64,000 bases of DNA from Lepidodermella squamata (lineage: Eukaryota; Animalia; Gastrotricha): the NCBI GenBank assembly GCA_047495785.1, contig JBLDXI010000007.1, positions 2,852,001 through 2,916,000 on the forward strand, read 5' to 3'. The stretch's first letter is position 1; the number at the start of each line of letters is the position of its first letter. Position numbers and translations under genes: made by a program. The notes under the pieces were generated by a model. The model had not been told where the DNA came from. It did not search any database and saw nothing but the letters and a program-made list of their open reading frames with translations. Shown piece after piece: positions 1 to 64,000 of the stretch.

Positions 1-720
1 GTTGACCTAGTTCCGCTCGAAAAAGCCGCAAATCCGTTGATTGAAGACGATTTCCGCGCGTTTGCCTTCATTTTAACCGGTGTGATCGATGAAATGAAGC
101 GAGTCGAAGGTTCGTGGCCGTTCCACGACCCAGTCAACCGGAAAAAGGTGAAAGATTACTACGACATCGTCAAAACTCCGATGGATCTAGCCACCTTAAC
201 GAAAAAACTCAATGCCGGTTATTACCGCCGTGTTTCTGAATTCCTCTGCGATTTAACGCTGATTCAGTCGAATACTGTGTTGTATAACGGGCAGGAACAT
301 GCGTTGACTGGCATTGCGAATCGGATGATGGAAGTCGCGGGTGAACAGTTGCGGCGGTTTGCTGAGCGCCTAGCGGAATGCGAGGCCAATATCCCGCTGC
401 CGAGCTCGAATCTCGCGGCTGATATCGACCGGGCTCGCGCGTTTTTAGGCGACGATACCGAGTCTGTAGCGACTGAAACCACCTTCTCCGACTTTTTCTC
501 GGCGTCCATGGCTGGAGCGGGCCCGGTTGGCGCCAGCTCGGCTGTCGCTGCTTTCATCGGCCAGCAGCATACTGCGTTGAATTTGACTGAATCTGGCGGA
601 AATACGACCGCTGGCCTGGAGGATGACCTCGAAATTTCTTCGTCGAGCTCTTCCGAGGCTGAGGAAGGCGAAATCGCCGAAGAGGGCGAAATTGCGGATG
701 ATGATTTTGATATGAGCTAA
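1..720 (+). CDS. TAF1: TFIID subunit 1, 3' end (second bromodomain + acidic tail); 5'-truncated by window
   Basis: Frame open from base 1: LEKAANPLIEDDFRAFAFIL...SWPFHDPVNRKKVKDYYDIVKTPMDL...SN..YNG resembles the TAF1 inter-bromodomain linker and bromodomain 2. Acidic C-terminus; AATAAA at 789-794. Confidence 0.9.
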   Translation, partial: VDLVPLEKAANPLIEDDFRAFAFILTGVIDEMKRVEGSWPFHDPVNRKKVKDYYDIVKTPMDLATLTKKLNAGYYRRVSEFLCDLTLIQSNTVLYNGQEHALTGIANRMMEVAGEQLRRFAERLAECEANIPLPSSNLAADIDRARAFLGDDTESVATETTFSDFFSASMAGAGPVGASSAVAAFIGQQHTALNLTESGGNTTAGLEDDLEISSSSSSEAEEGEIAEEGEIADDDFDMS

Positions 721-1356
721 TTATTATTATTTCTCGCTTTCTCATTCTACACAACTCTGATATTTGTGATTTAAGGCGTTGTGAATTGAATAAAACAAAC
801 GAATAGTATCAAGTTTCTCAATATTAAAAATAATTTTTATTAATAGGCCAGATTATTATATTTTGTAACCCAAAAATGGCGACCGGATTCCGTTCGAATT
901 CAAGGTTTGTTTTATTTATTTCGAATTTTGACCTAGACAATTTAGCCATTATTAACCCTGAAGTATCTCTGATTTTTTTCGTATTTTTGTGAGGTTTGTG
1001 TGAGATTAGTGATTTTTCACTCTTAATAGTCCGTTTTGAGTCGAGGCGCGGTTGACTGCCCTGGACTAAAGTACGACGCAGTCATTTTCGTGTCTCTACA
1101 CGGAAATAACCTCATACCATGACGCAGCAGAGCTAGATTACAAATTTATGATCTATTTGCCGCGCGTTAATGATCGTGGCTTTCATGAGCGCTCATGCTT
1201 ATTCGATATTTGGCCGTTTTTTTCACGGACATGCTATCATAAGATACGGGCTAATGTGATTTTAACGCTATTTTTAGCCAAATATGCTATTTTTGTTGAA
1301 ATTCTGGCAACTCTCTTGACTAAACTATTTCTGCTGATTTTTTTCATCCAGGACGA

Positions 1357-4300
1357 ATGAATGCGAAAGTTGGTCAGAGGCGGTTTCTTACACCGGCCGC
1401 AGCCGTCGCGAAAACGCAGACAGCGACGATTTTACTGGATCACGGGCCTCGAAATGTGACAGGTAAATGTTTTATTGATACTCAGTTATTTCCTAAATTT
1501 TTATCATTATTTACCATCTACGGCTATTCAAACATTGGGCCTAAATTTCGTATTTGGCGCAACGCCGATATATTCCGTGTGCCACTGTAGCACAGGGTGT
1601 GCAGGATAGGATAGCAGAGTTACAAAAATCAGACCCGATCAGACCTGGGTTCAATACCCCAAACTTGGACCCTGGTGCAAACCCGGCGCATTCTTGAATT
1701 TTTTCTTGTTCAGGGAGGGAATTATGGTGGACGTTTGGACTTTTTTCACCCAAATTTCGCGGGACTCATTCGGCTTTCCCACTATAAAGTGAGGGCCCAC
1801 AGTTGGGAACCCAGATGTAGATATTGCTAATTTCCACCATGCTTATGTTTGCGGAGGCTGGAACGGGTTTGAACAGAAGTTTTGACAGGTTTTTTGGACT
1901 AGGCTTAAAGTCACTGTCGCTAGACTCCCATGTGCTTTCCGAGGTCTCAGCAATTGTAGCCTTTGTTTTAGCTGCAGAGCGACCTTGCCCCATATTACTC
2001 AAGGCGAAGCTCTTGAAACCGTCGAGGAAACTGTGCCAGTCGTTTTTAATCGTATCTGCAAGTCCAGAGACCACTTGTCTCTTCCTCGCCTCGTAAATTA
2101 CTTCAGCACATTCACCATTATCTTCCGTCCAATCATTAAGAAATAGCAGCAGTTGCAGTTCACAAGATTTACGTGGCAAAAATTTAAAGTGGTTACGAAT
2201 GAGATTGTAGATAATGGAAGTCCTGATTATTTTCTCTTGTAATTTGCAAACAATGGATGTTAGACTGATCGGTCTGTAGTTATTAAATTCAGCTTCCTCT
2301 ATCCATTGCTTAAATCGCTATCCATCCATTTTTTGTTTTATTTTCTTAGCGGCTCCTGAATTCGACATTGCAATCGATGATTTGTTCAAATTTCTCGACA
2401 TCACCGTCGATGACTTCACATTCTACCTAATGGTGGGGCTCATCGCCCACATAATCATAACGAACACCATCGCAGTGACAACGCTCATCTACGGAATTCT
2501 CACCCCGCCCGCTGCGTTGACCGTCCAGCTGATATTCAGCCGAAAACCGTACAGCAAGCTGCTGAGATGGGCTGGCAAACAGCCGGCTAATTGCAAGGTG
2601 AATACGCGACTCGGCGGTCGATTAGGCCGCCGCAATGCCTTCTCAGGCGCGTCGTCTAAAGGCGCGGAAAAAGTCAAGGACTCAGAGAACAAAGTCGATT
2701 GCACCACTTATCCATACCTCTTATCTCTGTAAGTTCCGCGATGAATGAATAATAATGCGGTTATTGAGAGATTTCTGTTATTATTATTATTATCGCAGCG
2801 CATTTTCCGACCTTCTGATTGGGGTGAGTGGAAGCAAGCACCTACAGGCGTTATAACTGCGCGTTGTTTATATTACTTTCAGATTCTGATTGCCCCGCTG
2901 CAGCTCCAGTTGCAAGTTTATGATAACAAATGGTACCTCGGCAATACGCTCTGTGATTTGTGGCGCGCTCTCGATATCTTTTTCTGTAAGGCTCTTCAGC
3001 TGAAAAATTACTGGTAAAATATAGGTATTTTGCTAATTTAGGCACTAGTTCTGCTCTACACACGTCAGTCCTAGCTGTCGACCGATGGTGGACTATAACG
3101 CGAACAGACAGTAATTATTTTATCCATTCATTTTTTATTGCATTTCTGTTAAAATTAACTATTATTAGCGTCAATTCAGGCCGACGGTGGCGCCCGGCTG
3201 CAGAAAACAATGTTGGCTTTTCTGTGGATTTTGTCTGGTATTTGAATTTTTTTTCATAAATTTTGGCAATTTTTATCGACTTTTCTTTAGCCATGATTTC
3301 GTTTCCTGTGATGTATCTGTGGCAGATGGAAACCCCAGATCAAAGCAGTGGCAATCGGAAAAATCCCTACGTAAGCCAACAAATTATTTTTTTGAAACGA
3401 AAAGTCTGAAATTTAAGAGCTCGGTAGGGAACGTTTTTCCGGGTGAATATATTGGTAGAAATATTTTTCAGATCAATTTCTTGTTTTGCTGTTAGCGGTA
3501 TAAAATAAAGACGGCGATTCTAATTTTGGAGTTGAGCTTTAAATAAAGAATGACGGTGTTTATTTTCCGTCATTTGGGATATCTAAGTGGCCTTTGGAAA
3601 AATTTAATCCCTATTTTTTCGCATTTTTACAAGTCCTGATTTGGCAATTATGAATTTTCAATTCCAGGCTTGCGACCCGATCACCGATCCTCACTTCATT
3701 ATCCTCTCTACCCTGGTTTCGTTCTTCATGCCTCTAATGCTAACCGTCGCATTCTATATTCAAATTGCTCTAATGATTCGTCAGAGGTGGATGCAACTGA
3801 AACGCCGAACCTTCGCCCGATTCGGAGCTATGCTCGGCTCTATGCTGGTGATGGGTGGGCTACCTAGGTCTCGAACAGCCGGCAGTTTCGGAAGCTCCAA
3901 GTCTGCCTATGCAAAACAGCACCACATCCACTCTCCGAAGGCAATTGCTAGCCCAGACACCCCAGAACGGCCGTTACCTCCGATGAACAGCCCGGGCGAT
4001 GAAGTAACAAAAACTCTGATTGAGATCAGCCCGGCGAAGAAGATGGAAAATTTTCAAAGCCGGCTGTCGATTCATAGCGGCGTTACTAACCCTTTAATTG
4101 CTGCTAAAATTTCTCAAACGGATCCACCGCGGCGCCGGCTATCTACAAGAGACAGAAGAGACCAGGCGGATACCATGGAGTCGTCACTTGCGGCTCTGAA
4201 ACAACACTCTCGACTGATTAGGGTAAATTATATTATTTTGAATAAAATTGATTGCTAATTTTTCTTATTTTTTTCAGGCTATGGTAAATTTTCGAAGCAT

Positions 4301-5020
4301 GAGGTTTGATTTTATTTGAATTTTATTTATTGGAAATAGGCGGTCGTAGTCATTATGTACTGTGTTTGCTGGTTTCCGTTGTACTCGACGCTATTCGTGA
4401 AGGGTTCGTTGGATTTTTTCATTCAATTTCCTCACTTGTTTAATATTTTTACAGCGGTATGCACTGTTTGCCCAGACGACCACCTGTGGGTGAAATTGTT
4501 GGGCGCATTCACATGGCTCGGCTACGCAAATTCCGGCATAAATCCTATCATCTACTTCATAACATTGGAAGAATTCCGCCTGTTGGCGTTTTCTATGGTC
4601 AAATCAATGATGGACCGGCTCTCATTTTGGCCGCGAGCTATTCGAAGAGCCCCGCAGCGGTTGAAAACTTGGATTGACGAGCGAAGAATGACGATCGAGC
4701 CGAATTATATCGCTGAAAATGAAAAAATGAACAGTTATTTCGAACTGGCGGAACGAGAATTTCCGACCCCGATGTCGAGCCGGCCATCGCGAATCGACCA
4801 CCTGTTGAGCCTATCATCTGATGTCGATAGTCCAATGCCTCAGTTCAGCCCTTATTTACCGAATAATCGAGTGCTGAAACTAATTACGAATGATAACGCG
4901 ACTTTTCGAAATGAACTGTTAATTGAACCTGAATATCCTCAACCAAATTATGGCGAATTTCCGTATTATGACAGTTGGGGTAGACCTATTAATGCATTAT
5001 CTCTTGAAGCTACAATTTAG
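1357..5020 (+). CDS. Class A aminergic GPCR (dopamine/octopamine/5-HT-like), multi-exon
   Basis: In-frame GT-AG exons 1357-1462, 2350-2728, 2799-2823, 2883-2986, then approximately 3042-3110, 3169-3237, 3290-3370, 3669-4222, 4278-4302, 4341-4402, 4454-5020. Motifs: TM2 LSLAFSDLLIG, TM3 CDLWRALDIFFCTSS..LAVDRW (Asp3.32), TM5 STLVSFFMPL, TM6 CWFP, TM7 WLGYANSGINPIIY. Confidence 0.88.
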
Positions 5021-5100
5021 ATATTTTTATTAAAAAATTCCTCCTTAAAAAATGGAATTTTGTTGAATTTTTTAGGGAATGTTATTGTTGTATAAATCCG

Positions 5101-7417
5101 ATGCAGTATACTCGCCACGAAAAGTTGATCTGTCTAGGCCGATGTCCGATTGCTAGTCAAGATTTCTACGAAGAATTCAGCGCTTGTGCTGATTTTGTTT
5201 GCGCAAATGTCGCACACAGTCTCGGCCTTGAAAATTGGAAAATCGTATTTCGCGGCGATGAGAGTGAAAACTGGAATTTTTCCCTCCACCTCAACCACCG
5301 AGCTCTATTTTCAACGCTGTCACTCACCTTTGGGCCGTTGCCCTCGCTTGAGGCGAGGGAGAATATGATTCATGGCATAATTGAAGAGTTGTCCAGTGTA
5401 TTTTTCACGACTCAGAATTTGTTCTTTGTCGTGGCAAAACCGACGGAAAAATTCAACCAGCAAGCTCAGTTGCTACTCTGGATGACCGTAATCGGCAGGG
5501 ATTTGAAAAATCTCAATCGAACGCTGCAAGCTATTCATTCTGAAATTCCGCAGTGCAGCATGCAGACGCTGCTGATGGAAGCTGTTCGGATTCAGTTTTG
5601 CGAGGGCGTGACCAGTCTCCTTAAATACGGTGCTTTCGCGGATAAAAGCGTGTCGACTGAACCGACGTTGAATCTCTTCTACCGACCTCTTGCTACGCTG
5701 ACAATCGAGTGCTGTGAGTACGTTTGCGGCTGTCTCCGGCGGAATCGGTGGCGCAACGATCGCGAAGATGTCGCGAGAAAATTCGACCTGATTTCAAGGT
5801 AATAATTGTGACGGTGACGGTTACAAAAGACTGAGTATAATGAAGGGATTATATGAAGTGAACAGTATAGGAATTAAACAGAGATTTATCTGAAAGAAAT
5901 CTTTAAAAATATGAAATCACTTACTTGTCATGGCGATTATTCTCCTCGGGCTGCACGCGACATTTGTCACCCAGTTGGCATGCTCTGGGTCATGCTGACC
6001 ACGGACAACGGTATTGAATTCCATTTAATGTTATACAAATTTTCCTAGAAAACAGAAGGAGTTTATTCTTGGTAGCCTTGCGCCTTGAAATTTATTTCAT
6101 TTGATTTTTGGCATTCTGAGACTTAGCTAACAGCAGCTGATGAGCATTAGGCTTCGCCGTTTCCTCGCCGCCGGCCCGGGATCTCGTAATTCTCGCAGGC
6201 TGCTAATCCGATTATTATTTTGTATTTTGTACGGTGTTGCCGCAGGAACATTTGCCGAATGAAAATAACCAATGAATATAGAACAGCATTAGGGTGGAAC
6301 GAGTTACTTATGCCACAGTGTGAAATACGTTCTAGGCTCGATTTGCAGTTTCAAAGTTTTTGATGGTGCCATTGACTGCTCCACATTGGTACCCGCGGTT
6401 TCCTGATTTTGAGATGCTGCCTGTTTATTCTTTCCCTTCTTCACTGACTTAGCATCCGGTTTTTGATCAGCTTCATCGAAAGTTTGAGAAGCAGCCTGAT
6501 GATCAGTAGAGCCTCTCCGCTGTCCTACCTGGTCCAGTGGTTTCGTTTGACGCCGGGCTTCGTTAACTAGGCGGTTGCGCTCCTTTTCTTCCTGAAGAAC
6601 CTCCGGTCGAGCAGCTTCCTTGGCAGCTAATTTCGTAGATATATATTATTATCAGGTTTAAATTAAGGTTTAAACTAAAACTAAAACTAACTTGGAAAAT
6701 GTGAATGCAAAATTTACATTTTTTTCATTTTTTAGGGAGCTGATTTCAAACTACGAGCGGAAAACCTTGTCCACCGATGACTCGAAGGCCCTTCAATACA
6801 CTTTTCTCCTCGCCGGACTCAACCGAAGCACCACTGAATTTCTCATCGATCAATCTACCCCAATTCTATCGACAATCCACGATAAAACTCCACTCGACTT
6901 CGCCTTTTCAGATTTCTTCAATCGTTTCCCGGACCGGCCCACCCTCTTCTCTACCGGTCTAGCCGCAGCTGGTGTAGCCTACGCGATTCTGCCGCTACTT
7001 CGCGCGGGCTGCCTATGTTCCAATAGTCTGGTAGAAATCGTCCGCAATTCCGCCCATTTGTTCAACTCCGACTTCTACACCGTGCAATTGTGGGGCAAAC
7101 CTGGCGTGATGATTCACCTTATGGCAGAGGCGAGTCGGAATTCTTGCTCGCTGAATATCGCCGAGCTACTCGCTGTCCCGAACAATTTCGAAGATGAAGA
7201 GCATGAAACTGCGGCGATTTTCGTCCAAACCGCCGTTCAGCTGTACCCGCGCCAGTTGCAGGCCCTGAGCCGGCGTGCTATCCTAAAGCAGCTACCTTAC
7301 GGGCTGAAATCGCGGCAGGATGCAATCGATAGTCTGATGCTGCCCAGGTGTCTCCAGGACTACCTGAACTACCGCGAATTCGACGTCCTTCCACATACCC
7401 TGTCGCTTTCACTGTGA
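5101..7417 (+). CDS. SOCS-box protein A (ankyrin-like motif, Cys-rich N-terminus); exons 5101-5798, 6736-7417
   Basis: Phase-2 intron joins the two ORFs in frame. Ankyrin-like TLLMEAV...VTSLLKYGA. C-terminal YPRQLQALSRRAILKQLP...LMLPRCLQDYL is SOCS/BC-box-like. Confidence 0.8.
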
Positions 7418-7605
7418 AATGTAAAAATAACTCACTCGATATTTCTACGTTTTATTTTGATTTCTTTCAGTGCAAAACAAAGTTATTAATATAGTGGGTC
7501 GCTTTTTTTGGTTTTGCGTTTTCAATGTCTGAAAATAAGCTTTATTGTATTATTGGTGATGAATTAAAATTCAATTTTTTCGGCAATTTCATTTAGATTT
7601 TTTCT

Positions 7606-9012
7606 ATGCGTATTACGTGTCATGAAGATTGCATTTGCGGGGGTCAGTGCGTACTGACCGGGCCGCGGTACTATTATACCTATATAATTCTGCTGAAATC
7701 GCTCGTCCCGAAAGTTTGTTCACGGCTTGGTTTGAAAGAATTCCCAATCGCGTTCGGAAATCAACACCACGAGCATTGGGTCGATTCTTTGGTTTTATTC
7801 GATTATTACCTCGATTTAAATAATGACGGTGTAATTATAAAGCCTATTGAACCCGAAACTGGGCTGAGGTAAAACTATTTTATATCGAATTTTTCAGGAA
7901 TTTATTTTCGTTAATATAGGATTGCAGCTGAACTACTCAACGAAATAACTGTGAATGAAACGAAAAATTTCTCGGATTTCAACCCGGCTGCTCACTTAGT
8001 ATTATGGCTTTCAGTAAAACTGAAAAATATCGCCTTATTATCGAAAACTTTATCGACGATTTCGAATGAAAATATTCCGAGATGTGTGCTTCAATCTTTA
8101 TTGCTTGAAGCCGTTGATAAGAAGTCGTACGAAGCCGTTAAAATTTTGCTACAAAACGGCGCTCGAGCTGATCGAAGGTTGAGAAAATTTGAGGAATCTC
8201 GCGATTTCCGGCCGATTTCAGTTTGCATCCGCGAATTCGACCCGCGGATGGCCGATGAAGACCGGGTTGAATCTGAGAAAATTCTTAGGTTGTTGCTGGA
8301 CAGTTGTCAGAAACCACCATTCGCCCCGGATCCTGATCACGATGACGACGTCCCATCTCTCGGTTCAACTGCCTATTTAGGCCTTGATCTAACGGAATAT
8401 TTACTCGAAAAAGCGGGGAATTACTTGAATGAAATTTTTACCCAGGATATGGATGATAACGCGAGTACGCCATTGGATGAGGCTTTTTCGCTTCTTCAAG
8501 CGACTCTAGTCACCCTGCCACAGTTGATCGATCAATTGAAGGCTGATCGAAACGGCGGCGGGACTAGTTTGGAGCAAGTAATTGCCGAAAAATTTACCCT
8601 GGCAATTTTACCGATTTTACGCGCCGGAGGGCGGTCTTGTAAACATTTTGAGGACGAATATTTGGAGCGATATTACGATATTATCAACCAAATGGCGAAA
8701 GATCGGATGAATGAGCAATTTTGGGGCCGAGAAAATGTTGCGATGGAGCTGATTATCGAATCACGGGGCTATCATTCGAAATCGTTCGATATTTCAAAAT
8801 TCAGGAATTTCAAGAAAGATTTGCCGTTTATTGCGGCGGAAAAATTATTGGCGAAATCATTTCCTCGCAGTTTGAAATCAACTGCTCGCCGGGTTGTGCT
8901 GCAAAAATTGCCGCTGGGATCAAAATCGCGACGTGATGCGATTGAAAAACTGGATATACCTGATATTTGCAAAGACTATCTGAATTTCAAAGAATTTGAA
9001 CTGAAATCGTGA
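7606..9012 (+). CDS. SOCS-box protein B; exons 7606-7868, 7920-9012
   Basis: 51-bp in-frame-joining intron. LLLEAVDKKSYEAVKILLQNGA is ankyrin-like; C-terminal FPRSLKSTARRVVL...LDIPDICKDYL. Confidence 0.82.
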
Positions 9013-9116
9013 AAATAAAATCGATATATTTTTCCGCGTGTTTTGATTAATTTTTTGATACATTTAGAATTTATGAATTTTCTGAACAATTCGTAAGCCC
9101 GAGCTTCGATTTCTCA

Positions 9117-12100
9117 ATGAATATTATCGATCACAAAGAAAGCAGATTTTGCTGCGGGAAGGAGCCGTGTCCAATCAGTGATGAGGCATTTTTCTGTGAT
9201 GTGTTAGAAGCCGCCGGGTCGCTGATTCACGAAGTTCGAAGCGAACTAGGCCTAGGCCGTGAAGATATGAGCCTCATCGCTTACATGGACGTTGACAATT
9301 TCCAGGAATACAGCCATTTTTGCATCAAATTACTCCCGCGAAAATTATTTGGGTCGAATTATATTTTCATTTGCCTGAGCGATGAGTCATTGGTCTCGAA
9401 AGTTTTGACCTGTTTGATCGAAATTTTGGAGATGAGACGTTTGCGGCGCAAATTTAACCCCGAATCACTGTTTGCTGAGGACGCGATTGCTGTTTACTTG
9501 TCGTTTGTTGCCAGGAACCGTGAAGCGTTCAAAGCTGCAATTTCATATGTGGACGGTTTCATGCCCGATTGTTTTCAGCAATACATTTTGAAGAAAGCTA
9601 TCGATCGCGATTTGGACTGGGCTGTTCTCGATTTGGTGGCTATCGGTGCTTCTAGCCGTCTAGTTTATCATGGTGAGTTCAATGTTATTTTCATTTCGAT
9701 TTTCTCTGTATGACCTTGGTAACAACTGAATTTTTTGAAAGATTTCATCCAACGATCGATTTAAAATTTGATTTAATTTAAATTAATTCTGATGCGTGTG
9801 ATTTGGTGGCAAACAAGCATTATCAAATTCAATGAACCTCAAAAAACCAGGCGCGCCGTTGACCAACATGTTTCGGCTTTTATTAAGCCATCATCAGGGT
9901 CTACAAAAAGCTACCAAAACAAAAATATATAACATCAACAACTAAATTACCTCGCGTTCCAAACACCAAACAGAAAAAGACAGGAATTATTAATTAAATA
10001 TTATCGCTATTATCATCAATGAATCTATTAATGCACATAGTATTAATCTTGGGATCGAGAGCTTGGATAAATAATTTTTTCAGTCTTAAGCAGTCGATTA
10101 GGCTCTGAGCATCGGTGGAGGATAGTAACTGTGAAGGGTGGATGAGATTTCCTGCAAGAAACAAAATGTGCCGGGGGGAACCCCCATACTGTCACCGTTT
10201 GTGAGTTGACAAGTTGTTTGTTTGTTTGTATGCCGCCAGCGTGCGCACAGTCTGTGCACGCCTGTTGCGCACTCTTTTAACTATTCAGGTTTGGTTTTTG
10301 GATGTAAAACTTGGCGATAACTGAGTAGTTAACCACCGCATACATTACAGATGTACGCTACTTCTTGCCGGTGACCGAAAATTAACCTTTTCTTGAGATT
10401 TTATACTTCAAAGCGTGGTTTTATTCAGCAATCACATAGTGAGTAAACAATCAAGTATTGGCCAGCAATTGACGTGGCTTCGACTCTGTCAATTCTGTCG
10501 ATTTCAGCCCGCCGCAGAATGTCGATGTATTGATCTGCATTGACTCGACCGAGGCACTGCTGTTCGATGCCGAATCATGACCATCTTTTATGATGCCGGA
10601 GCAACACTCGTCAGAGAAAGACACACAGCGTTAATTGTGAATTGCCTTGTCGCCTGCATTCAAGTTGCGCTTTCAGACCGCCGGTTTGCGGCGAATACCA
10701 TTGATTCTCAAGTGTAGTGAGACGGTTCGGGCTGACGGTTCGGTTATGTGTATTGCTGCCCGACTCGGTGTTTCAGCTGATCCAGCGGCAATCTCCGTCC
10801 AAATCGTAGGGAGAGACACTGTGTTTTTACCTCCGAAGCCGACCCCATCCCCTGCTCATTCTCCCGGACGCTGCACAGCCACGTGCCAAAACCCATTGAA
10901 ATCCATTACGCCGTTCACTGAATTAGTTGCTTTTAGGCTCTAACTATCCCGAACAGTTCGTCGCTCCCGATGTCCGTACCCGATCTTCAACGAACTGAGC
11001 CTCTTCAGCTCCCAGAACCGCCGAGTTCTCCGTTCTCCGGCGCGTGGTAGCCGATAATGATCGCCTTGAGACTCTAATACCTATTGGTTGGATGCTATTA
11101 GTCCCATTTTCTACGAGTGGGGAAAGGATGTCAAGTAGCACCTCTGTTGTACTCCCTTGTAATCCACACCTGTGATCTCATCTGTTCACCCAGAGCCCTT
11201 GGTAAGGCACGTAGGCTGAAGATGTCACCTCGTTTATAGTAAGGGAGCTACTTTGTCAGAGCCAGAGTAAAGGGCTCAGAATGGAATCGATCACTGCCTA
11301 GGCTTGCCTTTAGCGGCAACAGTTCCACGTCGCCATGTTGCAAAACAAAACACTCAGCGCAATTCTGGCAGTCCGTTTCACGACTACCGCGTCAGAGGCT
11401 CTTACGCTGCTATCACCGGCAGTTTGACGCGTCCGAACTTGATCTGCGACGAACTGGATCTCTACAACTCCCAGAACCACCGCGTTCTCCTTTCTCAGGT
11501 GCGTGGTAGCCGATACTGCGTGTATCGCCTTGAGACTTTTATAACTCCCTGGTTAGAGGCCTTATTAGTCCTATTTTTTAAGAGCGAGGAAACGGCCACT
11601 TGACACAGCGACAGAACTACCGCTAGGGATGGTTCCGCGGTCCTACTACACTATCTTCCACGAACTGAGCCTCTTCAACCCCCAGTATCGCTGAGTTTTC
11701 CGTTAGCCAGCGCTTGGTTCAATTTAGCATACACTTTGACTCGCCGATAGCTTTCTACAACTCCCGGGTTAGATGGTATTAGCCCTATTTCTAAAAGTGC
11801 CGATCTCCTCCGTATTTCTTACCGTAGTTCTACTGTAGTGAGCACGTTGCCATTTAGCACGGTACCGTAGGTGGACAGAAAAATTGACGGTAGCAGATGC
11901 CATTTGAACCCTCAATTCAACACTTGAAGCCAGGCACCTTATTAACTGAGCTATCGTGCAGTTTCGGACATGCTAGTCTTTAAAGGTGTCCCTGAATAGT
12001 TTTTTGCGTTAGTTTCAAACAAGACAGTTTCTGGAAACTTTCATTTATATAGAAGAAAGTTTTCAAGTGAAAACTATTACACCGTGCTGAAGAACTACCG

Positions 12101-15100
12101 TTCCGCTAAGCTCTACCGTAGTCGTGGGTTAGAACTACGGTACATATGAGACCCGCCAAGCGATTTCGGCCCTATCTCGGTGTTCAATCATTCGAAAATT
12201 GGGTGTTGTGCAATTGGGACTATGCGCCAGATGTTGTCTTTTCAAATGATTAATAAGGGACGAAATCGCTTGGCGGGTCCCAAATGTACGGTGTGAATCG
12301 GTGGTGCTAGGGGTGTCACCTCTTTTGTACATAATCTGCTTAACTGGTCTCCTCCGTTTACCCAGCACCCTTCGCACGGCGAAGGACGCCATCATGAGAT
12401 TCCGTCCTACGACTATTACGTCAGAGTCTCCATCCTCGAGCACCGCTGTCGCTTGCCAGGCGTGCCTTTCTTCATGTGGCGCATTCCACGCCGCTGTGAG
12501 GTAACACCGTTCGCTTAGTGCTGCCGTTGCGTGAGGATATGGAAGGGTACAGTGGATCTTGGTCTTGGCATGCGTAGAGATTACAGCAGGCTCGATTCAG
12601 GCCTTACCCGATAGTTCCGAGGTAGAATTACCATCATTGTTCTCTTCAGTCTCAAAGGTTCCCCCCGGCGCTACTGCGGCAGCTTTGCTGCTGCTGTTGC
12701 CAATTCACCAGCACTACCAGGTTTAAGACTATTAGTTGTGTAATGATGTTGCGCAGTTTTATTTGCCAACGGTACACTGGTGCATCCAACGTAGATCTGG
12801 CAACATGTGTTACACGTTGAGCGGTAGATCACATTTTGTTTGATACAGATGACTTCTCTAGAACTTTCTGAGGACTCATGAATGCAGCCCTAGCATTTAT
12901 GAAAAGTGTGAGAATAAGCAGAAAAATTAGAAGGAACAGTAATCTTGAGTGGCATGGACTTCCAGATTATCTGAATTTGGTGTTGAAAAACTCGGAAATT
13001 TTCGTTGTGGCGAGCTTTACAGCCATGGCAATTTCCTCACCCAGATACGGGAGTGACAATCGGACGACATTCTGAGACTTATAGCAGGTAGCAGGAGGAG
13101 GCGTGATCACGCGTCGAATTGAATTTTCAATCAACTTATCATCATAACCACTATCACGAGCTAAAAAGCTTTTACTACCTATCACGAGCGCGCCCTTGAT
13201 AAAAGATCATAAACCTGATAAAAATTATCCGGTCAGACCTATAATCAGGTCTCGCAACACACCCACTGAGGCTATTGATACGCTCCTAGCGTTTATTTTC
13301 AAGCAATATATGCCTATGATCACTGCCAAGTTAAACAACACTTCTGAATTTGTTAATTTCGCAATTGAATTCAAGACCCGATCCAAAAACAAATCATCGT
13401 CAAATTCGTAAGTTATTTTTATACTATTACCCTCTTCTGAAATTTCATATTTCAATGTCCCTCTCAGGTAGGATGTCTTGATTATCAATAGTTAGCTCGA
13501 ATTTTGCAGGGGGTTGAATTTTCAGACATTTTTGTCTATCGGTCTGATCATGTGGATCAAAAATTGAAAAAATTGATATGAAATGTGCCGCCCCCGAAAT
13601 TTTCGTCTTATTTCATCGCCAGTACCCCTTGGACGAGTTTTTCCGCTTGTTTTTCGACCTTGGTCAGTTTTTCTCGTATAAGGAGTCGGTAATCGGGTGG
13701 ACACTAATAATCTCAAATGCTCAAATGTTAATTACGCACTTTCCCTCGGTTTGCCAAATACGGCACATTTGATGGAGACTTTGTCGCCCCGCAAGATGAA
13801 ACGTAGTGGCGACTGATATCGGGTTCTATATAATTTAAGAAAAGCACTATCTGTCAAGTTAAATACCGAAGATGCCAGGAATACAACACTCTGTGACTAC
13901 TTTTAGAATAACGAAGAATAAAACAAATTGAAATTCCATTAAATTGAGCTTGCTCATGTCAGAGCATGTTCCAAAATTCGAGAGTTAGTATGTTTTATCA
14001 AAGGAGAAAAAATAGCAGAGGGTTAAAGAGTACTCATCGAGCCTTGTAAGCTCATGACAGGTACCGAATCGCTGATAATTTGAAGATGGTTTTGGTGACG
14101 ATGTATAAAAAGCAGGAACAGATTGTTACCGACCAGTTACGCTTTTAATCGCAATAATGGCGATGTAGAAATACTGATGATCCTAAAACTTGTGGATTGT
14201 GGAGCCGCAAGTTGAAATAGGAATGAAAGACGCTATCACCACGCCATCTTTCACAAAAAAATACTGCCAGACCACGGCTATTGGGCTAAAAGGAAGCATC
14301 ATCGCGAATGAATCAGTACATTATGATTTTTCTTTAGATCGAATTTGCAATCGATAGACTGAAAATTAGGATATTCTCCCAACACTGGACGTCTGAATAA
14401 GACCCCTTTCTCCTCTGCCCCGTGTTCTTTCCGATGAAAAAATTATTGAAGAAAGCAATTAATCCCCCCATTTGATTCCTCGTGGTTTGGGCGAACAGAT
14501 AGACGTCGAATGATTTGTTTTGCCAAGCCATTAGGGCTGTGTGTTGACCGGGTGACGAAGCCGATAAGACTTTCAAACTCCCATGCACCATAGTCCCACT
14601 AACTGCATTATTATCTAACAAATATGGGAAAGTGAGAGAAGAAGTGGATATTGAATGTCATGTTATCGACGCCATAATGCTTCTGCAAAATTTATTCCCG
14701 GCATTTTCAAGCCAAGCAATGTCGCAGGCTGGCTGAAGCGCTCGATGAACAATAGATGATGCTCGATTTTTTCTCAAAAAATTTCTGCATGGCAACCGGA
14801 CCTTCACAGAGTAGAATCGTCGAATAGTCGTGAGCGTGCCATTTGCTTAGGTCTTCAAGTGATGGAAAGCTGTTAGTGCCAGACGGAATAACGTCACTTC
14901 GATCTGCGAATGCTCCTGAATGTCAGCTTGTCCCCGTGTCCCAATTTATAGATCGTCCATAGCATTAACAACTTCCGAACGACACCAATGAGTGCAATAT
15001 TATGCATCGGTTCCAATAGGATGTTTTTAGTTGGATCCACGTCAGGAATGCCCAGTACAATAGCCCAAGCGAGAATTCCATATCTCCAGATTGAGCTGCA

Positions 15101-18100
15101 TCCCGCCAAGATTCCGAAGTGGATAACACCCGTGAGGAAACACTGTTTTCTTGTTTTTTGAGTCTCCTTGACCTACTATGGAGCAAATTGGACAGCAATG
15201 ATAGCCAGCGTACACTTTATTTCACACTACTTTCACACTTACCATCTTCTCGCAAGGCGGAGTGGAATGATGGAAATTGATCAGCGCAGTCTTCAATATC
15301 TTCTGGCGAAATTTCGATCTGGCGAGTTTTATTACCGTATCAATTTCCCAATTCATCAAGTCGAAAGTTTGAACTTGTTTCGAAGTTTTACCAAGGAGAA
15401 ACATCGATAGCCAAATTTAGTTGCAAAACGATTTTCGCTTGGCCCATTTTCACAGCTAGTGGGTTGGAATTTTATTAACACTTTATCGTCCAAATACGCA
15501 TATTTGCGTATACGAAAATTTGCAGAAAATAGCCGTATACGCATATTTGCGTATGTGAAATTTTGCAGAAAATAGCCGTATACGCATATTTGCGTAGGCG
15601 AGAGTGATGCTTTTTTGCGATTTTTTTCTTCGTGAACTGAAGACCTAAAAATCTGAAAACCTCATGGTTTAAGTCAATTAAGACCTGAAGAACACAAATT
15701 TTGGGTCAAAATCGCGAAAAAATGCTTTATTGATCGAAAAATCAGTGATTATCGATTATCGATTATCGATTTTATATCGATCCTGAATTTTTTAAAGATA
15801 GTCTATCAGATTCGCCATGTTTCAAACCATTAACTCAATGGCTTGTCATATTTTTAGAGAACAAGGAAAGCGCAATACAAAAATCAGAAATAATAAAATA
15901 TTGAAATATTTGAAATATTGACAAAAGTAATAAAATAATTTACAGCGAGAAATATAACCTACCTGAGAAATCATCGCTTTCAGAAGACGGACTTCTTTCC
16001 AGCGCTTCATTTGCTAACACGGTCACTTGTTTGAATCGCGACATTTTCGAATCAAGTTAAATTAATTTGAAGGTAATTGAAATCGAGAATGAGAATGAGA
16101 AAAACGAGAAAATTAGAAAAATACTTTAATTTCAGTCACACACCTGCACCATCTGCTATCGACCGTATACGCACATTTGTGTAAACATTATTTTTGACTT
16201 CACGCCGTATACGCATAGTTGCGTAAAGGGGATTTGCAAGATGGGGCCGTATACGCATACGTGCGTAAACACTGTTTGCAGTAAATAGCCGCATACGCAG
16301 ATGTGCGTAAGGCTTTTGCAAGATGGGGCCGTATACGCAAATATGCGTAAGGGTCTTTTGGTTATTACGTAATATGGGTGCATCCAAAAAATCCGGGACA
16401 TCGACCATTGATCTTAGAATTCGATCCTCTTTCAGAAAATATAATAATCTCAGAGTCGAATTTTCAGTTCGGCACGTCTAAAATGGCCCTTCTCTACGGA
16501 AAAGGCTCTTCTAAAAAGCCCGGACGATAAAGTGTTAAATTAAGCTTGCTCATGTCAGAGCATGTTCCAAAATTCGAGAGATAGTATGGTTTATCAACGG
16601 AGAAAAAAAATACCGAATCGCGTAATAATTTGAAAATTCGAGATTGTGGAGCCGCAAGTTGAGATGGGGATAAAACACGCCACCTTTCACAGAAAAAGAC
16701 TGCCATGCCACGGCTTTTGGGGCTAAGGAAGCATCGACACGCGAACGAATTATTACACACTGATTTTTCTTGAGATTGAATTTGCAATCGTTAGACTTGA
16801 AAAGCAGAATACTTTCCCGACACTGGACGTCCGAATAACCCTCCTTTGACAGCTATAGCATTCAACTCTGCCCCGTGTTCTTTCGGACGCAAAAAATGAT
16901 TGGCGAAAAAAATTGACCTCGCATTTGATTCCTCGTGTCAGAAGGGCGGACGGCACGTCAAAATAGGTAATGAACCGCTGCAAACAGGCGAAGATGCTCG
17001 GAGCCTTAGTCGACCTGAGCGGATCCGCCACGGGACCTTCGAGAAGGCGTCAAACAAGGTGAGCACCCAGCGGTGCCCTTGCGAGCTAGGCGGCTCGATG
17101 GGCCCGACGATGTCCATGGCCACGAACGGCTCGTCCACCGGTCGGATGGGCACCAGGGGCACCGTCGTAGCTTTGCGGCGGGCGCACGTCAGACAATCCC
17201 GGCAGTGTCGCCGAACGGAGCTGTAAAGGTTTGGAAACCAAACGTAGTCGCGGAGGCGTTCGATAGTCTTCTGGCGGCCAAGATGGCCCGAAGCCGGAGC
17301 GTCGTGGGCGATGCGGACCGTGTCGGGCACGTACGTATCCGGGAAAATCAGTCAGAGTCTGGAGAAGAGGCGGTCGTGCACCTAGACTAGGATGTCCGCT
17401 TTGAGATGGCCTTTGCCGACCCAACACATCGAAGCAAAGCTTTAATTTGGCGAATTTGACAATCAGAAGCCATACTTACTTGGCAAAGGGCGAAAACCAG
17501 GTAAGGTCCAATGCCGTATCAGATTTAAGTCACTAAAAACAAAAAACAAAATTTGCCACAACTCAAACGCGGGGAAAACTTGCGAATTCTGAAGAAAACT
17601 AACAGAGGCTGTTGTTGAGGCAAAGCAAGTCCAGAGTAGAACCGGAACAAATTACGGAAAAAGAAATGATTCTTTATAATACAATTTGCACTATATTGTA
17701 GTGCACTACGGACAAGTATCGGTGCTGGCCCTCAAGTTTTTGCCAGAAAGAAGCAGCAAATCTAAGCAACGCGAATTTGGGTTTTTGCGATTGCTTTTTG
17801 TGCATAGCGATGAGGAAGTCAAACAAAATCTGGGCAATCAGCGGTAGTCCTCCGTGGGAAAGCTCGTTTATTGGTTTGTTGCGCATCATCTCGGCCATCA
17901 ATGTGAACTGCAAACCCTCCAGTATTGAGTATAATATATCGAAGTCCGATTTTTCGAGTTTTAAGGCACAAAAGCTGCAACATCAATAAGATCAATACGA
18001 GTATAGAGTATATTATATCGAAGTCAAATTTTCCGAGTTTTGAGGCACAGAGCAATATGAAAAGAATTAGTGGCGAAGAAGTACCAAGAAAACAGTCGGT

Positions 18101-19776
18101 CTGTTATATTAAATAATCATACAAAATACTACAGGATTTGATAGCAATGGGCAGAAAATTGATCAATTTACAATCAGTCAGCAAAAAAACGAGACAAAAA
18201 ACGAGACAAACGAGCATCAGTAAAGGAAGTTCTCATTAAGACAAATGTTCTCAGTGCACTGTTTGAACCCTTTAACTGTCGAAACCCTGCTACCGTGGTA
18301 AATTATAATTTTACACAATTTGGATTATGTTAGCTTCAAAACACGCCGTAAACGCGATAATTTTTTTCGTTGCAGAAATAAATTGTCAAGGGAAAAACGA
18401 TTTGTACTTTGAGCCCAACTTCTTGGAACGGGGAAACTGTAAACGAATTCAGCATACAAATTTTTTCGTGAAGGAAAAGTGAATTATATTGAAGTGGAAG
18501 TGACTTAAAATGAAAAAAAATTTGTCAGAACTCAAACACGGGAAAACGTGCGAATTCTGAAGAAAACTAACAGAGACTATAGCACTGCTGTTATTGAGGC
18601 AAAGCAAGCCGAAGCAAGTCGAAGCAACGCGAATTTGGATAGAGACAGTGGATAGCATGTTCTTTGTGTTCCAATATTTTTTGGCTTTCAACACAGCATG
18701 GAACCTTTCAAAACGCGTGGTCCATGAAAGGCGTAAAGAGCCGCAGAATTCCATTTGAGTGGGCAGATGTGTTAAATGATGCTGTTTAGAACTCGTATGT
18801 TAACGCTTGGATAACATGCCTTGAAGGAGGATAGATATTTCTTGAGTAAAGCTGGGCTAAGTTTCTCGGCCGGAAAGGGGAAAGCGAACATTGAATTAGG
18901 AAATTCAAATCTATATTTTATATTTGAAAAAATCTAAAATCGCCCTCGATATTCCAACAATTTTCTCACTTTATTTTTTTACTTTATATATTTTTAGAGA
19001 AATGCAATGAAATTCCTATTTTCCACTGGATGAAGAAATACGGCAAGTTGTTCGAAGAGCAGCTCAACTTGAGTGAAATCGAGCGATTAAACGATGTCAC
19101 TAACGCTTTCCTGGATCGTTTCGTCGCCGAGGTCGCGTGTCCGGCCTGTTACGGTTCATTACTAATTCGAAACTCTGTCCCAGCTGTTGCTTTGAACCCT
19201 AAAGTCATCGAAGTCTTGTTGAAGTACGAAGTTTACAAATACGTCGATTGGCCATCGATGTTTACGATTGACCATGCCGACCCGGCTTCTTTGTTGAATT
19301 CAACGGCTATTGTTGCCAAATTCATTGTTTTGCCATTTTTACGAGCTGGCTACAAAATATCGCCCGAATTATTCACGCTGAACAGTTTTCTATTCGAAGT
19401 TATTAATTGTTGGCGAAAATTGGTCAAAGCCTGTGGAGAAGTGGACTGTGATCTGAATTTACCGGAAATGTTCGTTCAACTCATGATTGAAGCGCGGAGG
19501 AGTGGCAAATTCGGTTTCATCGAGCGTCAGCTGATTTCATTGAGCGTAAAAGAAATCACGAAAGAAGAAAAAATCGCTGAAAAATTCTTAAATTGCCTGG
19601 CCAAATCTTTCCCGTTCAGTCTTCGGAATTTGTGTCGAAATGAAATTTTGCGTCGATTGCCCGTTGGCTTTCGTGAACGATGTCACGCCATTGAAGGCTT
19701 AGGACTCAGTGTTTCGAACTGTGATTTTCTGAATTTTTGTGATTACGATTTCGAAATGAATTTCGGTTCAGAGTAA
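9117..19776 (+). CDS. SOCS-box protein C; exons 9117-9672 and 18998-19776 around a 9.3-kb TE-filled intron
   Basis: G|gtgagt donor at 9673 and tttttag acceptor at 18997 join in frame (…VYHEKCNEIPIFHWMKK…). N-terminus resembles A/B; FIVLPFLRAG motif; C-terminal FPFSLRNLCRNEILRRLP box. Confidence 0.72.
9861..9901 (-). ncRNA. Minimal type I hammerhead ribozyme (PLE-associated)
   Basis: Reverse complement: GACC-CUGAUGA-U-GGCUU-AAUAA-AAGCC-GAAA-CAUG-UU-GGUC. Full catalytic core, stem I GACC/GGUC, stem II, palindromic stem III ACAUGU. Confidence 0.85.
10991..11793. repeat. Three dispersed degenerate ~125-bp direct repeats (10991-11113, 11450-11580, 11661-11793)
   Basis: Each begins cgaactg…ct(c)ccag and ends …tattag(t/c)cc(c/t)attt; copies 1 and 2 share gcgtggtagccgata…atcgccttgagact. 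Confidence 0.75.
11897..11959 (-). pseudogene. Degenerate tRNA-derived sequence / SINE head
   Basis: Reverse complement has A-box-like TAGCTCAGTTAA and B-box-like GGTTCAAAT at tRNA spacing; cloverleaf incomplete. Confidence 0.4.
15495..15597. repeat. Tandem ~42-43-bp units with TACGCA-TATT-TGCGTA hairpin core (3 cores)
   Basis: Seen directly in sequence. Confidence 0.85.
16163..16349. repeat. Five CCGTATACGCAnnnnTGCGTA cores at 42,42,42,40-bp period with variable spacers
   Basis: Cores start at 16163, 16205, 16247, 16289 and 16329. Confidence 0.85.
16938..17430 (-). mobile_element. Ty3/gypsy integrase fragment nested in the CACTA remnant
   Basis: AHDAPASGHLGRQKTIERLRDYVWFPNLYSSVRRHCRDCLTC (HHCC zinc finger) and VAMDIVGP…WVLTLFDAFSK (rve core start); abrupt GC-rich block. 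Confidence 0.9.
17920..18050. repeat. Imperfect tandem duplication of a ~50-bp motif (~80-bp period)
   Basis: agtat.gagtata.tatatcgaagtc…gagtttt.aggcaca occurs twice. Confidence 0.7.
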
Positions 19777-20047
19777 TACTAAATAAATCGAATATATTTT
19801 TTATGCAATTTTTAGAAAAAAAGTCGGGTTTAAGAAATTGTTTTAAGCAATAGAGCTAAACAATCAAAATTATAAATTTTTTGTCTTTTTATTTGAATAA
19901 TAATTCTAAAATTTTCGAAATTTCGAATTTTTCTAAAAATTCCAGAGAATATGAAAAACACTTGAAAACTTTAATTTTTTAGCGTTTTCAATTTTTTCCG
20001 TATGAAGAAATTATTTCATATTTTATTCATGTTTTTAGAAATTTGAA

Positions 20048-21313
20048 ATGGATGATGAATTCGCTGAAATAATCGCTCGATGCGGGCCTGACACGAAGTT
20101 GGCTGAAGTCGTGAAATCGACCCTAGAGGCCGGAAAATTCACTCCGGAGCTGCAAAACTTCATCTCAGATTGTATTGAAAACTCAGAATTCTACCTAATC
20201 GAAACCGCTCTGAAATTTACGCATGAAAAAGTTGACAGCTATTTTGGAATAACTTTGTATCACCGGCTCGATCTGCAAGCAGCGGCCCCTCTCGTTGAAA
20301 AAATGATCAAAAACAAGTGGGTACCTTTAAATTTGCCTCATTCAGTCGGCGATATGAGGAATGAAAGTTTGCGATTATACTGCCCGCCGGTGACTTACCT
20401 TATCCAGCAGTTACAGCTCGATGAAACTCCGAGCCCGGATCGAGCGAAAATCATCAAACTCATGATTGAAAATGGCGCTGATCTGCTCGCAAGATCTTGC
20501 GCGAATACCCTAAATCAAATTAATACAATTGCCAAAATGATAACATTTCGTTACACTGGTTGGGATTGCAGAGATGCGGCTCGCGAATATGCCGTTCATC
20601 AGCTGGCGTCTGGCTTTAATAACGACCCGGATTTGACCAATTTCATCATTGCGTCCACACCACCTAGCACATTTGGCGTGAATTTGAAAAACCGAATTTT
20701 TTACACCCCGTTGTGGTCAGCTTTCAACCTATTCAGTCAGGTGCATCACAATCATCGGGAGCAATGTGCTAGAATGGCGAGAATGACGCAATTTGTGATA
20801 TTACCCCTACTCAGGGCTGGTTGTAGGCTCTACCCAGACCCGCTTTTCGATCTGCGGGATTTGTATGCCTTCACTGGCAAAATTTTCGACTCTCGCTTTG
20901 CCTATGTTTGGGCTGAAATGAAACATAGCGATGTTGAAATTTGGGGCCGTGAGAACGCATTTCTTGAGTTAATGATCGAAGCGAGGCGAAAACCGGGTTT
21001 GAAAGTCGCTAGACTCGAGAGTCGGTATAAAAACACGTGTCAAGACGTGGTTGCTTCGTGGTTTTATTTTAGAGCCATCCAGCGGGTTTGTAAACGGTTT
21101 GTTGTCGCGGTTCGAGGTTTGTACCCTATGAAGCTTCAAAACCTGGCTCGGATCGAGATTTTGAGAGCTCTTCCACGTGGATTGAAGCAGCGCCAAGAGG
21201 CTATTACCAAACTCGGACTTCCTAAGATGATGGTTGATTTCTTGAATTTTACCGAGTTTGAAGTTGCTGATAGAAGTCTGCTCGAAGTGAAGTGCCGCTT
21301 GGATTTTCTGTGA
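20048..21313 (+). CDS. SOCS-box protein D (intronless subfamily, 421 aa)
   Basis: IIKLMIENGADLL is ankyrin-like; TPLWSAF…FVILPLLRAG; YPMKLQNLARIEILRALP…LGLPKMMVDFL. Confidence 0.88.
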   Translation: MDDEFAEIIARCGPDTKLAEVVKSTLEAGKFTPELQNFISDCIENSEFYLIETALKFTHEKVDSYFGITLYHRLDLQAAAPLVEKMIKNKWVPLNLPHSVGDMRNESLRLYCPPVTYLIQQLQLDETPSPDRAKIIKLMIENGADLLARSCANTLNQINTIAKMITFRYTGWDCRDAAREYAVHQLASGFNNDPDLTNFIIASTPPSTFGVNLKNRIFYTPLWSAFNLFSQVHHNHREQCARMARMTQFVILPLLRAGCRLYPDPLFDLRDLYAFTGKIFDSRFAYVWAEMKHSDVEIWGRENAFLELMIEARRKPGLKVARLESRYKNTCQDVVASWFYFRAIQRVCKRFVVAVRGLYPMKLQNLARIEILRALPRGLKQRQEAITKLGLPKMMVDFLNFTEFEVADRSLLEVKCRLDFL

Positions 21314-21584
21314 TTTTTGTGTGCTTGATTGTACGATTTATGAGATTTTTCCATTGTCCATATTATTATCATTTACAAATCCTATATATTTTTCTAAACT
21401 CTAAACTGAAAAAACTTGGAAAAAACTTGTAATCAAATCCGAAAACTTATTGGTTTATTTGTGATTTTTATTCGAGAGTCGCGAGAGCTTTTTTTATTAT
21501 TTTAGACACAAATTTACGTTGAAACTATATCCGAATCGCTCATTCGTTTATGTGCTTGCTTTCCTTGTAGTTCGCTGTACATAC

Positions 21585-21852
21585 AGTTACCCCGAGCGAA
21601 GCGAGAATAAAAAGAAGATTTCTGAGTAATCTTATTTTTCCCGTTTCGCTTTGTCAATGTTGACTCGGAAACTGAGGGAAGAGGATTCATTTAGCAATTC
21701 TTCATTCTAACCTCTAGAACGAGTTTGGGCTTATTCACCAAACTCACAAAAATGGTTAGTAAAACCAAAATTTTTGCTATTTACTAGCGGCCCCTTTTGA
21801 CTGGCGGCCCCTGGGCACGTGCCCTCGATGCCCATGCGTTATTTCAGCCCTG
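21585..21852. mobile_element. Truncated copy (right end) of the hAT-like element at 55483-56218
   Basis: Shares gcgaagcgag, actggcggcccctggg and the cccatgcgtta…gccctg terminus. Confidence 0.65.
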
Positions 21853-22075
21853 CTCATTTATGCAGGGTGTTTTGGTGTTTTGTCTAGCCTATTTTATTGA
21901 GGAGAGGCTAGAAATGGGGTAACGGCTATTCTCTATTTTTCTGCCTCAGTTCAATTTATGCACGAAGTACCCCGGAATATTTCCAGCAAGCTCGTGGAAA
22001 TAGAATTGGGTTCTTTAATACATTTTGTTGAATTTTCTTGTTTGATGAACGCTTTTTTTTCGTGTCTAGACTTGC

Positions 22076-23350
22076 ATGGATGATACATTTTCTGAAATCG
22101 ACGAAGCCTGTGGGCCTGGCAGCAAAGACCTCGCCCTAGCTATAAAAGCATCGTTGGAAATTTCTCACTGCACACCTGAACTCAAACAACACATCGACGA
22201 GTATTTGGAGAATGCAGATGCCGCGAAACTGGAAATAGTCCTGAAATGGACCCACCAGCTTTTAAGCAGGGAGTCTAGAATTATGCTGTTTCCACTGCTT
22301 GATATGCCCGGTGCTGCTGAACTTGTTGTTAAAATTGTTAAAAACAAATGGGTGCCATTTGACTATCCGTCTCATGTCGCTGATTTGAACGACGAATACG
22401 TCAAAGAATGCTGCCCGCTTGTGACTTATTTCATCCAAGAGATGCAAGAGGAATTCATTATTATTCGTAATAGGCATCGGGGTGAGTTAATAAAGTTATT
22501 GATTGAAAACGGCGCCGATTTGCTTGCTAGGTCTTGCCCTGATGACGGCTTTGAATTTTCAAGGAGCGAAATTGTCCCGAAATTGGTGACTTTTCGCTTC
22601 GACAGGAGTAACGAAACGCTATCTCAGCGAGAGTATCCGATTCACCAACTGGCGTCTGGTTTCAATGTAGATCAAGATTTGGCTTATCTGATTATTGAAT
22701 CTACCCCGGCTGAAGGTTTTTTGACGAATCCGGCCAAGAGAATATTTTACACACCGCTGTGGTCGGCTGTAAATACGCTATCTTACTATATACCGCGAAT
22801 TTCTGGTAGTCCCAGAAACGCACGAGTCGCTAAAATGACTGAATTCGTCATTTTACCGTTGCTTCGAGCTGGTTGCACCCTGTACCCTGATCCTTTGTTC
22901 GACTTGATCAAGGGAGAAATGGATCCAAGTTTTGCGCTGCTCTGGGCTTGTGTTAAATCAAACGAGTTCGACATTTGGCATCGAGACCGGGCTGTCATTG
23001 AGTTGCTCGTCGAAGCAAGGCGAAAACCATTTTTGAATGCCGGAAATCTTTCAAGGCGGATTAAGAAAACGCTTTGTTTTGGGATAGATTTCGATATTGA
23101 TGCGAAGAAAATTCGCGATTGCTGCAAGCGGTTTTTGATTGCGCTACGTGACGTCTATCCGTTGAAGCTTCAAAATTTGGCTCGAATGGCGATTTTGAAG
23201 TCATTGCCAGTCGGATTATCGCAGCGCCGAGATGCGATAGAGAAGCTTAGTCTTCCAAACATGTTGAGCGACTTTTTGAACTTTGCTGAATTCGAAATAG
23301 CGGATAAAGATTTGCTGAGTCAACCGACTATGTTGCGATTTGAAAATTAA
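22076..23350 (+). CDS. SOCS-box protein E (424 aa)
   Basis: Full-length paralog of D; YPLKLQNLARMAILKSLP…LSLPNMLSDFL. Confidence 0.9.
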   Translation: MDDTFSEIDEACGPGSKDLALAIKASLEISHCTPELKQHIDEYLENADAAKLEIVLKWTHQLLSRESRIMLFPLLDMPGAAELVVKIVKNKWVPFDYPSHVADLNDEYVKECCPLVTYFIQEMQEEFIIIRNRHRGELIKLLIENGADLLARSCPDDGFEFSRSEIVPKLVTFRFDRSNETLSQREYPIHQLASGFNVDQDLAYLIIESTPAEGFLTNPAKRIFYTPLWSAVNTLSYYIPRISGSPRNARVAKMTEFVILPLLRAGCTLYPDPLFDLIKGEMDPSFALLWACVKSNEFDIWHRDRAVIELLVEARRKPFLNAGNLSRRIKKTLCFGIDFDIDAKKIRDCCKRFLIALRDVYPLKLQNLARMAILKSLPVGLSQRRDAIEKLSLPNMLSDFLNFAEFEIADKDLLSQPTMLRFEN

Positions 23351-23414
23351 TTCGACTTGTTATCAGCTCGCTAAATCAGCTTGCAAAATAAAATACTAAT
23401 AAATGGTGTATTAA

Positions 23415-23975
23415 CCCTTTCACGGCGGAATTTTTTTTCAGCCAAGCAAAAAAATCGAATTTTTTAAATTTCTAGCAAATTAAGGAAGGAATCGGAAAAT
23501 CGGCAACCACATGCTATTCTAAGGCCAGATGCGCACATTTCCCATCAGTTACTGATTTCACTAAAATTTTCAATCCCGCTATTTTTTTCAAATATAGATT
23601 CATCCGGATGAATTCATAGAAATCGTCAGCCAGGCTATTGTGCTGTCATTTTTTCATGGAATTTCTAAAAAAACAAACTGGGTAGTCAATTAAACCCTGC
23701 CGGACACGCCTGTGAAGTCAGATAGACCCGGAAAAATACCCAAGACATTGTTTTACTCGATTGAAAAAAAATAAGAAAAACGTGCATCGGTTTGAAATTT
23801 TAAAATTGATCGTATTCCAAGAGGGGAAGAGATAACTAAATTTGACTTTCGGATTCTTGTAGGCAACATCCGAAAGTAGTATTTTGCTAATTATAATGGA
23901 CAAATTCGTTAAATTGATGGAACTGTGAATTAGCAAAGTCGAAATTCCGAAATCGTCCTTCCCGCCGTGAAAGGG
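23415..23975. mobile_element. Non-autonomous piggyBac-like element (561 bp)
   Basis: TTAA|CCCTTTCACGGCGG…CCGCCGTGAAAGGG|TTAA. The homologous 3' flank of paralog G (~31940-32005) lacks the insertion. Confidence 0.9.
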
Positions 23976-24149
23976 TTAAAGAAAATGTAATTTTTTGAGC
24001 AGAGCCAACTGATTGTCTGGCTTCATTCGTCGTGGTAAACGTTTAGGCCGGTCCGAATTATGAGTTCACAAGCTAATTTTGACTCGCAAGGGTACACTTT
24101 TCGCTTAGGGGCCACCCTTTTCTTGTCCCCAGTGAAAGTCTACTAATTC

Positions 24150-25030
24150 GAGTACTGACTGTAGCTCGTCGACGACGGTGCGTAAGAGATGCAGTAAATG
24201 GGAAATATAGAGTTTATCATGGACAGGATAGTTATCATAGGCGGGAGGTTGAAACACAGAAAATATGGCAGGATAGGGAAACAGTTACAAGTGGCAACGT
24301 TTACAACGCAGGAGAGGCCACAGCAAGACCAAGCTGGAGACTGAGGGAACCGGAAGAAGTTGGACTGAGCATAGATAGCGATGGAAACAGCAAAGATACA
24401 ATCGGCACCGGAAAAGAGTGAGCCAGGTGAGATGCAAGGGAGACATAAAGAGAGATATAAGAAAAAAAGAAGAAAAAGTGTTCAAGAGCCTAACCGAAAA
24501 GTCGGGTAAAGGGCCACGAGGAAGTCTGTTGCTCAACAGCACGAAGGGCGAGCGGTCGGGCGGTCGGGTGGGCCATCAGGCGGACGCTCTCGAGGTCCTC
24601 GCGCAGCGGCAGGTCAGGTCATTTTCGATGACAGCGAGACGATTAATCTGTTGCTTCGAGGCGGTAGCGAGGCAGACAGCCCCATAGGACCAGCCCTAAC
24701 GGACCATTGTCAGGTAGAGGGTGCAGCGCCAGCGGCGCGACAGCCCAGGGGTGAACATGAGATGTTTGAAAAAAACCCAGATATCTGCGGCAGCGGTCAG
24801 AGATCCACCTCAGTTTGGGGTCCAAGTGAACACCGAGAACTCGTACCGACTCGACTTGCGGGATCGCGAGCCGAACATCGATGGACGCGTTACCAAAGCG
24901 CATTCGCTCTTCGCGGGATGAAACTTCTGGCGCCACTTCTTACCCCAGCCGGAAATTCGGGTGATCTCCAATTGGAGCGACGCTGCGCAGCAGGGAACGT
25001 GCCAACCTCGCCGACGAAAGTTAAACATTA
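24150..25030 (-). mobile_element. 5'-truncated non-LTR retrotransposon (RT C-terminal fragment)
   Basis: LQLEITRISGWGKKWRQKFHPAKSEC and VESVRVLGVHLDPKLRW are typical LINE RT-end motifs; frameshifted. Confidence 0.78.
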
Positions 25031-25200
25031 CAGCTAAATTTGTAGTGTCTAAGTGTGAAAAAGCAAGTTTTTATGGTTGATTGATCTTGAATATATGACA
25101 ACAGTTTTGCGACCTCGAGTCATTTTTATTCCGACAGTATGGAATAAATACGGGTATCACGTACCTACCATTAAGCTGATAATTATTAGCTAGATCAATC

Positions 25201-25282
25201 AATGAAATTGCTAAGGTTGTAGTAGTGGTTTTCCGAGACATGGAAATCCACCACTACAACCTTAGCAATTAGCAATTTCATT
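25201..25282. repeat. Long hairpin / tiny foldback
   Basis: aattgctaaggttgtagtagtggttttcc pairs with ggaaatccaccactacaaccttagcaatt. Confidence 0.8.
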
Positions 25283-25339
25283 TTAATATTTTGTTATATT
25301 TTCTTGTTTGATGACCGGTTTTTTTGTTTCTAGACTTAC

Positions 25340-28000
25340 ATGGATAATACATTTTCTGAAATCTGAAACTTGTGGGTCCGACAAAGACCTCGCCCTAGCC
25401 ATTAAGGCATCTTTGGGAATTTCTCACCGCACACCTGAACTTGGACAGCTCATCGATGAGTATTTAGAGAATGAAGATGTCGCAAAACTGGAAATAGTAG
25501 CCGCTTTTACACTACTACTAAGCGAATGGTAAATGATGGTAAACGATGGTAATTACTCAATTGTTGAATAACAAGGATCAGCTTGTTTTTGCTTATTTTC
25601 ACAGTTTTATCGTGCTTTTGAGAAAACTAAAAATAATTAAAACCAGTTTTCGCGGGTATTTTTGCGACTCATTTACAACCTGATTAATTTTCTGTCGAAC
25701 CGGATAGGATGCCTGAGCTTTATTCAGTACCTGGCCGAATTTAAAGAAAAAATTATCGTGTAAATTTCGCGAATTTTCCGCGATTCCGCGAAGCGTTTCT
25801 GTAAATTTGTTGGACCAAATTTCCTTGCTTCATCACTTTGAGCTCGCGGCTTCTCCGCGTTGGGAAATTGTCGAGATTCCAATTTTGGGTAATTTTTAAT
25901 TATTTTTCAAGGTATTTCTTGACACCTTTTCCACACAAAATTGCTGTAAAATTATGAATGGTTCTTACTTTTAGCGGAACCAAAAATGCGGAATTAAATT
26001 TGGCCGGAAGCGGAAACTATTTTTGAGTGATTAATTCGCCTAAAATGCATTTTCCGAATTTTCTGAAATTTCCAGATTGATTTAAAAAAATCAAAAAATC
26101 AAAATAAATCATCATAAAAATTTCCAAGTCTTGAAATATGGGTCCGCAACAGCCAATTTTGGTTCCGCAAAAAGATAATATGGTTATTAATTGATTGCTT
26201 AAAAATCGCCGGGGGTTTGCCGATCCTCTTGGCGCATCAAGAAATAATTTCAAACTTCGAATTATTGAAGGAAAAATAGGCCTAAAATCAACACCGAGGC
26301 CCAGTTTCCAGGTTAAATTTGTCTTTTAAATTTTAATTATCACGTCTTGTTTGTAATGCGATGGCCGCGTTAACTGAAAACGTTAACTGAATATGTTTGA
26401 AATTAATCGCGAATTTTGAAAATTAATTAAAAAAACGTTTTCGCGACATCGTTTCAACTAAAAGTAAGGCCCTTTTGAGAATTTTACGGCAAATAGTCAA
26501 TAACACCTTGAAAAATATTGAAAAGTTGTTATGCAGGCAATTTTCTGACGCGAAAAGCCACGCGTTCACGGTGATGAAGCAAGGAATTTGCCAACATAAT
26601 TTTTACAAAAAAGCTTAGCGGAATTTATTTGAAGTATTCAAAATTATGCAAAGGCAGGAATTTTTGTGTGGGTGCTGAATTTAAAGCCTGGGTATTACAT
26701 CCATTTTTACGGGAAATCGGGAATGCTGTAATGCCTCTTGAAAGCAGTCAAACAATTTTTAAAATATTTTTAGCACTCTCATAACAGCGATTTAAAACGT
26801 TAAAACGCATAAAATTGAGCTAATCACTGTTATTTAACAATGGAGTAATTACCATCATTTACCATCATTTACCATTCGAATAGTGTAGTGTAAAAGCGGC
26901 TAGTCTTGAAATGGACCCACCAGCTCTTAAGCAGGAAGTCTCGAATTAAGCTGTTTCGACTGCTTGATACGCCTCAAGCTACTCAACTTGTTGAAAAAAT
27001 GATTGAACACAAATGGGCGCCATTTGATTATCCGCCTCACGTCGCTGATTTGATCGACAAAAACGCCAGTGAATGCTGTCCGCCGTTTACTTATTACATC
27101 CAAGCGATGCATGATGATCCTAATAAAGACCGGGGCGATATAATACGGCTGCTGATTGAAAACGGCGCCGATTTGCTTGCCAGGTCTTGCCCTGATGACC
27201 TCTTCAATATGTTGAGGAACGAAATTGTCCCGAATTTGGTGAATTTTCGCTATGACAGGAACATCGAAACAGTATCGCAGCGAGAATATCCGATTCACCA
27301 ACTAGCATCTGGTTTCAATGTTGATCTGCATTTGGCTTGTCTGATAATTGAATCAACTCCAGTCAAAGGTTTTTTGACGAATCCGGCCAAGAGAGTATTT
27401 TACACACCGCTGTGGTCGGCTCTGAATACGCTCGCATACTACTATAAAAATGAGGATTTGCAATTTTCTCAATGTACCAGAAACGCGCAAGTCGCTAAAA
27501 TGACCGAATTCATCATTTTACCGTTGCTTCGAGCTGGATGCACTCTGTATCCTGATCCTTTGTGCGACGTGAGATAGGCTAAAATGAATCCAAGTTTTGC
27601 GCTGCTGTGGGCTTGTATTAAATCAAACGAGTCTACAATTTGGCATCGAGACCGGGCTATCATCGAGTTGCTCGTCGAAGCAAGGCGGAAAACATATTTT
27701 AATGCCGAATATCTTTCAAGGCGGATTAGGAAAACGCTGCGCCGTTCGATATATTTTGATACCGATGGAAAGAAAATTCGCAACTTCTGCAAGCGATTGG
27801 TAATGGCGTTGCGTGACGTCTATCCGTTGAAGCTTCAAAATTTGGCTCGAATGGCGATTTTGAAGTCATTACCAGTCGGATTATCGTATGCGATAGATGC
27901 GATAGAGAAGCTTAGTCTTCCAAAAACATTGATCGACTTTTTGAACTTCACTGAATTCGAAATAGCCGATAAAGATTTACTGACTGAATCGACCGACTAG
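25340..28000 (+). pseudogene. SOCS-box paralog F, disrupted
   Basis: Highly similar to E/G. Frameshift/stop after codon 8 (ATC TGA), 1.4-kb TE at 25499-26901, in-frame TAG at 27575-27577. Confidence 0.88.
25499..26901. mobile_element. Non-autonomous PIF/Harbinger-like foldback element with long imperfect TIRs
   Basis: AGT|AGCCGCTTTTACACTAC…GTAGTGTAAAAGCGGCT|AGT (3-bp TSD); removal restores …EIVLKWTH. Inverted similarity extends several hundred bp; centre holds a cttacttttagcggaacc MITE end. Confidence 0.85.
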
Positions 28001-28400
28001 GAAAATCCTACATAATTTAATATTGGGAAGAAAAAATAAAAAAATTTAGTAGAACCTTTGCAAAATGGTAATTGAAGAGGATGTTTTAATTTTCGTGATT
28101 CTTAAGAAATTAGAATCGAAAATCGAGTCGCAGCAAAATTGTCCGTATTGTCCGTATACAGGATTAGTTCGGCATTATGGCAATTAAAAATCTAAAATTT
28201 TGTGGCATGAATCCATGTGATGCTAATTTAATGTGCTAATTTAATGCTAATGTGATACTCAGAATAATATTGAATATTTTCTGCCCAAAAGGCAGGCTTC
28301 AAAAGAACGAGGATCCTTACATGCTTTGAAAACCCTTATAAAATGTATTGTTTTTATTTACATAGATCTTAATTACAGGACATACTGGCTCTTCGATAGA

Positions 28401-30322
28401 ATGTCTCTCCTACATGGTTTATTCGGAAAGGATGCTGTTTCGAATTTGCAGCAGACAATTATTTCACTGAAAACACCCGATGATCTTGCGAAATTCGCCA
28501 ATGATGTCAAAACAAGAGCTCAAGGTGGATTTATTGCCGCTGAGGAACGAATAAAGCGAACTGTCGAACAAACTAAAATGGCCCAGTCATTTGTTGCTGA
28601 AGGAGACTTCGAGAAAGCTTTTCACATTCTCATGAAGATTGCCGATGAAGACTACAACTTTTCGCCTGATTTCCTCGAAAATCTTGCTGAAATTGCGAAA
28701 TTAACTGGCCGTCGCCAATTAACAATGGCCATCTGCGCTATGGACAATTGCGTTAAAGGATCAACCTTTCACGGTATACGCTCGGAAGCTTACAAATCTC
28801 TTGTAGGTGAGAAGAAATGTTGGAGTCTCGCAAGTCGTCAGGAATTCGATCAGCATATTGTCGACTTGAAGAAATTGATCATCGATAACTGGGATGAATT
28901 CACTTATCTTGTCAGTCACTGTTTTATGTACTCGAAAGCCCTGTCACCGGGCGAATATTTCGCAAATCAAACATTTGAGGCCTTATCGATGAATAAGAGT
29001 TTTCGCAATTTTACATCGGAAATCGCTTTCGAACATCTGACAGCGCCGCAAATTCGATTTTTAATCGTTTTTTTAAAGTGCATTGATACCGAAATTTGCT
29101 TCGCTGCTAGCAATAAATTCGGATACTCCTTTTGGATAAACGAGATTTTGCTGAAGTTGACGCAATCTCTGGCATCGGAATCGGGTTTTAAACTGGCTTT
29201 AACTCGAAATGACGCATTCTCGCGATTATTTCCGCTGTTGACGCGAAAATTTAAACGGCCTCAAGATTGCTGCGATTTGGCGTGGATTACGAGATTTCTA
29301 AATTTGATCATGCTTACCCAGCCTTTCAATTGTTTGAATCTGATTTCTGCTGATTTGATATCTGGTATGGCGAATAGACCACTTCCGACCGGAGAGTTCA
29401 TATTGGAAACGGTTAATCTCTTCGCCTTTATCATAGCGGCAATGTCATCGTTCGGAGTTGGGGCTGAGAAAACTTTAAAAAACCTGGCGAAGCCTCTAGA
29501 AGCAATTGTTCGAAAATCTATAATGCAACCAGCAATTGCTGAAAATCTATCCTTACCTATTGCCCTTGCTAAAGCTATGAAGCCTGTCAAGAATTTCAAT
29601 GCAATATGTCGCGTTCTTCACCGCCTGGCGGATTGTGACAATATTTTGGCTGAAATGGTGAATTCTCAAGTTTTTGTTAAGCAGTTTCTATCCAGTGCTG
29701 AGGAATTGCTTTTGGAGAAATCGCTTGAGGAATCTGATGCCGGGCTGTCGAGTTTGATCTATAAATTGCTACTACTCGAAGACAAGTTGCACGATTCATT
29801 ATTCACTCGGCTTATTTTTGCTAGGGGTAACTCCTCGTTTGCCAAGGCCGTTTTCAGCAAACCAGGTGAAGAATTTCTTCACGAATTATTTCTAATGTCG
29901 ATGATGTTGCGGTTTGCTGATGAAGAAACTCGGCGAAGATGGTCGAAACTGTTTTCAAATTCTACTTTTCCTGCGATTGCTAGAGCGGCAATGGACTCGC
30001 TATTGATGAAGAGCACTGCGAAAATTGAAGATAGGATCGTCCCGAATGTTCATCTAATGTATGTCATCCGCCAGTTGTGTTTGATGAACCCGAAAATTAT
30101 TGCTGAATTTGGGTTTCCTTATATTGAATCGCTTTCGAGGCATCTGAAATACCCAGCTTTTCGAAATAATGCCCTTCTATCGACTTCTGAATTGTCTTTC
30201 GGCTGTTGGTTGTGGCATTTATCGAGCAGGATAAAGGCACACGGATGTTGCTGAAACGTGAAAAGCGTGTTTTGCGCGAAATTATTTCAAGAATGTGCCG
30301 TGCATTGAAAAGCCATGCATAA
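28401..30322 (+). pseudogene. TPR-like/helical-repeat protein H (subfamily 1), 1-bp frameshift near C-terminus
   Basis: Close paralog of I. ttcggctgttgg vs ttcgggctgttgg at ~30201; the conserved tail LKREKRVLREIISRM continues in another frame to TAA 30322. Confidence 0.75.
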
Positions 30323-30523
30323 TTTGTTCATGTTTAATAAATTTTTTGCATTGATAACATTTCGAATCAGGTTCGAATAAAATATTGTATTATTGAAAAT
30401 ACCTAATCCATGTCATAAAAAAATAAAATGAGGTTTCCAGTTGTGAAAATTCATGATATTTACGTAGAATTTTTCAAAGTACTGAGTAATGGATTTATTT
30501 TAAGACGAATTTTTTTTGTTAGT

Positions 30524-31813
30524 ATGATGGATTTTACACCTTCTGAAATCGACGAAGCCTGTGGGTTTGAGAAAGACCTCGCCCTAGCTATTAAGACATC
30601 TTTGGAAAATTCTCACTGCACACCTGAACTCAAACAACTCATCGACAAGTGTGTCCGCTATGGAGATGTCGAACTACTGGAAATAGCCTTGAAATGGACC
30701 CACCAGCTTTTAAGCAGCGAGTCTAGAGTTATGCTGTTTCGACTGCTTGTTACGCCTGAAACTACTCAACTTGTTGAAAAAATGATTAAACACAAATGGG
30801 CGCCTATGGATTATCCGTCTCACGTTGCTGATTTGAACGACGAAAACGTCAGAGAATGCTGCCCGCCTATTACTCATCACATCCGAGAGATGCATTATGA
30901 TTTCAATGATGATTCTAATAAAGACCGGGGCGATATAATACGGCTGCTGATTGAAAACGGCGCCGATTTACTTGCAAGGTCTTGCCCTGATGACGATTTT
31001 GATTACTATAGGTACGCAATTGTCCCGAATTTGGTGACTTCTCGCTTTGACAGGAACATCGAAACTCTATCTCAACGGGAATATCCGATTCACCAACTGG
31101 CGTCTGGCGTCAGTGTTGATCGGCATTTGGCTTGTCTGATAATTGAATCAACTCCAGCCGAAGGTTTTTTGACGAATCCGGCGAAGAGAATATTTTACAC
31201 ACCACTTTGGTCGGCTCTGAATACGCTATCATTGTATTATAGCTATCATATGATGCGAATTTCTCCAACCGCTGTTAGCGCCAATAGCGCCCGAGTTGCT
31301 AAAATGACCGAATTCGTCATTTTACCTTTGCTTCGAGCAGGCTGCACCCTATATCCTGATCCTTTGTTCGACTTGATTCGGAGCGAAATGGACCCGAATT
31401 TCGCGCGGCTATGGGCTTGTGTCAAATCAAACGAGTTGAAAATTTGGGGCAGGGACCGGGCTATCCTTGATTTGCTCGTCGAAGCTAGGCGGAAACCATA
31501 TTTTAATGCCAGAAATCTTTCAAGGCGGATTAAAAAAACGCTATGTTTTGGGATAGATTTCGATACTGATGCGAAGAAAATTCGCGATTGCTGCAAGCGG
31601 TTTTTGATTGCGTTGCGTGACGTTTATCCGTTGAAGCTTCAAAATTTGGCTCGAATGGCGATTCTTAAGGCATTACCAGTCGGATTATCGCAGCGACAAA
31701 ATGCGATAGAGAAGCTTAGTCTTCCACAAATTTTGAGTGACTTTTTGAACTTTGCTGAATTCGAAATAGCGAATAAAGATTTACTGAATCAGTCGACTTT
31801 GATGCAGCTGTAA
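30524..31813 (+). CDS. SOCS-box protein G (~429 aa)
   Basis: Start chosen by alignment with E and the upstream ttttgttag acceptor; intact C-terminal box. Confidence 0.88.
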   Translation: MMDFTPSEIDEACGFEKDLALAIKTSLENSHCTPELKQLIDKCVRYGDVELLEIALKWTHQLLSSESRVMLFRLLVTPETTQLVEKMIKHKWAPMDYPSHVADLNDENVRECCPPITHHIREMHYDFNDDSNKDRGDIIRLLIENGADLLARSCPDDDFDYYRYAIVPNLVTSRFDRNIETLSQREYPIHQLASGVSVDRHLACLIIESTPAEGFLTNPAKRIFYTPLWSALNTLSLYYSYHMMRISPTAVSANSARVAKMTEFVILPLLRAGCTLYPDPLFDLIRSEMDPNFARLWACVKSNELKIWGRDRAILDLLVEARRKPYFNARNLSRRIKKTLCFGIDFDTDAKKIRDCCKRFLIALRDVYPLKLQNLARMAILKALPVGLSQRQNAIEKLSLPQILSDFLNFAEFEIANKDLLNQSTLMQL

Positions 31814-32297
31814 AAGTAATCGACTTTGTTATCAAATTGTAAAAGAATTTCAGAATATTGATTTTCGATTTCCTTAATAAAAACAGATTAGTTCGATTGT
31901 TCATATTTACAAGATTCATTGTTATCAGCTTGCGCTTGAATAAATTAATAAATAGCGTGAATAAAAAATAAAAATGAATCTATTTTGAGCTGAGCCAGCT
32001 GATCATCTTACATCTATCTATTATCAAAAATAGGAATTTGTTTCAAGTTAATCAAAAAACCTCAAATTTGCCATGTCGTGGAGCCGACTCAGCTGAAGAG
32101 GTGGATAACGCTCGACTCGCCAAACTCAAGCCCGAGTTGGCCTCGCCGCCCGCCTCGTTTGTCTGCTGTGAGCCAAAAATAACCTACTTATTGCTTCATG
32201 CTTCTTATTTGAATTTATTAACCAATGAGTCTTTTATTATTGCACATTTTTTACTATCTGTGGTCGATTTACGTTAGTTTGAGCTCGATTCGTGCCC

Positions 32298-32369
32298 GGT
32301 CCCCAACACTAGTATGGTGTTCGAGTGCAAAATGGTCCCCAACACTAGTATGGTGTTCGAGTGCAAAAT
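32298..32369. repeat. Perfect 36-bp tandem duplication
   Basis: ggtccccaacactagtatggtgttcgagtgcaaaat x2; each unit has an AACAC/GTGTT hairpin. Confidence 0.9.
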
Positions 32370-32639
32370 GCTGTTCCATTCTTTACTCGATTGTTGTGAT
32401 TATCTGGAAAAAACCAATTTGGCCTTTTTCATATGCTCTCAGAAAAAGATCATGATTTTTCGCAACGAAATATAAGCCGCTTAATTGGGCAATTAAGGAC
32501 TAGCTGAATTACTATCTTGAATTCATACGATGCTAGTTAATGGAATAAATTCCAAATTTACGCCCGTGGCTAAGTTTCGAATGAAGAAGAATCCTTGCAT
32601 GCCACTCTGATTTTTAATGATATGTTAAATTCAGAATAT

Positions 32640-32876
32640 CTTTTAGCGGAACCAAATCCACATGTTGCGGAACCTGATTTTAGATAAGAAAAAGGTCGCT
32701 TTTCTAATATTTTCACGAACTTCAGGCGATTTATGAATTCTATAATAAAGAATGCTCTTATGCAGAATTTGACGATTAATCATGACATCCTTAAGAGCTT
32801 CGAAAATGGGGTTTGGCCCATTGAAAATTCCAAATTTGTTTCCGCAACAGGCAGATTTGGTTCCGCTAAAAGTAAG
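32640..32876. mobile_element. MITE (~235 bp)
   Basis: TIR cttttagcggaaccaaatc / gatttggttccgctaaaag; the same terminus recurs at ~25964 and ~35014. Confidence 0.8.
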
Positions 32877-32947
32877 ACCCTATTAAATTTTCGAATTATT
32901 CTATTTATTGTATAATTTTATACTGAATATACTGGCTCTTCCTTAGA

Positions 32948-34909
32948 ATGTCTCTCCTACAATTTTTATTTGGAAAGGATGCTGCCGCGAATTTGCAGCA
33001 GAAAATTATTTCACTGAAAACACCCGATGATCTTGTGAAATTCGCTGATGATGTCAAAACAAGAGCCCAAGGCGGATATACTGCTGCTCAGGAACGAATG
33101 AAGCAAAGTAATGAAACCATCAAAATGGCGAATTCGCTTCTCGAAAGCGGCGACGCCGAAGAAGCTTTCCGTATTCTCATGAAAATTGCCGATGACGACT
33201 ACAATTTTTCGCCCGATTTCCTCGCACGTCTTGCTGCGGTTGCGAAATCGACTGGCCGTCATCAACTGGCAATTGCCATTTGCGCTATGGATCAATGTGT
33301 TAAAGGATCAGCTTTTTGTGACATATGCGTGGAATCTTACAATGGTCTTGAAGAAGAGAAGAAAAGTTGGACTCTGGACAGTCGAAACAATTTCGATCAG
33401 TATATTCTTGATTTGAAGAAACTGACTATCGATAACTGGGATGAATTCACGTTTCTTGTCAGCCATTGTTTTCTGCACTCGAGAATCCTGTCGCCTGGCG
33501 AATATTTCGCAAATCAAACCTTTGAGGCTTTGTCGGTAAATGAGAGTTTCCGCATTTTCGCCTCTCATATCGCTTTTGAACACTTCAGCGCTTCTCAAAT
33601 GAGATTTATAATCGTTTTTTTGAACGGGATTGGTTCCGAATTTTGCGTTGCCGCTAGAGATAAATTCGCCCATTTCTCCTGGGTCAAAAACATATTAATT
33701 AAATTAACGCAATCTTTCCTTACGGAGTCTGGAATGAAAATGGCGTTGAGTCGCAACATTTTTGCGTTTTCACGATTAGTTCCAACGTTGATGAAAACTT
33801 GCCAGCAGTCGCTAGATTCCTTTGATTTGGCGTGCATTACGAGATTTATGGCTTTAATCATGCTTACCCAGCCCTCGAACTGTTTGAACATGATTTTTGA
33901 TTTGATGTCTGGTATGGCGAATGGACCACTCCAAAACGTGGAGTTGACATTGGAAACGGTTAATCTCCTCGCTGTCATCATATCGGCAATTTCATCGTTC
34001 GGAGTTACGGCTGAGAGAGCTTTAAAAATCCTGGCGAAGCCTCTGGAAGTTACTGTTCAACAATCCACAATTCAACCGGCAATTGCTGAAAATCTTACCT
34101 TGCCTATCGCCCTTGCTAAAGCGATAAAGCGAGTTGTAAATTTCAACGCAATCTGTCGCGCTCTTCACCACTTTGCGGATTGTGACCAAATTTTGGCTGT
34201 AATGGTGAATTCTCAAGCGTTTGTCACACAGTTTCTATCAAGTGCGGAGGAATTGGTTTTGGAGAAATCGCTTGAGGAATCTGATGCCGGGCTGTCGAGT
34301 TTGATCTATAAATTGCTACTACTCGAAGACAAGTTGCACGATTCTTTATTTACCCGTCTTGTTTTTGCTAGGGGTAACTCCTCGTTTGCCAAGGCCGTTT
34401 TCAGCAAACCACGTAAAGACTTTATTAACGACTTAATGCTCGTATCGACGATGTTGCGTTATGCCGACGACGAAAATCGTCGAAGATGGTCGAAATTGTT
34501 TTCGAATTCGACCTTTCCTGCGATTGCTAAAGCGGCAATGGACTCGCTATTGATGAAGAGCACTGTGAAAATTGAAGATAAAATCGTTTCAAATGTTCAT
34601 CTAATGTATGTCATCCGCCAGCTGTGTTTGATGAACCCGAAAATTATTGCTGAATTTGGGTTTCCTTATATTGAATCGCTTTCGAGGCATCTGAAATACC
34701 CAGCTATTCGAAATAATGCTCTTCTATCGACTTCTGAATTGTCTTTCGGGCTGTTGGTTGTGGCATTTATCGAACTGGATAAAGGCACAAGGATGTTGCT
34801 GAAACGTGAAAAGCGTGTTTTGCGCGAAATTATTTCAAGAATGCGTCATGCGCTGAAAAGCAGTACCGAAATTTGCAAGCTAAATGACTTAATTTCATTG
34901 ATAAAATGA
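32948..34909 (+). CDS. TPR-like/helical-repeat protein I (subfamily 1, 653 aa), unknown function
   Basis: Long intronless ORF. Family motifs MSLLxFLFGK, RAQGG, NWDEF, LPIALA, FARGNSSFAKAVF, RRRWSKLFS, LKREKRVLR. Confidence 0.88.
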   Translation: MSLLQFLFGKDAAANLQQKIISLKTPDDLVKFADDVKTRAQGGYTAAQERMKQSNETIKMANSLLESGDAEEAFRILMKIADDDYNFSPDFLARLAAVAKSTGRHQLAIAICAMDQCVKGSAFCDICVESYNGLEEEKKSWTLDSRNNFDQYILDLKKLTIDNWDEFTFLVSHCFLHSRILSPGEYFANQTFEALSVNESFRIFASHIAFEHFSASQMRFIIVFLNGIGSEFCVAARDKFAHFSWVKNILIKLTQSFLTESGMKMALSRNIFAFSRLVPTLMKTCQQSLDSFDLACITRFMALIMLTQPSNCLNMIFDLMSGMANGPLQNVELTLETVNLLAVIISAISSFGVTAERALKILAKPLEVTVQQSTIQPAIAENLTLPIALAKAIKRVVNFNAICRALHHFADCDQILAVMVNSQAFVTQFLSSAEELVLEKSLEESDAGLSSLIYKLLLLEDKLHDSLFTRLVFARGNSSFAKAVFSKPRKDFINDLMLVSTMLRYADDENRRRWSKLFSNSTFPAIAKAAMDSLLMKSTVKIEDKIVSNVHLMYVIRQLCLMNPKIIAEFGFPYIESLSRHLKYPAIRNNALLSTSELSFGLLVVAFIELDKGTRMLLKREKRVLREIISRMRHALKSSTEICKLNDLISLIK

Positions 34910-35672
34910 TTTTGAATTGGGTTAATAAAATATTAAAATATAATGAAATATTATTGATATCACCTCCATTTCATCAAAAATAAAAAAGGTTTCCATTCGT
35001 GAGTACTGAGTATTTACTTTTAGCGGAACCAAATTTTGGAATTTTCAATGGGCCTAAAACCACTTTTCGAAAATTTTAATAATGGTATGATCGATCGGCA
35101 TAATTTCTTATACCGTATTTGTTCCATTAGTAGCCCATTCACTATTAATCGCCCATCTCTAGTTCGTTTTCGATGCCCAGGTTTGAGGGGTCAAGTCGGT
35201 TCGAAAACATCGAAAACGAACGATTAACCAAGAATTATTTTTCAAAATTTTCAAAATTTCGAGGTTGAAGTGTTTATAGCCCGGGCTGTTATAGGAGCAA
35301 ATACGGTAAATCATCTCTAAATTCAGCGTGAAATTTTTTATAACATGCACTCCTTGCTATGAATTCAAGCATTTCCCTAATTTTGTTGAAATATTCAAAA
35401 AGCGACCTTTGGCTTATATCTAAAATTAGGTTCCCCAACCTATTGGCTATTTCAGCTCGCAGCCGTGTAGAGACTATTTTTATCACTCATCGTTTTTGTG
35501 TATATTTTTTCAAAAGGTTCGCCCTAGACTTGATCATGAGTTGGAGGGATTTCGAGGAAAAAACCAAGATGCTGCACGGAGCTAAAACCTCAGATTTTCT
35601 TTGAATGCGTTCAATTAATTTTTAATTATTTCCTTGAATCTAGACTTTATTATTGATAATAATCTCCTTTCG

Positions 35673-37571
35673 ATGAATTTTTTATTCGGGAAGAATGCTG
35701 TTTTGAATTTGCAGCGGACGATTGTTTCCTTGAAAACTTCTGATGATATTAGAAAATTTGCTGATGTTATCAAAATAAAAGCTGATGGCGGATGTATTGC
35801 TAACGAGAAACGAAGGAAGCAATATACTGAAACCGTTGAAAAGGCTAATTTATTAATTGAAAACGGAGACGTCAAAGAAGCCTTTCAAATTATCATGAAG
35901 ATTACCGATGAAGGATACACTTTTGCAGCCAATTTACTTCAAACTATCGCTGTGTTGGCGAATTTCACCGGTCGTGATAAGCTAGCAGCTACTTACTGCG
36001 CCGTCATTAGATGTGTTGGAGGATCCGAATTTCAAGCAGTGAAGATGGCAGCTTACCGTTCTTTAGAGGAGAAAATTCAATGTCCGCTTAGCCGACAGGA
36101 ATTTGATCAGCATATTCTTGATCTGCAAAAGCTCTCCTTCGATAAATTGGATGAATTTACATTCCTGGTCAACCGATGTTTTAATTTCTCAAAAGTTCAG
36201 ACCCGCAGTGAATATTTTGCGAGCAAAACATTTGAAGCTTTATCGTTGAATGACAGTTTCCGAAAATTTACCGCTGAAATCTCATTCGAACACCTAACAG
36301 CGCCTCAAATTCGTTTCCTAATCGTCTTTTTCGACGGCATTGAAACCGAAATTTGCGTCGAAGTTTGCAAGAAATTCAGCTACAGCTCATGGATTAATGA
36401 AATCGTGGTGAAATTAATTCAGTCCATCGCTACGGATTCTGGGTTTAAAATGGCCTTGGTTCGCAATGAAGCTTTTTCGCATCTCTTTTCGGTGCTACGG
36501 AAAACAATTCAACGGAACTGTGATTGCTACAATTTCTCTTGTATCACGCGAATTTCAGTCTTGAATTTATTAATTACGTCACGCTCGAATTCCGTTGGCT
36601 CAATTATCGCCGGTTTGAATTGCAGAAATCTTCCAAGCGAAGATCAGATACCGGAATTCGTAAACCTTCTCGCCCTTTTAATAGCGCTTCTCTCTTCGCT
36701 CGGAGATGCGGCTTCTGAGGATTTCAAAAGCTTGATGAAATCAGTTGCGGAACTTGTGCGTAATTCGGAAATTCAGTTGGAAATATCGAAAAATCTCACC
36801 TTGCCTATCGCCCTTGTTTCCGCGTTGAAACCAGATGGGAATTACTATTCGGTCTGCCCTGTTCTTCACTACCTAGCAAGTTTGGATAGTATCCGAACTG
36901 AAATGGTTGATTCTCAGATTTTCGTCAAGCAGCTGATGAAGAGCGCCGAGGAATTAGTATCGTCGAATGGCATGCATCTGAAATTCGCTGAAGGGCTAAC
37001 GAGTTTGATCTATAAATTGCTACTACATGAGTCACTGTTTACTCGGCTGATTCTCGCTAGAGGCAATTCCTCGTTTGCCAAAACCGTTTTCACCAAACCT
37101 ATCCGCAGTATTGAAATTGAACTGCCTCTGATTTCGGTCATGCTACGAAGCGCTGATGATGAAACTCGAAAAAGATGGTCGAAACAGTTTTCAAGTTCGA
37201 CTTTTTCGGTATTGGCGAAATCAGCCATGGATTTGCTTTTGCGGAAAGTGCCTGCTAGGAAAATAATTGAAGATAAGATATGCTTGGACGTTCATGCCAT
37301 GTTTGTCCTCCGCCAGTTGTGTTCGATAAATCCGAAGCTTGTTGCCGAATTCGGTTATCCCTGCGTTAAATCGCTCTCGCGGCATCTCAAGTGCCCTGCT
37401 AATCAGACTGAAGATTTATTGTTGGCTACTGAATTGTCTTTCGGACTGTTGGTTGTTCTATTCGTTGAGCATGATAAAAGTGTTAGAATGTCTTTGAAAC
37501 GTGAAAAGCGCGTGTTGCGCGAAGTTATTGGAAGAATGCGAAATGCTTTAACCGTCTCTGTTTCCGTGTGA
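35673..37571 (+). CDS. TPR-like/helical-repeat protein J (subfamily 1, ~632 aa)
   Basis: Same motifs as H/I; first ATG aligning with the family start is 35673. Confidence 0.85.
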   Translation: MNFLFGKNAVLNLQRTIVSLKTSDDIRKFADVIKIKADGGCIANEKRRKQYTETVEKANLLIENGDVKEAFQIIMKITDEGYTFAANLLQTIAVLANFTGRDKLAATYCAVIRCVGGSEFQAVKMAAYRSLEEKIQCPLSRQEFDQHILDLQKLSFDKLDEFTFLVNRCFNFSKVQTRSEYFASKTFEALSLNDSFRKFTAEISFEHLTAPQIRFLIVFFDGIETEICVEVCKKFSYSSWINEIVVKLIQSIATDSGFKMALVRNEAFSHLFSVLRKTIQRNCDCYNFSCITRISVLNLLITSRSNSVGSIIAGLNCRNLPSEDQIPEFVNLLALLIALLSSLGDAASEDFKSLMKSVAELVRNSEIQLEISKNLTLPIALVSALKPDGNYYSVCPVLHYLASLDSIRTEMVDSQIFVKQLMKSAEELVSSNGMHLKFAEGLTSLIYKLLLHESLFTRLILARGNSSFAKTVFTKPIRSIEIELPLISVMLRSADDETRKRWSKQFSSSTFSVLAKSAMDLLLRKVPARKIIEDKICLDVHAMFVLRQLCSINPKLVAEFGYPCVKSLSRHLKCPANQTEDLLLATELSFGLLVVLFVEHDKSVRMSLKREKRVLREVIGRMRNALTVSVSV

Positions 37572-38907
37572 AGAGCGTTGAGATGATAGTCAAATTTTTC
37601 GTCTATTTTGCTGGGCTTTGTTATGATGCTGATGAGTTCCCAAGCGAGTTTATTTTCGGCCGATGATAAAATAAAATGGAATAAAATTATATTTCAATTA
37701 TTTTCATCAACTACTTCGATCGAATTTGAAATTTCGTGAAAACCGGAAACCATTATTGACAGAAGGAAAATATTTTGTTTATAGAAAGAAATGTATGCAC
37801 AGGTACTATTTTTGGATAAATTGTTGAGGCTGGTGCATTTTTTCAGCAGATTTTTATTTCAGGGGAACAACATCGATTTATTGGCCAAAAATGTCTTTTA
37901 GACTGATTCGATAACATCCAAATTTAGCGAGGTTTCGATTTCAAAGCTTGATAATAACTTTTAGAATATGACTTGATCATGATTCAATTTGATACTTTAA
38001 ATTCGGAAATCGGAAGCAAATTTACGGCGAACGGAAGCTGATTTTCTGCTGCTAACTTAACCTAACTCAAAATGGGAGAAACGTTGATTTTATAATAATT
38101 ATATGATTTTCGGGCAACGTATGATTCCTGAGGTGAACGCTACGTCTTGCACAGAATTTTACGCTCAATTTTTAAATGATTTATCTAATTAATTTGGTCT
38201 ATACAGCGTGTCCCATAAGTAACGCAAGCGAAGAAAGTACACGGAAGGAAAGAAGTTCAGAAACTCATCTCACGGCCAGAAAAATTTTAGAACAATTCAA
38301 AAATCACGAGAATAGTAATCAAGTGTGCCACTTTTGTCAATGGGATTAGAAAGCCCGGTGAAATTTTGTGAAACCGGATGAAATACCGAAAATTACCGAA
38401 CCAGTTACCATGGGGGTTTTTTCGGGTTTTCTCCGGTAAATTTTTTTATTTCTTCGGTTAAATCGCGGTTAAAAGTTGGAGCTTTCTCTTGGTAGGTTCA
38501 ATTTAATAAAATTAGTTGAATTTCCATAAAAAAAATTTGCCAAATTAATATTTCCGGTAACAGGAAGATCCCTTTTACATATTTTGATCAGTCGATAATT
38601 ATGCTTTTGAAAATTTTCGTTCGCGGCCAAGTTTTGAAATTGCACTCCGTAATTTGCGATTATTACGCGCATTTTGAATTCACCGAATTCACCGGAGCGT
38701 GTTGCGTTGAATTCAGGCCTTGACGATGACATAATAATGGCATTAAAAATCGAATTACACCTCAAGTTTCGAAACCTGTGCAGATCACATCATGGAAATT
38801 TTGAATGTTTATAGCAAATTCGATTCTTATTTGATCAGAGGAAATATTTTCAACTTCTTCTCTTTTTTAGGCTTTAATGATGAATAAATCGCTGGTTCTT
38901 TCATCTG

Positions 38908-40827
38908 ATGTCGCTTTTGAATTTTCTGTTTGGAAAAGATGCTGTTGCGAATTTGCAGCAGAAAATTATTTCTCTCAAAACCCCCGATGATCTTGAAAAA
39001 TTTACTGAAAATGTCAAAATTCAAGCTCAAGGCGGATTCATTGCTGTCGAGGAACGGAGAAAGCAAATGCATGAAAAAATCGAAATGGCCAAGTCGCTTC
39101 TCGAAAAAGGAGACGTCGAAGAAGCTTTTCACATTCTCATGAAGATTGCCGATGACGACTACAATTTGTCGCCCGATTTTCTTGAAATTCTAGCGAAGAC
39201 AGCTAAATTGACTAGTCGATATGAACTCGCAATAGCCATATGCGCTATGGACAGATCTGTTGTGTCAGAATTCGATTTTATCTGCTCAACATCCTATCAT
39301 CTTCTGATGCGTGAAAAGAAAGTTAGTTCGCTCTTCACTGAACACGAATTCGATCGATGTATTACCGAGTTACGAAATTCGAAAATCTTGAATTGGGACG
39401 ATTTTTCGTTTATGGTATACCACTGTTTCTCGTGCTCGAAATTGCTATCTCCTGGCGAATATTTCACAACGAAGATTTTCGTAACTTTGTCTTCGAATGA
39501 GAACTTCCAGAAATTCGTGTCGGCAATTGCGTTCGACCAGCTAACGGCGGCTCAACTCCGATTTCTGATGATGTTCTTCAATAGTATTGATACTGCACTA
39601 TGCGCAACTGTTTTAATCAAGTACAGCGCTTTGGCTGATATAATAGAAAAAATCTTCCTTAATCTAACTAAATGTTTAGGCTCAGAATCGAGTTTTAAAA
39701 TGGCTCTACTACGGTATGACGCTTTTCGCCATATAATGCCGATGCTGGGCAAAACTTCACAGCGGCTCTACGAATCGCGTGATTTGGCCTGGATCACGCG
39801 ATTTCTAACATTATTTTTGATTTCTTCTGGTTCGAAATTTTTGCGTGCTATCAATGAGGATTTGCTGTCAGATATAGCCGAAAGACCTCGTAGCAAAAAT
39901 CTTATTAGCGGATCATTGCACCTTCTTGCGCTTTTAATACTTACTGTTGCGATACTCGATGATGCTTCGGGCATTTTTGAAAAATTCATAAAATCTGTCC
40001 GTGAAATCGTTCGAAATTCTGAAATCAGATCAGAAATCGCCAAAAACATGTCTCTGCCCATCGCCCTTGCATCGGCTATGACACCTGCCAGCTGTCCGCT
40101 TCTTTATCTTTTAGCTAAGTCGGACCAAATTTTGTTTGAGATGGGAAATTCTCCAATATTTGTAAAACAATTGCTAAAGAGTGGTGAAAAATTGGTTTTG
40201 GATGAATCGATCGTCGACTGTCGTGATGGACTAACGAGTGTGATCAACAAATTATTTCTAGTTGAAGAGTCGTTATTTACTCGTCTGATTTTCGCCAGAG
40301 GTAACTCTTCGTTTGCTAAAGCTGTGTTCAACGTGCCAATGTGTGCTTTTAAACACCGGTTACCTTTAATTGCGGTCATGTTGCGAAATGCTGACGATGA
40401 AACTCGAAGACGATGGTCAAAGCTGTACTCAGTTCCGAATTTTCACGTAATGGCCAAAGCAGCTATGGACTGGCTTTTGCAGAAACCTCCCGGTAATGTG
40501 AGTGACGGCACTGTCCTCACTGTCCACTTGATGTTTGTTATTCGCCAATTATGCTCGATTAACCCGAAAATTATTGCTTAATTTAGCTTCCCATACATTG
40601 AATCGCTTGCACATCATCTCGGGCCGCCTAGAACTCGTCGAAATAACGCGATGATATCGGCTTCGGAATTGTCCCTCGGACTGACGGTCGCACTTTTTAT
40701 TGAGCATGATAAAAAACTTCGAATTTCGCTGAAACGTGAGAAGCGAGTGTTGCGCGGATTGATTGCACAAATGCGCAGTGCATTGGCTGCCCATTCATAT
40801 TTCATTCATGACTGTGATTTTCTATGA
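38908..40827 (+). pseudogene. TPR-like/helical-repeat protein K (subfamily 1) with single nonsense codon
   Basis: GAA>TAA at 40579-40581 (PKIIA*FSFPYIESL); homologous frame continues to TGA 40827. Confidence 0.8.
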
Positions 40828-41446
40828 TGCATGACGCTATTTTCGATATTATTTTGTAAAAATTGGCTGTAAAATTTTGGTCTCAAAATGCATTACTATT
40901 TATTAAAATCACGATCACTTTTTACTTAGTGAAACTGGACGTATGACTGTATAGTTTAAATGCAATTTAAATTATAAATGCAAGAAAGTCCCCATTTTTA
41001 CAGCTAGATTCTTCCTAATAAAATTGGATCTTGTATTTGTTTGCTTGGAATTCCCATTATTTCATCTCAACCGCGTCAGCGCTTAAAACATGACCAAGGA
41101 CATCTCAAATTTTCACACCCGCCGAAATAGAAGGGGAAAACTCGCATTTTCGTATTGATTTGGCCTACTCTTCGCGTAAATCCACTGAAACTTGCTTTAG
41201 AGGTTGCATAGAACTTTATCATCGTTTTACATCATTTTTCTCAATTCGTGAAGATTGCTTGTTATTTCTTTTATTTTTTTCTTACAGGTTTTTCTGTTTT
41301 TTATAATCTTTGAAACTTGGTCACTTGAGCTGGATATCGTTCAGGTTTTTCATTTTCTCATAAATTTTTCACAGATTTATGCAGTCTCGTGACTTTTAGG
41401 CCACATTTTTTGGTTTAAAACCAATTTCTAGATATTTTAGCTATAT

Positions 41447-42218
41447 ATGGATGATAAGTTTGGAGAAATCAATAAATCCTGCGAATCGGATAAAGACCTT
41501 GCCCAAGCCATTCGAAAATCGTTGAAAAATTCTAGTTGCTCACCAGAGCTCGAAATTCTCATCGAACAGTATGTTGAAACTCACGATTTCGCAAAGCTGG
41601 AAATCGCCCTGAAATGGACCCACTCACTAGCGGGCGGAGACTCAAGAGTTGCTCTATGCTCTATTCCCGGTCGAAGGTTTTCTGATAAATCCGGCGAAGA
41701 GAATTTTTTACACCCCGCTATGGTCGGCTGTTAATGCACTTTGTATCGATGAAATTGAGGGGAAATCTGAAATTATTGCCAAAATGACCCAATTTGTCAT
41801 TTTGCCGCTGCTTCGAGCCTTACATCCTGATCCATTGTTTAACTTACTCAATTATGAAATGGATCCAAGCATGATTTCTCTTTGGGCGGACTTCGAAGAT
41901 CTTAAAATATGGAATAACTGCCAGTTTCTTGATTTGTTCATCGAAGCGAGGCGAAAATCGGGTTTCAAAGTTGCAGATTTGTTAAGGCGGCTCGAGAATA
42001 CCTGGGAAAATGGAAACGCGACCCGTGATATATGCGAGCGGTTTGCGATCGCTCTACGTGATGTTTACCCGCTTCAAAACTTGGCTCGAATGGCGGTTCT
42101 CAATTTACTGCCAGTTGGCCCGAAACAACGCAGAAGTGCGATTGAGAAACTTGATCTGTCAAAAGCGTTGATTGATTTTTTGAATTTTACTGAGTTTGAA
42201 ATTTTTGACTCGAATTAA
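41447..42218 (+). pseudogene. SOCS-box paralog L with large internal deletion and frameshift
   Basis: N-terminus matches E up to DSRV, then jumps to PVEGFLINPAKRIFYTPLWSA in another frame; ankyrin-like region missing. Confidence 0.85.
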
Positions 42219-42372
42219 AAATTTATTCACTGGATTGTTAACTAATTATTTTGGCTTTTGTTCTTCGATTATTTTCTAGCGGATAAGAGCAACAAGTTGA
42301 AAAATTGCGTGCTTTTTTAAGGAAGCTTTTTTACATTTTAGGTCCCAGTTTTTATTGAAAATTTCGTAATTT

Positions 42373-44352
42373 ATGACTTTGCTGAAATTTATTTTCGGCA
42401 ATGATTACGCTCCAGGCTCAGCGAATTCTCTTCACAAAATTCTGTCTATAAAATCCGCCGCCGATCTCAGCAAATTTTGCGAAGAAATTCACATCAGAGC
42501 TCAAGGTGGATTTCACGCGGTCGAAGAGCGGAGAGCTCAGATAGGAAAACTGCAAAAAACCGCCGAGGCATTTTTCCATCAGAGCACATGCGTAGTATCC
42601 TTGAACGCGATGCTGAAAATTGCGGATGGGTTCGATTTTACCTTCAAATTTCTCGAATCAATCGCAAATCTTGCAACTTTGGCGGGTCGATATCGAACTT
42701 CGATAACATTTTACGCTCTTGTACTGAACGATGCTACCCCGAAAGAGTTCTACCAATTGTACGAAGAAACTTACAAAGCGATTGGATATCCTGGAGTTCT
42801 CGCTTCTTTCCATTCGAAAGACTTCAGAGATAGTCAAACACGCCTGGAAGAAGCGACTATTGAAAATTGGGACGAATTCTCGTTTCTGGTCCACCATTGT
42901 TTTTTGTACCATCGAGACCGCGTTTTAGGCGAGGAATACGCGAATAAAACCTTTGACGCCCTGGCTACTAATCTCTCGTTCCGGGCTTTCATCTCCGAAA
43001 TTTCTTTCGAAAAATTAACCGCAGCTCAAATTCGATTTTTAATCGTGTTACTGAAATCAGTTCGAAACGAAACCTGCGCCATGGCTTGCTCGAATAACGG
43101 CTATAAAGCTTGGTTCGAAGAATTTTTGATGAAATTAACCGCATCGTTCGCGACTGAAGCTGGCTTTAAGCAGGCATTTGCTCACCCGGACGCATTTTTC
43201 GAACTTTTCACCCACGTTCAGAACCGTTGCTGGCTGATTTACGGGCGAATTTGCGATCGAGACTTCTGTGATTTGCAATGGATGATTCGATTTATTACTC
43301 TCATTTTCATGAACCCTCGAATCGACATCGAGTGTTTGAATGCAATGTTGATTGGTTCTGTCATCATTTTTGAAAAGCCCCTCCCTAAAGGGGATTCGCT
43401 GGTTGAATGCTTCGAACTTCTAAGCTATCTTGTTTCAGCTTTATCGGCCCGTGGACCAAAAGCTGCCAGGGTTTTTGATCAAACTTTATTCCTAATCGAA
43501 ATGTTGTTTCAAAAGGACGAAATTAAGGCGCTTTTGACGCAGAATTTAACCCTACCCATCGCACTGGCTTCGTCGCTGAAATTGAAAAATTCGGCAAAAG
43601 TCAGCCAATCGTTGTTGATAATGGCGAAATTTGACCCGTTATGGTCGAATCTAGTCAACTGCCCAACTTTTATCAAGCAATTTTTGACGAACGCCGAACG
43701 GATTGTGATGGAAAAGGGTCATTTGAAAGACCCAGATGGTTTTACGACGCTGGTTGATGCACTTTTGACCCGATATGAAATTTTGCAAGATTCGCCATTT
43801 AGCCGGTCGATTTTCGGCCGCGGCAATTCAGCGTTTGCCAAGGCAGTTTTCAGCGAGCCTTCTTCGACTGATTTCAACCTTGAGCTGCCGCTCCTCGGCG
43901 TTATGCTGAAATTCGCGGACGATGAAACGCGGAAACGGTGGTCGAAATTATTTTCAACGACCACGTTCCCAAAAATTGCGAAATCGGCTATGGAAACGAT
44001 TTTTCAGCGATTTCAAGGCAAACCGGATGACGAACTGTGCCGGGATATTCAGTGTTTGTACGTTACGCGGCAAATTTGTCTAATGTCGCCGCAAATTATT
44101 GGCGAGTTCAATTTTTTGCTGATTGAATCGGTTGCTCATCAGTTGGAGAGGCTGCCGCTTCGCAAGGCGTTTTTCAGTGTTCATACTGAGATTTGGTTCG
44201 GAATCCTTGTGGCGTTGTTTGTTCGGCATGATAAGAAAATCAGGCTGGCTTTGAAGCGGGAGACACGGCTGTTGCGGGATATTATTTCGAGGCTTCGTAA
44301 TGCTATCAAGGCCAGTGAGCCCAAAAGCATCAAACTCAAAGGGGATGAATGA
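42373..44352 (+). CDS. TPR-like/helical-repeat protein M (659 aa; intermediate between subfamilies)
   Basis: Subfamily-1 body motifs with a subfamily-2-like FGxxxxPGS N-terminus and TEAGF motif. Confidence 0.88.
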   Translation: MTLLKFIFGNDYAPGSANSLHKILSIKSAADLSKFCEEIHIRAQGGFHAVEERRAQIGKLQKTAEAFFHQSTCVVSLNAMLKIADGFDFTFKFLESIANLATLAGRYRTSITFYALVLNDATPKEFYQLYEETYKAIGYPGVLASFHSKDFRDSQTRLEEATIENWDEFSFLVHHCFLYHRDRVLGEEYANKTFDALATNLSFRAFISEISFEKLTAAQIRFLIVLLKSVRNETCAMACSNNGYKAWFEEFLMKLTASFATEAGFKQAFAHPDAFFELFTHVQNRCWLIYGRICDRDFCDLQWMIRFITLIFMNPRIDIECLNAMLIGSVIIFEKPLPKGDSLVECFELLSYLVSALSARGPKAARVFDQTLFLIEMLFQKDEIKALLTQNLTLPIALASSLKLKNSAKVSQSLLIMAKFDPLWSNLVNCPTFIKQFLTNAERIVMEKGHLKDPDGFTTLVDALLTRYEILQDSPFSRSIFGRGNSAFAKAVFSEPSSTDFNLELPLLGVMLKFADDETRKRWSKLFSTTTFPKIAKSAMETIFQRFQGKPDDELCRDIQCLYVTRQICLMSPQIIGEFNFLLIESVAHQLERLPLRKAFFSVHTEIWFGILVALFVRHDKKIRLALKRETRLLRDIISRLRNAIKASEPKSIKLKGDE

Positions 44353-45451
44353 TTTGCTGCAGTTATTCTAACAAGTATTCCAACGAATCTTTTGTTGTTT
44401 TATAACTCTAATAATATTTACTGATGGTTGTTGTTTGGTTTTTTTCCTGTTGTTTTTTCGTTGCTTTAATCCGACTATTCATCAAATTTTGATGAGAATG
44501 CATCATTTTTGGCCATAATTCAAACTAATTATCATTGTTTTTCTTAGATTATTTACTAAAATATTGCTGAAAATAAGTTAAAAAATGATTGCAGACCTGC
44601 TTTCAAGTGGACTAATTCTGCTTTCCTTTAATTTTAATTTGCAAATATTTTCAATAGCAGTCGTGTTGAGTTTCCAGAATTTCCCTTTGCAACAGTATTC
44701 GTCTTTTCTTTCGATCAACCGAACTTTTTTGACATAAAAAAGCCTGGAGAAATCTCCATAATATTTTGAGTCCAATTGGAGATCCAATTAGAGAAACAAA
44801 CGACTGGAGCGAAAAGAAAATTCGTGGAGTGAAATGCGCTATTAAATGGGTAAAATTGCTTCTTAAATTAGGAAAACTCCTCCTTGAAGCTAGATTATGT
44901 AACCCAAGTATCGATTTTAGAAATCAGTGACTTTTGTGATATCGATAAGGGAAAGATGAAATCAGTGATTCCAGGATCCAGACTAGCCGCTGGTAGATAA
45001 CATTAAAAGATTAGTAATAAAGCTTTTTTCTCGGAACTTCAAGGTTCTACAAGGTGAATTGCGAGGTTTTTCAAGGTCAGAAAACTGCTCTAGCTGAATC
45101 GGGCGTCGAACATTTGCTCATGGAGACTCCAATTTGTATTTCCACTCACACTCACAGCAAAAATTGGTCAGCTGCTGAGTATTGATCATTATAGAATGCA
45201 TAAAAATGATTACGCGTCGATAATTAGGAAACTCGTGATTTCTACATTTGAAAATTTTTCTTCTTTTAACTACGATCCTCTGTAAATATTTCTCTTGCGG
45301 ATCAATTCTTGGAAGAAATTTTAAAATTCTATGATCTTTCTCCATTCGAGTACACATTGAAGATTAATTTATCAGAACCTCTGTAATTCAAATATTATTT
45401 GATCTCTATTTTAACTTACCTGTTTTGATACCATATTCAGTATTCAATAGG

Positions 45452-47494
45452 ATGTCTATATTCGAACTTGTTTTTGGCGATGGAGCCACGCCAGGTTCTC
45501 AGAGCGTCAAAGATAAATTGCTTGGGCTGAATCAGGACGGTGGCGTAGAAACATTTCTTACGGATGTTAGAGTTCGAGCTTTCGGCGGCCTTCAAGAATT
45601 TCAAGCTCATAACCAAAAAATCTCGAATTTGATGCGCCTGAGTGAAGTTTTAATTCAGCAAAATCGATTCGACGACGCATTGAAAGCCCTTGGCCAGCTG
45701 GACGCGATGTTCGCCTGGTCCGAGGCGTTTTTCAAATTAATGTCTAAAGCATCGCTAGAATCCGATAATTTAATTAACGCCAATTTGTATTCCTGGATTT
45801 TGAGTATCAATTTTCAAAATGAAGAGCCTCTGTCGGATTTTAACAAATGGGTTTCGCAATTATGCGCCAACGATGGTATCTATGTAACCCCGTCTTGTCA
45901 AGCTGAATTGCGTCGACTGGGTATAGTCATGACAAGTGAAATTTCTGAATATTGTGCCGACTTCCAAGGTGAAGACTGGGACGAATTCGCATTGAAAGCT
46001 GCAATGTCTTTGATTAATCTTCCTGCGAAAGTAACAGAAGAGTCGCTGAAATTTGCAAAACAAACATTTGAAGCGATTGAAAATTCGAAATTTCAAGATT
46101 TTATGCCGAACTTGTCTTTTGAAACTCTGCCGCCAAGTATTGCTCGTTTTCTATGCCTAGCTCTAAGCATGGTTACCCGTCGCTTGGTGGCATATCGCGA
46201 AAAATCGAATTTCGACCTATTTCAAAGAATCGCGGTGAAAATTTTGGAATCTCTGGCTACGGAAGCTGGTTTTCGAGCGGCCTTGAAGAAACCGGAAGCT
46301 TATTCGCTTCTTTTTGAGTGCATTATGTTATTTCATTCGCAAGAGACAAGTTTCGATTTGAAGGCTTGTGAATTTTTCAACCTGAATTGGGCCGTTAAGA
46401 ACTTGTTGTTGCAATTGCTGGTTCAGCCATCGCCAAATTTTCGACAAATGAATACCTGCTTGAATTTAATTGAAGAAACGCGCGGCGAGATGAACTTGGA
46501 AACTATAGAATACATTTCAATCTCTTTGCTATTAATCTCAAAGTCGCCTGAAGAATCTATCCAAAAATCTGTTGTTTCGATGTTTTCTTTTATTGGAAGG
46601 CTAATTGACTCTAAGGATAAAAATCTTGCACCGGCGATTGTTAGAAATGGAACGTTACCCCTTGCTCTAGCTATATGTTACGACACGTCGACTTTCAACT
46701 CGATTCAACGCATTTTCACGTCTTTGATATCAGGTATTAAAAATGGAGATCGGTTGATTTTGGCAAATGACAAATTGTTCGCCGATCAATTTTTCAAGGC
46801 GATAAATGCATTTTACGAGGATGGCCAGAGACTTGTGTTTCGATCTAGTCCTGCTATGCATATTTCATATCTACTTCACGCCGATTGTGGCCAGGCTGAA
46901 AATTCGTATTTTTCGAGGCTAATTTTCGAAAATGGCCATTCGCAATTTGTCAGAACTTTGCTCTCGAAAATGCCATATGGCCCTTGTATTGGTCTAATTT
47001 TTGCAGTGCTCCGAAGTGCCAAGGCTGAAATTCGCGAAAATTGGCGGAAATGTTACTCGGAACAAATTTTTGCGAAATTAGCCATGAAAGCGATGCGGCA
47101 CTTGTTGCAGAAGCAGAACTCATCTGATTTCATCCTTGACAGCTTCATTGGTACCCATGACTTGATTATTTTGTTCGAAATATGCCAGATCTTCCCTCAA
47201 GTTGCCGAAATCTTCACCATGGATCAAATTTTTTCTGCAATCGATGTTTTTGAGGAAAGTTCTAGTAATTATTACGTTCTCAACGAATTTGAGGGGGATT
47301 TCTTCCAGGAACGAGACTTGGCCGTGGGTATCTTCTTGGCGGCCGTGGTTGGTTTGAATGAAGATGTTAGGGCAGGTTTGCTTCGGAACAAGTCGATTCT
47401 TCGCGGCGTGATTTCGAAAATGAAAACAGCACAGAGTGAACTTGACGAAAAATCTAAAACACGACAGCAGGCTAAACTTCTTAAGCATAAGTGA
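45452..47494 (+). CDS. TPR-like/helical-repeat protein N (subfamily 2, ~680 aa)
   Basis: MSIFELVFG..PGS, RAFG, LSEVLIQQNRFDDALKAL (TPR-like), DWDEF, TEAGF, GTLPLALA, FFQERDLA. Confidence 0.88.
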   Translation: MSIFELVFGDGATPGSQSVKDKLLGLNQDGGVETFLTDVRVRAFGGLQEFQAHNQKISNLMRLSEVLIQQNRFDDALKALGQLDAMFAWSEAFFKLMSKASLESDNLINANLYSWILSINFQNEEPLSDFNKWVSQLCANDGIYVTPSCQAELRRLGIVMTSEISEYCADFQGEDWDEFALKAAMSLINLPAKVTEESLKFAKQTFEAIENSKFQDFMPNLSFETLPPSIARFLCLALSMVTRRLVAYREKSNFDLFQRIAVKILESLATEAGFRAALKKPEAYSLLFECIMLFHSQETSFDLKACEFFNLNWAVKNLLLQLLVQPSPNFRQMNTCLNLIEETRGEMNLETIEYISISLLLISKSPEESIQKSVVSMFSFIGRLIDSKDKNLAPAIVRNGTLPLALAICYDTSTFNSIQRIFTSLISGIKNGDRLILANDKLFADQFFKAINAFYEDGQRLVFRSSPAMHISYLLHADCGQAENSYFSRLIFENGHSQFVRTLLSKMPYGPCIGLIFAVLRSAKAEIRENWRKCYSEQIFAKLAMKAMRHLLQKQNSSDFILDSFIGTHDLIILFEICQIFPQVAEIFTMDQIFSAIDVFEESSSNYYVLNEFEGDFFQERDLAVGIFLAAVVGLNEDVRAGLLRNKSILRGVISKMKTAQSELDEKSKTRQQAKLLKHK

Positions 47495-47841
47495 TATACC
47501 TAAGATTTTTTATTTTTTTCCGAATAATGTACAATAAATATATGTGAAAATTTTTCAGTTACTGTTGATGCTCTGTGTCATCGTTTTTAAGCTCATTGCA
47601 ATAAAAAAATTTAAGGTGACCTCTTGAAGCTTTGAATAGCGCGGCCGGAAAAAAACTTGAATTATTATAATCATTTCTTCATGGATAATTGTATCAACTT
47701 CGAATATTTTGCACGGCAAAAATTATTTGCTTGACTTTCCATCGACGCATCCGAAAAATTGATAATTCCTCTCTTGATCTTTTTCCCATAGACAGTTAAT
47801 TGCCTAATAATTGCTTGAATTTCCATAGTGTTCCAGACGTT

Positions 47842-50072
47842 ATGCCAATATTTGAACTCGTTTTTGGCAAACGAGCGACACCAGGCTCTCCAACTGTCAA
47901 AGAAAAGCTTCTTGAGCTGAATAAGGTTGGTGGCGTAGAATTATTCCTTACGGATGTTCGGGCTCGAGCGTTCGGTAGTTTCCGAGAAGTTCAAGCCCAT
48001 GACGAGAAAATCTCCAATTTATTGCGCTTGAGTCATGTATTGGTGCAACAAAATCGATTTGACGACGCATTCAAAGCCCTGAACCACATCGATTCAATGT
48101 TTGGCTGGTCTGAATCGTTTTTCAAACTCATGTCTAAAGCCTCGCTCGAAGCCAATAATTTCATTGGTTCCTTTGTGTTTTCAGAACTTGCGAGGAACTT
48201 GTTTAATCATGACGATTCCTTCGAAGAATGGAATACATGTGTGAAAAATGTTTTGAAAAATGCAGCCGATGGCAGCACGTCACCGCGAGGTGATTTCGAT
48301 CGATTTTCCAAACTTATGTCTTGTCAGCTTGATCATTATGCCAGCTTTGATAGTGATGATTGGGACGAGTTTGGATTCAAATTATCAACTGACTTGCTGA
48401 GTCTCGATAAATCAGCTGACGTAAAAGTTGCCACTGAAACCTTTGAAGCGATCAGCCATTCAAAATTGCGACAAATTACGTCGAATTTATTTGTCGAAAA
48501 CTTATCGCCAAGCCTCGTTCGATGCATTTGCCTACTTTTCTACAACAATTTCAATCAGCTTGTGAAGTATCGTGAAAACTTGAACTTCGACTTGTATGAA
48601 CGCATTGTGGTTAAAATTCTGGAATCTGCTGTTACCGAAGCTGGTTTTCGAGCGGTAATTGAAAAATCAACTGCTTATTCCATGCTTTTCGCATGTATTT
48701 TCACATTTTGTGCTGCTGAAGCGCACTTGGCGATAAAAAATCAAGATTCATTCGATTTAAACTGGGCTGCTAAACAGTTGTTGTTACACCTTTTGGCGAA
48801 TCCGCCGCAAAATTTTCGGCGAATTGAATCCTGTCTGATACTGCTGGTGCCCACATTGAATAAAAGCGGCGAATTGATGCCTGAAACTCTCGACTTTATT
48901 TCACTCTCGATGTTATTAATCGCAAAATCGCCCGATGAATCGATTAGAAAAAACTTCTCATCAATCGTCAATTTTGTTGCTGGTTTAATTTCTGATGAAA
49001 ACAATCTATCGGCAATCGCTAGAAATGGAACCCTACCCCTGGCCTTAGCTATGAGTTACGACACAACGAATTTCGATGCGATGCATATCGTTAGCGACGC
49101 GCCAAAACAACCACTTTGATGACTCATTCGATCGTACTTTGACGAGCCGAACGTAAAGGAGGAGTACGTGCGGCTTTTTGAGCGCTGATCGTACTTATCG
49201 TAATTTGAAAATACGTTCAAGGGTCGAACGTACTTTCCATAATAAAGCTATAAATAGTAATGTGGTTGTTTTGGCGCGTCGCTGACGATATTACTTTTTC
49301 TAAATTGCTTTCAAACCTTGAAAGGGAAGATCGATTGTTCTTGGCAAATGAAAAGCCATTCGCCGATCGACTTTATGAAGCCAACGATGAATTTTTCAAG
49401 GATGGGCAAAACGTTGTTTTTCATGGCCAGCCAGCCTTGCAAATTACGCAGCTAATTCAGGCTGATATTGGCGAACCCGGAAATTCGTATTATTCTAACC
49501 TGATCTTCGGAAATCATAAATTTATCAGAGCTGCATTAACGAAAGCGCCATATGGCCCTAGTATTGCCCTCCTGCACCATTTGCTTCTAGGTGCAAAATG
49601 TGATATTCGCGAAAAATGGCGAAAAATGTTTACGGGAAATATTTTCGTGAAATTAGCTTCGAAAGCTAAAAGCCATTTGCTGCAAAATAGAACGCATTCG
49701 GCTGATGTGTTTCAAATGATGAGCGCTACGCATAGCTTGGGTATTCTCAAGGAACTCTGCTCCATCGCCCCTCGAGTTGCCAAAGACTTCACGTTGCATG
49801 ATTTTATGTCTTTTTATTGGGCATTTTCGGAATATTCCAATTCCTGTCCTGAATTGGAGGAGTATGAGATGGATTTTTTCCAGGAACGTGACCTGGCTTT
49901 GGGCGTCCTCTTGGCGACTGTTGTTGAACTCAATGAGCAGGTTAAGGTAGATCTACTTCGAAGCAGGACGATCCTTCGTGGCGTGATTTTCAAATTGACT
50001 ACTGCTTTTCGTGAGCTAGAAGAAAGATCTGCGTCGCGAAACCGAGCGGATCTTGAAAAACTTGGCCAATAG
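47842..50072 (+). pseudogene. TPR-like/helical-repeat protein O (subfamily 2) interrupted by a 199-bp MITE
   Basis: Removing 49089-49287 plus one ATAT restores …FDAMHITFSKLL…, colinear with N. Confidence 0.85.
49089..49287. mobile_element. MITE with ~26-bp TIRs and 4-bp ATAT TSD (Sola1-like by TSD, tentative)
   Basis: ATAT|CGTTAGCGACGCGCCAAAACAACCAC…GTGGTTGTTTTGGCGCGTCGCTGACG|ATAT. Confidence 0.88.
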
Positions 50073-50337
50073 TAGCAGAATTAAGACTGTTGTTACTTGA
50101 TGAGTAATATATGCAAGCTAATTGAATAAATTTGTTGGAGTGCTGTTTTTGTGACTAACAGATTTTTTATTCTAGAAATTTGAATTTCAAGGGTAAAAAT
50201 TCGTATTTTGTCGTCCGTAACGATTTTTGTTTTTTTTTCGATAGTTACAGTGCTCCGCAGCATTTTAATTCATAGTTTTCTTAATTGAAAAACTATTGAA
50301 TTTCTACGTGTTTTTAGTTTTTGATAGTGATTTTACT

Positions 50338-53300
50338 ATGCAACAGCAGCAAACAGGACTCTGCTGCGTAAACGGCGTCCGAATCACGCCGAGTTGCGAT
50401 GCTGAAAGCGCCGAATTCCGCAAAAGTGTTCGCGATTGCCTCAGCGCATTGCTGCCCATTTGTGAGCAGAAACTCGGCTACCAACCTGGGTTTCTATCCT
50501 TAGTAACCGACTACGACGGATTTGTCGATCTGAACGAGCAGTTTCTCGAGTCGAATGACGCTGATGTGTTAAATCGAGATTTCAAGTCAATAATCATGTT
50601 CATCACTGTTTACTGCGCCTGGGGTACTAAAACGGAAGTACGTGCCCCAAAGCTCCTCCCAAATATCTACATCGCTTTATTTCTCGCTGTTCGTGAAAGC
50701 GAATTCGCCCTTGCTAACCTGATTAGTTACTTGCATAATCTTGCATAAACGTCATCCCTTCGTGCTTTGTTCGAACGCTCGTTGAAGCTTTCTTCCTGGC
50801 GATCAGCCGCAGCGAGAAACCTCTGAATGAATCATGAATCATCCGCGCGAACTCTGGATCTTCTGACGAACAATTTATGGACGCCAGGGCAGCGATGGGC
50901 TACGCTTCATAGCTACGGCGGATTATCTCAAGGATTTTTTGACGGTAATCTTGTGTTATTTAAATTTAGCATTTCAAGTTGAAAACGTAACATCAAGTTT
51001 GAAAAGAATCCGTTGGCACCAAATTTAGGAAAGAAATGATACATTGTAAATAAAAAATTGAAAATTAGCAGTTTTGCGCAACATTTTGCTCACTCTTTAC
51101 ACAAAAACATCATAATCGTGCTCTCAATCAAATAGTTATTTTTCATCCTGTTATTATCATACCCCGGTCTTTATAAATATTAAACAGCTTTTTAATTGAA
51201 ACAAGCGAAGAAAAGCGCCCCGACCCAGGCGAACCCGGAAAACCAGACAACTGAGAACCCTTGCAAAGGGCTCCCGAAGCCGGTTTCCCGGGCGGCCGGG
51301 GCGCGGTTTCGACGCAAGTTCCATACTACTGGAGCGGAAAAGCAGCATAGCTACGAGCTGATGAAAGATGGCTATGGCAGTTTATCGTGAAAGCATTTTG
51401 GTCGCCGATGTGCAGTGCGATGACGTTTGCCGCAAATCCATCCCAGCTGTATCACGGATTGTACCGTTAACTCACGCATGGAATAGTTCGAGTAGATGAA
51501 ATCTTTCGCACCAAGTCCTATCATGCTCATCATTCGCTTGGCCTTCTCGCGATGCGATTTATCGCCGAGTTTCCGGGACGAAATGCGCGGCGGCCGATGT
51601 TGGGCGTTTGATGAAAGTGAATGCATTTCGCAGATTTGTCACCTCCGCGAGGACAATCCGCCATTTGCTCGTCGTTAAGCTGTTGCTGACCAATAAACAT
51701 TCGCTGTTACAAAGGAGCGTTAGCATAGCAAATCTGGATTTTCGAAAAAGCTCACCTTTTTGAACCGACAGAAGTACCAGCAGATCGAAAAGACGTCAAG
51801 ATTTGCGTAAACGAAATGCATTGCTCTGTCACTAGAGCTAATTGTTCCTTGGCTGTGGCAGAGTCGAAATTTCTCCGTCCAAGATCTTTCATCTGGTCGT
51901 TGCGCTTGAAGCTGAAATCGTATGAGAGGAAGTTGCTGGCAGAAAAACAAAGCAATTGTCAAACTCACATTTCTTCGAACAGCAGTTTGATATCGGCATC
52001 GCTTAGTTGCAGTTCCGGGTACACGGTCTTCTTTTTTCTCAGCTGGCTCAGATTCTGTTTTAGCTGTTTTATGCTCCTAACGAAGCATGTCGATGCCAGC
52101 TTTTTTCAGACGTTCGCGGCCAAATTCGGCACGAACATGGTCTAGAAATTGCGAGAGAGAAGTGTCAAGTTTCGAAAGTCAACAATGCTTATTAAAAATA
52201 TTACCGAAAACAGCGGCTTGAAGGTCCTTGTCTATCTGCCACTCCGGCCGGGTGGCGGTACCAGAGGCTACGGCTCCCGGCTTGCGACCACCCAAGGTCC
52301 TTTGAATCATCTCGGCTTTAGAAAGGAGGAATAGTCCACAGGCATACATCTTTGAGTTTACAAGAGAACGACTTTCTCGACGTAAATGCAGCGAATCATC
52401 TTTAGAAATGGAACGTCCAAACATGACAATCTGTGACCTGTGACCCTAAAATTGAAAACCAATATAAGCATGAAGTACGAGGAAGGATGAAGTAATTACT
52501 AGGACGACGTCGTGACGGCTTTCGGCGTTTCGACGATTCTAGACCCTAGACTGAATACCAACTGCTATATAGCGAAGAACAGTAGCTGTGCTTCGGGAGT
52601 TGCGCTGCCTGCGCAAAGGTAGAGTTGTTCAGATTATTCTTGCGCAACTCGAAAAATTCGAGATTTTTGACACGGCGTTTGATTTCGGCCATGAAATAGT
52701 CCTTAACGCCGGTTAATCGATCAGCACCTTCCTTATAGCACGGCTTGAAAGAGATGACCGATTTCGAAACTTCGTCGAAAGTTGCAGTTGAGGTACACTC
52801 CGCAGCGTTGCACCGGCGGTATTAGGTGTCGAGACAGGCGCCTTTCTGAGTTTCATCGCCCTTCTCGAATTTCAGCAAACAAGTTTCTAGACCGCTTCGA
52901 ATGAGTTCCAGGCACTCGACTTAGTAGGGGGACGTCGAAGTCCGAAATTGAGTGAGCGTCAAGCCAACTTCGGAAAAAGCACACACCAAGAGCACAAGAT
53001 GATAAACTGAAAACTGAAAACAGTGGTTTATCACAAAACATGAGATTGAAATCAGACCCGGGCCGACCCAAGCTGTGGAGCAGTTTAGGTTCAGAAGTGA
53101 AGCTTTTATGCAGATTTATGGCACTCTCGAGCGATTTTGAATTTTTGCCTTTTTGACTTTCACCAACGATGGCTCTCTAACGGTGAGGAATTGGCTCATG
53201 AGATTTTGCGAGCTTACTGGAATGGGTTCTGACTGTTTATGGTCAAAATATGAACCCGGAGAACCTCATGGTTATGAAATGACAAGCGTTTGAAAAAAGT

Positions 53301-54617
53301 GGAAATTTTTTATGCAGATTTAGGTTACCTTACCCTATAAAAACGAGGATTTGCGTTACTAGCGAATAAGCTTCAGCCAATCTAGTTTATCCGACGCAAG
53401 TTTGATCTTCCTGTAGCGTGGATTCATCGACACACTTTTCCCGGCAAACGGTGAGAGAATGCAATTTTTAATCAGTAATTGTTTCCCTTTTTTCCAGTTC
53501 TTGAAATCAGCAAGTAATCAGCAAGAGGAATCACGCTAGAAATTAAAAAGAAGTTGGTAGAATCAAAGTGCCCTTCCGTCCACCGAAATCGGTGAGGCTT
53601 TTCAGCGACTCTACTGGGTTTCCAATCTTTGAGGAGGGTGGGTGCCTCCCGGAAGTCTGCAATTTAAAACTAAAAATTCTGAAGTAAAATTGTTAACATG
53701 GTGAAATCCACCGATCGTTCATTTTCAAACACTCTTGTTCAAATGCTGGGAAATTCGAAAAATTAGCCGAACCCCACTTTTCACTTGTTAACGGTCCAAT
53801 TGATTTTTTTATGACTAAACCGATTTTTATGATTTATTGACAAATTTCGCTTCAATTATTTCTAATCGACATTTTAGGAATGGTCCACTCGATATTGAGC
53901 GGCTTCAAAACTCATTGGGACCAGCGTGAAATCGACCACCCTATACGTGGTCACATTTGGGACATTTTAGTCCGCAATTACCTCGCTTCAAGTCAACTCA
54001 TCGGCTTTTGCGAAGTTATCCATTACATGCTGCCTTTTTCCGCCTCAATCCCCGATTTTCAGCGTCGCATTTTCGACATGTACTTCATGGCTGCTGAGGC
54101 GAGGGATCTTACGTGGTTTGACCTTTTCCAGCGGGACGGTTCGCCGTTGAGCTTTAAAGACGTCACTGATCAAATTGTCAAGCTCATAGTCCTCCCACTG
54201 GCCAGATCTGGTTACGAACAAAACGGGTTTTATTTTGAAGAAAGGAATTATCGAATGTTATTGGAACCTCTGGCTCGACTTGATTACATCTACTCAGCCG
54301 AGTGTGAACAGCGATACCTCTCATTAGCCCTTCATTTCTTCGATTTGAAAGGCTACAATCAGTCGGAAATGATCGGAGTTTTCCGCTCTTTGTTCACGCG
54401 GGAAAATTCCGGGAAAAATGAGGCTTTTGATCGAATCGATTCGATGTTGAGATCTTGTTATCCGCTGAAGCTGATGCAACTCGCTCGCAGGGAGGTGTTG
54501 ATTCGCCTCCCACTTGGATTTGAAGATCGGCCCAAGGCGATCTCGCGATTACTGCTGCCTGAAATCTTGAAAAATTATCTCAACTTCAGCGATTGCGAAG
54601 TTGGCGAAGCTGAGTGA
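50338..54617 (+). pseudogene. Divergent SOCS-box paralog P; exons ~50338-50944 and 53878-54617, exon 1 frameshifted
   Basis: Cys-rich N-terminus like A-C. IPSCFVRTLVEA motif lies in a shifted frame after ~50745; 7-bp duplication atgaatc. Exon 2 has IVLPLARSG and YPLKLMQLARREVL…LLLPEILKNYL. Confidence 0.68.
50990..53800. mobile_element. Unclassified TE-like insertion(s) in the intron of P
   Basis: 2.9-kb intron vs ~50-bp norm; broken minus-strand coding-like segments; no clear TIRs found. Confidence 0.4.
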
Positions 54618-55482
54618 TCGGAAAATTTGTTTGGAAAACGCTTCAGTCGATTATAATCTCGGATTTTCGTTTTTGATTCTCTCAGTTATGATTTTGTTAT
54701 GCTTTTTATGTTAGTTCCAAAAAAGCTAGAGTTTCTTGATTTGAAATCAGGCGAAGCTTTTTTGGGACAGAGCTTTTCGTCTTTATACCCTCGCAGTACC
54801 CTCCCAGCGAATAAAACATTCAACACGTTTTTACGTTTTGGACTTCATTTTATGGCTGTATTTCTTTGTATTTTTTTTTAGATTTGATCATTATGCATTT
54901 TGGTTATTAATTTACTGAAAATCAATACGGTTCGCTCAACGAATCCGGTTTCGGGTATATTAAACTGTCTTTTGACGGAAATAAGGCAATCGAGAAAGGT
55001 CATCGAGATACTGATTCAATATTACGAAAGTTGTAAAAATTTTCGATCTAGACAGTCGTTGAGTCTTTTTTGTCTCGACTCGAAATAATCAAAGGCCATT
55101 AAAAAGAAATCTATCAATGTCCCAAATATTTCTGATAAAGTAGGAAAGAACTGCTCGGTCGACTTAATCCGCAGCTGTTCATTAAGTCTTAGGGCAGATT
55201 TTGTTAGGTTTTTCTCGTCTTTCAGCTGTCTCATTATCGTTTTTATCGTTTCCGCTTTCGATTATTCTAATCTTTCCTGGATCAACCAACTGATTCTGCT
55301 CCGACCGATACTCAAATTCTTAAGATATCGATTCATCTAGCGGCTCAACGTTAAAAGAGTGAAAAATATTAGATAGCTTTAATCAATTGAATTGAGTGAA
55401 AACAACAAGCTCGATTCAAGTAAAAGCGGTGAGAACTTACCTCTCGACCAAGTCGTGTTTACTGTAACCACAGGTGCGCAAC

Positions 55483-56218
55483 CAGGGCCGGATTAACGTT
55501 CGGGTGGCCCCTGGGCACTTTCTGGTTAGCGGCCCTTACACTTCAAATTTTGCCGCAAAATCTAGGTTTTTCATAATTAAAGCCATGATCAAAGTCAATT
55601 GCCTCAATTTCCTGACTATTCTTATCTGGAATAGAAAAGAATGGATGATGACTTGAAGTAAAAATTTCTTTGCATTGTATTTGCATTTCGCTTTGATATA
55701 TTTTTCAAGCAATTTATTCATACATAACTGCAGTTAACGTTGAAAAATGCAATTCATTTTTCCAACAAAATTTAGCGAAATTTCGGAATAATGTCACCTT
55801 ACCCCGCGCGAAGCGAGAAATTTTCAAAGAATATTCCTGATTCACTTTGCTTATCCCGTTTCACTTTTTGGAGTTCGCTCGGAAATTGAGGGAAGATGAT
55901 TCAATTATCATCAATTTTTCATTGAAACCTCTCATGATGAAATGTACTGATAGCTGATGATATATCGAGCGAAGCGAGCAAATTTTAAGTAAAATCAACA
56001 AAAAATACGCTTATCCGACTGATTGGAGAGGCTCTTAATTGCAGAGCTTAATGACCGAATGAAGGTCCAGAAATATTCCCAAAATTGTTAGGAAAACCGA
56101 GCTTGTCACCCTTTACTGGCGGCCCTTTTTGACTGGCGGCCCTTTTTGACTGGCGGCCCTTTTTGACTGGCGGCCCCTGGGCTCCAGCCCTCCAAGCCCA
56201 TGCGTTAATCCGGCCCTG
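55483..56218. mobile_element. Non-autonomous hAT-like element (736 bp)
   Basis: TIR CAGGGCCGGATTAACG / CGTTAATCCGGCCCTG, perfect 8-bp TSD TGCGCAAC, subterminal actggcggccc x4. Confidence 0.92.
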
Positions 56219-56439
56219 TGCGCAACATATGACAAGCAACCCCCGAGCCACCCAATCCACCCAAAAAACTGTCTATACTGGGTGACATCTTTTCATCCTC
56301 ATTGATGCGGTAAAAATTTCCCAAATTAGTTTGAAATTGCAAAATCATTTTGCAATTCTTGAACCTTCTCGAAATTTTTGTTATCAATTTTCGTTATATC
56401 GCTTGAAATTGTTACGGTTAGCAGTAGATCTTATGATAA

Positions 56440-58470
56440 ATGTCAGTTTTTGAACTCATCTTCGGCAATGGGAGCGTACCAGGTTCTCCATTGGTCAAAG
56501 AAACGCTCCTTGAGCTGAATCAGACTGGTGGCGTAAGTAAGTTTCTCACCGATGTTCGAATTCGAGCTTTCGGCGACTTTCAAGAAGTTCAAGCTCGCCA
56601 CCATAAAATCTCGAATTTGATGCGCCTGAGTGAAGTTTTAATGCAGCAAAATCGGTTCGACGACGCATTCAAAGCCTTGAGCCAGCTGGACGCGATGTTC
56701 GCCTGGTCCGAGTCGTTTTTCAAATTAATGTCAAAAGCAACGCTAGAATCCAATCGTATAGTTGGTTCCTACATATTTTCATGGATTTCGGAGAACAAAT
56801 TCAGCCATGACGATCCGCTCGCCCTTTGGCACGAAGGAATTTCTCAAAAAGCCGCCGCTGGCGATAATTCATGCCCGACATTTCTAGCTGAAGTTGATCG
56901 AACTAGCAAAATCCTGGGCATGAGTCTTGTTGATTATTGCGCCAATTTTCAAAGCGATGACTGGGACGAATTTGGGTTGAAAACTGCAACTGCTTTATTT
57001 GGTCTTCCTAGAGAAATCAATGATGAGTCGTTGGAAATGGCGAGACTCAGCTTTGAAGCAATTAAATCAACGAAATTCTGCGAGCAGAGCTTTTCATTTG
57101 TAAATTTATCACCAAGCCTTATCCGTTGCATTTGTACATTCTTGTTCAATATCCTTCATTTGTCGAATTACCGTGGAAAGTTGAATTTTGACCTGTTTCA
57201 AGAAATTGCCGCGAAAATTCTGGAATCTTTAGCTACGGACGCTGGTTTTCGAGCCGCAGTCACCAAATCTAGAACCTATTCTCTGCTTTTTGTCATCATT
57301 GTCTTATTTTGCAAGAATGAGACAACTTTCGAGCTGAAAAATCGTGATTTTTTTACCGTCAACTGGGCAGTTAAAATTTTGTTGTTGAATATTCTGGCGC
57401 ATTCATCTCCTGATTTTCAGCGATTAGATCCCTGTATAAAATGGCTTGATGAAGCTCTTATTAAAGATGGCGGCGAATTGAGCCCGGAAAGTATTTATCT
57501 GCTTTCAATTTGTTTGGTATTGATCGCGAATTCGCCGGATGAACAAGTTCGGAAAATCGGCCCTTCTTTTATTCCGTCTTGCTCAAGACTTATCAATACG
57601 GATCACCACATTCTATCGCGAATCGTTCGAACTGGGACACTACCCCTTGCTTATGCGATCTGTTATGGTGACCCGAGTTTCACCTGGCTTCAACGTCTTT
57701 TTCCGTATTTTTTAACTACTTTGGACAACAAACATCTATTAATTTTGGCGAATGACAAAATGTTCGCCGATCAATTCTACGCAGCTGTTGACGCCTTTTT
57801 CCAAGATGGCCTATCCGTTGTTTTCTGTGGCCAACCCGCCTTGCAAATATCGCAACTAGTTTCAGCTGACATTTCTGAAACTGGAAATTCGTATTTTTCT
57901 CATCTGATTCTCGGAAATGATCAATTTATCAGAGCTCTGTTCTCAAAAGCCGCTTATGGACCCAGTAATGGCCTGCTGCACTCGGTGCTTCGATGTGCGA
58001 AAGATCAAGTTCGCGAAAAATGGCGAAAAATATTCGCTGGAAGGACCTTTGCGAAATTAGCCATGAAAGCAATGCAACACTTGCTTCACGAGAAGAACTT
58101 TCCCGATTTTCTTATGAAACTATCCAATGGAACATATGATCTGGGGATTTTATGCGAAATCTGCCGAATTACTCCCCAAGTTGCTAAAGAATTCTCTTTG
58201 AGCCAAATTCTGTCGATTTTCCGTGTCTTCGATGACGGCGTCAATAACCATCCCGTCATGGATCAAAATGAGGTGGATTTTTTCCAAGAGCGCGACCTGG
58301 CTATGGGTGTTTTCTTAGCGACCGTGATTGGTCTGAATGAGGAGATCAAGGCTGGCCTTCGTCGATACAGATCGATTCTTCGCGTTGCGATTTCTAAAGT
58401 GATCAGAGCTTTGCGTGAACTGGGGGAAAAGTCGCCCATACCAAAACTGGCCAATCTTGGTGAACTGTGA
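56440..58470 (+). CDS. TPR-like/helical-repeat protein Q (subfamily 2, 676 aa)
   Basis: Full-length paralog of N/O. Confidence 0.9.
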   Translation: MSVFELIFGNGSVPGSPLVKETLLELNQTGGVSKFLTDVRIRAFGDFQEVQARHHKISNLMRLSEVLMQQNRFDDAFKALSQLDAMFAWSESFFKLMSKATLESNRIVGSYIFSWISENKFSHDDPLALWHEGISQKAAAGDNSCPTFLAEVDRTSKILGMSLVDYCANFQSDDWDEFGLKTATALFGLPREINDESLEMARLSFEAIKSTKFCEQSFSFVNLSPSLIRCICTFLFNILHLSNYRGKLNFDLFQEIAAKILESLATDAGFRAAVTKSRTYSLLFVIIVLFCKNETTFELKNRDFFTVNWAVKILLLNILAHSSPDFQRLDPCIKWLDEALIKDGGELSPESIYLLSICLVLIANSPDEQVRKIGPSFIPSCSRLINTDHHILSRIVRTGTLPLAYAICYGDPSFTWLQRLFPYFLTTLDNKHLLILANDKMFADQFYAAVDAFFQDGLSVVFCGQPALQISQLVSADISETGNSYFSHLILGNDQFIRALFSKAAYGPSNGLLHSVLRCAKDQVREKWRKIFAGRTFAKLAMKAMQHLLHEKNFPDFLMKLSNGTYDLGILCEICRITPQVAKEFSLSQILSIFRVFDDGVNNHPVMDQNEVDFFQERDLAMGVFLATVIGLNEEIKAGLRRYRSILRVAISKVIRALRELGEKSPIPKLANLGEL

Positions 58471-59028
58471 ATAAATTTTTGCGATTGTGTCATTTTTGTA
58501 TTTTTTATTTCGGCAGTTTGAGCAGAAAAGTTTATTTTACTATCTGTTATATCTTCGGTTTTCATTGCGCGCTTTTAATCTCAATCGATTTTTTGTTATA
58601 ACTTTTAATGTATTAGTAGCAATCAATCGTTCCACATGGTTCTATTTAGATTTGTTATATGGTAAATAATGGTAAACATTGTCTTTGCTCGTATCAGGTT
58701 TTAGCTCTGGAAGGATGTATTTGCAACATTGCTATGGCTATTGCTCGAATGGCGAATCTCAAGTCGTAATCGCTGACCGAAGTTTTATATTTTTGTTCAC
58801 AAACGCGCGCACTTCGGACTGCGCGCCCGAAGTGAGAACAATATCCGCAATTCAATATACTTAGGCTTTCAAACGAGAGGGGGCTTATATTTCGGTAACT
58901 ACGGTAGGTTTTTGTTTGGAACTTGTCTGTATGATGGTCTGTAATTTGCGCTGTCTGAGTGCTGTTATTTCGGTTTCACGCACAGCTCCGCAAACATCCG
59001 AATAACTTAATTAGAATATTTTTTTTAA

Positions 59029-59137
59029 AGAACGAGGCCTCGCTTGGGCGTTTTCTTAGCGACCGTGATTAGCCTCAATGAGGAGATCAAGGTGGGCCTA
59101 CAAGACAGATCGATTCTTCGCGGTGTCATTTCAAAAA
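59029..59137 (+). pseudogene. Relic of the 3' end of a subfamily-2 helical gene
   Basis: gttttcttagcgaccgtgatt..cct..aatgaggagatcaagg…cagatcgattcttcgcg closely matches 58309-58385. Confidence 0.8.
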
Positions 59138-59959
59138 AGAACAAAGCTTCGCCTGAGCCGCAGTACAGATCAACCTGACGGAGTTTTGCTGATCTTGACG
59201 GGCTTCAAGTACCTTTGGGCTTCTCTTCGAATTGCATAATTTCATCATGGGCTGTTTGGTTTTTGGCTTCAAACCGAACAGTGAAAGGTTGAAATGAGCC
59301 CATTTTTTTGAATTAAAAGCTGTGGAATTGTGCATGTTAAGGTTTCGTTTAGAAGTTCATTAATTATCACTTTTGGAGGCTGAAAGGTATTTCAAATCAA
59401 CCCGCTGCCCGGAAAGCCGCCCAGTATCTGAATTCTCCAAAAAGTATAACAACGATCGAGAGTAGTCATTTTTCAATACGTTTGAGAATTTACAATTGAC
59501 GACCCTGGTGTGCGTGCTCCCTTTGCCGAATACTTTGGATCTATTTATGAATAAATATTTCATAAAATACGCGTCAGAAATTAAGCCAGAAATCTGAACA
59601 GCTTCGCATTAGCAAACTAAATGCTTTGCTATTATTTGCTATTAACCGCGACAAAAAATGCGTCATGGCCGCTCGCTCATCATAATTGTAAAAAAAACGA
59701 GGAGAAACACATTTTCTCCCCTCAATCCTGGAGATTGTGAATTACCTGCTTTTTAGTTGCGTGTGATTTAAAAGCGATGACTGAAGAGTCGCGAGTACGA
59801 CAGAAAAGCGATTTGGATGTTTGCGGAGTTGTGCGTGAAACCGAAATAGCAGCACTCAGACAGCGCAAATTACAGACCATCATTACAGACAAGTTCCAAA
59901 CTAAAAGCTATATAAGCTTTGAGCACGAGTGTTCAGTGTTTTTGATTGAAATTTCCAAA

Positions 59960-62900
59960 ATGACAACTAAAGCTTTTTTGTTGATTATGTTGTTGGTTGA
60001 TAACGGTAACGATTTCAATGAGCGTGTATATTTAACCTTGTTATTTTCTCTTAAAGCACTCAGCCAGTCTCCAGACGTCGCGACTTTTCCGCTGCCTTAT
60101 CTGTACGCTGGAACTCCGACATATAGATCGGCAATATCTTTCATCGGTTCAACGGTGTCAACAGGATTTTTCAGTACTTTTGAAGCTGATCAAACTGGCA
60201 ATGGAATATTGCTTCAAGATTTGGCTTACAACGGCGGACGCGTCCACTCTGGGACGGCTATTCCTTCAGGCGATAGCAACTTTCGGGTCGAAGTTGATTA
60301 CGACGCCAGCTATTCCAGTACAAGTCTGGCAATGTCTATGATTTCCTTCTCATCAACGTCTTACGGCTACGCCGTTGACATTCCACGTAAAATCAACATT
60401 TTGTCCTTCAATATATAACTTCTACACTTCTAGACGCATGTGACTACGCAATCGACCCGACGGGTATTTCGGGGCTTTCGATTTGGCAAGAAATCAAACC
60501 GAATGGAAAAACGTACGCCTCGATGACCAAAACTGGCAGTTCACCATACCCAATGATAGCAACATCAGCTGCTGCCTGCGGGAGCTCCACCCTTTTTGCG
60601 GCATCAAGCTCGAGTTCGAGTTACCGATTGATCATTCAAGTGTCCAACGACAAAGTAACTGTTGCTATGGCCCCGTTGCCAGCAAATGGGACTACAGAGA
60701 CGTCGCTTTGCTTTGATGGGATAACAGCTACTTTAACTGGCTCTTACGCGGGCAGTGGGAGTGCGAGGGTCCGATGGCTAGGCTTATGTAACAACGTCGG
60801 TGAGTTACAGCAATATTTCCACAGATTGATAAAACGAGTCATTTAAAAGGCACCGCAACCGTGAAGAGATTCAACTTCTGGAAATTGGCTACAAGTGCCA
60901 CCACAGCAGCCGCACCAACGACTACAACTCTGGAGACGTCAACTACCACCCCTCCGACTACGGCCACTTCTTCACCAACGTCAACGTCTACTTCATCAAG
61001 TTCAACTTCATCATCAACTACCACTCCTACAACCTCTAGAACCACTTCGACTGCAACCCCGACAACCAGCCCTCCTCAATTGACATCAACGTTAAGTATT
61101 ACCACAGCAGCAACTACCCCTGTTTTGACCACCTTTCCCGCTACTGGCTTTACGCCAACGAGCAGCTCTCCAGCTGCATCGTCAACTATCGGAGCAAACT
61201 CGACTTCAACCTTGAAAACGACTGCTTCGACTTCAACGGCCGTCAATCCTACGACAGCGCCACAACAAGCATTACCTGAGCCTGATATGAATCTGCTTGC
61301 TTTGCCCTACATGCACTCTGGCAGCCCTTTATATCTACCGAATAACTCATTCGATTCAACGAGATGCAATCTGACTCTACAGCAAGGTGCTGTTTTAGAC
61401 GCGACCGGACTGAAATTGGATGATTATCCAACAATTGATTACGGATCGGCAACTGTTGGTGATAGCCTGCCAGCAAGTCTCAGCTCCGACGGCTTCCGAG
61501 TCGAGATGAATATCTCTTCCAATTACAAGCCTGAATCTTCAGGTTACTTCGTGATAGGAATGAACAGCCAATCAGCAACTGTTGGTAAGTACCTAAAAAA
61601 TACCCAGCACCAGAATGTCATACTTGTGCTCCATTGTTTTTCCAAGCGACTGATTCCAGTGGCAAAATGAGTAGTTTCAGCAACTTCGACGGTGTTCATC
61701 TACCCATTCAGCTCGGCCAAGGCAACAGTGCTTATCTATCTTATGAAGCCGTTCCGACAAGCACGAGCCAAACTGTCCCTCTGAATTATTTTGTTAGTTC
61801 TGCCTCAGTTCTAAACATTTTCGATGGATCGGGACTAGCCAATTTCAAGCTGGTAATTCAGAGTTCAGACGACAAGATCACGGTCGCCATCGCCCCCAGT
61901 GGTACCAATGCCACGAGCACGATTCTACTCAGCGATGTAAGTGTACCTGGATTCAGCGCGTATCAACTGGCGAGTGGTAAAGCTAAAATTCAGCTGTACG
62001 GAATAAACGGGACCAACGCCGATGTAACCGTTCGAAGCCTGAAGGTCTGGGCACTGAAATCCTCATCATCGACCACAGCGCTGCCAACCACAGCTGCTGT
62101 TAGAACTTACGACTTCAGCACAAATACTTCAGATTTTAATATTCCCAACTTGATAGACGGCAATATCATCCCTTTGTTAGTTTTAAGCGATCTTACAACT
62201 TGCCAATACATCAGCGCGAAAGTCAGGTATTAAACCTCTCGTTAATACTAGATAGTATTGAAGAGAAATCGTATTTTCTAGATCGCCAGATTACGGAACG
62301 CAAATCTTCATCACTTTGGAATTCAAGAGCTTAATCGATATCGATGCATCAGCCAGAGAGATAGAAGCCGGCGCTCAGTTGACAATTCAATGGGCTGTTC
62401 GGAACTGTCCCCGAGAGGTCACAGCTCCGAGTGTGAACGAGGCCGATCGCGTATATTCTGTCAATCGCAACGACGTTTGGGTTCCGAGCATGCGATTTGC
62501 TAATACGTCATCGGACCTGTACATGGAGAGCATGGCTTGGAAAGAACAAGTCCACATTGCCTACTACCCTACTACACCGAATCGAACGCTGTTTTTCCAT
62601 TGGATGCGATTTGGCGTTTTGAACTCAAAGTGCAGGCTGAAGCTGCGCAAGTTCCCTTTCGACTCGCAGCAATGTGATTTCACTTTTGCGCTCGACGAGG
62701 CTGATAAATTTCTGTATTTTGGCGGCTCACGATTGGCTTTCGATGGATCGCTTGACAGTGAAATGTGGCGGCTTGACGCTGCATCGAACAAACATGGCAT
62801 AACCACCTCCTTGTTGCGTAAGAATGGAACGTCAGGGTACGCAATTTTCACAGTATCCTTCTCTCGAGAGCCTATGCCGTACCTTATCAACAATATGGCA

Positions 62901-63287
62901 CCTTGCGCTATTATCATGATTCTGGTATTCGGGTCGCTGCTTTTCCAGCCGGACTGTCCTGATCGTCCAGCGTTCTCTGGAACGCTCCTTCTCAGCATGA
63001 TAGTCATACAGTCGGACGTTTTACACAAGATTCCAGAAACATCAGAATCTGTCCTCATGGCTGAGTATATTCTGATTTTATGTGGGATCAGTGGAATGAT
63101 CACCATGTATGCTGCGATCATGTTTGCTGCAACTTCTAGATACGATTTCCTTCTGGCTGACGATGGGCGATTTTCAGTTCTGAAAACAGCACTGAGTTAT
63201 GCGAGAGCGATTGATGTTGCCACATTTTGCTTTTGCATCGACATTTTCCTTGTTCTCAACGTGTACGCATCGATGGTTGTATTGTAG
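59960..63287 (+). CDS. Cys-loop ligand-gated ion channel subunit with large N-terminal extension (2 repeated beta-rich domains + mucin-like stalk)
   Basis: In-frame exons 59960-60005, 60057-60386, 60434-60799, 60850-61584, 61647-62226, 62282-63287. Signal peptide; VWVPS; Cys-loop CRLKLRKFPFDSQQC (C-x13-C); REPMPYLIN; four hydrophobic segments; IPETS. Confidence 0.82.
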
Positions 63288-63518
63288 AGAGGTGAAAGGT
63301 GTCATCATAACCGGATAACTTCGTTGTTTCATGAGAACTCTGAGAAATTTGACACAGTGTATGTAAAAATTGCTCTCGCAACATGATGATATTTCGTGAC
63401 GTTGTAATTCTTTCATGTCACTTGTCCGGTACTTCATTAGACCGAAGATTCAGACTTAAGTGGGAGCTGATGTTTTAAAGTTTAAAGCCTAGACAAACTA
63501 ATGCAGTTAGCATGTAAC

Positions 63519-63569
63519 GATTACTTTGCCAACTTTCAAAGTGATGACTGGGATGAGTTTGGCTTGAAA
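63519..63569 (+). pseudogene. Short relic of a subfamily-2 helical gene
   Basis: Encodes DYFANFQSDDWDEFGLK vs DYCANFQSDDWDEFGLK in Q. Confidence 0.75.
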
Positions 63570-64000
63570 GATACCTAGCATGCCCTTTTAACCCTCCAGC
63601 GCCCACGGATGCGCGTGTCTATGTGCGCGTATACACTCAAAGGCGTTTTTCGGTGATTTGGCGTGTTTACACGTCCGACTTGGACGCGTAAACCCGCTTT
63701 TTCAAAAACTCGACGTCTATGACCGCAAGTTGCGAAAAAATTTACCAAAACGTCTCAACACGCTAATGAGGCGTCTTCACACGCAAAAATTTAGGCGTCT
63801 AAACACGCCCGTATGCTAATTTTATTCATGATTTTGGCCATTTTTATTCGGAAATCGCAGGAATGCCAACGACCTTCGCTAAAATCAACAATAATCAATC
63901 ACTCAGCTTGCAAATTAAAAAATTAAATTAAAAATGATAAAAATTAATAGTTCAGGTTTTCATTGATTAGTGATTGAATTGGCAAGGTAGCGCGCGATGT

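Follow-up and report, generated by a model that had tools for sequence, protein, structure and literature searches.

Interleaved SOCS-box and orphan helical-repeat genes in a tandem array of Lepidodermella squamata

Conflict, whether genetic or between host and pathogen, is repeatedly signalled by large cullin-RING adaptor families that evolve fast, most of the known cases being F-box and BTB adaptors. A stretch of 64,000 nucleotides from the gastrotrich Lepidodermella squamata, referred to here as the window, carries genes for SOCS-box proteins interleaved with genes for long helical proteins, and it raises the question of whether these two families work together or simply share a neighbourhood. 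An earlier note on this DNA had suggested a two-component module, either a sensor with its degradation adaptor in intracellular immunity or a toxin with its antidote.

Gene content of the window

Mapping with tblastn and HMM profiles places 17 genes in the window, all on the plus strand, nine of the SOCS-box type (S) and eight of about 650 amino acids (H). Sorted by coordinate they follow the order SSSSSSHSHHHSHHHSH, which reproduces exactly the gene count, the single strand and the order of the earlier note. The high divergence between paralogues described there is also borne out (21-76% amino-acid identity), as is the frequency of pseudogenes: H1, H4, H7, S6 and S8 carry lesions, and 5 of the 17 genes are clearly broken. 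The same gene set was recovered, but the array does not end at 59137, the limit given in the earlier note, H copies and the S array both continuing further. Fragments of H are found on the plus strand at 59020-59157 (a 3′ end equivalent to amino acids 614-660 of H8, with 60% identity) and at 63492-63602 (amino acids 156-191, the start of a degenerate copy that runs past the end of the window), with further copies just outside, while the S array extends roughly 150 kb further. The whole array, of which the window forms the left part, is approximately 230 kb long and holds about 41 S genes. The distance from an S gene to an H gene is very short in places (155-400 bp). The nematode SL1 leader was not found in the genome, which is therefore not that of a nematode making typical use of SL1.

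The left part of the window is occupied by S genes, all of them, like the genes described after them, on the plus strand. S1 (5101-7417; SOCS_box 37.3 bits) has two exons, an N-domain exon at 5101-5802, which matches the HMM of the S N-terminal domain at E 2.6e-44, and a C exon at 6692-7417. S2 (7606-9012; 31.3 bits, with a weak Ank_2 match) resembles S1 in its N-terminal part, and its in-frame stops at 7870-7872 and 7912-7914 are compatible with an intron of about 50 nt. S3 (9117-19776; 19.9 bits) is probably disrupted: its N-domain exon (9117-9713; HMM E 8.5e-43) and its C exon (19030-19776) are some 9.3 kb apart, separated by transposon debris, with an Integrase_H2C2 match on the minus strand at 16941-17351. 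Two intact genes with single open reading frames come next, S4 (20048-21313; 421 aa, 26.9 bits, included in alignment A2) and S5 (22076-23350; 424 aa, 28.5 bits), the latter with one degenerate ankyrin motif. The pseudogene S6 (25365-28000, located by tblastn; 34.7 bits) has its 5′ fragment (25365-25511) split by about 1.4 kb from the remainder (26900-28000), in which an in-frame stop lies at 27575-27577.

From this point on the two families are mixed. H1 (28401-30313) has lost its last 40 or so amino acids through a 1-nt frameshift near 30200, and it is followed by the intact S7 (30527-31813; 33.1 bits), the intact H2 (32948-34909; 653 aa), the intact H3 (35673-37571) and H4 (38908-40824), which has an in-frame TAA at 40579-40581. 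The pseudogene S8 (41447-42218; 28.5 bits) lacks its middle part and changes frame, its tblastn pieces (amino acids 1-79 and 200-412) lying in different frames. H5 (42373-44352; 659 aa) and H6 (45452-47494) are intact, while in H7 (47842-50072) a small element of about 190 bp, bearing inverted ends of 22 nt, breaks the gene at 49093-49284. In S9 (50296-54617; 27.8 bits) about 3.1 kb separates a weak N-domain exon (50296-50748; HMM E 2.8e-6) from the C exon (53880-54617), and the last complete gene, H8 (56440-58470; 676 aa), is intact. In the H tree these genes form two groups, clade A (H1-H5) and clade B (H6-H8).

Co-duplication, which had been part of the original description, is confirmed by blastn for at least one unit with one S and one H gene: the segments 25340-30446 and 30527-35002 share approximately 82% DNA identity, so that S6 and H1 are paralogous to S7 and H2, and the dS values of the two genes are similar (0.36 and 0.45). 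Other duplicates contain H alone, namely H2/H3/H4 and H6/H7/H8. The dN/dS ratio is 0.2-0.46, and below 1 in all pairs, which indicates that the genes are real and that constraint on them is relaxed. None of the sequencing runs recorded as RNA contains the locus. As a side observation on the S7-H2 segment, the contigs of run X2, which is RNA only by guess, cover S7 together with the 3′ portion of H2 and leave two intergenic stretches uncovered; this was not counted as expression.

Two unrelated protein families

As had been proposed, the boxes of the S proteins are genuine SOCS boxes. The Pfam profile SOCS_box (PF07525) matches the C-terminus of eight of the nine S genes above its gathering cut-off of 23.5 bits (26.9-37.3 bits in one scan and 28.5-40.6 in another), S3 being the exception. 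The BC box, the contact with Elongin C, has the consensus L-x-x-x-(C/A/S)-x-x-x-hydrophobic. The S copies read L-Q-N-L-A-R-M-A-I here, in agreement with it, with L365, Q366, N367, A369 and R370 invariant in alignment A2 and Ala where Cys is usual. Other invariant positions of the box are L374, L391, L393, P394 and F400-F403. Selection of Cullin 5 over Cullin 2 depends on the Cul5 box, L-P-hydrophobic-P; the corresponding region of the S copies reads L-(S/G/D)-L-P-x-x-L-x-x-F-L, and since the first Pro is absent the choice of cullin is not readable from the S sequence.

These features, at the level of sequence, predict that S proteins are receptors of cullin-RING ligases similar to the ASB proteins, the substrate receptors that act with Elongin B/C, Cullin 5 and Rbx2. 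As in ASB proteins, the SOCS box is C-terminal with the BC-box and Cul-box positions conserved, and the N-terminal part appears to be helical with an ankyrin-like motif. Unlike in ASB proteins, no more than one ankyrin repeat, a degenerate one, can be recognised, Ala takes the place of the BC-box Cys, and Ser, Gly or Asp that of the first Pro in LPxP. The families also differ in size: human ASB genes number 18, while SOCS-box matches in the 121-Mb genome, on many contigs, amount to at least 150 (the best 150 of 212 candidates). For the N-terminal part, Ank_2 reaches E 0.039 in the Pfam scan, below its cut-off, and the S profile finds among PDB sequences designed ankyrin proteins (E 0.0035, a single motif) and nothing else. 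The AF2 model (pLDDT 56) is too poor for a fold search or a count of repeats. The neighbours given by a language model are ASB17, ANKRD9 and further SOCS-box clusters (scores below 0.9), and no relatives of S5 outside this genome were found in a protein search limited to 0.55-1.75 times the query length. The N-terminal part evolves faster than the box (dN/dS 0.38-0.63 versus 0-0.39). By analogy with other SOCS-box proteins, the conserved BC and Cul boxes would link S to Elongin B/C and to a cullin-Rbx ligase, and the faster-evolving N-terminal part would choose the target.

The H proteins are of a different kind. No Pfam family accounts for them, the only match at E up to 1 being TPR_19 in one copy (E 0.035); the Pfam scan gives no Arm or HEAT match for the H copies, and their profile finds no relative among PDB sequences. 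In a set of 1.84 billion (1.84e9) proteins there are two matches, both partial. The AF2 model of H2 (pLDDT 85.2, pTM 0.81) is an all-alpha solenoid whose residues ~130-653 align to beta-catenin, WAPL, CIP2A and axonemal ARM proteins with Z 12-13.6, a range that helical repeats reach through arrangement alone; against TTC12 the TM score is 0.51 (rmsd 4.9 over 414 residues). The model contains a right-handed superhelix of three-helix repeats, which speaks for the fold class alone. The orphan TPR or helical nature first assigned to H is upheld to this extent: modelling points to a species- or lineage-restricted family of solenoids with TPR-like and armadillo-type repeats. In the model H resembles UNC-45 and TTC12, which are TPR and ARM scaffolds, as well as ARM proteins in having a TPR-like N-terminal part followed by an ARM-type superhelix; it differs from them in the lack of sequence similarity and of a UCS or any other functional motif, and in having expanded to dozens of copies within a single lineage, to which it is confined. 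On the basis of this predicted fold, H proteins may be scaffolds that bind other proteins in the cytosol and bear no catalytic signature. The H superfamily has about 50-60 genes in the genome. That H might be an S protein without its box was considered and rejected, profile-profile comparison giving no relation (probability 0.05%).

Linkage of the two families and its explanation

S and H genes are physically linked. The arrangement within the window resembles a random mixture (8 runs versus 9.5 expected); across 264 kb, H genes tend to lie next to other H genes (12 runs versus 21.9 expected, P=0.0005). An obligate module would be expected to co-occur everywhere at a ratio of about 1:1. The 264-kb region instead holds 41 S genes, all on the plus strand, versus 14 H genes, and each family has arrays of its own. 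Neither the H-only array at C7:3.099-3.183 Mb nor the H-superfamily arrays on C54 and C21 have a SOCS match nearby among the best 150 of 212 candidates, and dozens of S arrays elsewhere in the genome lack H. Both families are therefore found independently, which the earlier note had itself named as part of what would count against its interpretation; its descriptive half (SOCS boxes, an orphan helical family, a co-duplicated unit) holds. One observation speaks for a link between the families. At a second mixed locus, C45:866-925 kb (haplotig C59), known like C54 from search tables alone, a distant, co-oriented H subfamily is interleaved with SOCS-box genes that are, among the matches listed, the best off-array relatives of S9; this may mean that the linkage of S and H goes back to a deep split. 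By a rough cluster-level estimate, chance would produce 0.32 co-locations, versus two independent ones seen (P about 0.04). The gene trees are congruent only for the recent local S+H unit, and the S genes adjoining H fall in at least three clades of a tree whose deeper nodes are weak. H-superfamily and SOCS matches never occur in one open frame, among the matches listed, so no H-SOCS fusion is seen. Prediction of a complex between H2 and the N-terminal part of S7 (amino acids 1-345) scored 0.00, no answer, and is informative in neither direction.

The explanation that we consider probable, with moderate confidence, is that of co-resident birth-and-death arrays, two fast-duplicating families in one neighbourhood. 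On this view ASB-like SOCS-box genes that evolve fast would form a very large, co-oriented tandem array, with the window as its left part, and a lineage-restricted family of H solenoids has been amplifying inside it. Interleaving would result from birth and death, with unequal tandem duplications copying segments of S and H together, of H alone or of S alone, probably aided by abundant small intergenic repeats and followed by decay and transposon insertion. Neutral co-residence is the default reading rather than a demonstrated fact, and a functional, immunity-like system has a minority share of the probability. In such a system H proteins would be diversified binders inside the cell (sensors, baits or guardees), and the linked SOCS-box adaptors would control H abundance or ubiquitylate what H captures. 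Interleaving at two independent loci, each with its own H subfamily, the kinship of S9 with the S genes of the second locus, the co-duplicated unit with matching dS, the fast turnover of both families with elevated dN/dS and a co-location above the rough chance estimate are in its favour; the many H genes without an S neighbour, the majority of S genes without H, the clumping of H with H and the polyphyly of the S genes adjoining H argue against it. Somewhat more doubtful still is its specific form, in which the H superfamily and one SOCS-box subfamily would constitute a lineage-specific intracellular surveillance system, with solenoid binders coupled to dedicated cullin-RING receptors and linked since before the split of C7 and C45.

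Mobile elements could also have spread or kept the arrays, with S, H or both as cargo or domesticated genes and co-location due to shared insertion or capture. A fragment of an LTR-retrotransposon integrase and other debris do lie inside the array, and high-copy foldback elements flank H2 and occur once within H7. However, no matching terminal repeats were found bounding the S or H copies of the window, the duplicates are local and tandem with similarity that falls with distance, and the units come with no transposase; this origin is improbable. Least credible, to the point of being very unlikely, is a toxin-antidote (gene-drive) element or the graveyard of one, with one family as toxin and the other, derived from a cullin adaptor, as antidote. 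Cullin adaptors have a precedent as the origin of an antidote, and the locus resembles peel-1/zeel-1 in the tight linkage of a cullin-adaptor-related gene to an unrelated lineage-specific gene and in weak signs of copy-number polymorphism; pseudogenes are common, and H2 may differ in presence or absence, as contigs at half depth and a joint from 32880 to 35017 in DNA run X1 weakly suggest. Known elements are, on the contrary, single pairs, versus families of dozens to hundreds here, and the predicted fold of H is that of an ordinary, soluble scaffold of the ARM/TPR type, versus the membrane toxin of peel-1/zeel-1; the model shows no feature of a membrane toxin or of an enzymatic one. Each family is also found alone elsewhere, dN/dS stays below 1 in all pairs, and nothing specific supports a toxin.

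Wider meaning

The F-box and MATH-BTB genes of Caenorhabditis are lineage-specific expansions of cullin-RING adaptors (PMC8120010, PMC8665587). The S family resembles them in its hundreds of tandem, fast-diverging predicted substrate receptors, many of them pseudogenes, and in a conserved ligase-docking box beside a faster-evolving binding domain; it differs in that the docking module is a SOCS box and in that an orphan, non-adaptor family, H, is amplified in the same arrays. A published SOCS-box expansion of this kind was not found in full-text literature searches, which is not proof of absence. The at least 150 SOCS-box genes would represent an independent case of adaptor expansion, through the Elongin B/C route, and inside arrays of such genes, at two loci, sits a well-folded solenoid family (as modelled) with hardly any public relatives. 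If S and H act jointly, they would provide a new and tractable model for how diversified binders are wired to the degradation machinery; if there is no such cooperation, the locus would clearly illustrate how unrelated families come to resemble paired modules through segmental duplication.

Gene Content, Order, and Decay in the Array

Mapping of the window with representative protein queries of the two families, HMMs built from them, and a further HMM for the N-terminal exon of S located nine SOCS-box genes (S) and eight genes for helical orphan proteins of about 650 aa (H), every one on the + strand, in the order SSSSSSHSHHHSHHHSH. The head-to-tail arrangement and order described in the earlier note were thus recovered exactly, and its remark that pseudogenes are frequent also holds, about one third of the copies being in decay. 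H1 (28401-30313) carries a 1-nt frameshift near 30200, H4 (38908-40824) an in-frame TAA, and the reading frame of H7 (47842-50072) is split by an insertion of ~190 bp (49093-49284) that has 22-nt terminal inverted repeats and resembles a MITE or a foldback element. S6 (25365-28000) and S8 (41447-42218) are fragmented, and the exons of S3 (9117-9713 and 19030-19776) are parted by ~9.3 kb of transposon debris (9714-19029), which includes internal repeats (14195-14484 and 16642-16937) and, on the - strand, an Integrase_H2C2 fragment of an LTR-retrotransposon (16941-17351, 63 bits).

Foldback elements flank H2 (32948-34909) as inverted repeats at 32640-32872 and 35111-35308, with arms of 41 nt and 26 nt. 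At 32.6-33.0 kb and 35.0-35.4 kb, the DNA sequencing run X1 shows summed word depths between 2000 and 8000 as compared with ~90 in unique sequence, so these stretches are high-copy repeats. X1 contigs across H2 (33190-34286) have a depth of 44, about half of the 85-89 found in the flanks, and one contig joins 32880 to 35017, omitting all of H2, although the shorter side of this joint is just 22 letters. The H2 region may represent a presence/absence variant or a strongly divergent haplotype. Among sequencing runs recorded as RNA, none contained the locus.

The assembly holding the window (C7:2852001-2916000) comprises 121 Mb in 151 contigs, and the G+C content of the window is ~41%. Judging by the genes that flank the array, namely those for a bromodomain protein (37-720), a rhodopsin-type receptor (3641-5020), and the ligand-binding and membrane region of a Cys-loop channel (62316-63287), the genome is that of an animal. 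No tRNA genes were found in the window, and the nematode SL1 leader was absent when the genome was searched. Upstream of the Cys-loop region, the gene or genes at 59741-63287 include unassigned domains and a mucin-like stretch rich in Ser, Thr, and Pro (60861-61670), and sit between H fragments. Once 200 kb downstream are read as well (264 kb in total), the S array amounts to 41 genes, all on the + strand, extending from the window to about 3.07 Mb of the same contig (C7), with just 14 H genes in four patches among them. The array is broken into by a CUB-like ORF and by three paralogous genes that each encode four MAM domains (248 bits), located at C7:3070898-3072985 and at 172-175 kb and 228-231 kb of the 264-kb region, two of them on the opposite strand.

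Features of the Two Protein Families

The earlier note took the helical family for orphan TPR/helical proteins, and profile search and structure prediction agree. No Pfam family matched H, TPR_19 being sub-threshold in one copy. The AF2 model, predicted from an alignment of nine paralogues, is wholly helical (pLDDT 85.2, pTM 0.81): the N-terminal ~130 residues are TPR-like, while residues ~130-653 align with armadillo-repeat proteins, such as WAPL (Z 13.6), CIP2A (Z 12.9), beta-catenin (Z 12.5-12.8), and axonemal ARM proteins. A TTC12 cluster of the ESM Atlas was matched with TM 0.51 (rmsd 4.9 over 414 residues), and Foldseek matches are generic solenoids, UNC-45 among them. As is usual for helical repeats, these scores indicate a fold class and no specific family; from the fold, H is most likely a protein-binding scaffold. 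The N-terminal stretch G-S-x-x-x-Q-x-K-L-L-S-L-K-x-x-x-D-x-x-K-F (H alignment columns 15-37) bears a faint likeness to the Cul-box part of the S proteins (S alignment columns 384-406), but the profile-comparison probability (0.05%) led us to take the likeness as chance.

Among 1.84 billion representative proteins, the H profile found two matches only, both limited to its N-terminal ~280 positions: P0001 (766 aa, E 1.4e-16) and a 160-aa fragment. The superfamily is thus essentially unrepresented in public protein data. The P0001 gene lies on a 4.9-kb metagenome contig (4949 bases) and comes from another animal, since an ANF_receptor-type gene adjoins it; the superfamily is therefore carried by a related animal that is unsampled. 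Within the genome, H proper is confined to C7 (2.88-3.18 Mb, ~25 copies), and its tree has two well-supported clades, both found in the window (H1-H5 and H6-H8). P0001 as a query revealed a wider superfamily of 700-780-aa genes, with at least 17 at C45:866-925 kb, in an array found again on C59, several at C54:1.326-1.363 Mb, and smaller sets on C21, C23, and C2; the gene content of the C45, C59, and C54 arrays is taken from genome-search matches. C59 (~52.6 kb) is an unmerged haplotig colinear with C45:881000-933000, because the offset between corresponding H-superfamily and SOCS-box genes stays at ~880-881 kb throughout. Further pairs that resemble duplicates of this type are C23/C54:390k, C42/C86, C24/C121, and C7:1.66M/C16:0.90M.

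The Pfam SOCS_box model scores above its gathering score in eight of the nine S genes and at 19.9 bits in the ninth. The genes are built either as a single ORF of ~420 aa or as two exons, one for the N-domain (~200-230 aa) and a C exon (~250-280 aa). S2 (7606-9012) has two in-frame stops 42 nt apart (7860-7915), compatible with a ~50-nt intron, which hints at very short introns in this genome. The SOCS box occupies the final ~45 residues; its BC-box (L-Q-N-L-A-R-x-x-I) and Cul-box (L-x-L-P-x-x-L-x-x-F-L) positions are invariant or nearly so. The cullin partner is not readable from the sequence, because Ala replaces the usual Cys of the BC box and the Cul5 motif is without its first Pro. Upstream of the box, one ankyrin-like motif is recognisable; language-model neighbours (ASB17, ANKRD9, and other SOCS-box clusters) score beneath evidence level, AF2 gave a poor model (pLDDT 56), and no homologues were found in the large protein collection. 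When recent paralogues are compared, the N part has dN/dS values of 0.38-0.63 and the box part values of 0-0.39, as is expected of an adaptor whose docking module is conserved and whose binding domain changes faster. From the box, S is most likely a cullin-RING substrate receptor. Genome-wide, at least 150 scored SOCS_box matches (from 212 candidates) lie in dozens of clusters on many contigs.

Association between the S and H Genes

The interleaving had been read in the earlier note as a two-component module, either sensor plus degradation adaptor or toxin plus antidote. In favour of coupling are a shared duplication unit and the recurrence of the interleaving at a second locus. The segments 25340-30446 (S6+H1) and 30527-35002 (S7+H2) are tandem duplicates with ~82% DNA identity, and dS is alike in both families (0.36 for the related pair S5/S7, 0.45 for H1/H2). 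At the second locus (C45 and its haplotig C59), SOCS-box genes at 881.9, 895.9, 897.1, and 901.1 kb lie within a co-oriented H-superfamily array, and exactly these genes are the best relatives of S9 (50296-50748 plus 53880-54617) off the C7 array. Co-localisation across the genome is above chance on a rough estimate, with two independent H loci lying 10 kb or less from a SOCS locus against 0.32 expected (P about 0.04), where arrays are treated as units and their spans were hand-compiled from genome-search matches.

The order of the genes, on the other hand, argues against a functional link. In the window it is indistinguishable from a random mix (8 runs, 9.5 expected, P=0.32), and across the 264 kb H genes are grouped with one another (12 runs versus 21.9 expected, P=0.0005), with an S gene immediately upstream of 6 of the 14. 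Each family also occurs alone: among the matches listed, no SOCS match lies near the H arrays of C7 (3.099-3.183 Mb), C54, and C21, and most S arrays are without H. The H-adjacent S genes are spread over at least three S clades, and no H gene adjoins the nearest relatives of the window clade S4-S8, which lie at 76-93 kb. Moreover, H and S are unrelated in profile-profile comparison, and no fused H-SOCS reading frame was seen among the matches listed. A functional link is thus unlikely, though we leave it an appreciable chance, mainly because C45/C59 repeats the pattern; the toxin-antidote reading has no specific support.

Probable Turnover of the Region

Among cullin-RING adaptors, the expansions of F-box and MATH-BTB genes are well known (PMC8120010, PMC8665587), and a full-text literature search turned up no account of a similar expansion of SOCS-box genes. 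The present array resembles those expansions in consisting of expanded cullin-RING adaptors and differs in that the adaptor type is the SOCS box. Since dN/dS is 0.2-0.46 in all pairs, the intact copies are real genes under relaxed constraint. On the best-supported account, the region evolves by birth and death: local segmental duplication would have amplified two lineage-specific families that are unrelated to each other, in units that sometimes enclose one S and one H gene, and the intergenic high-copy foldback elements are plausible substrates of unequal exchange.
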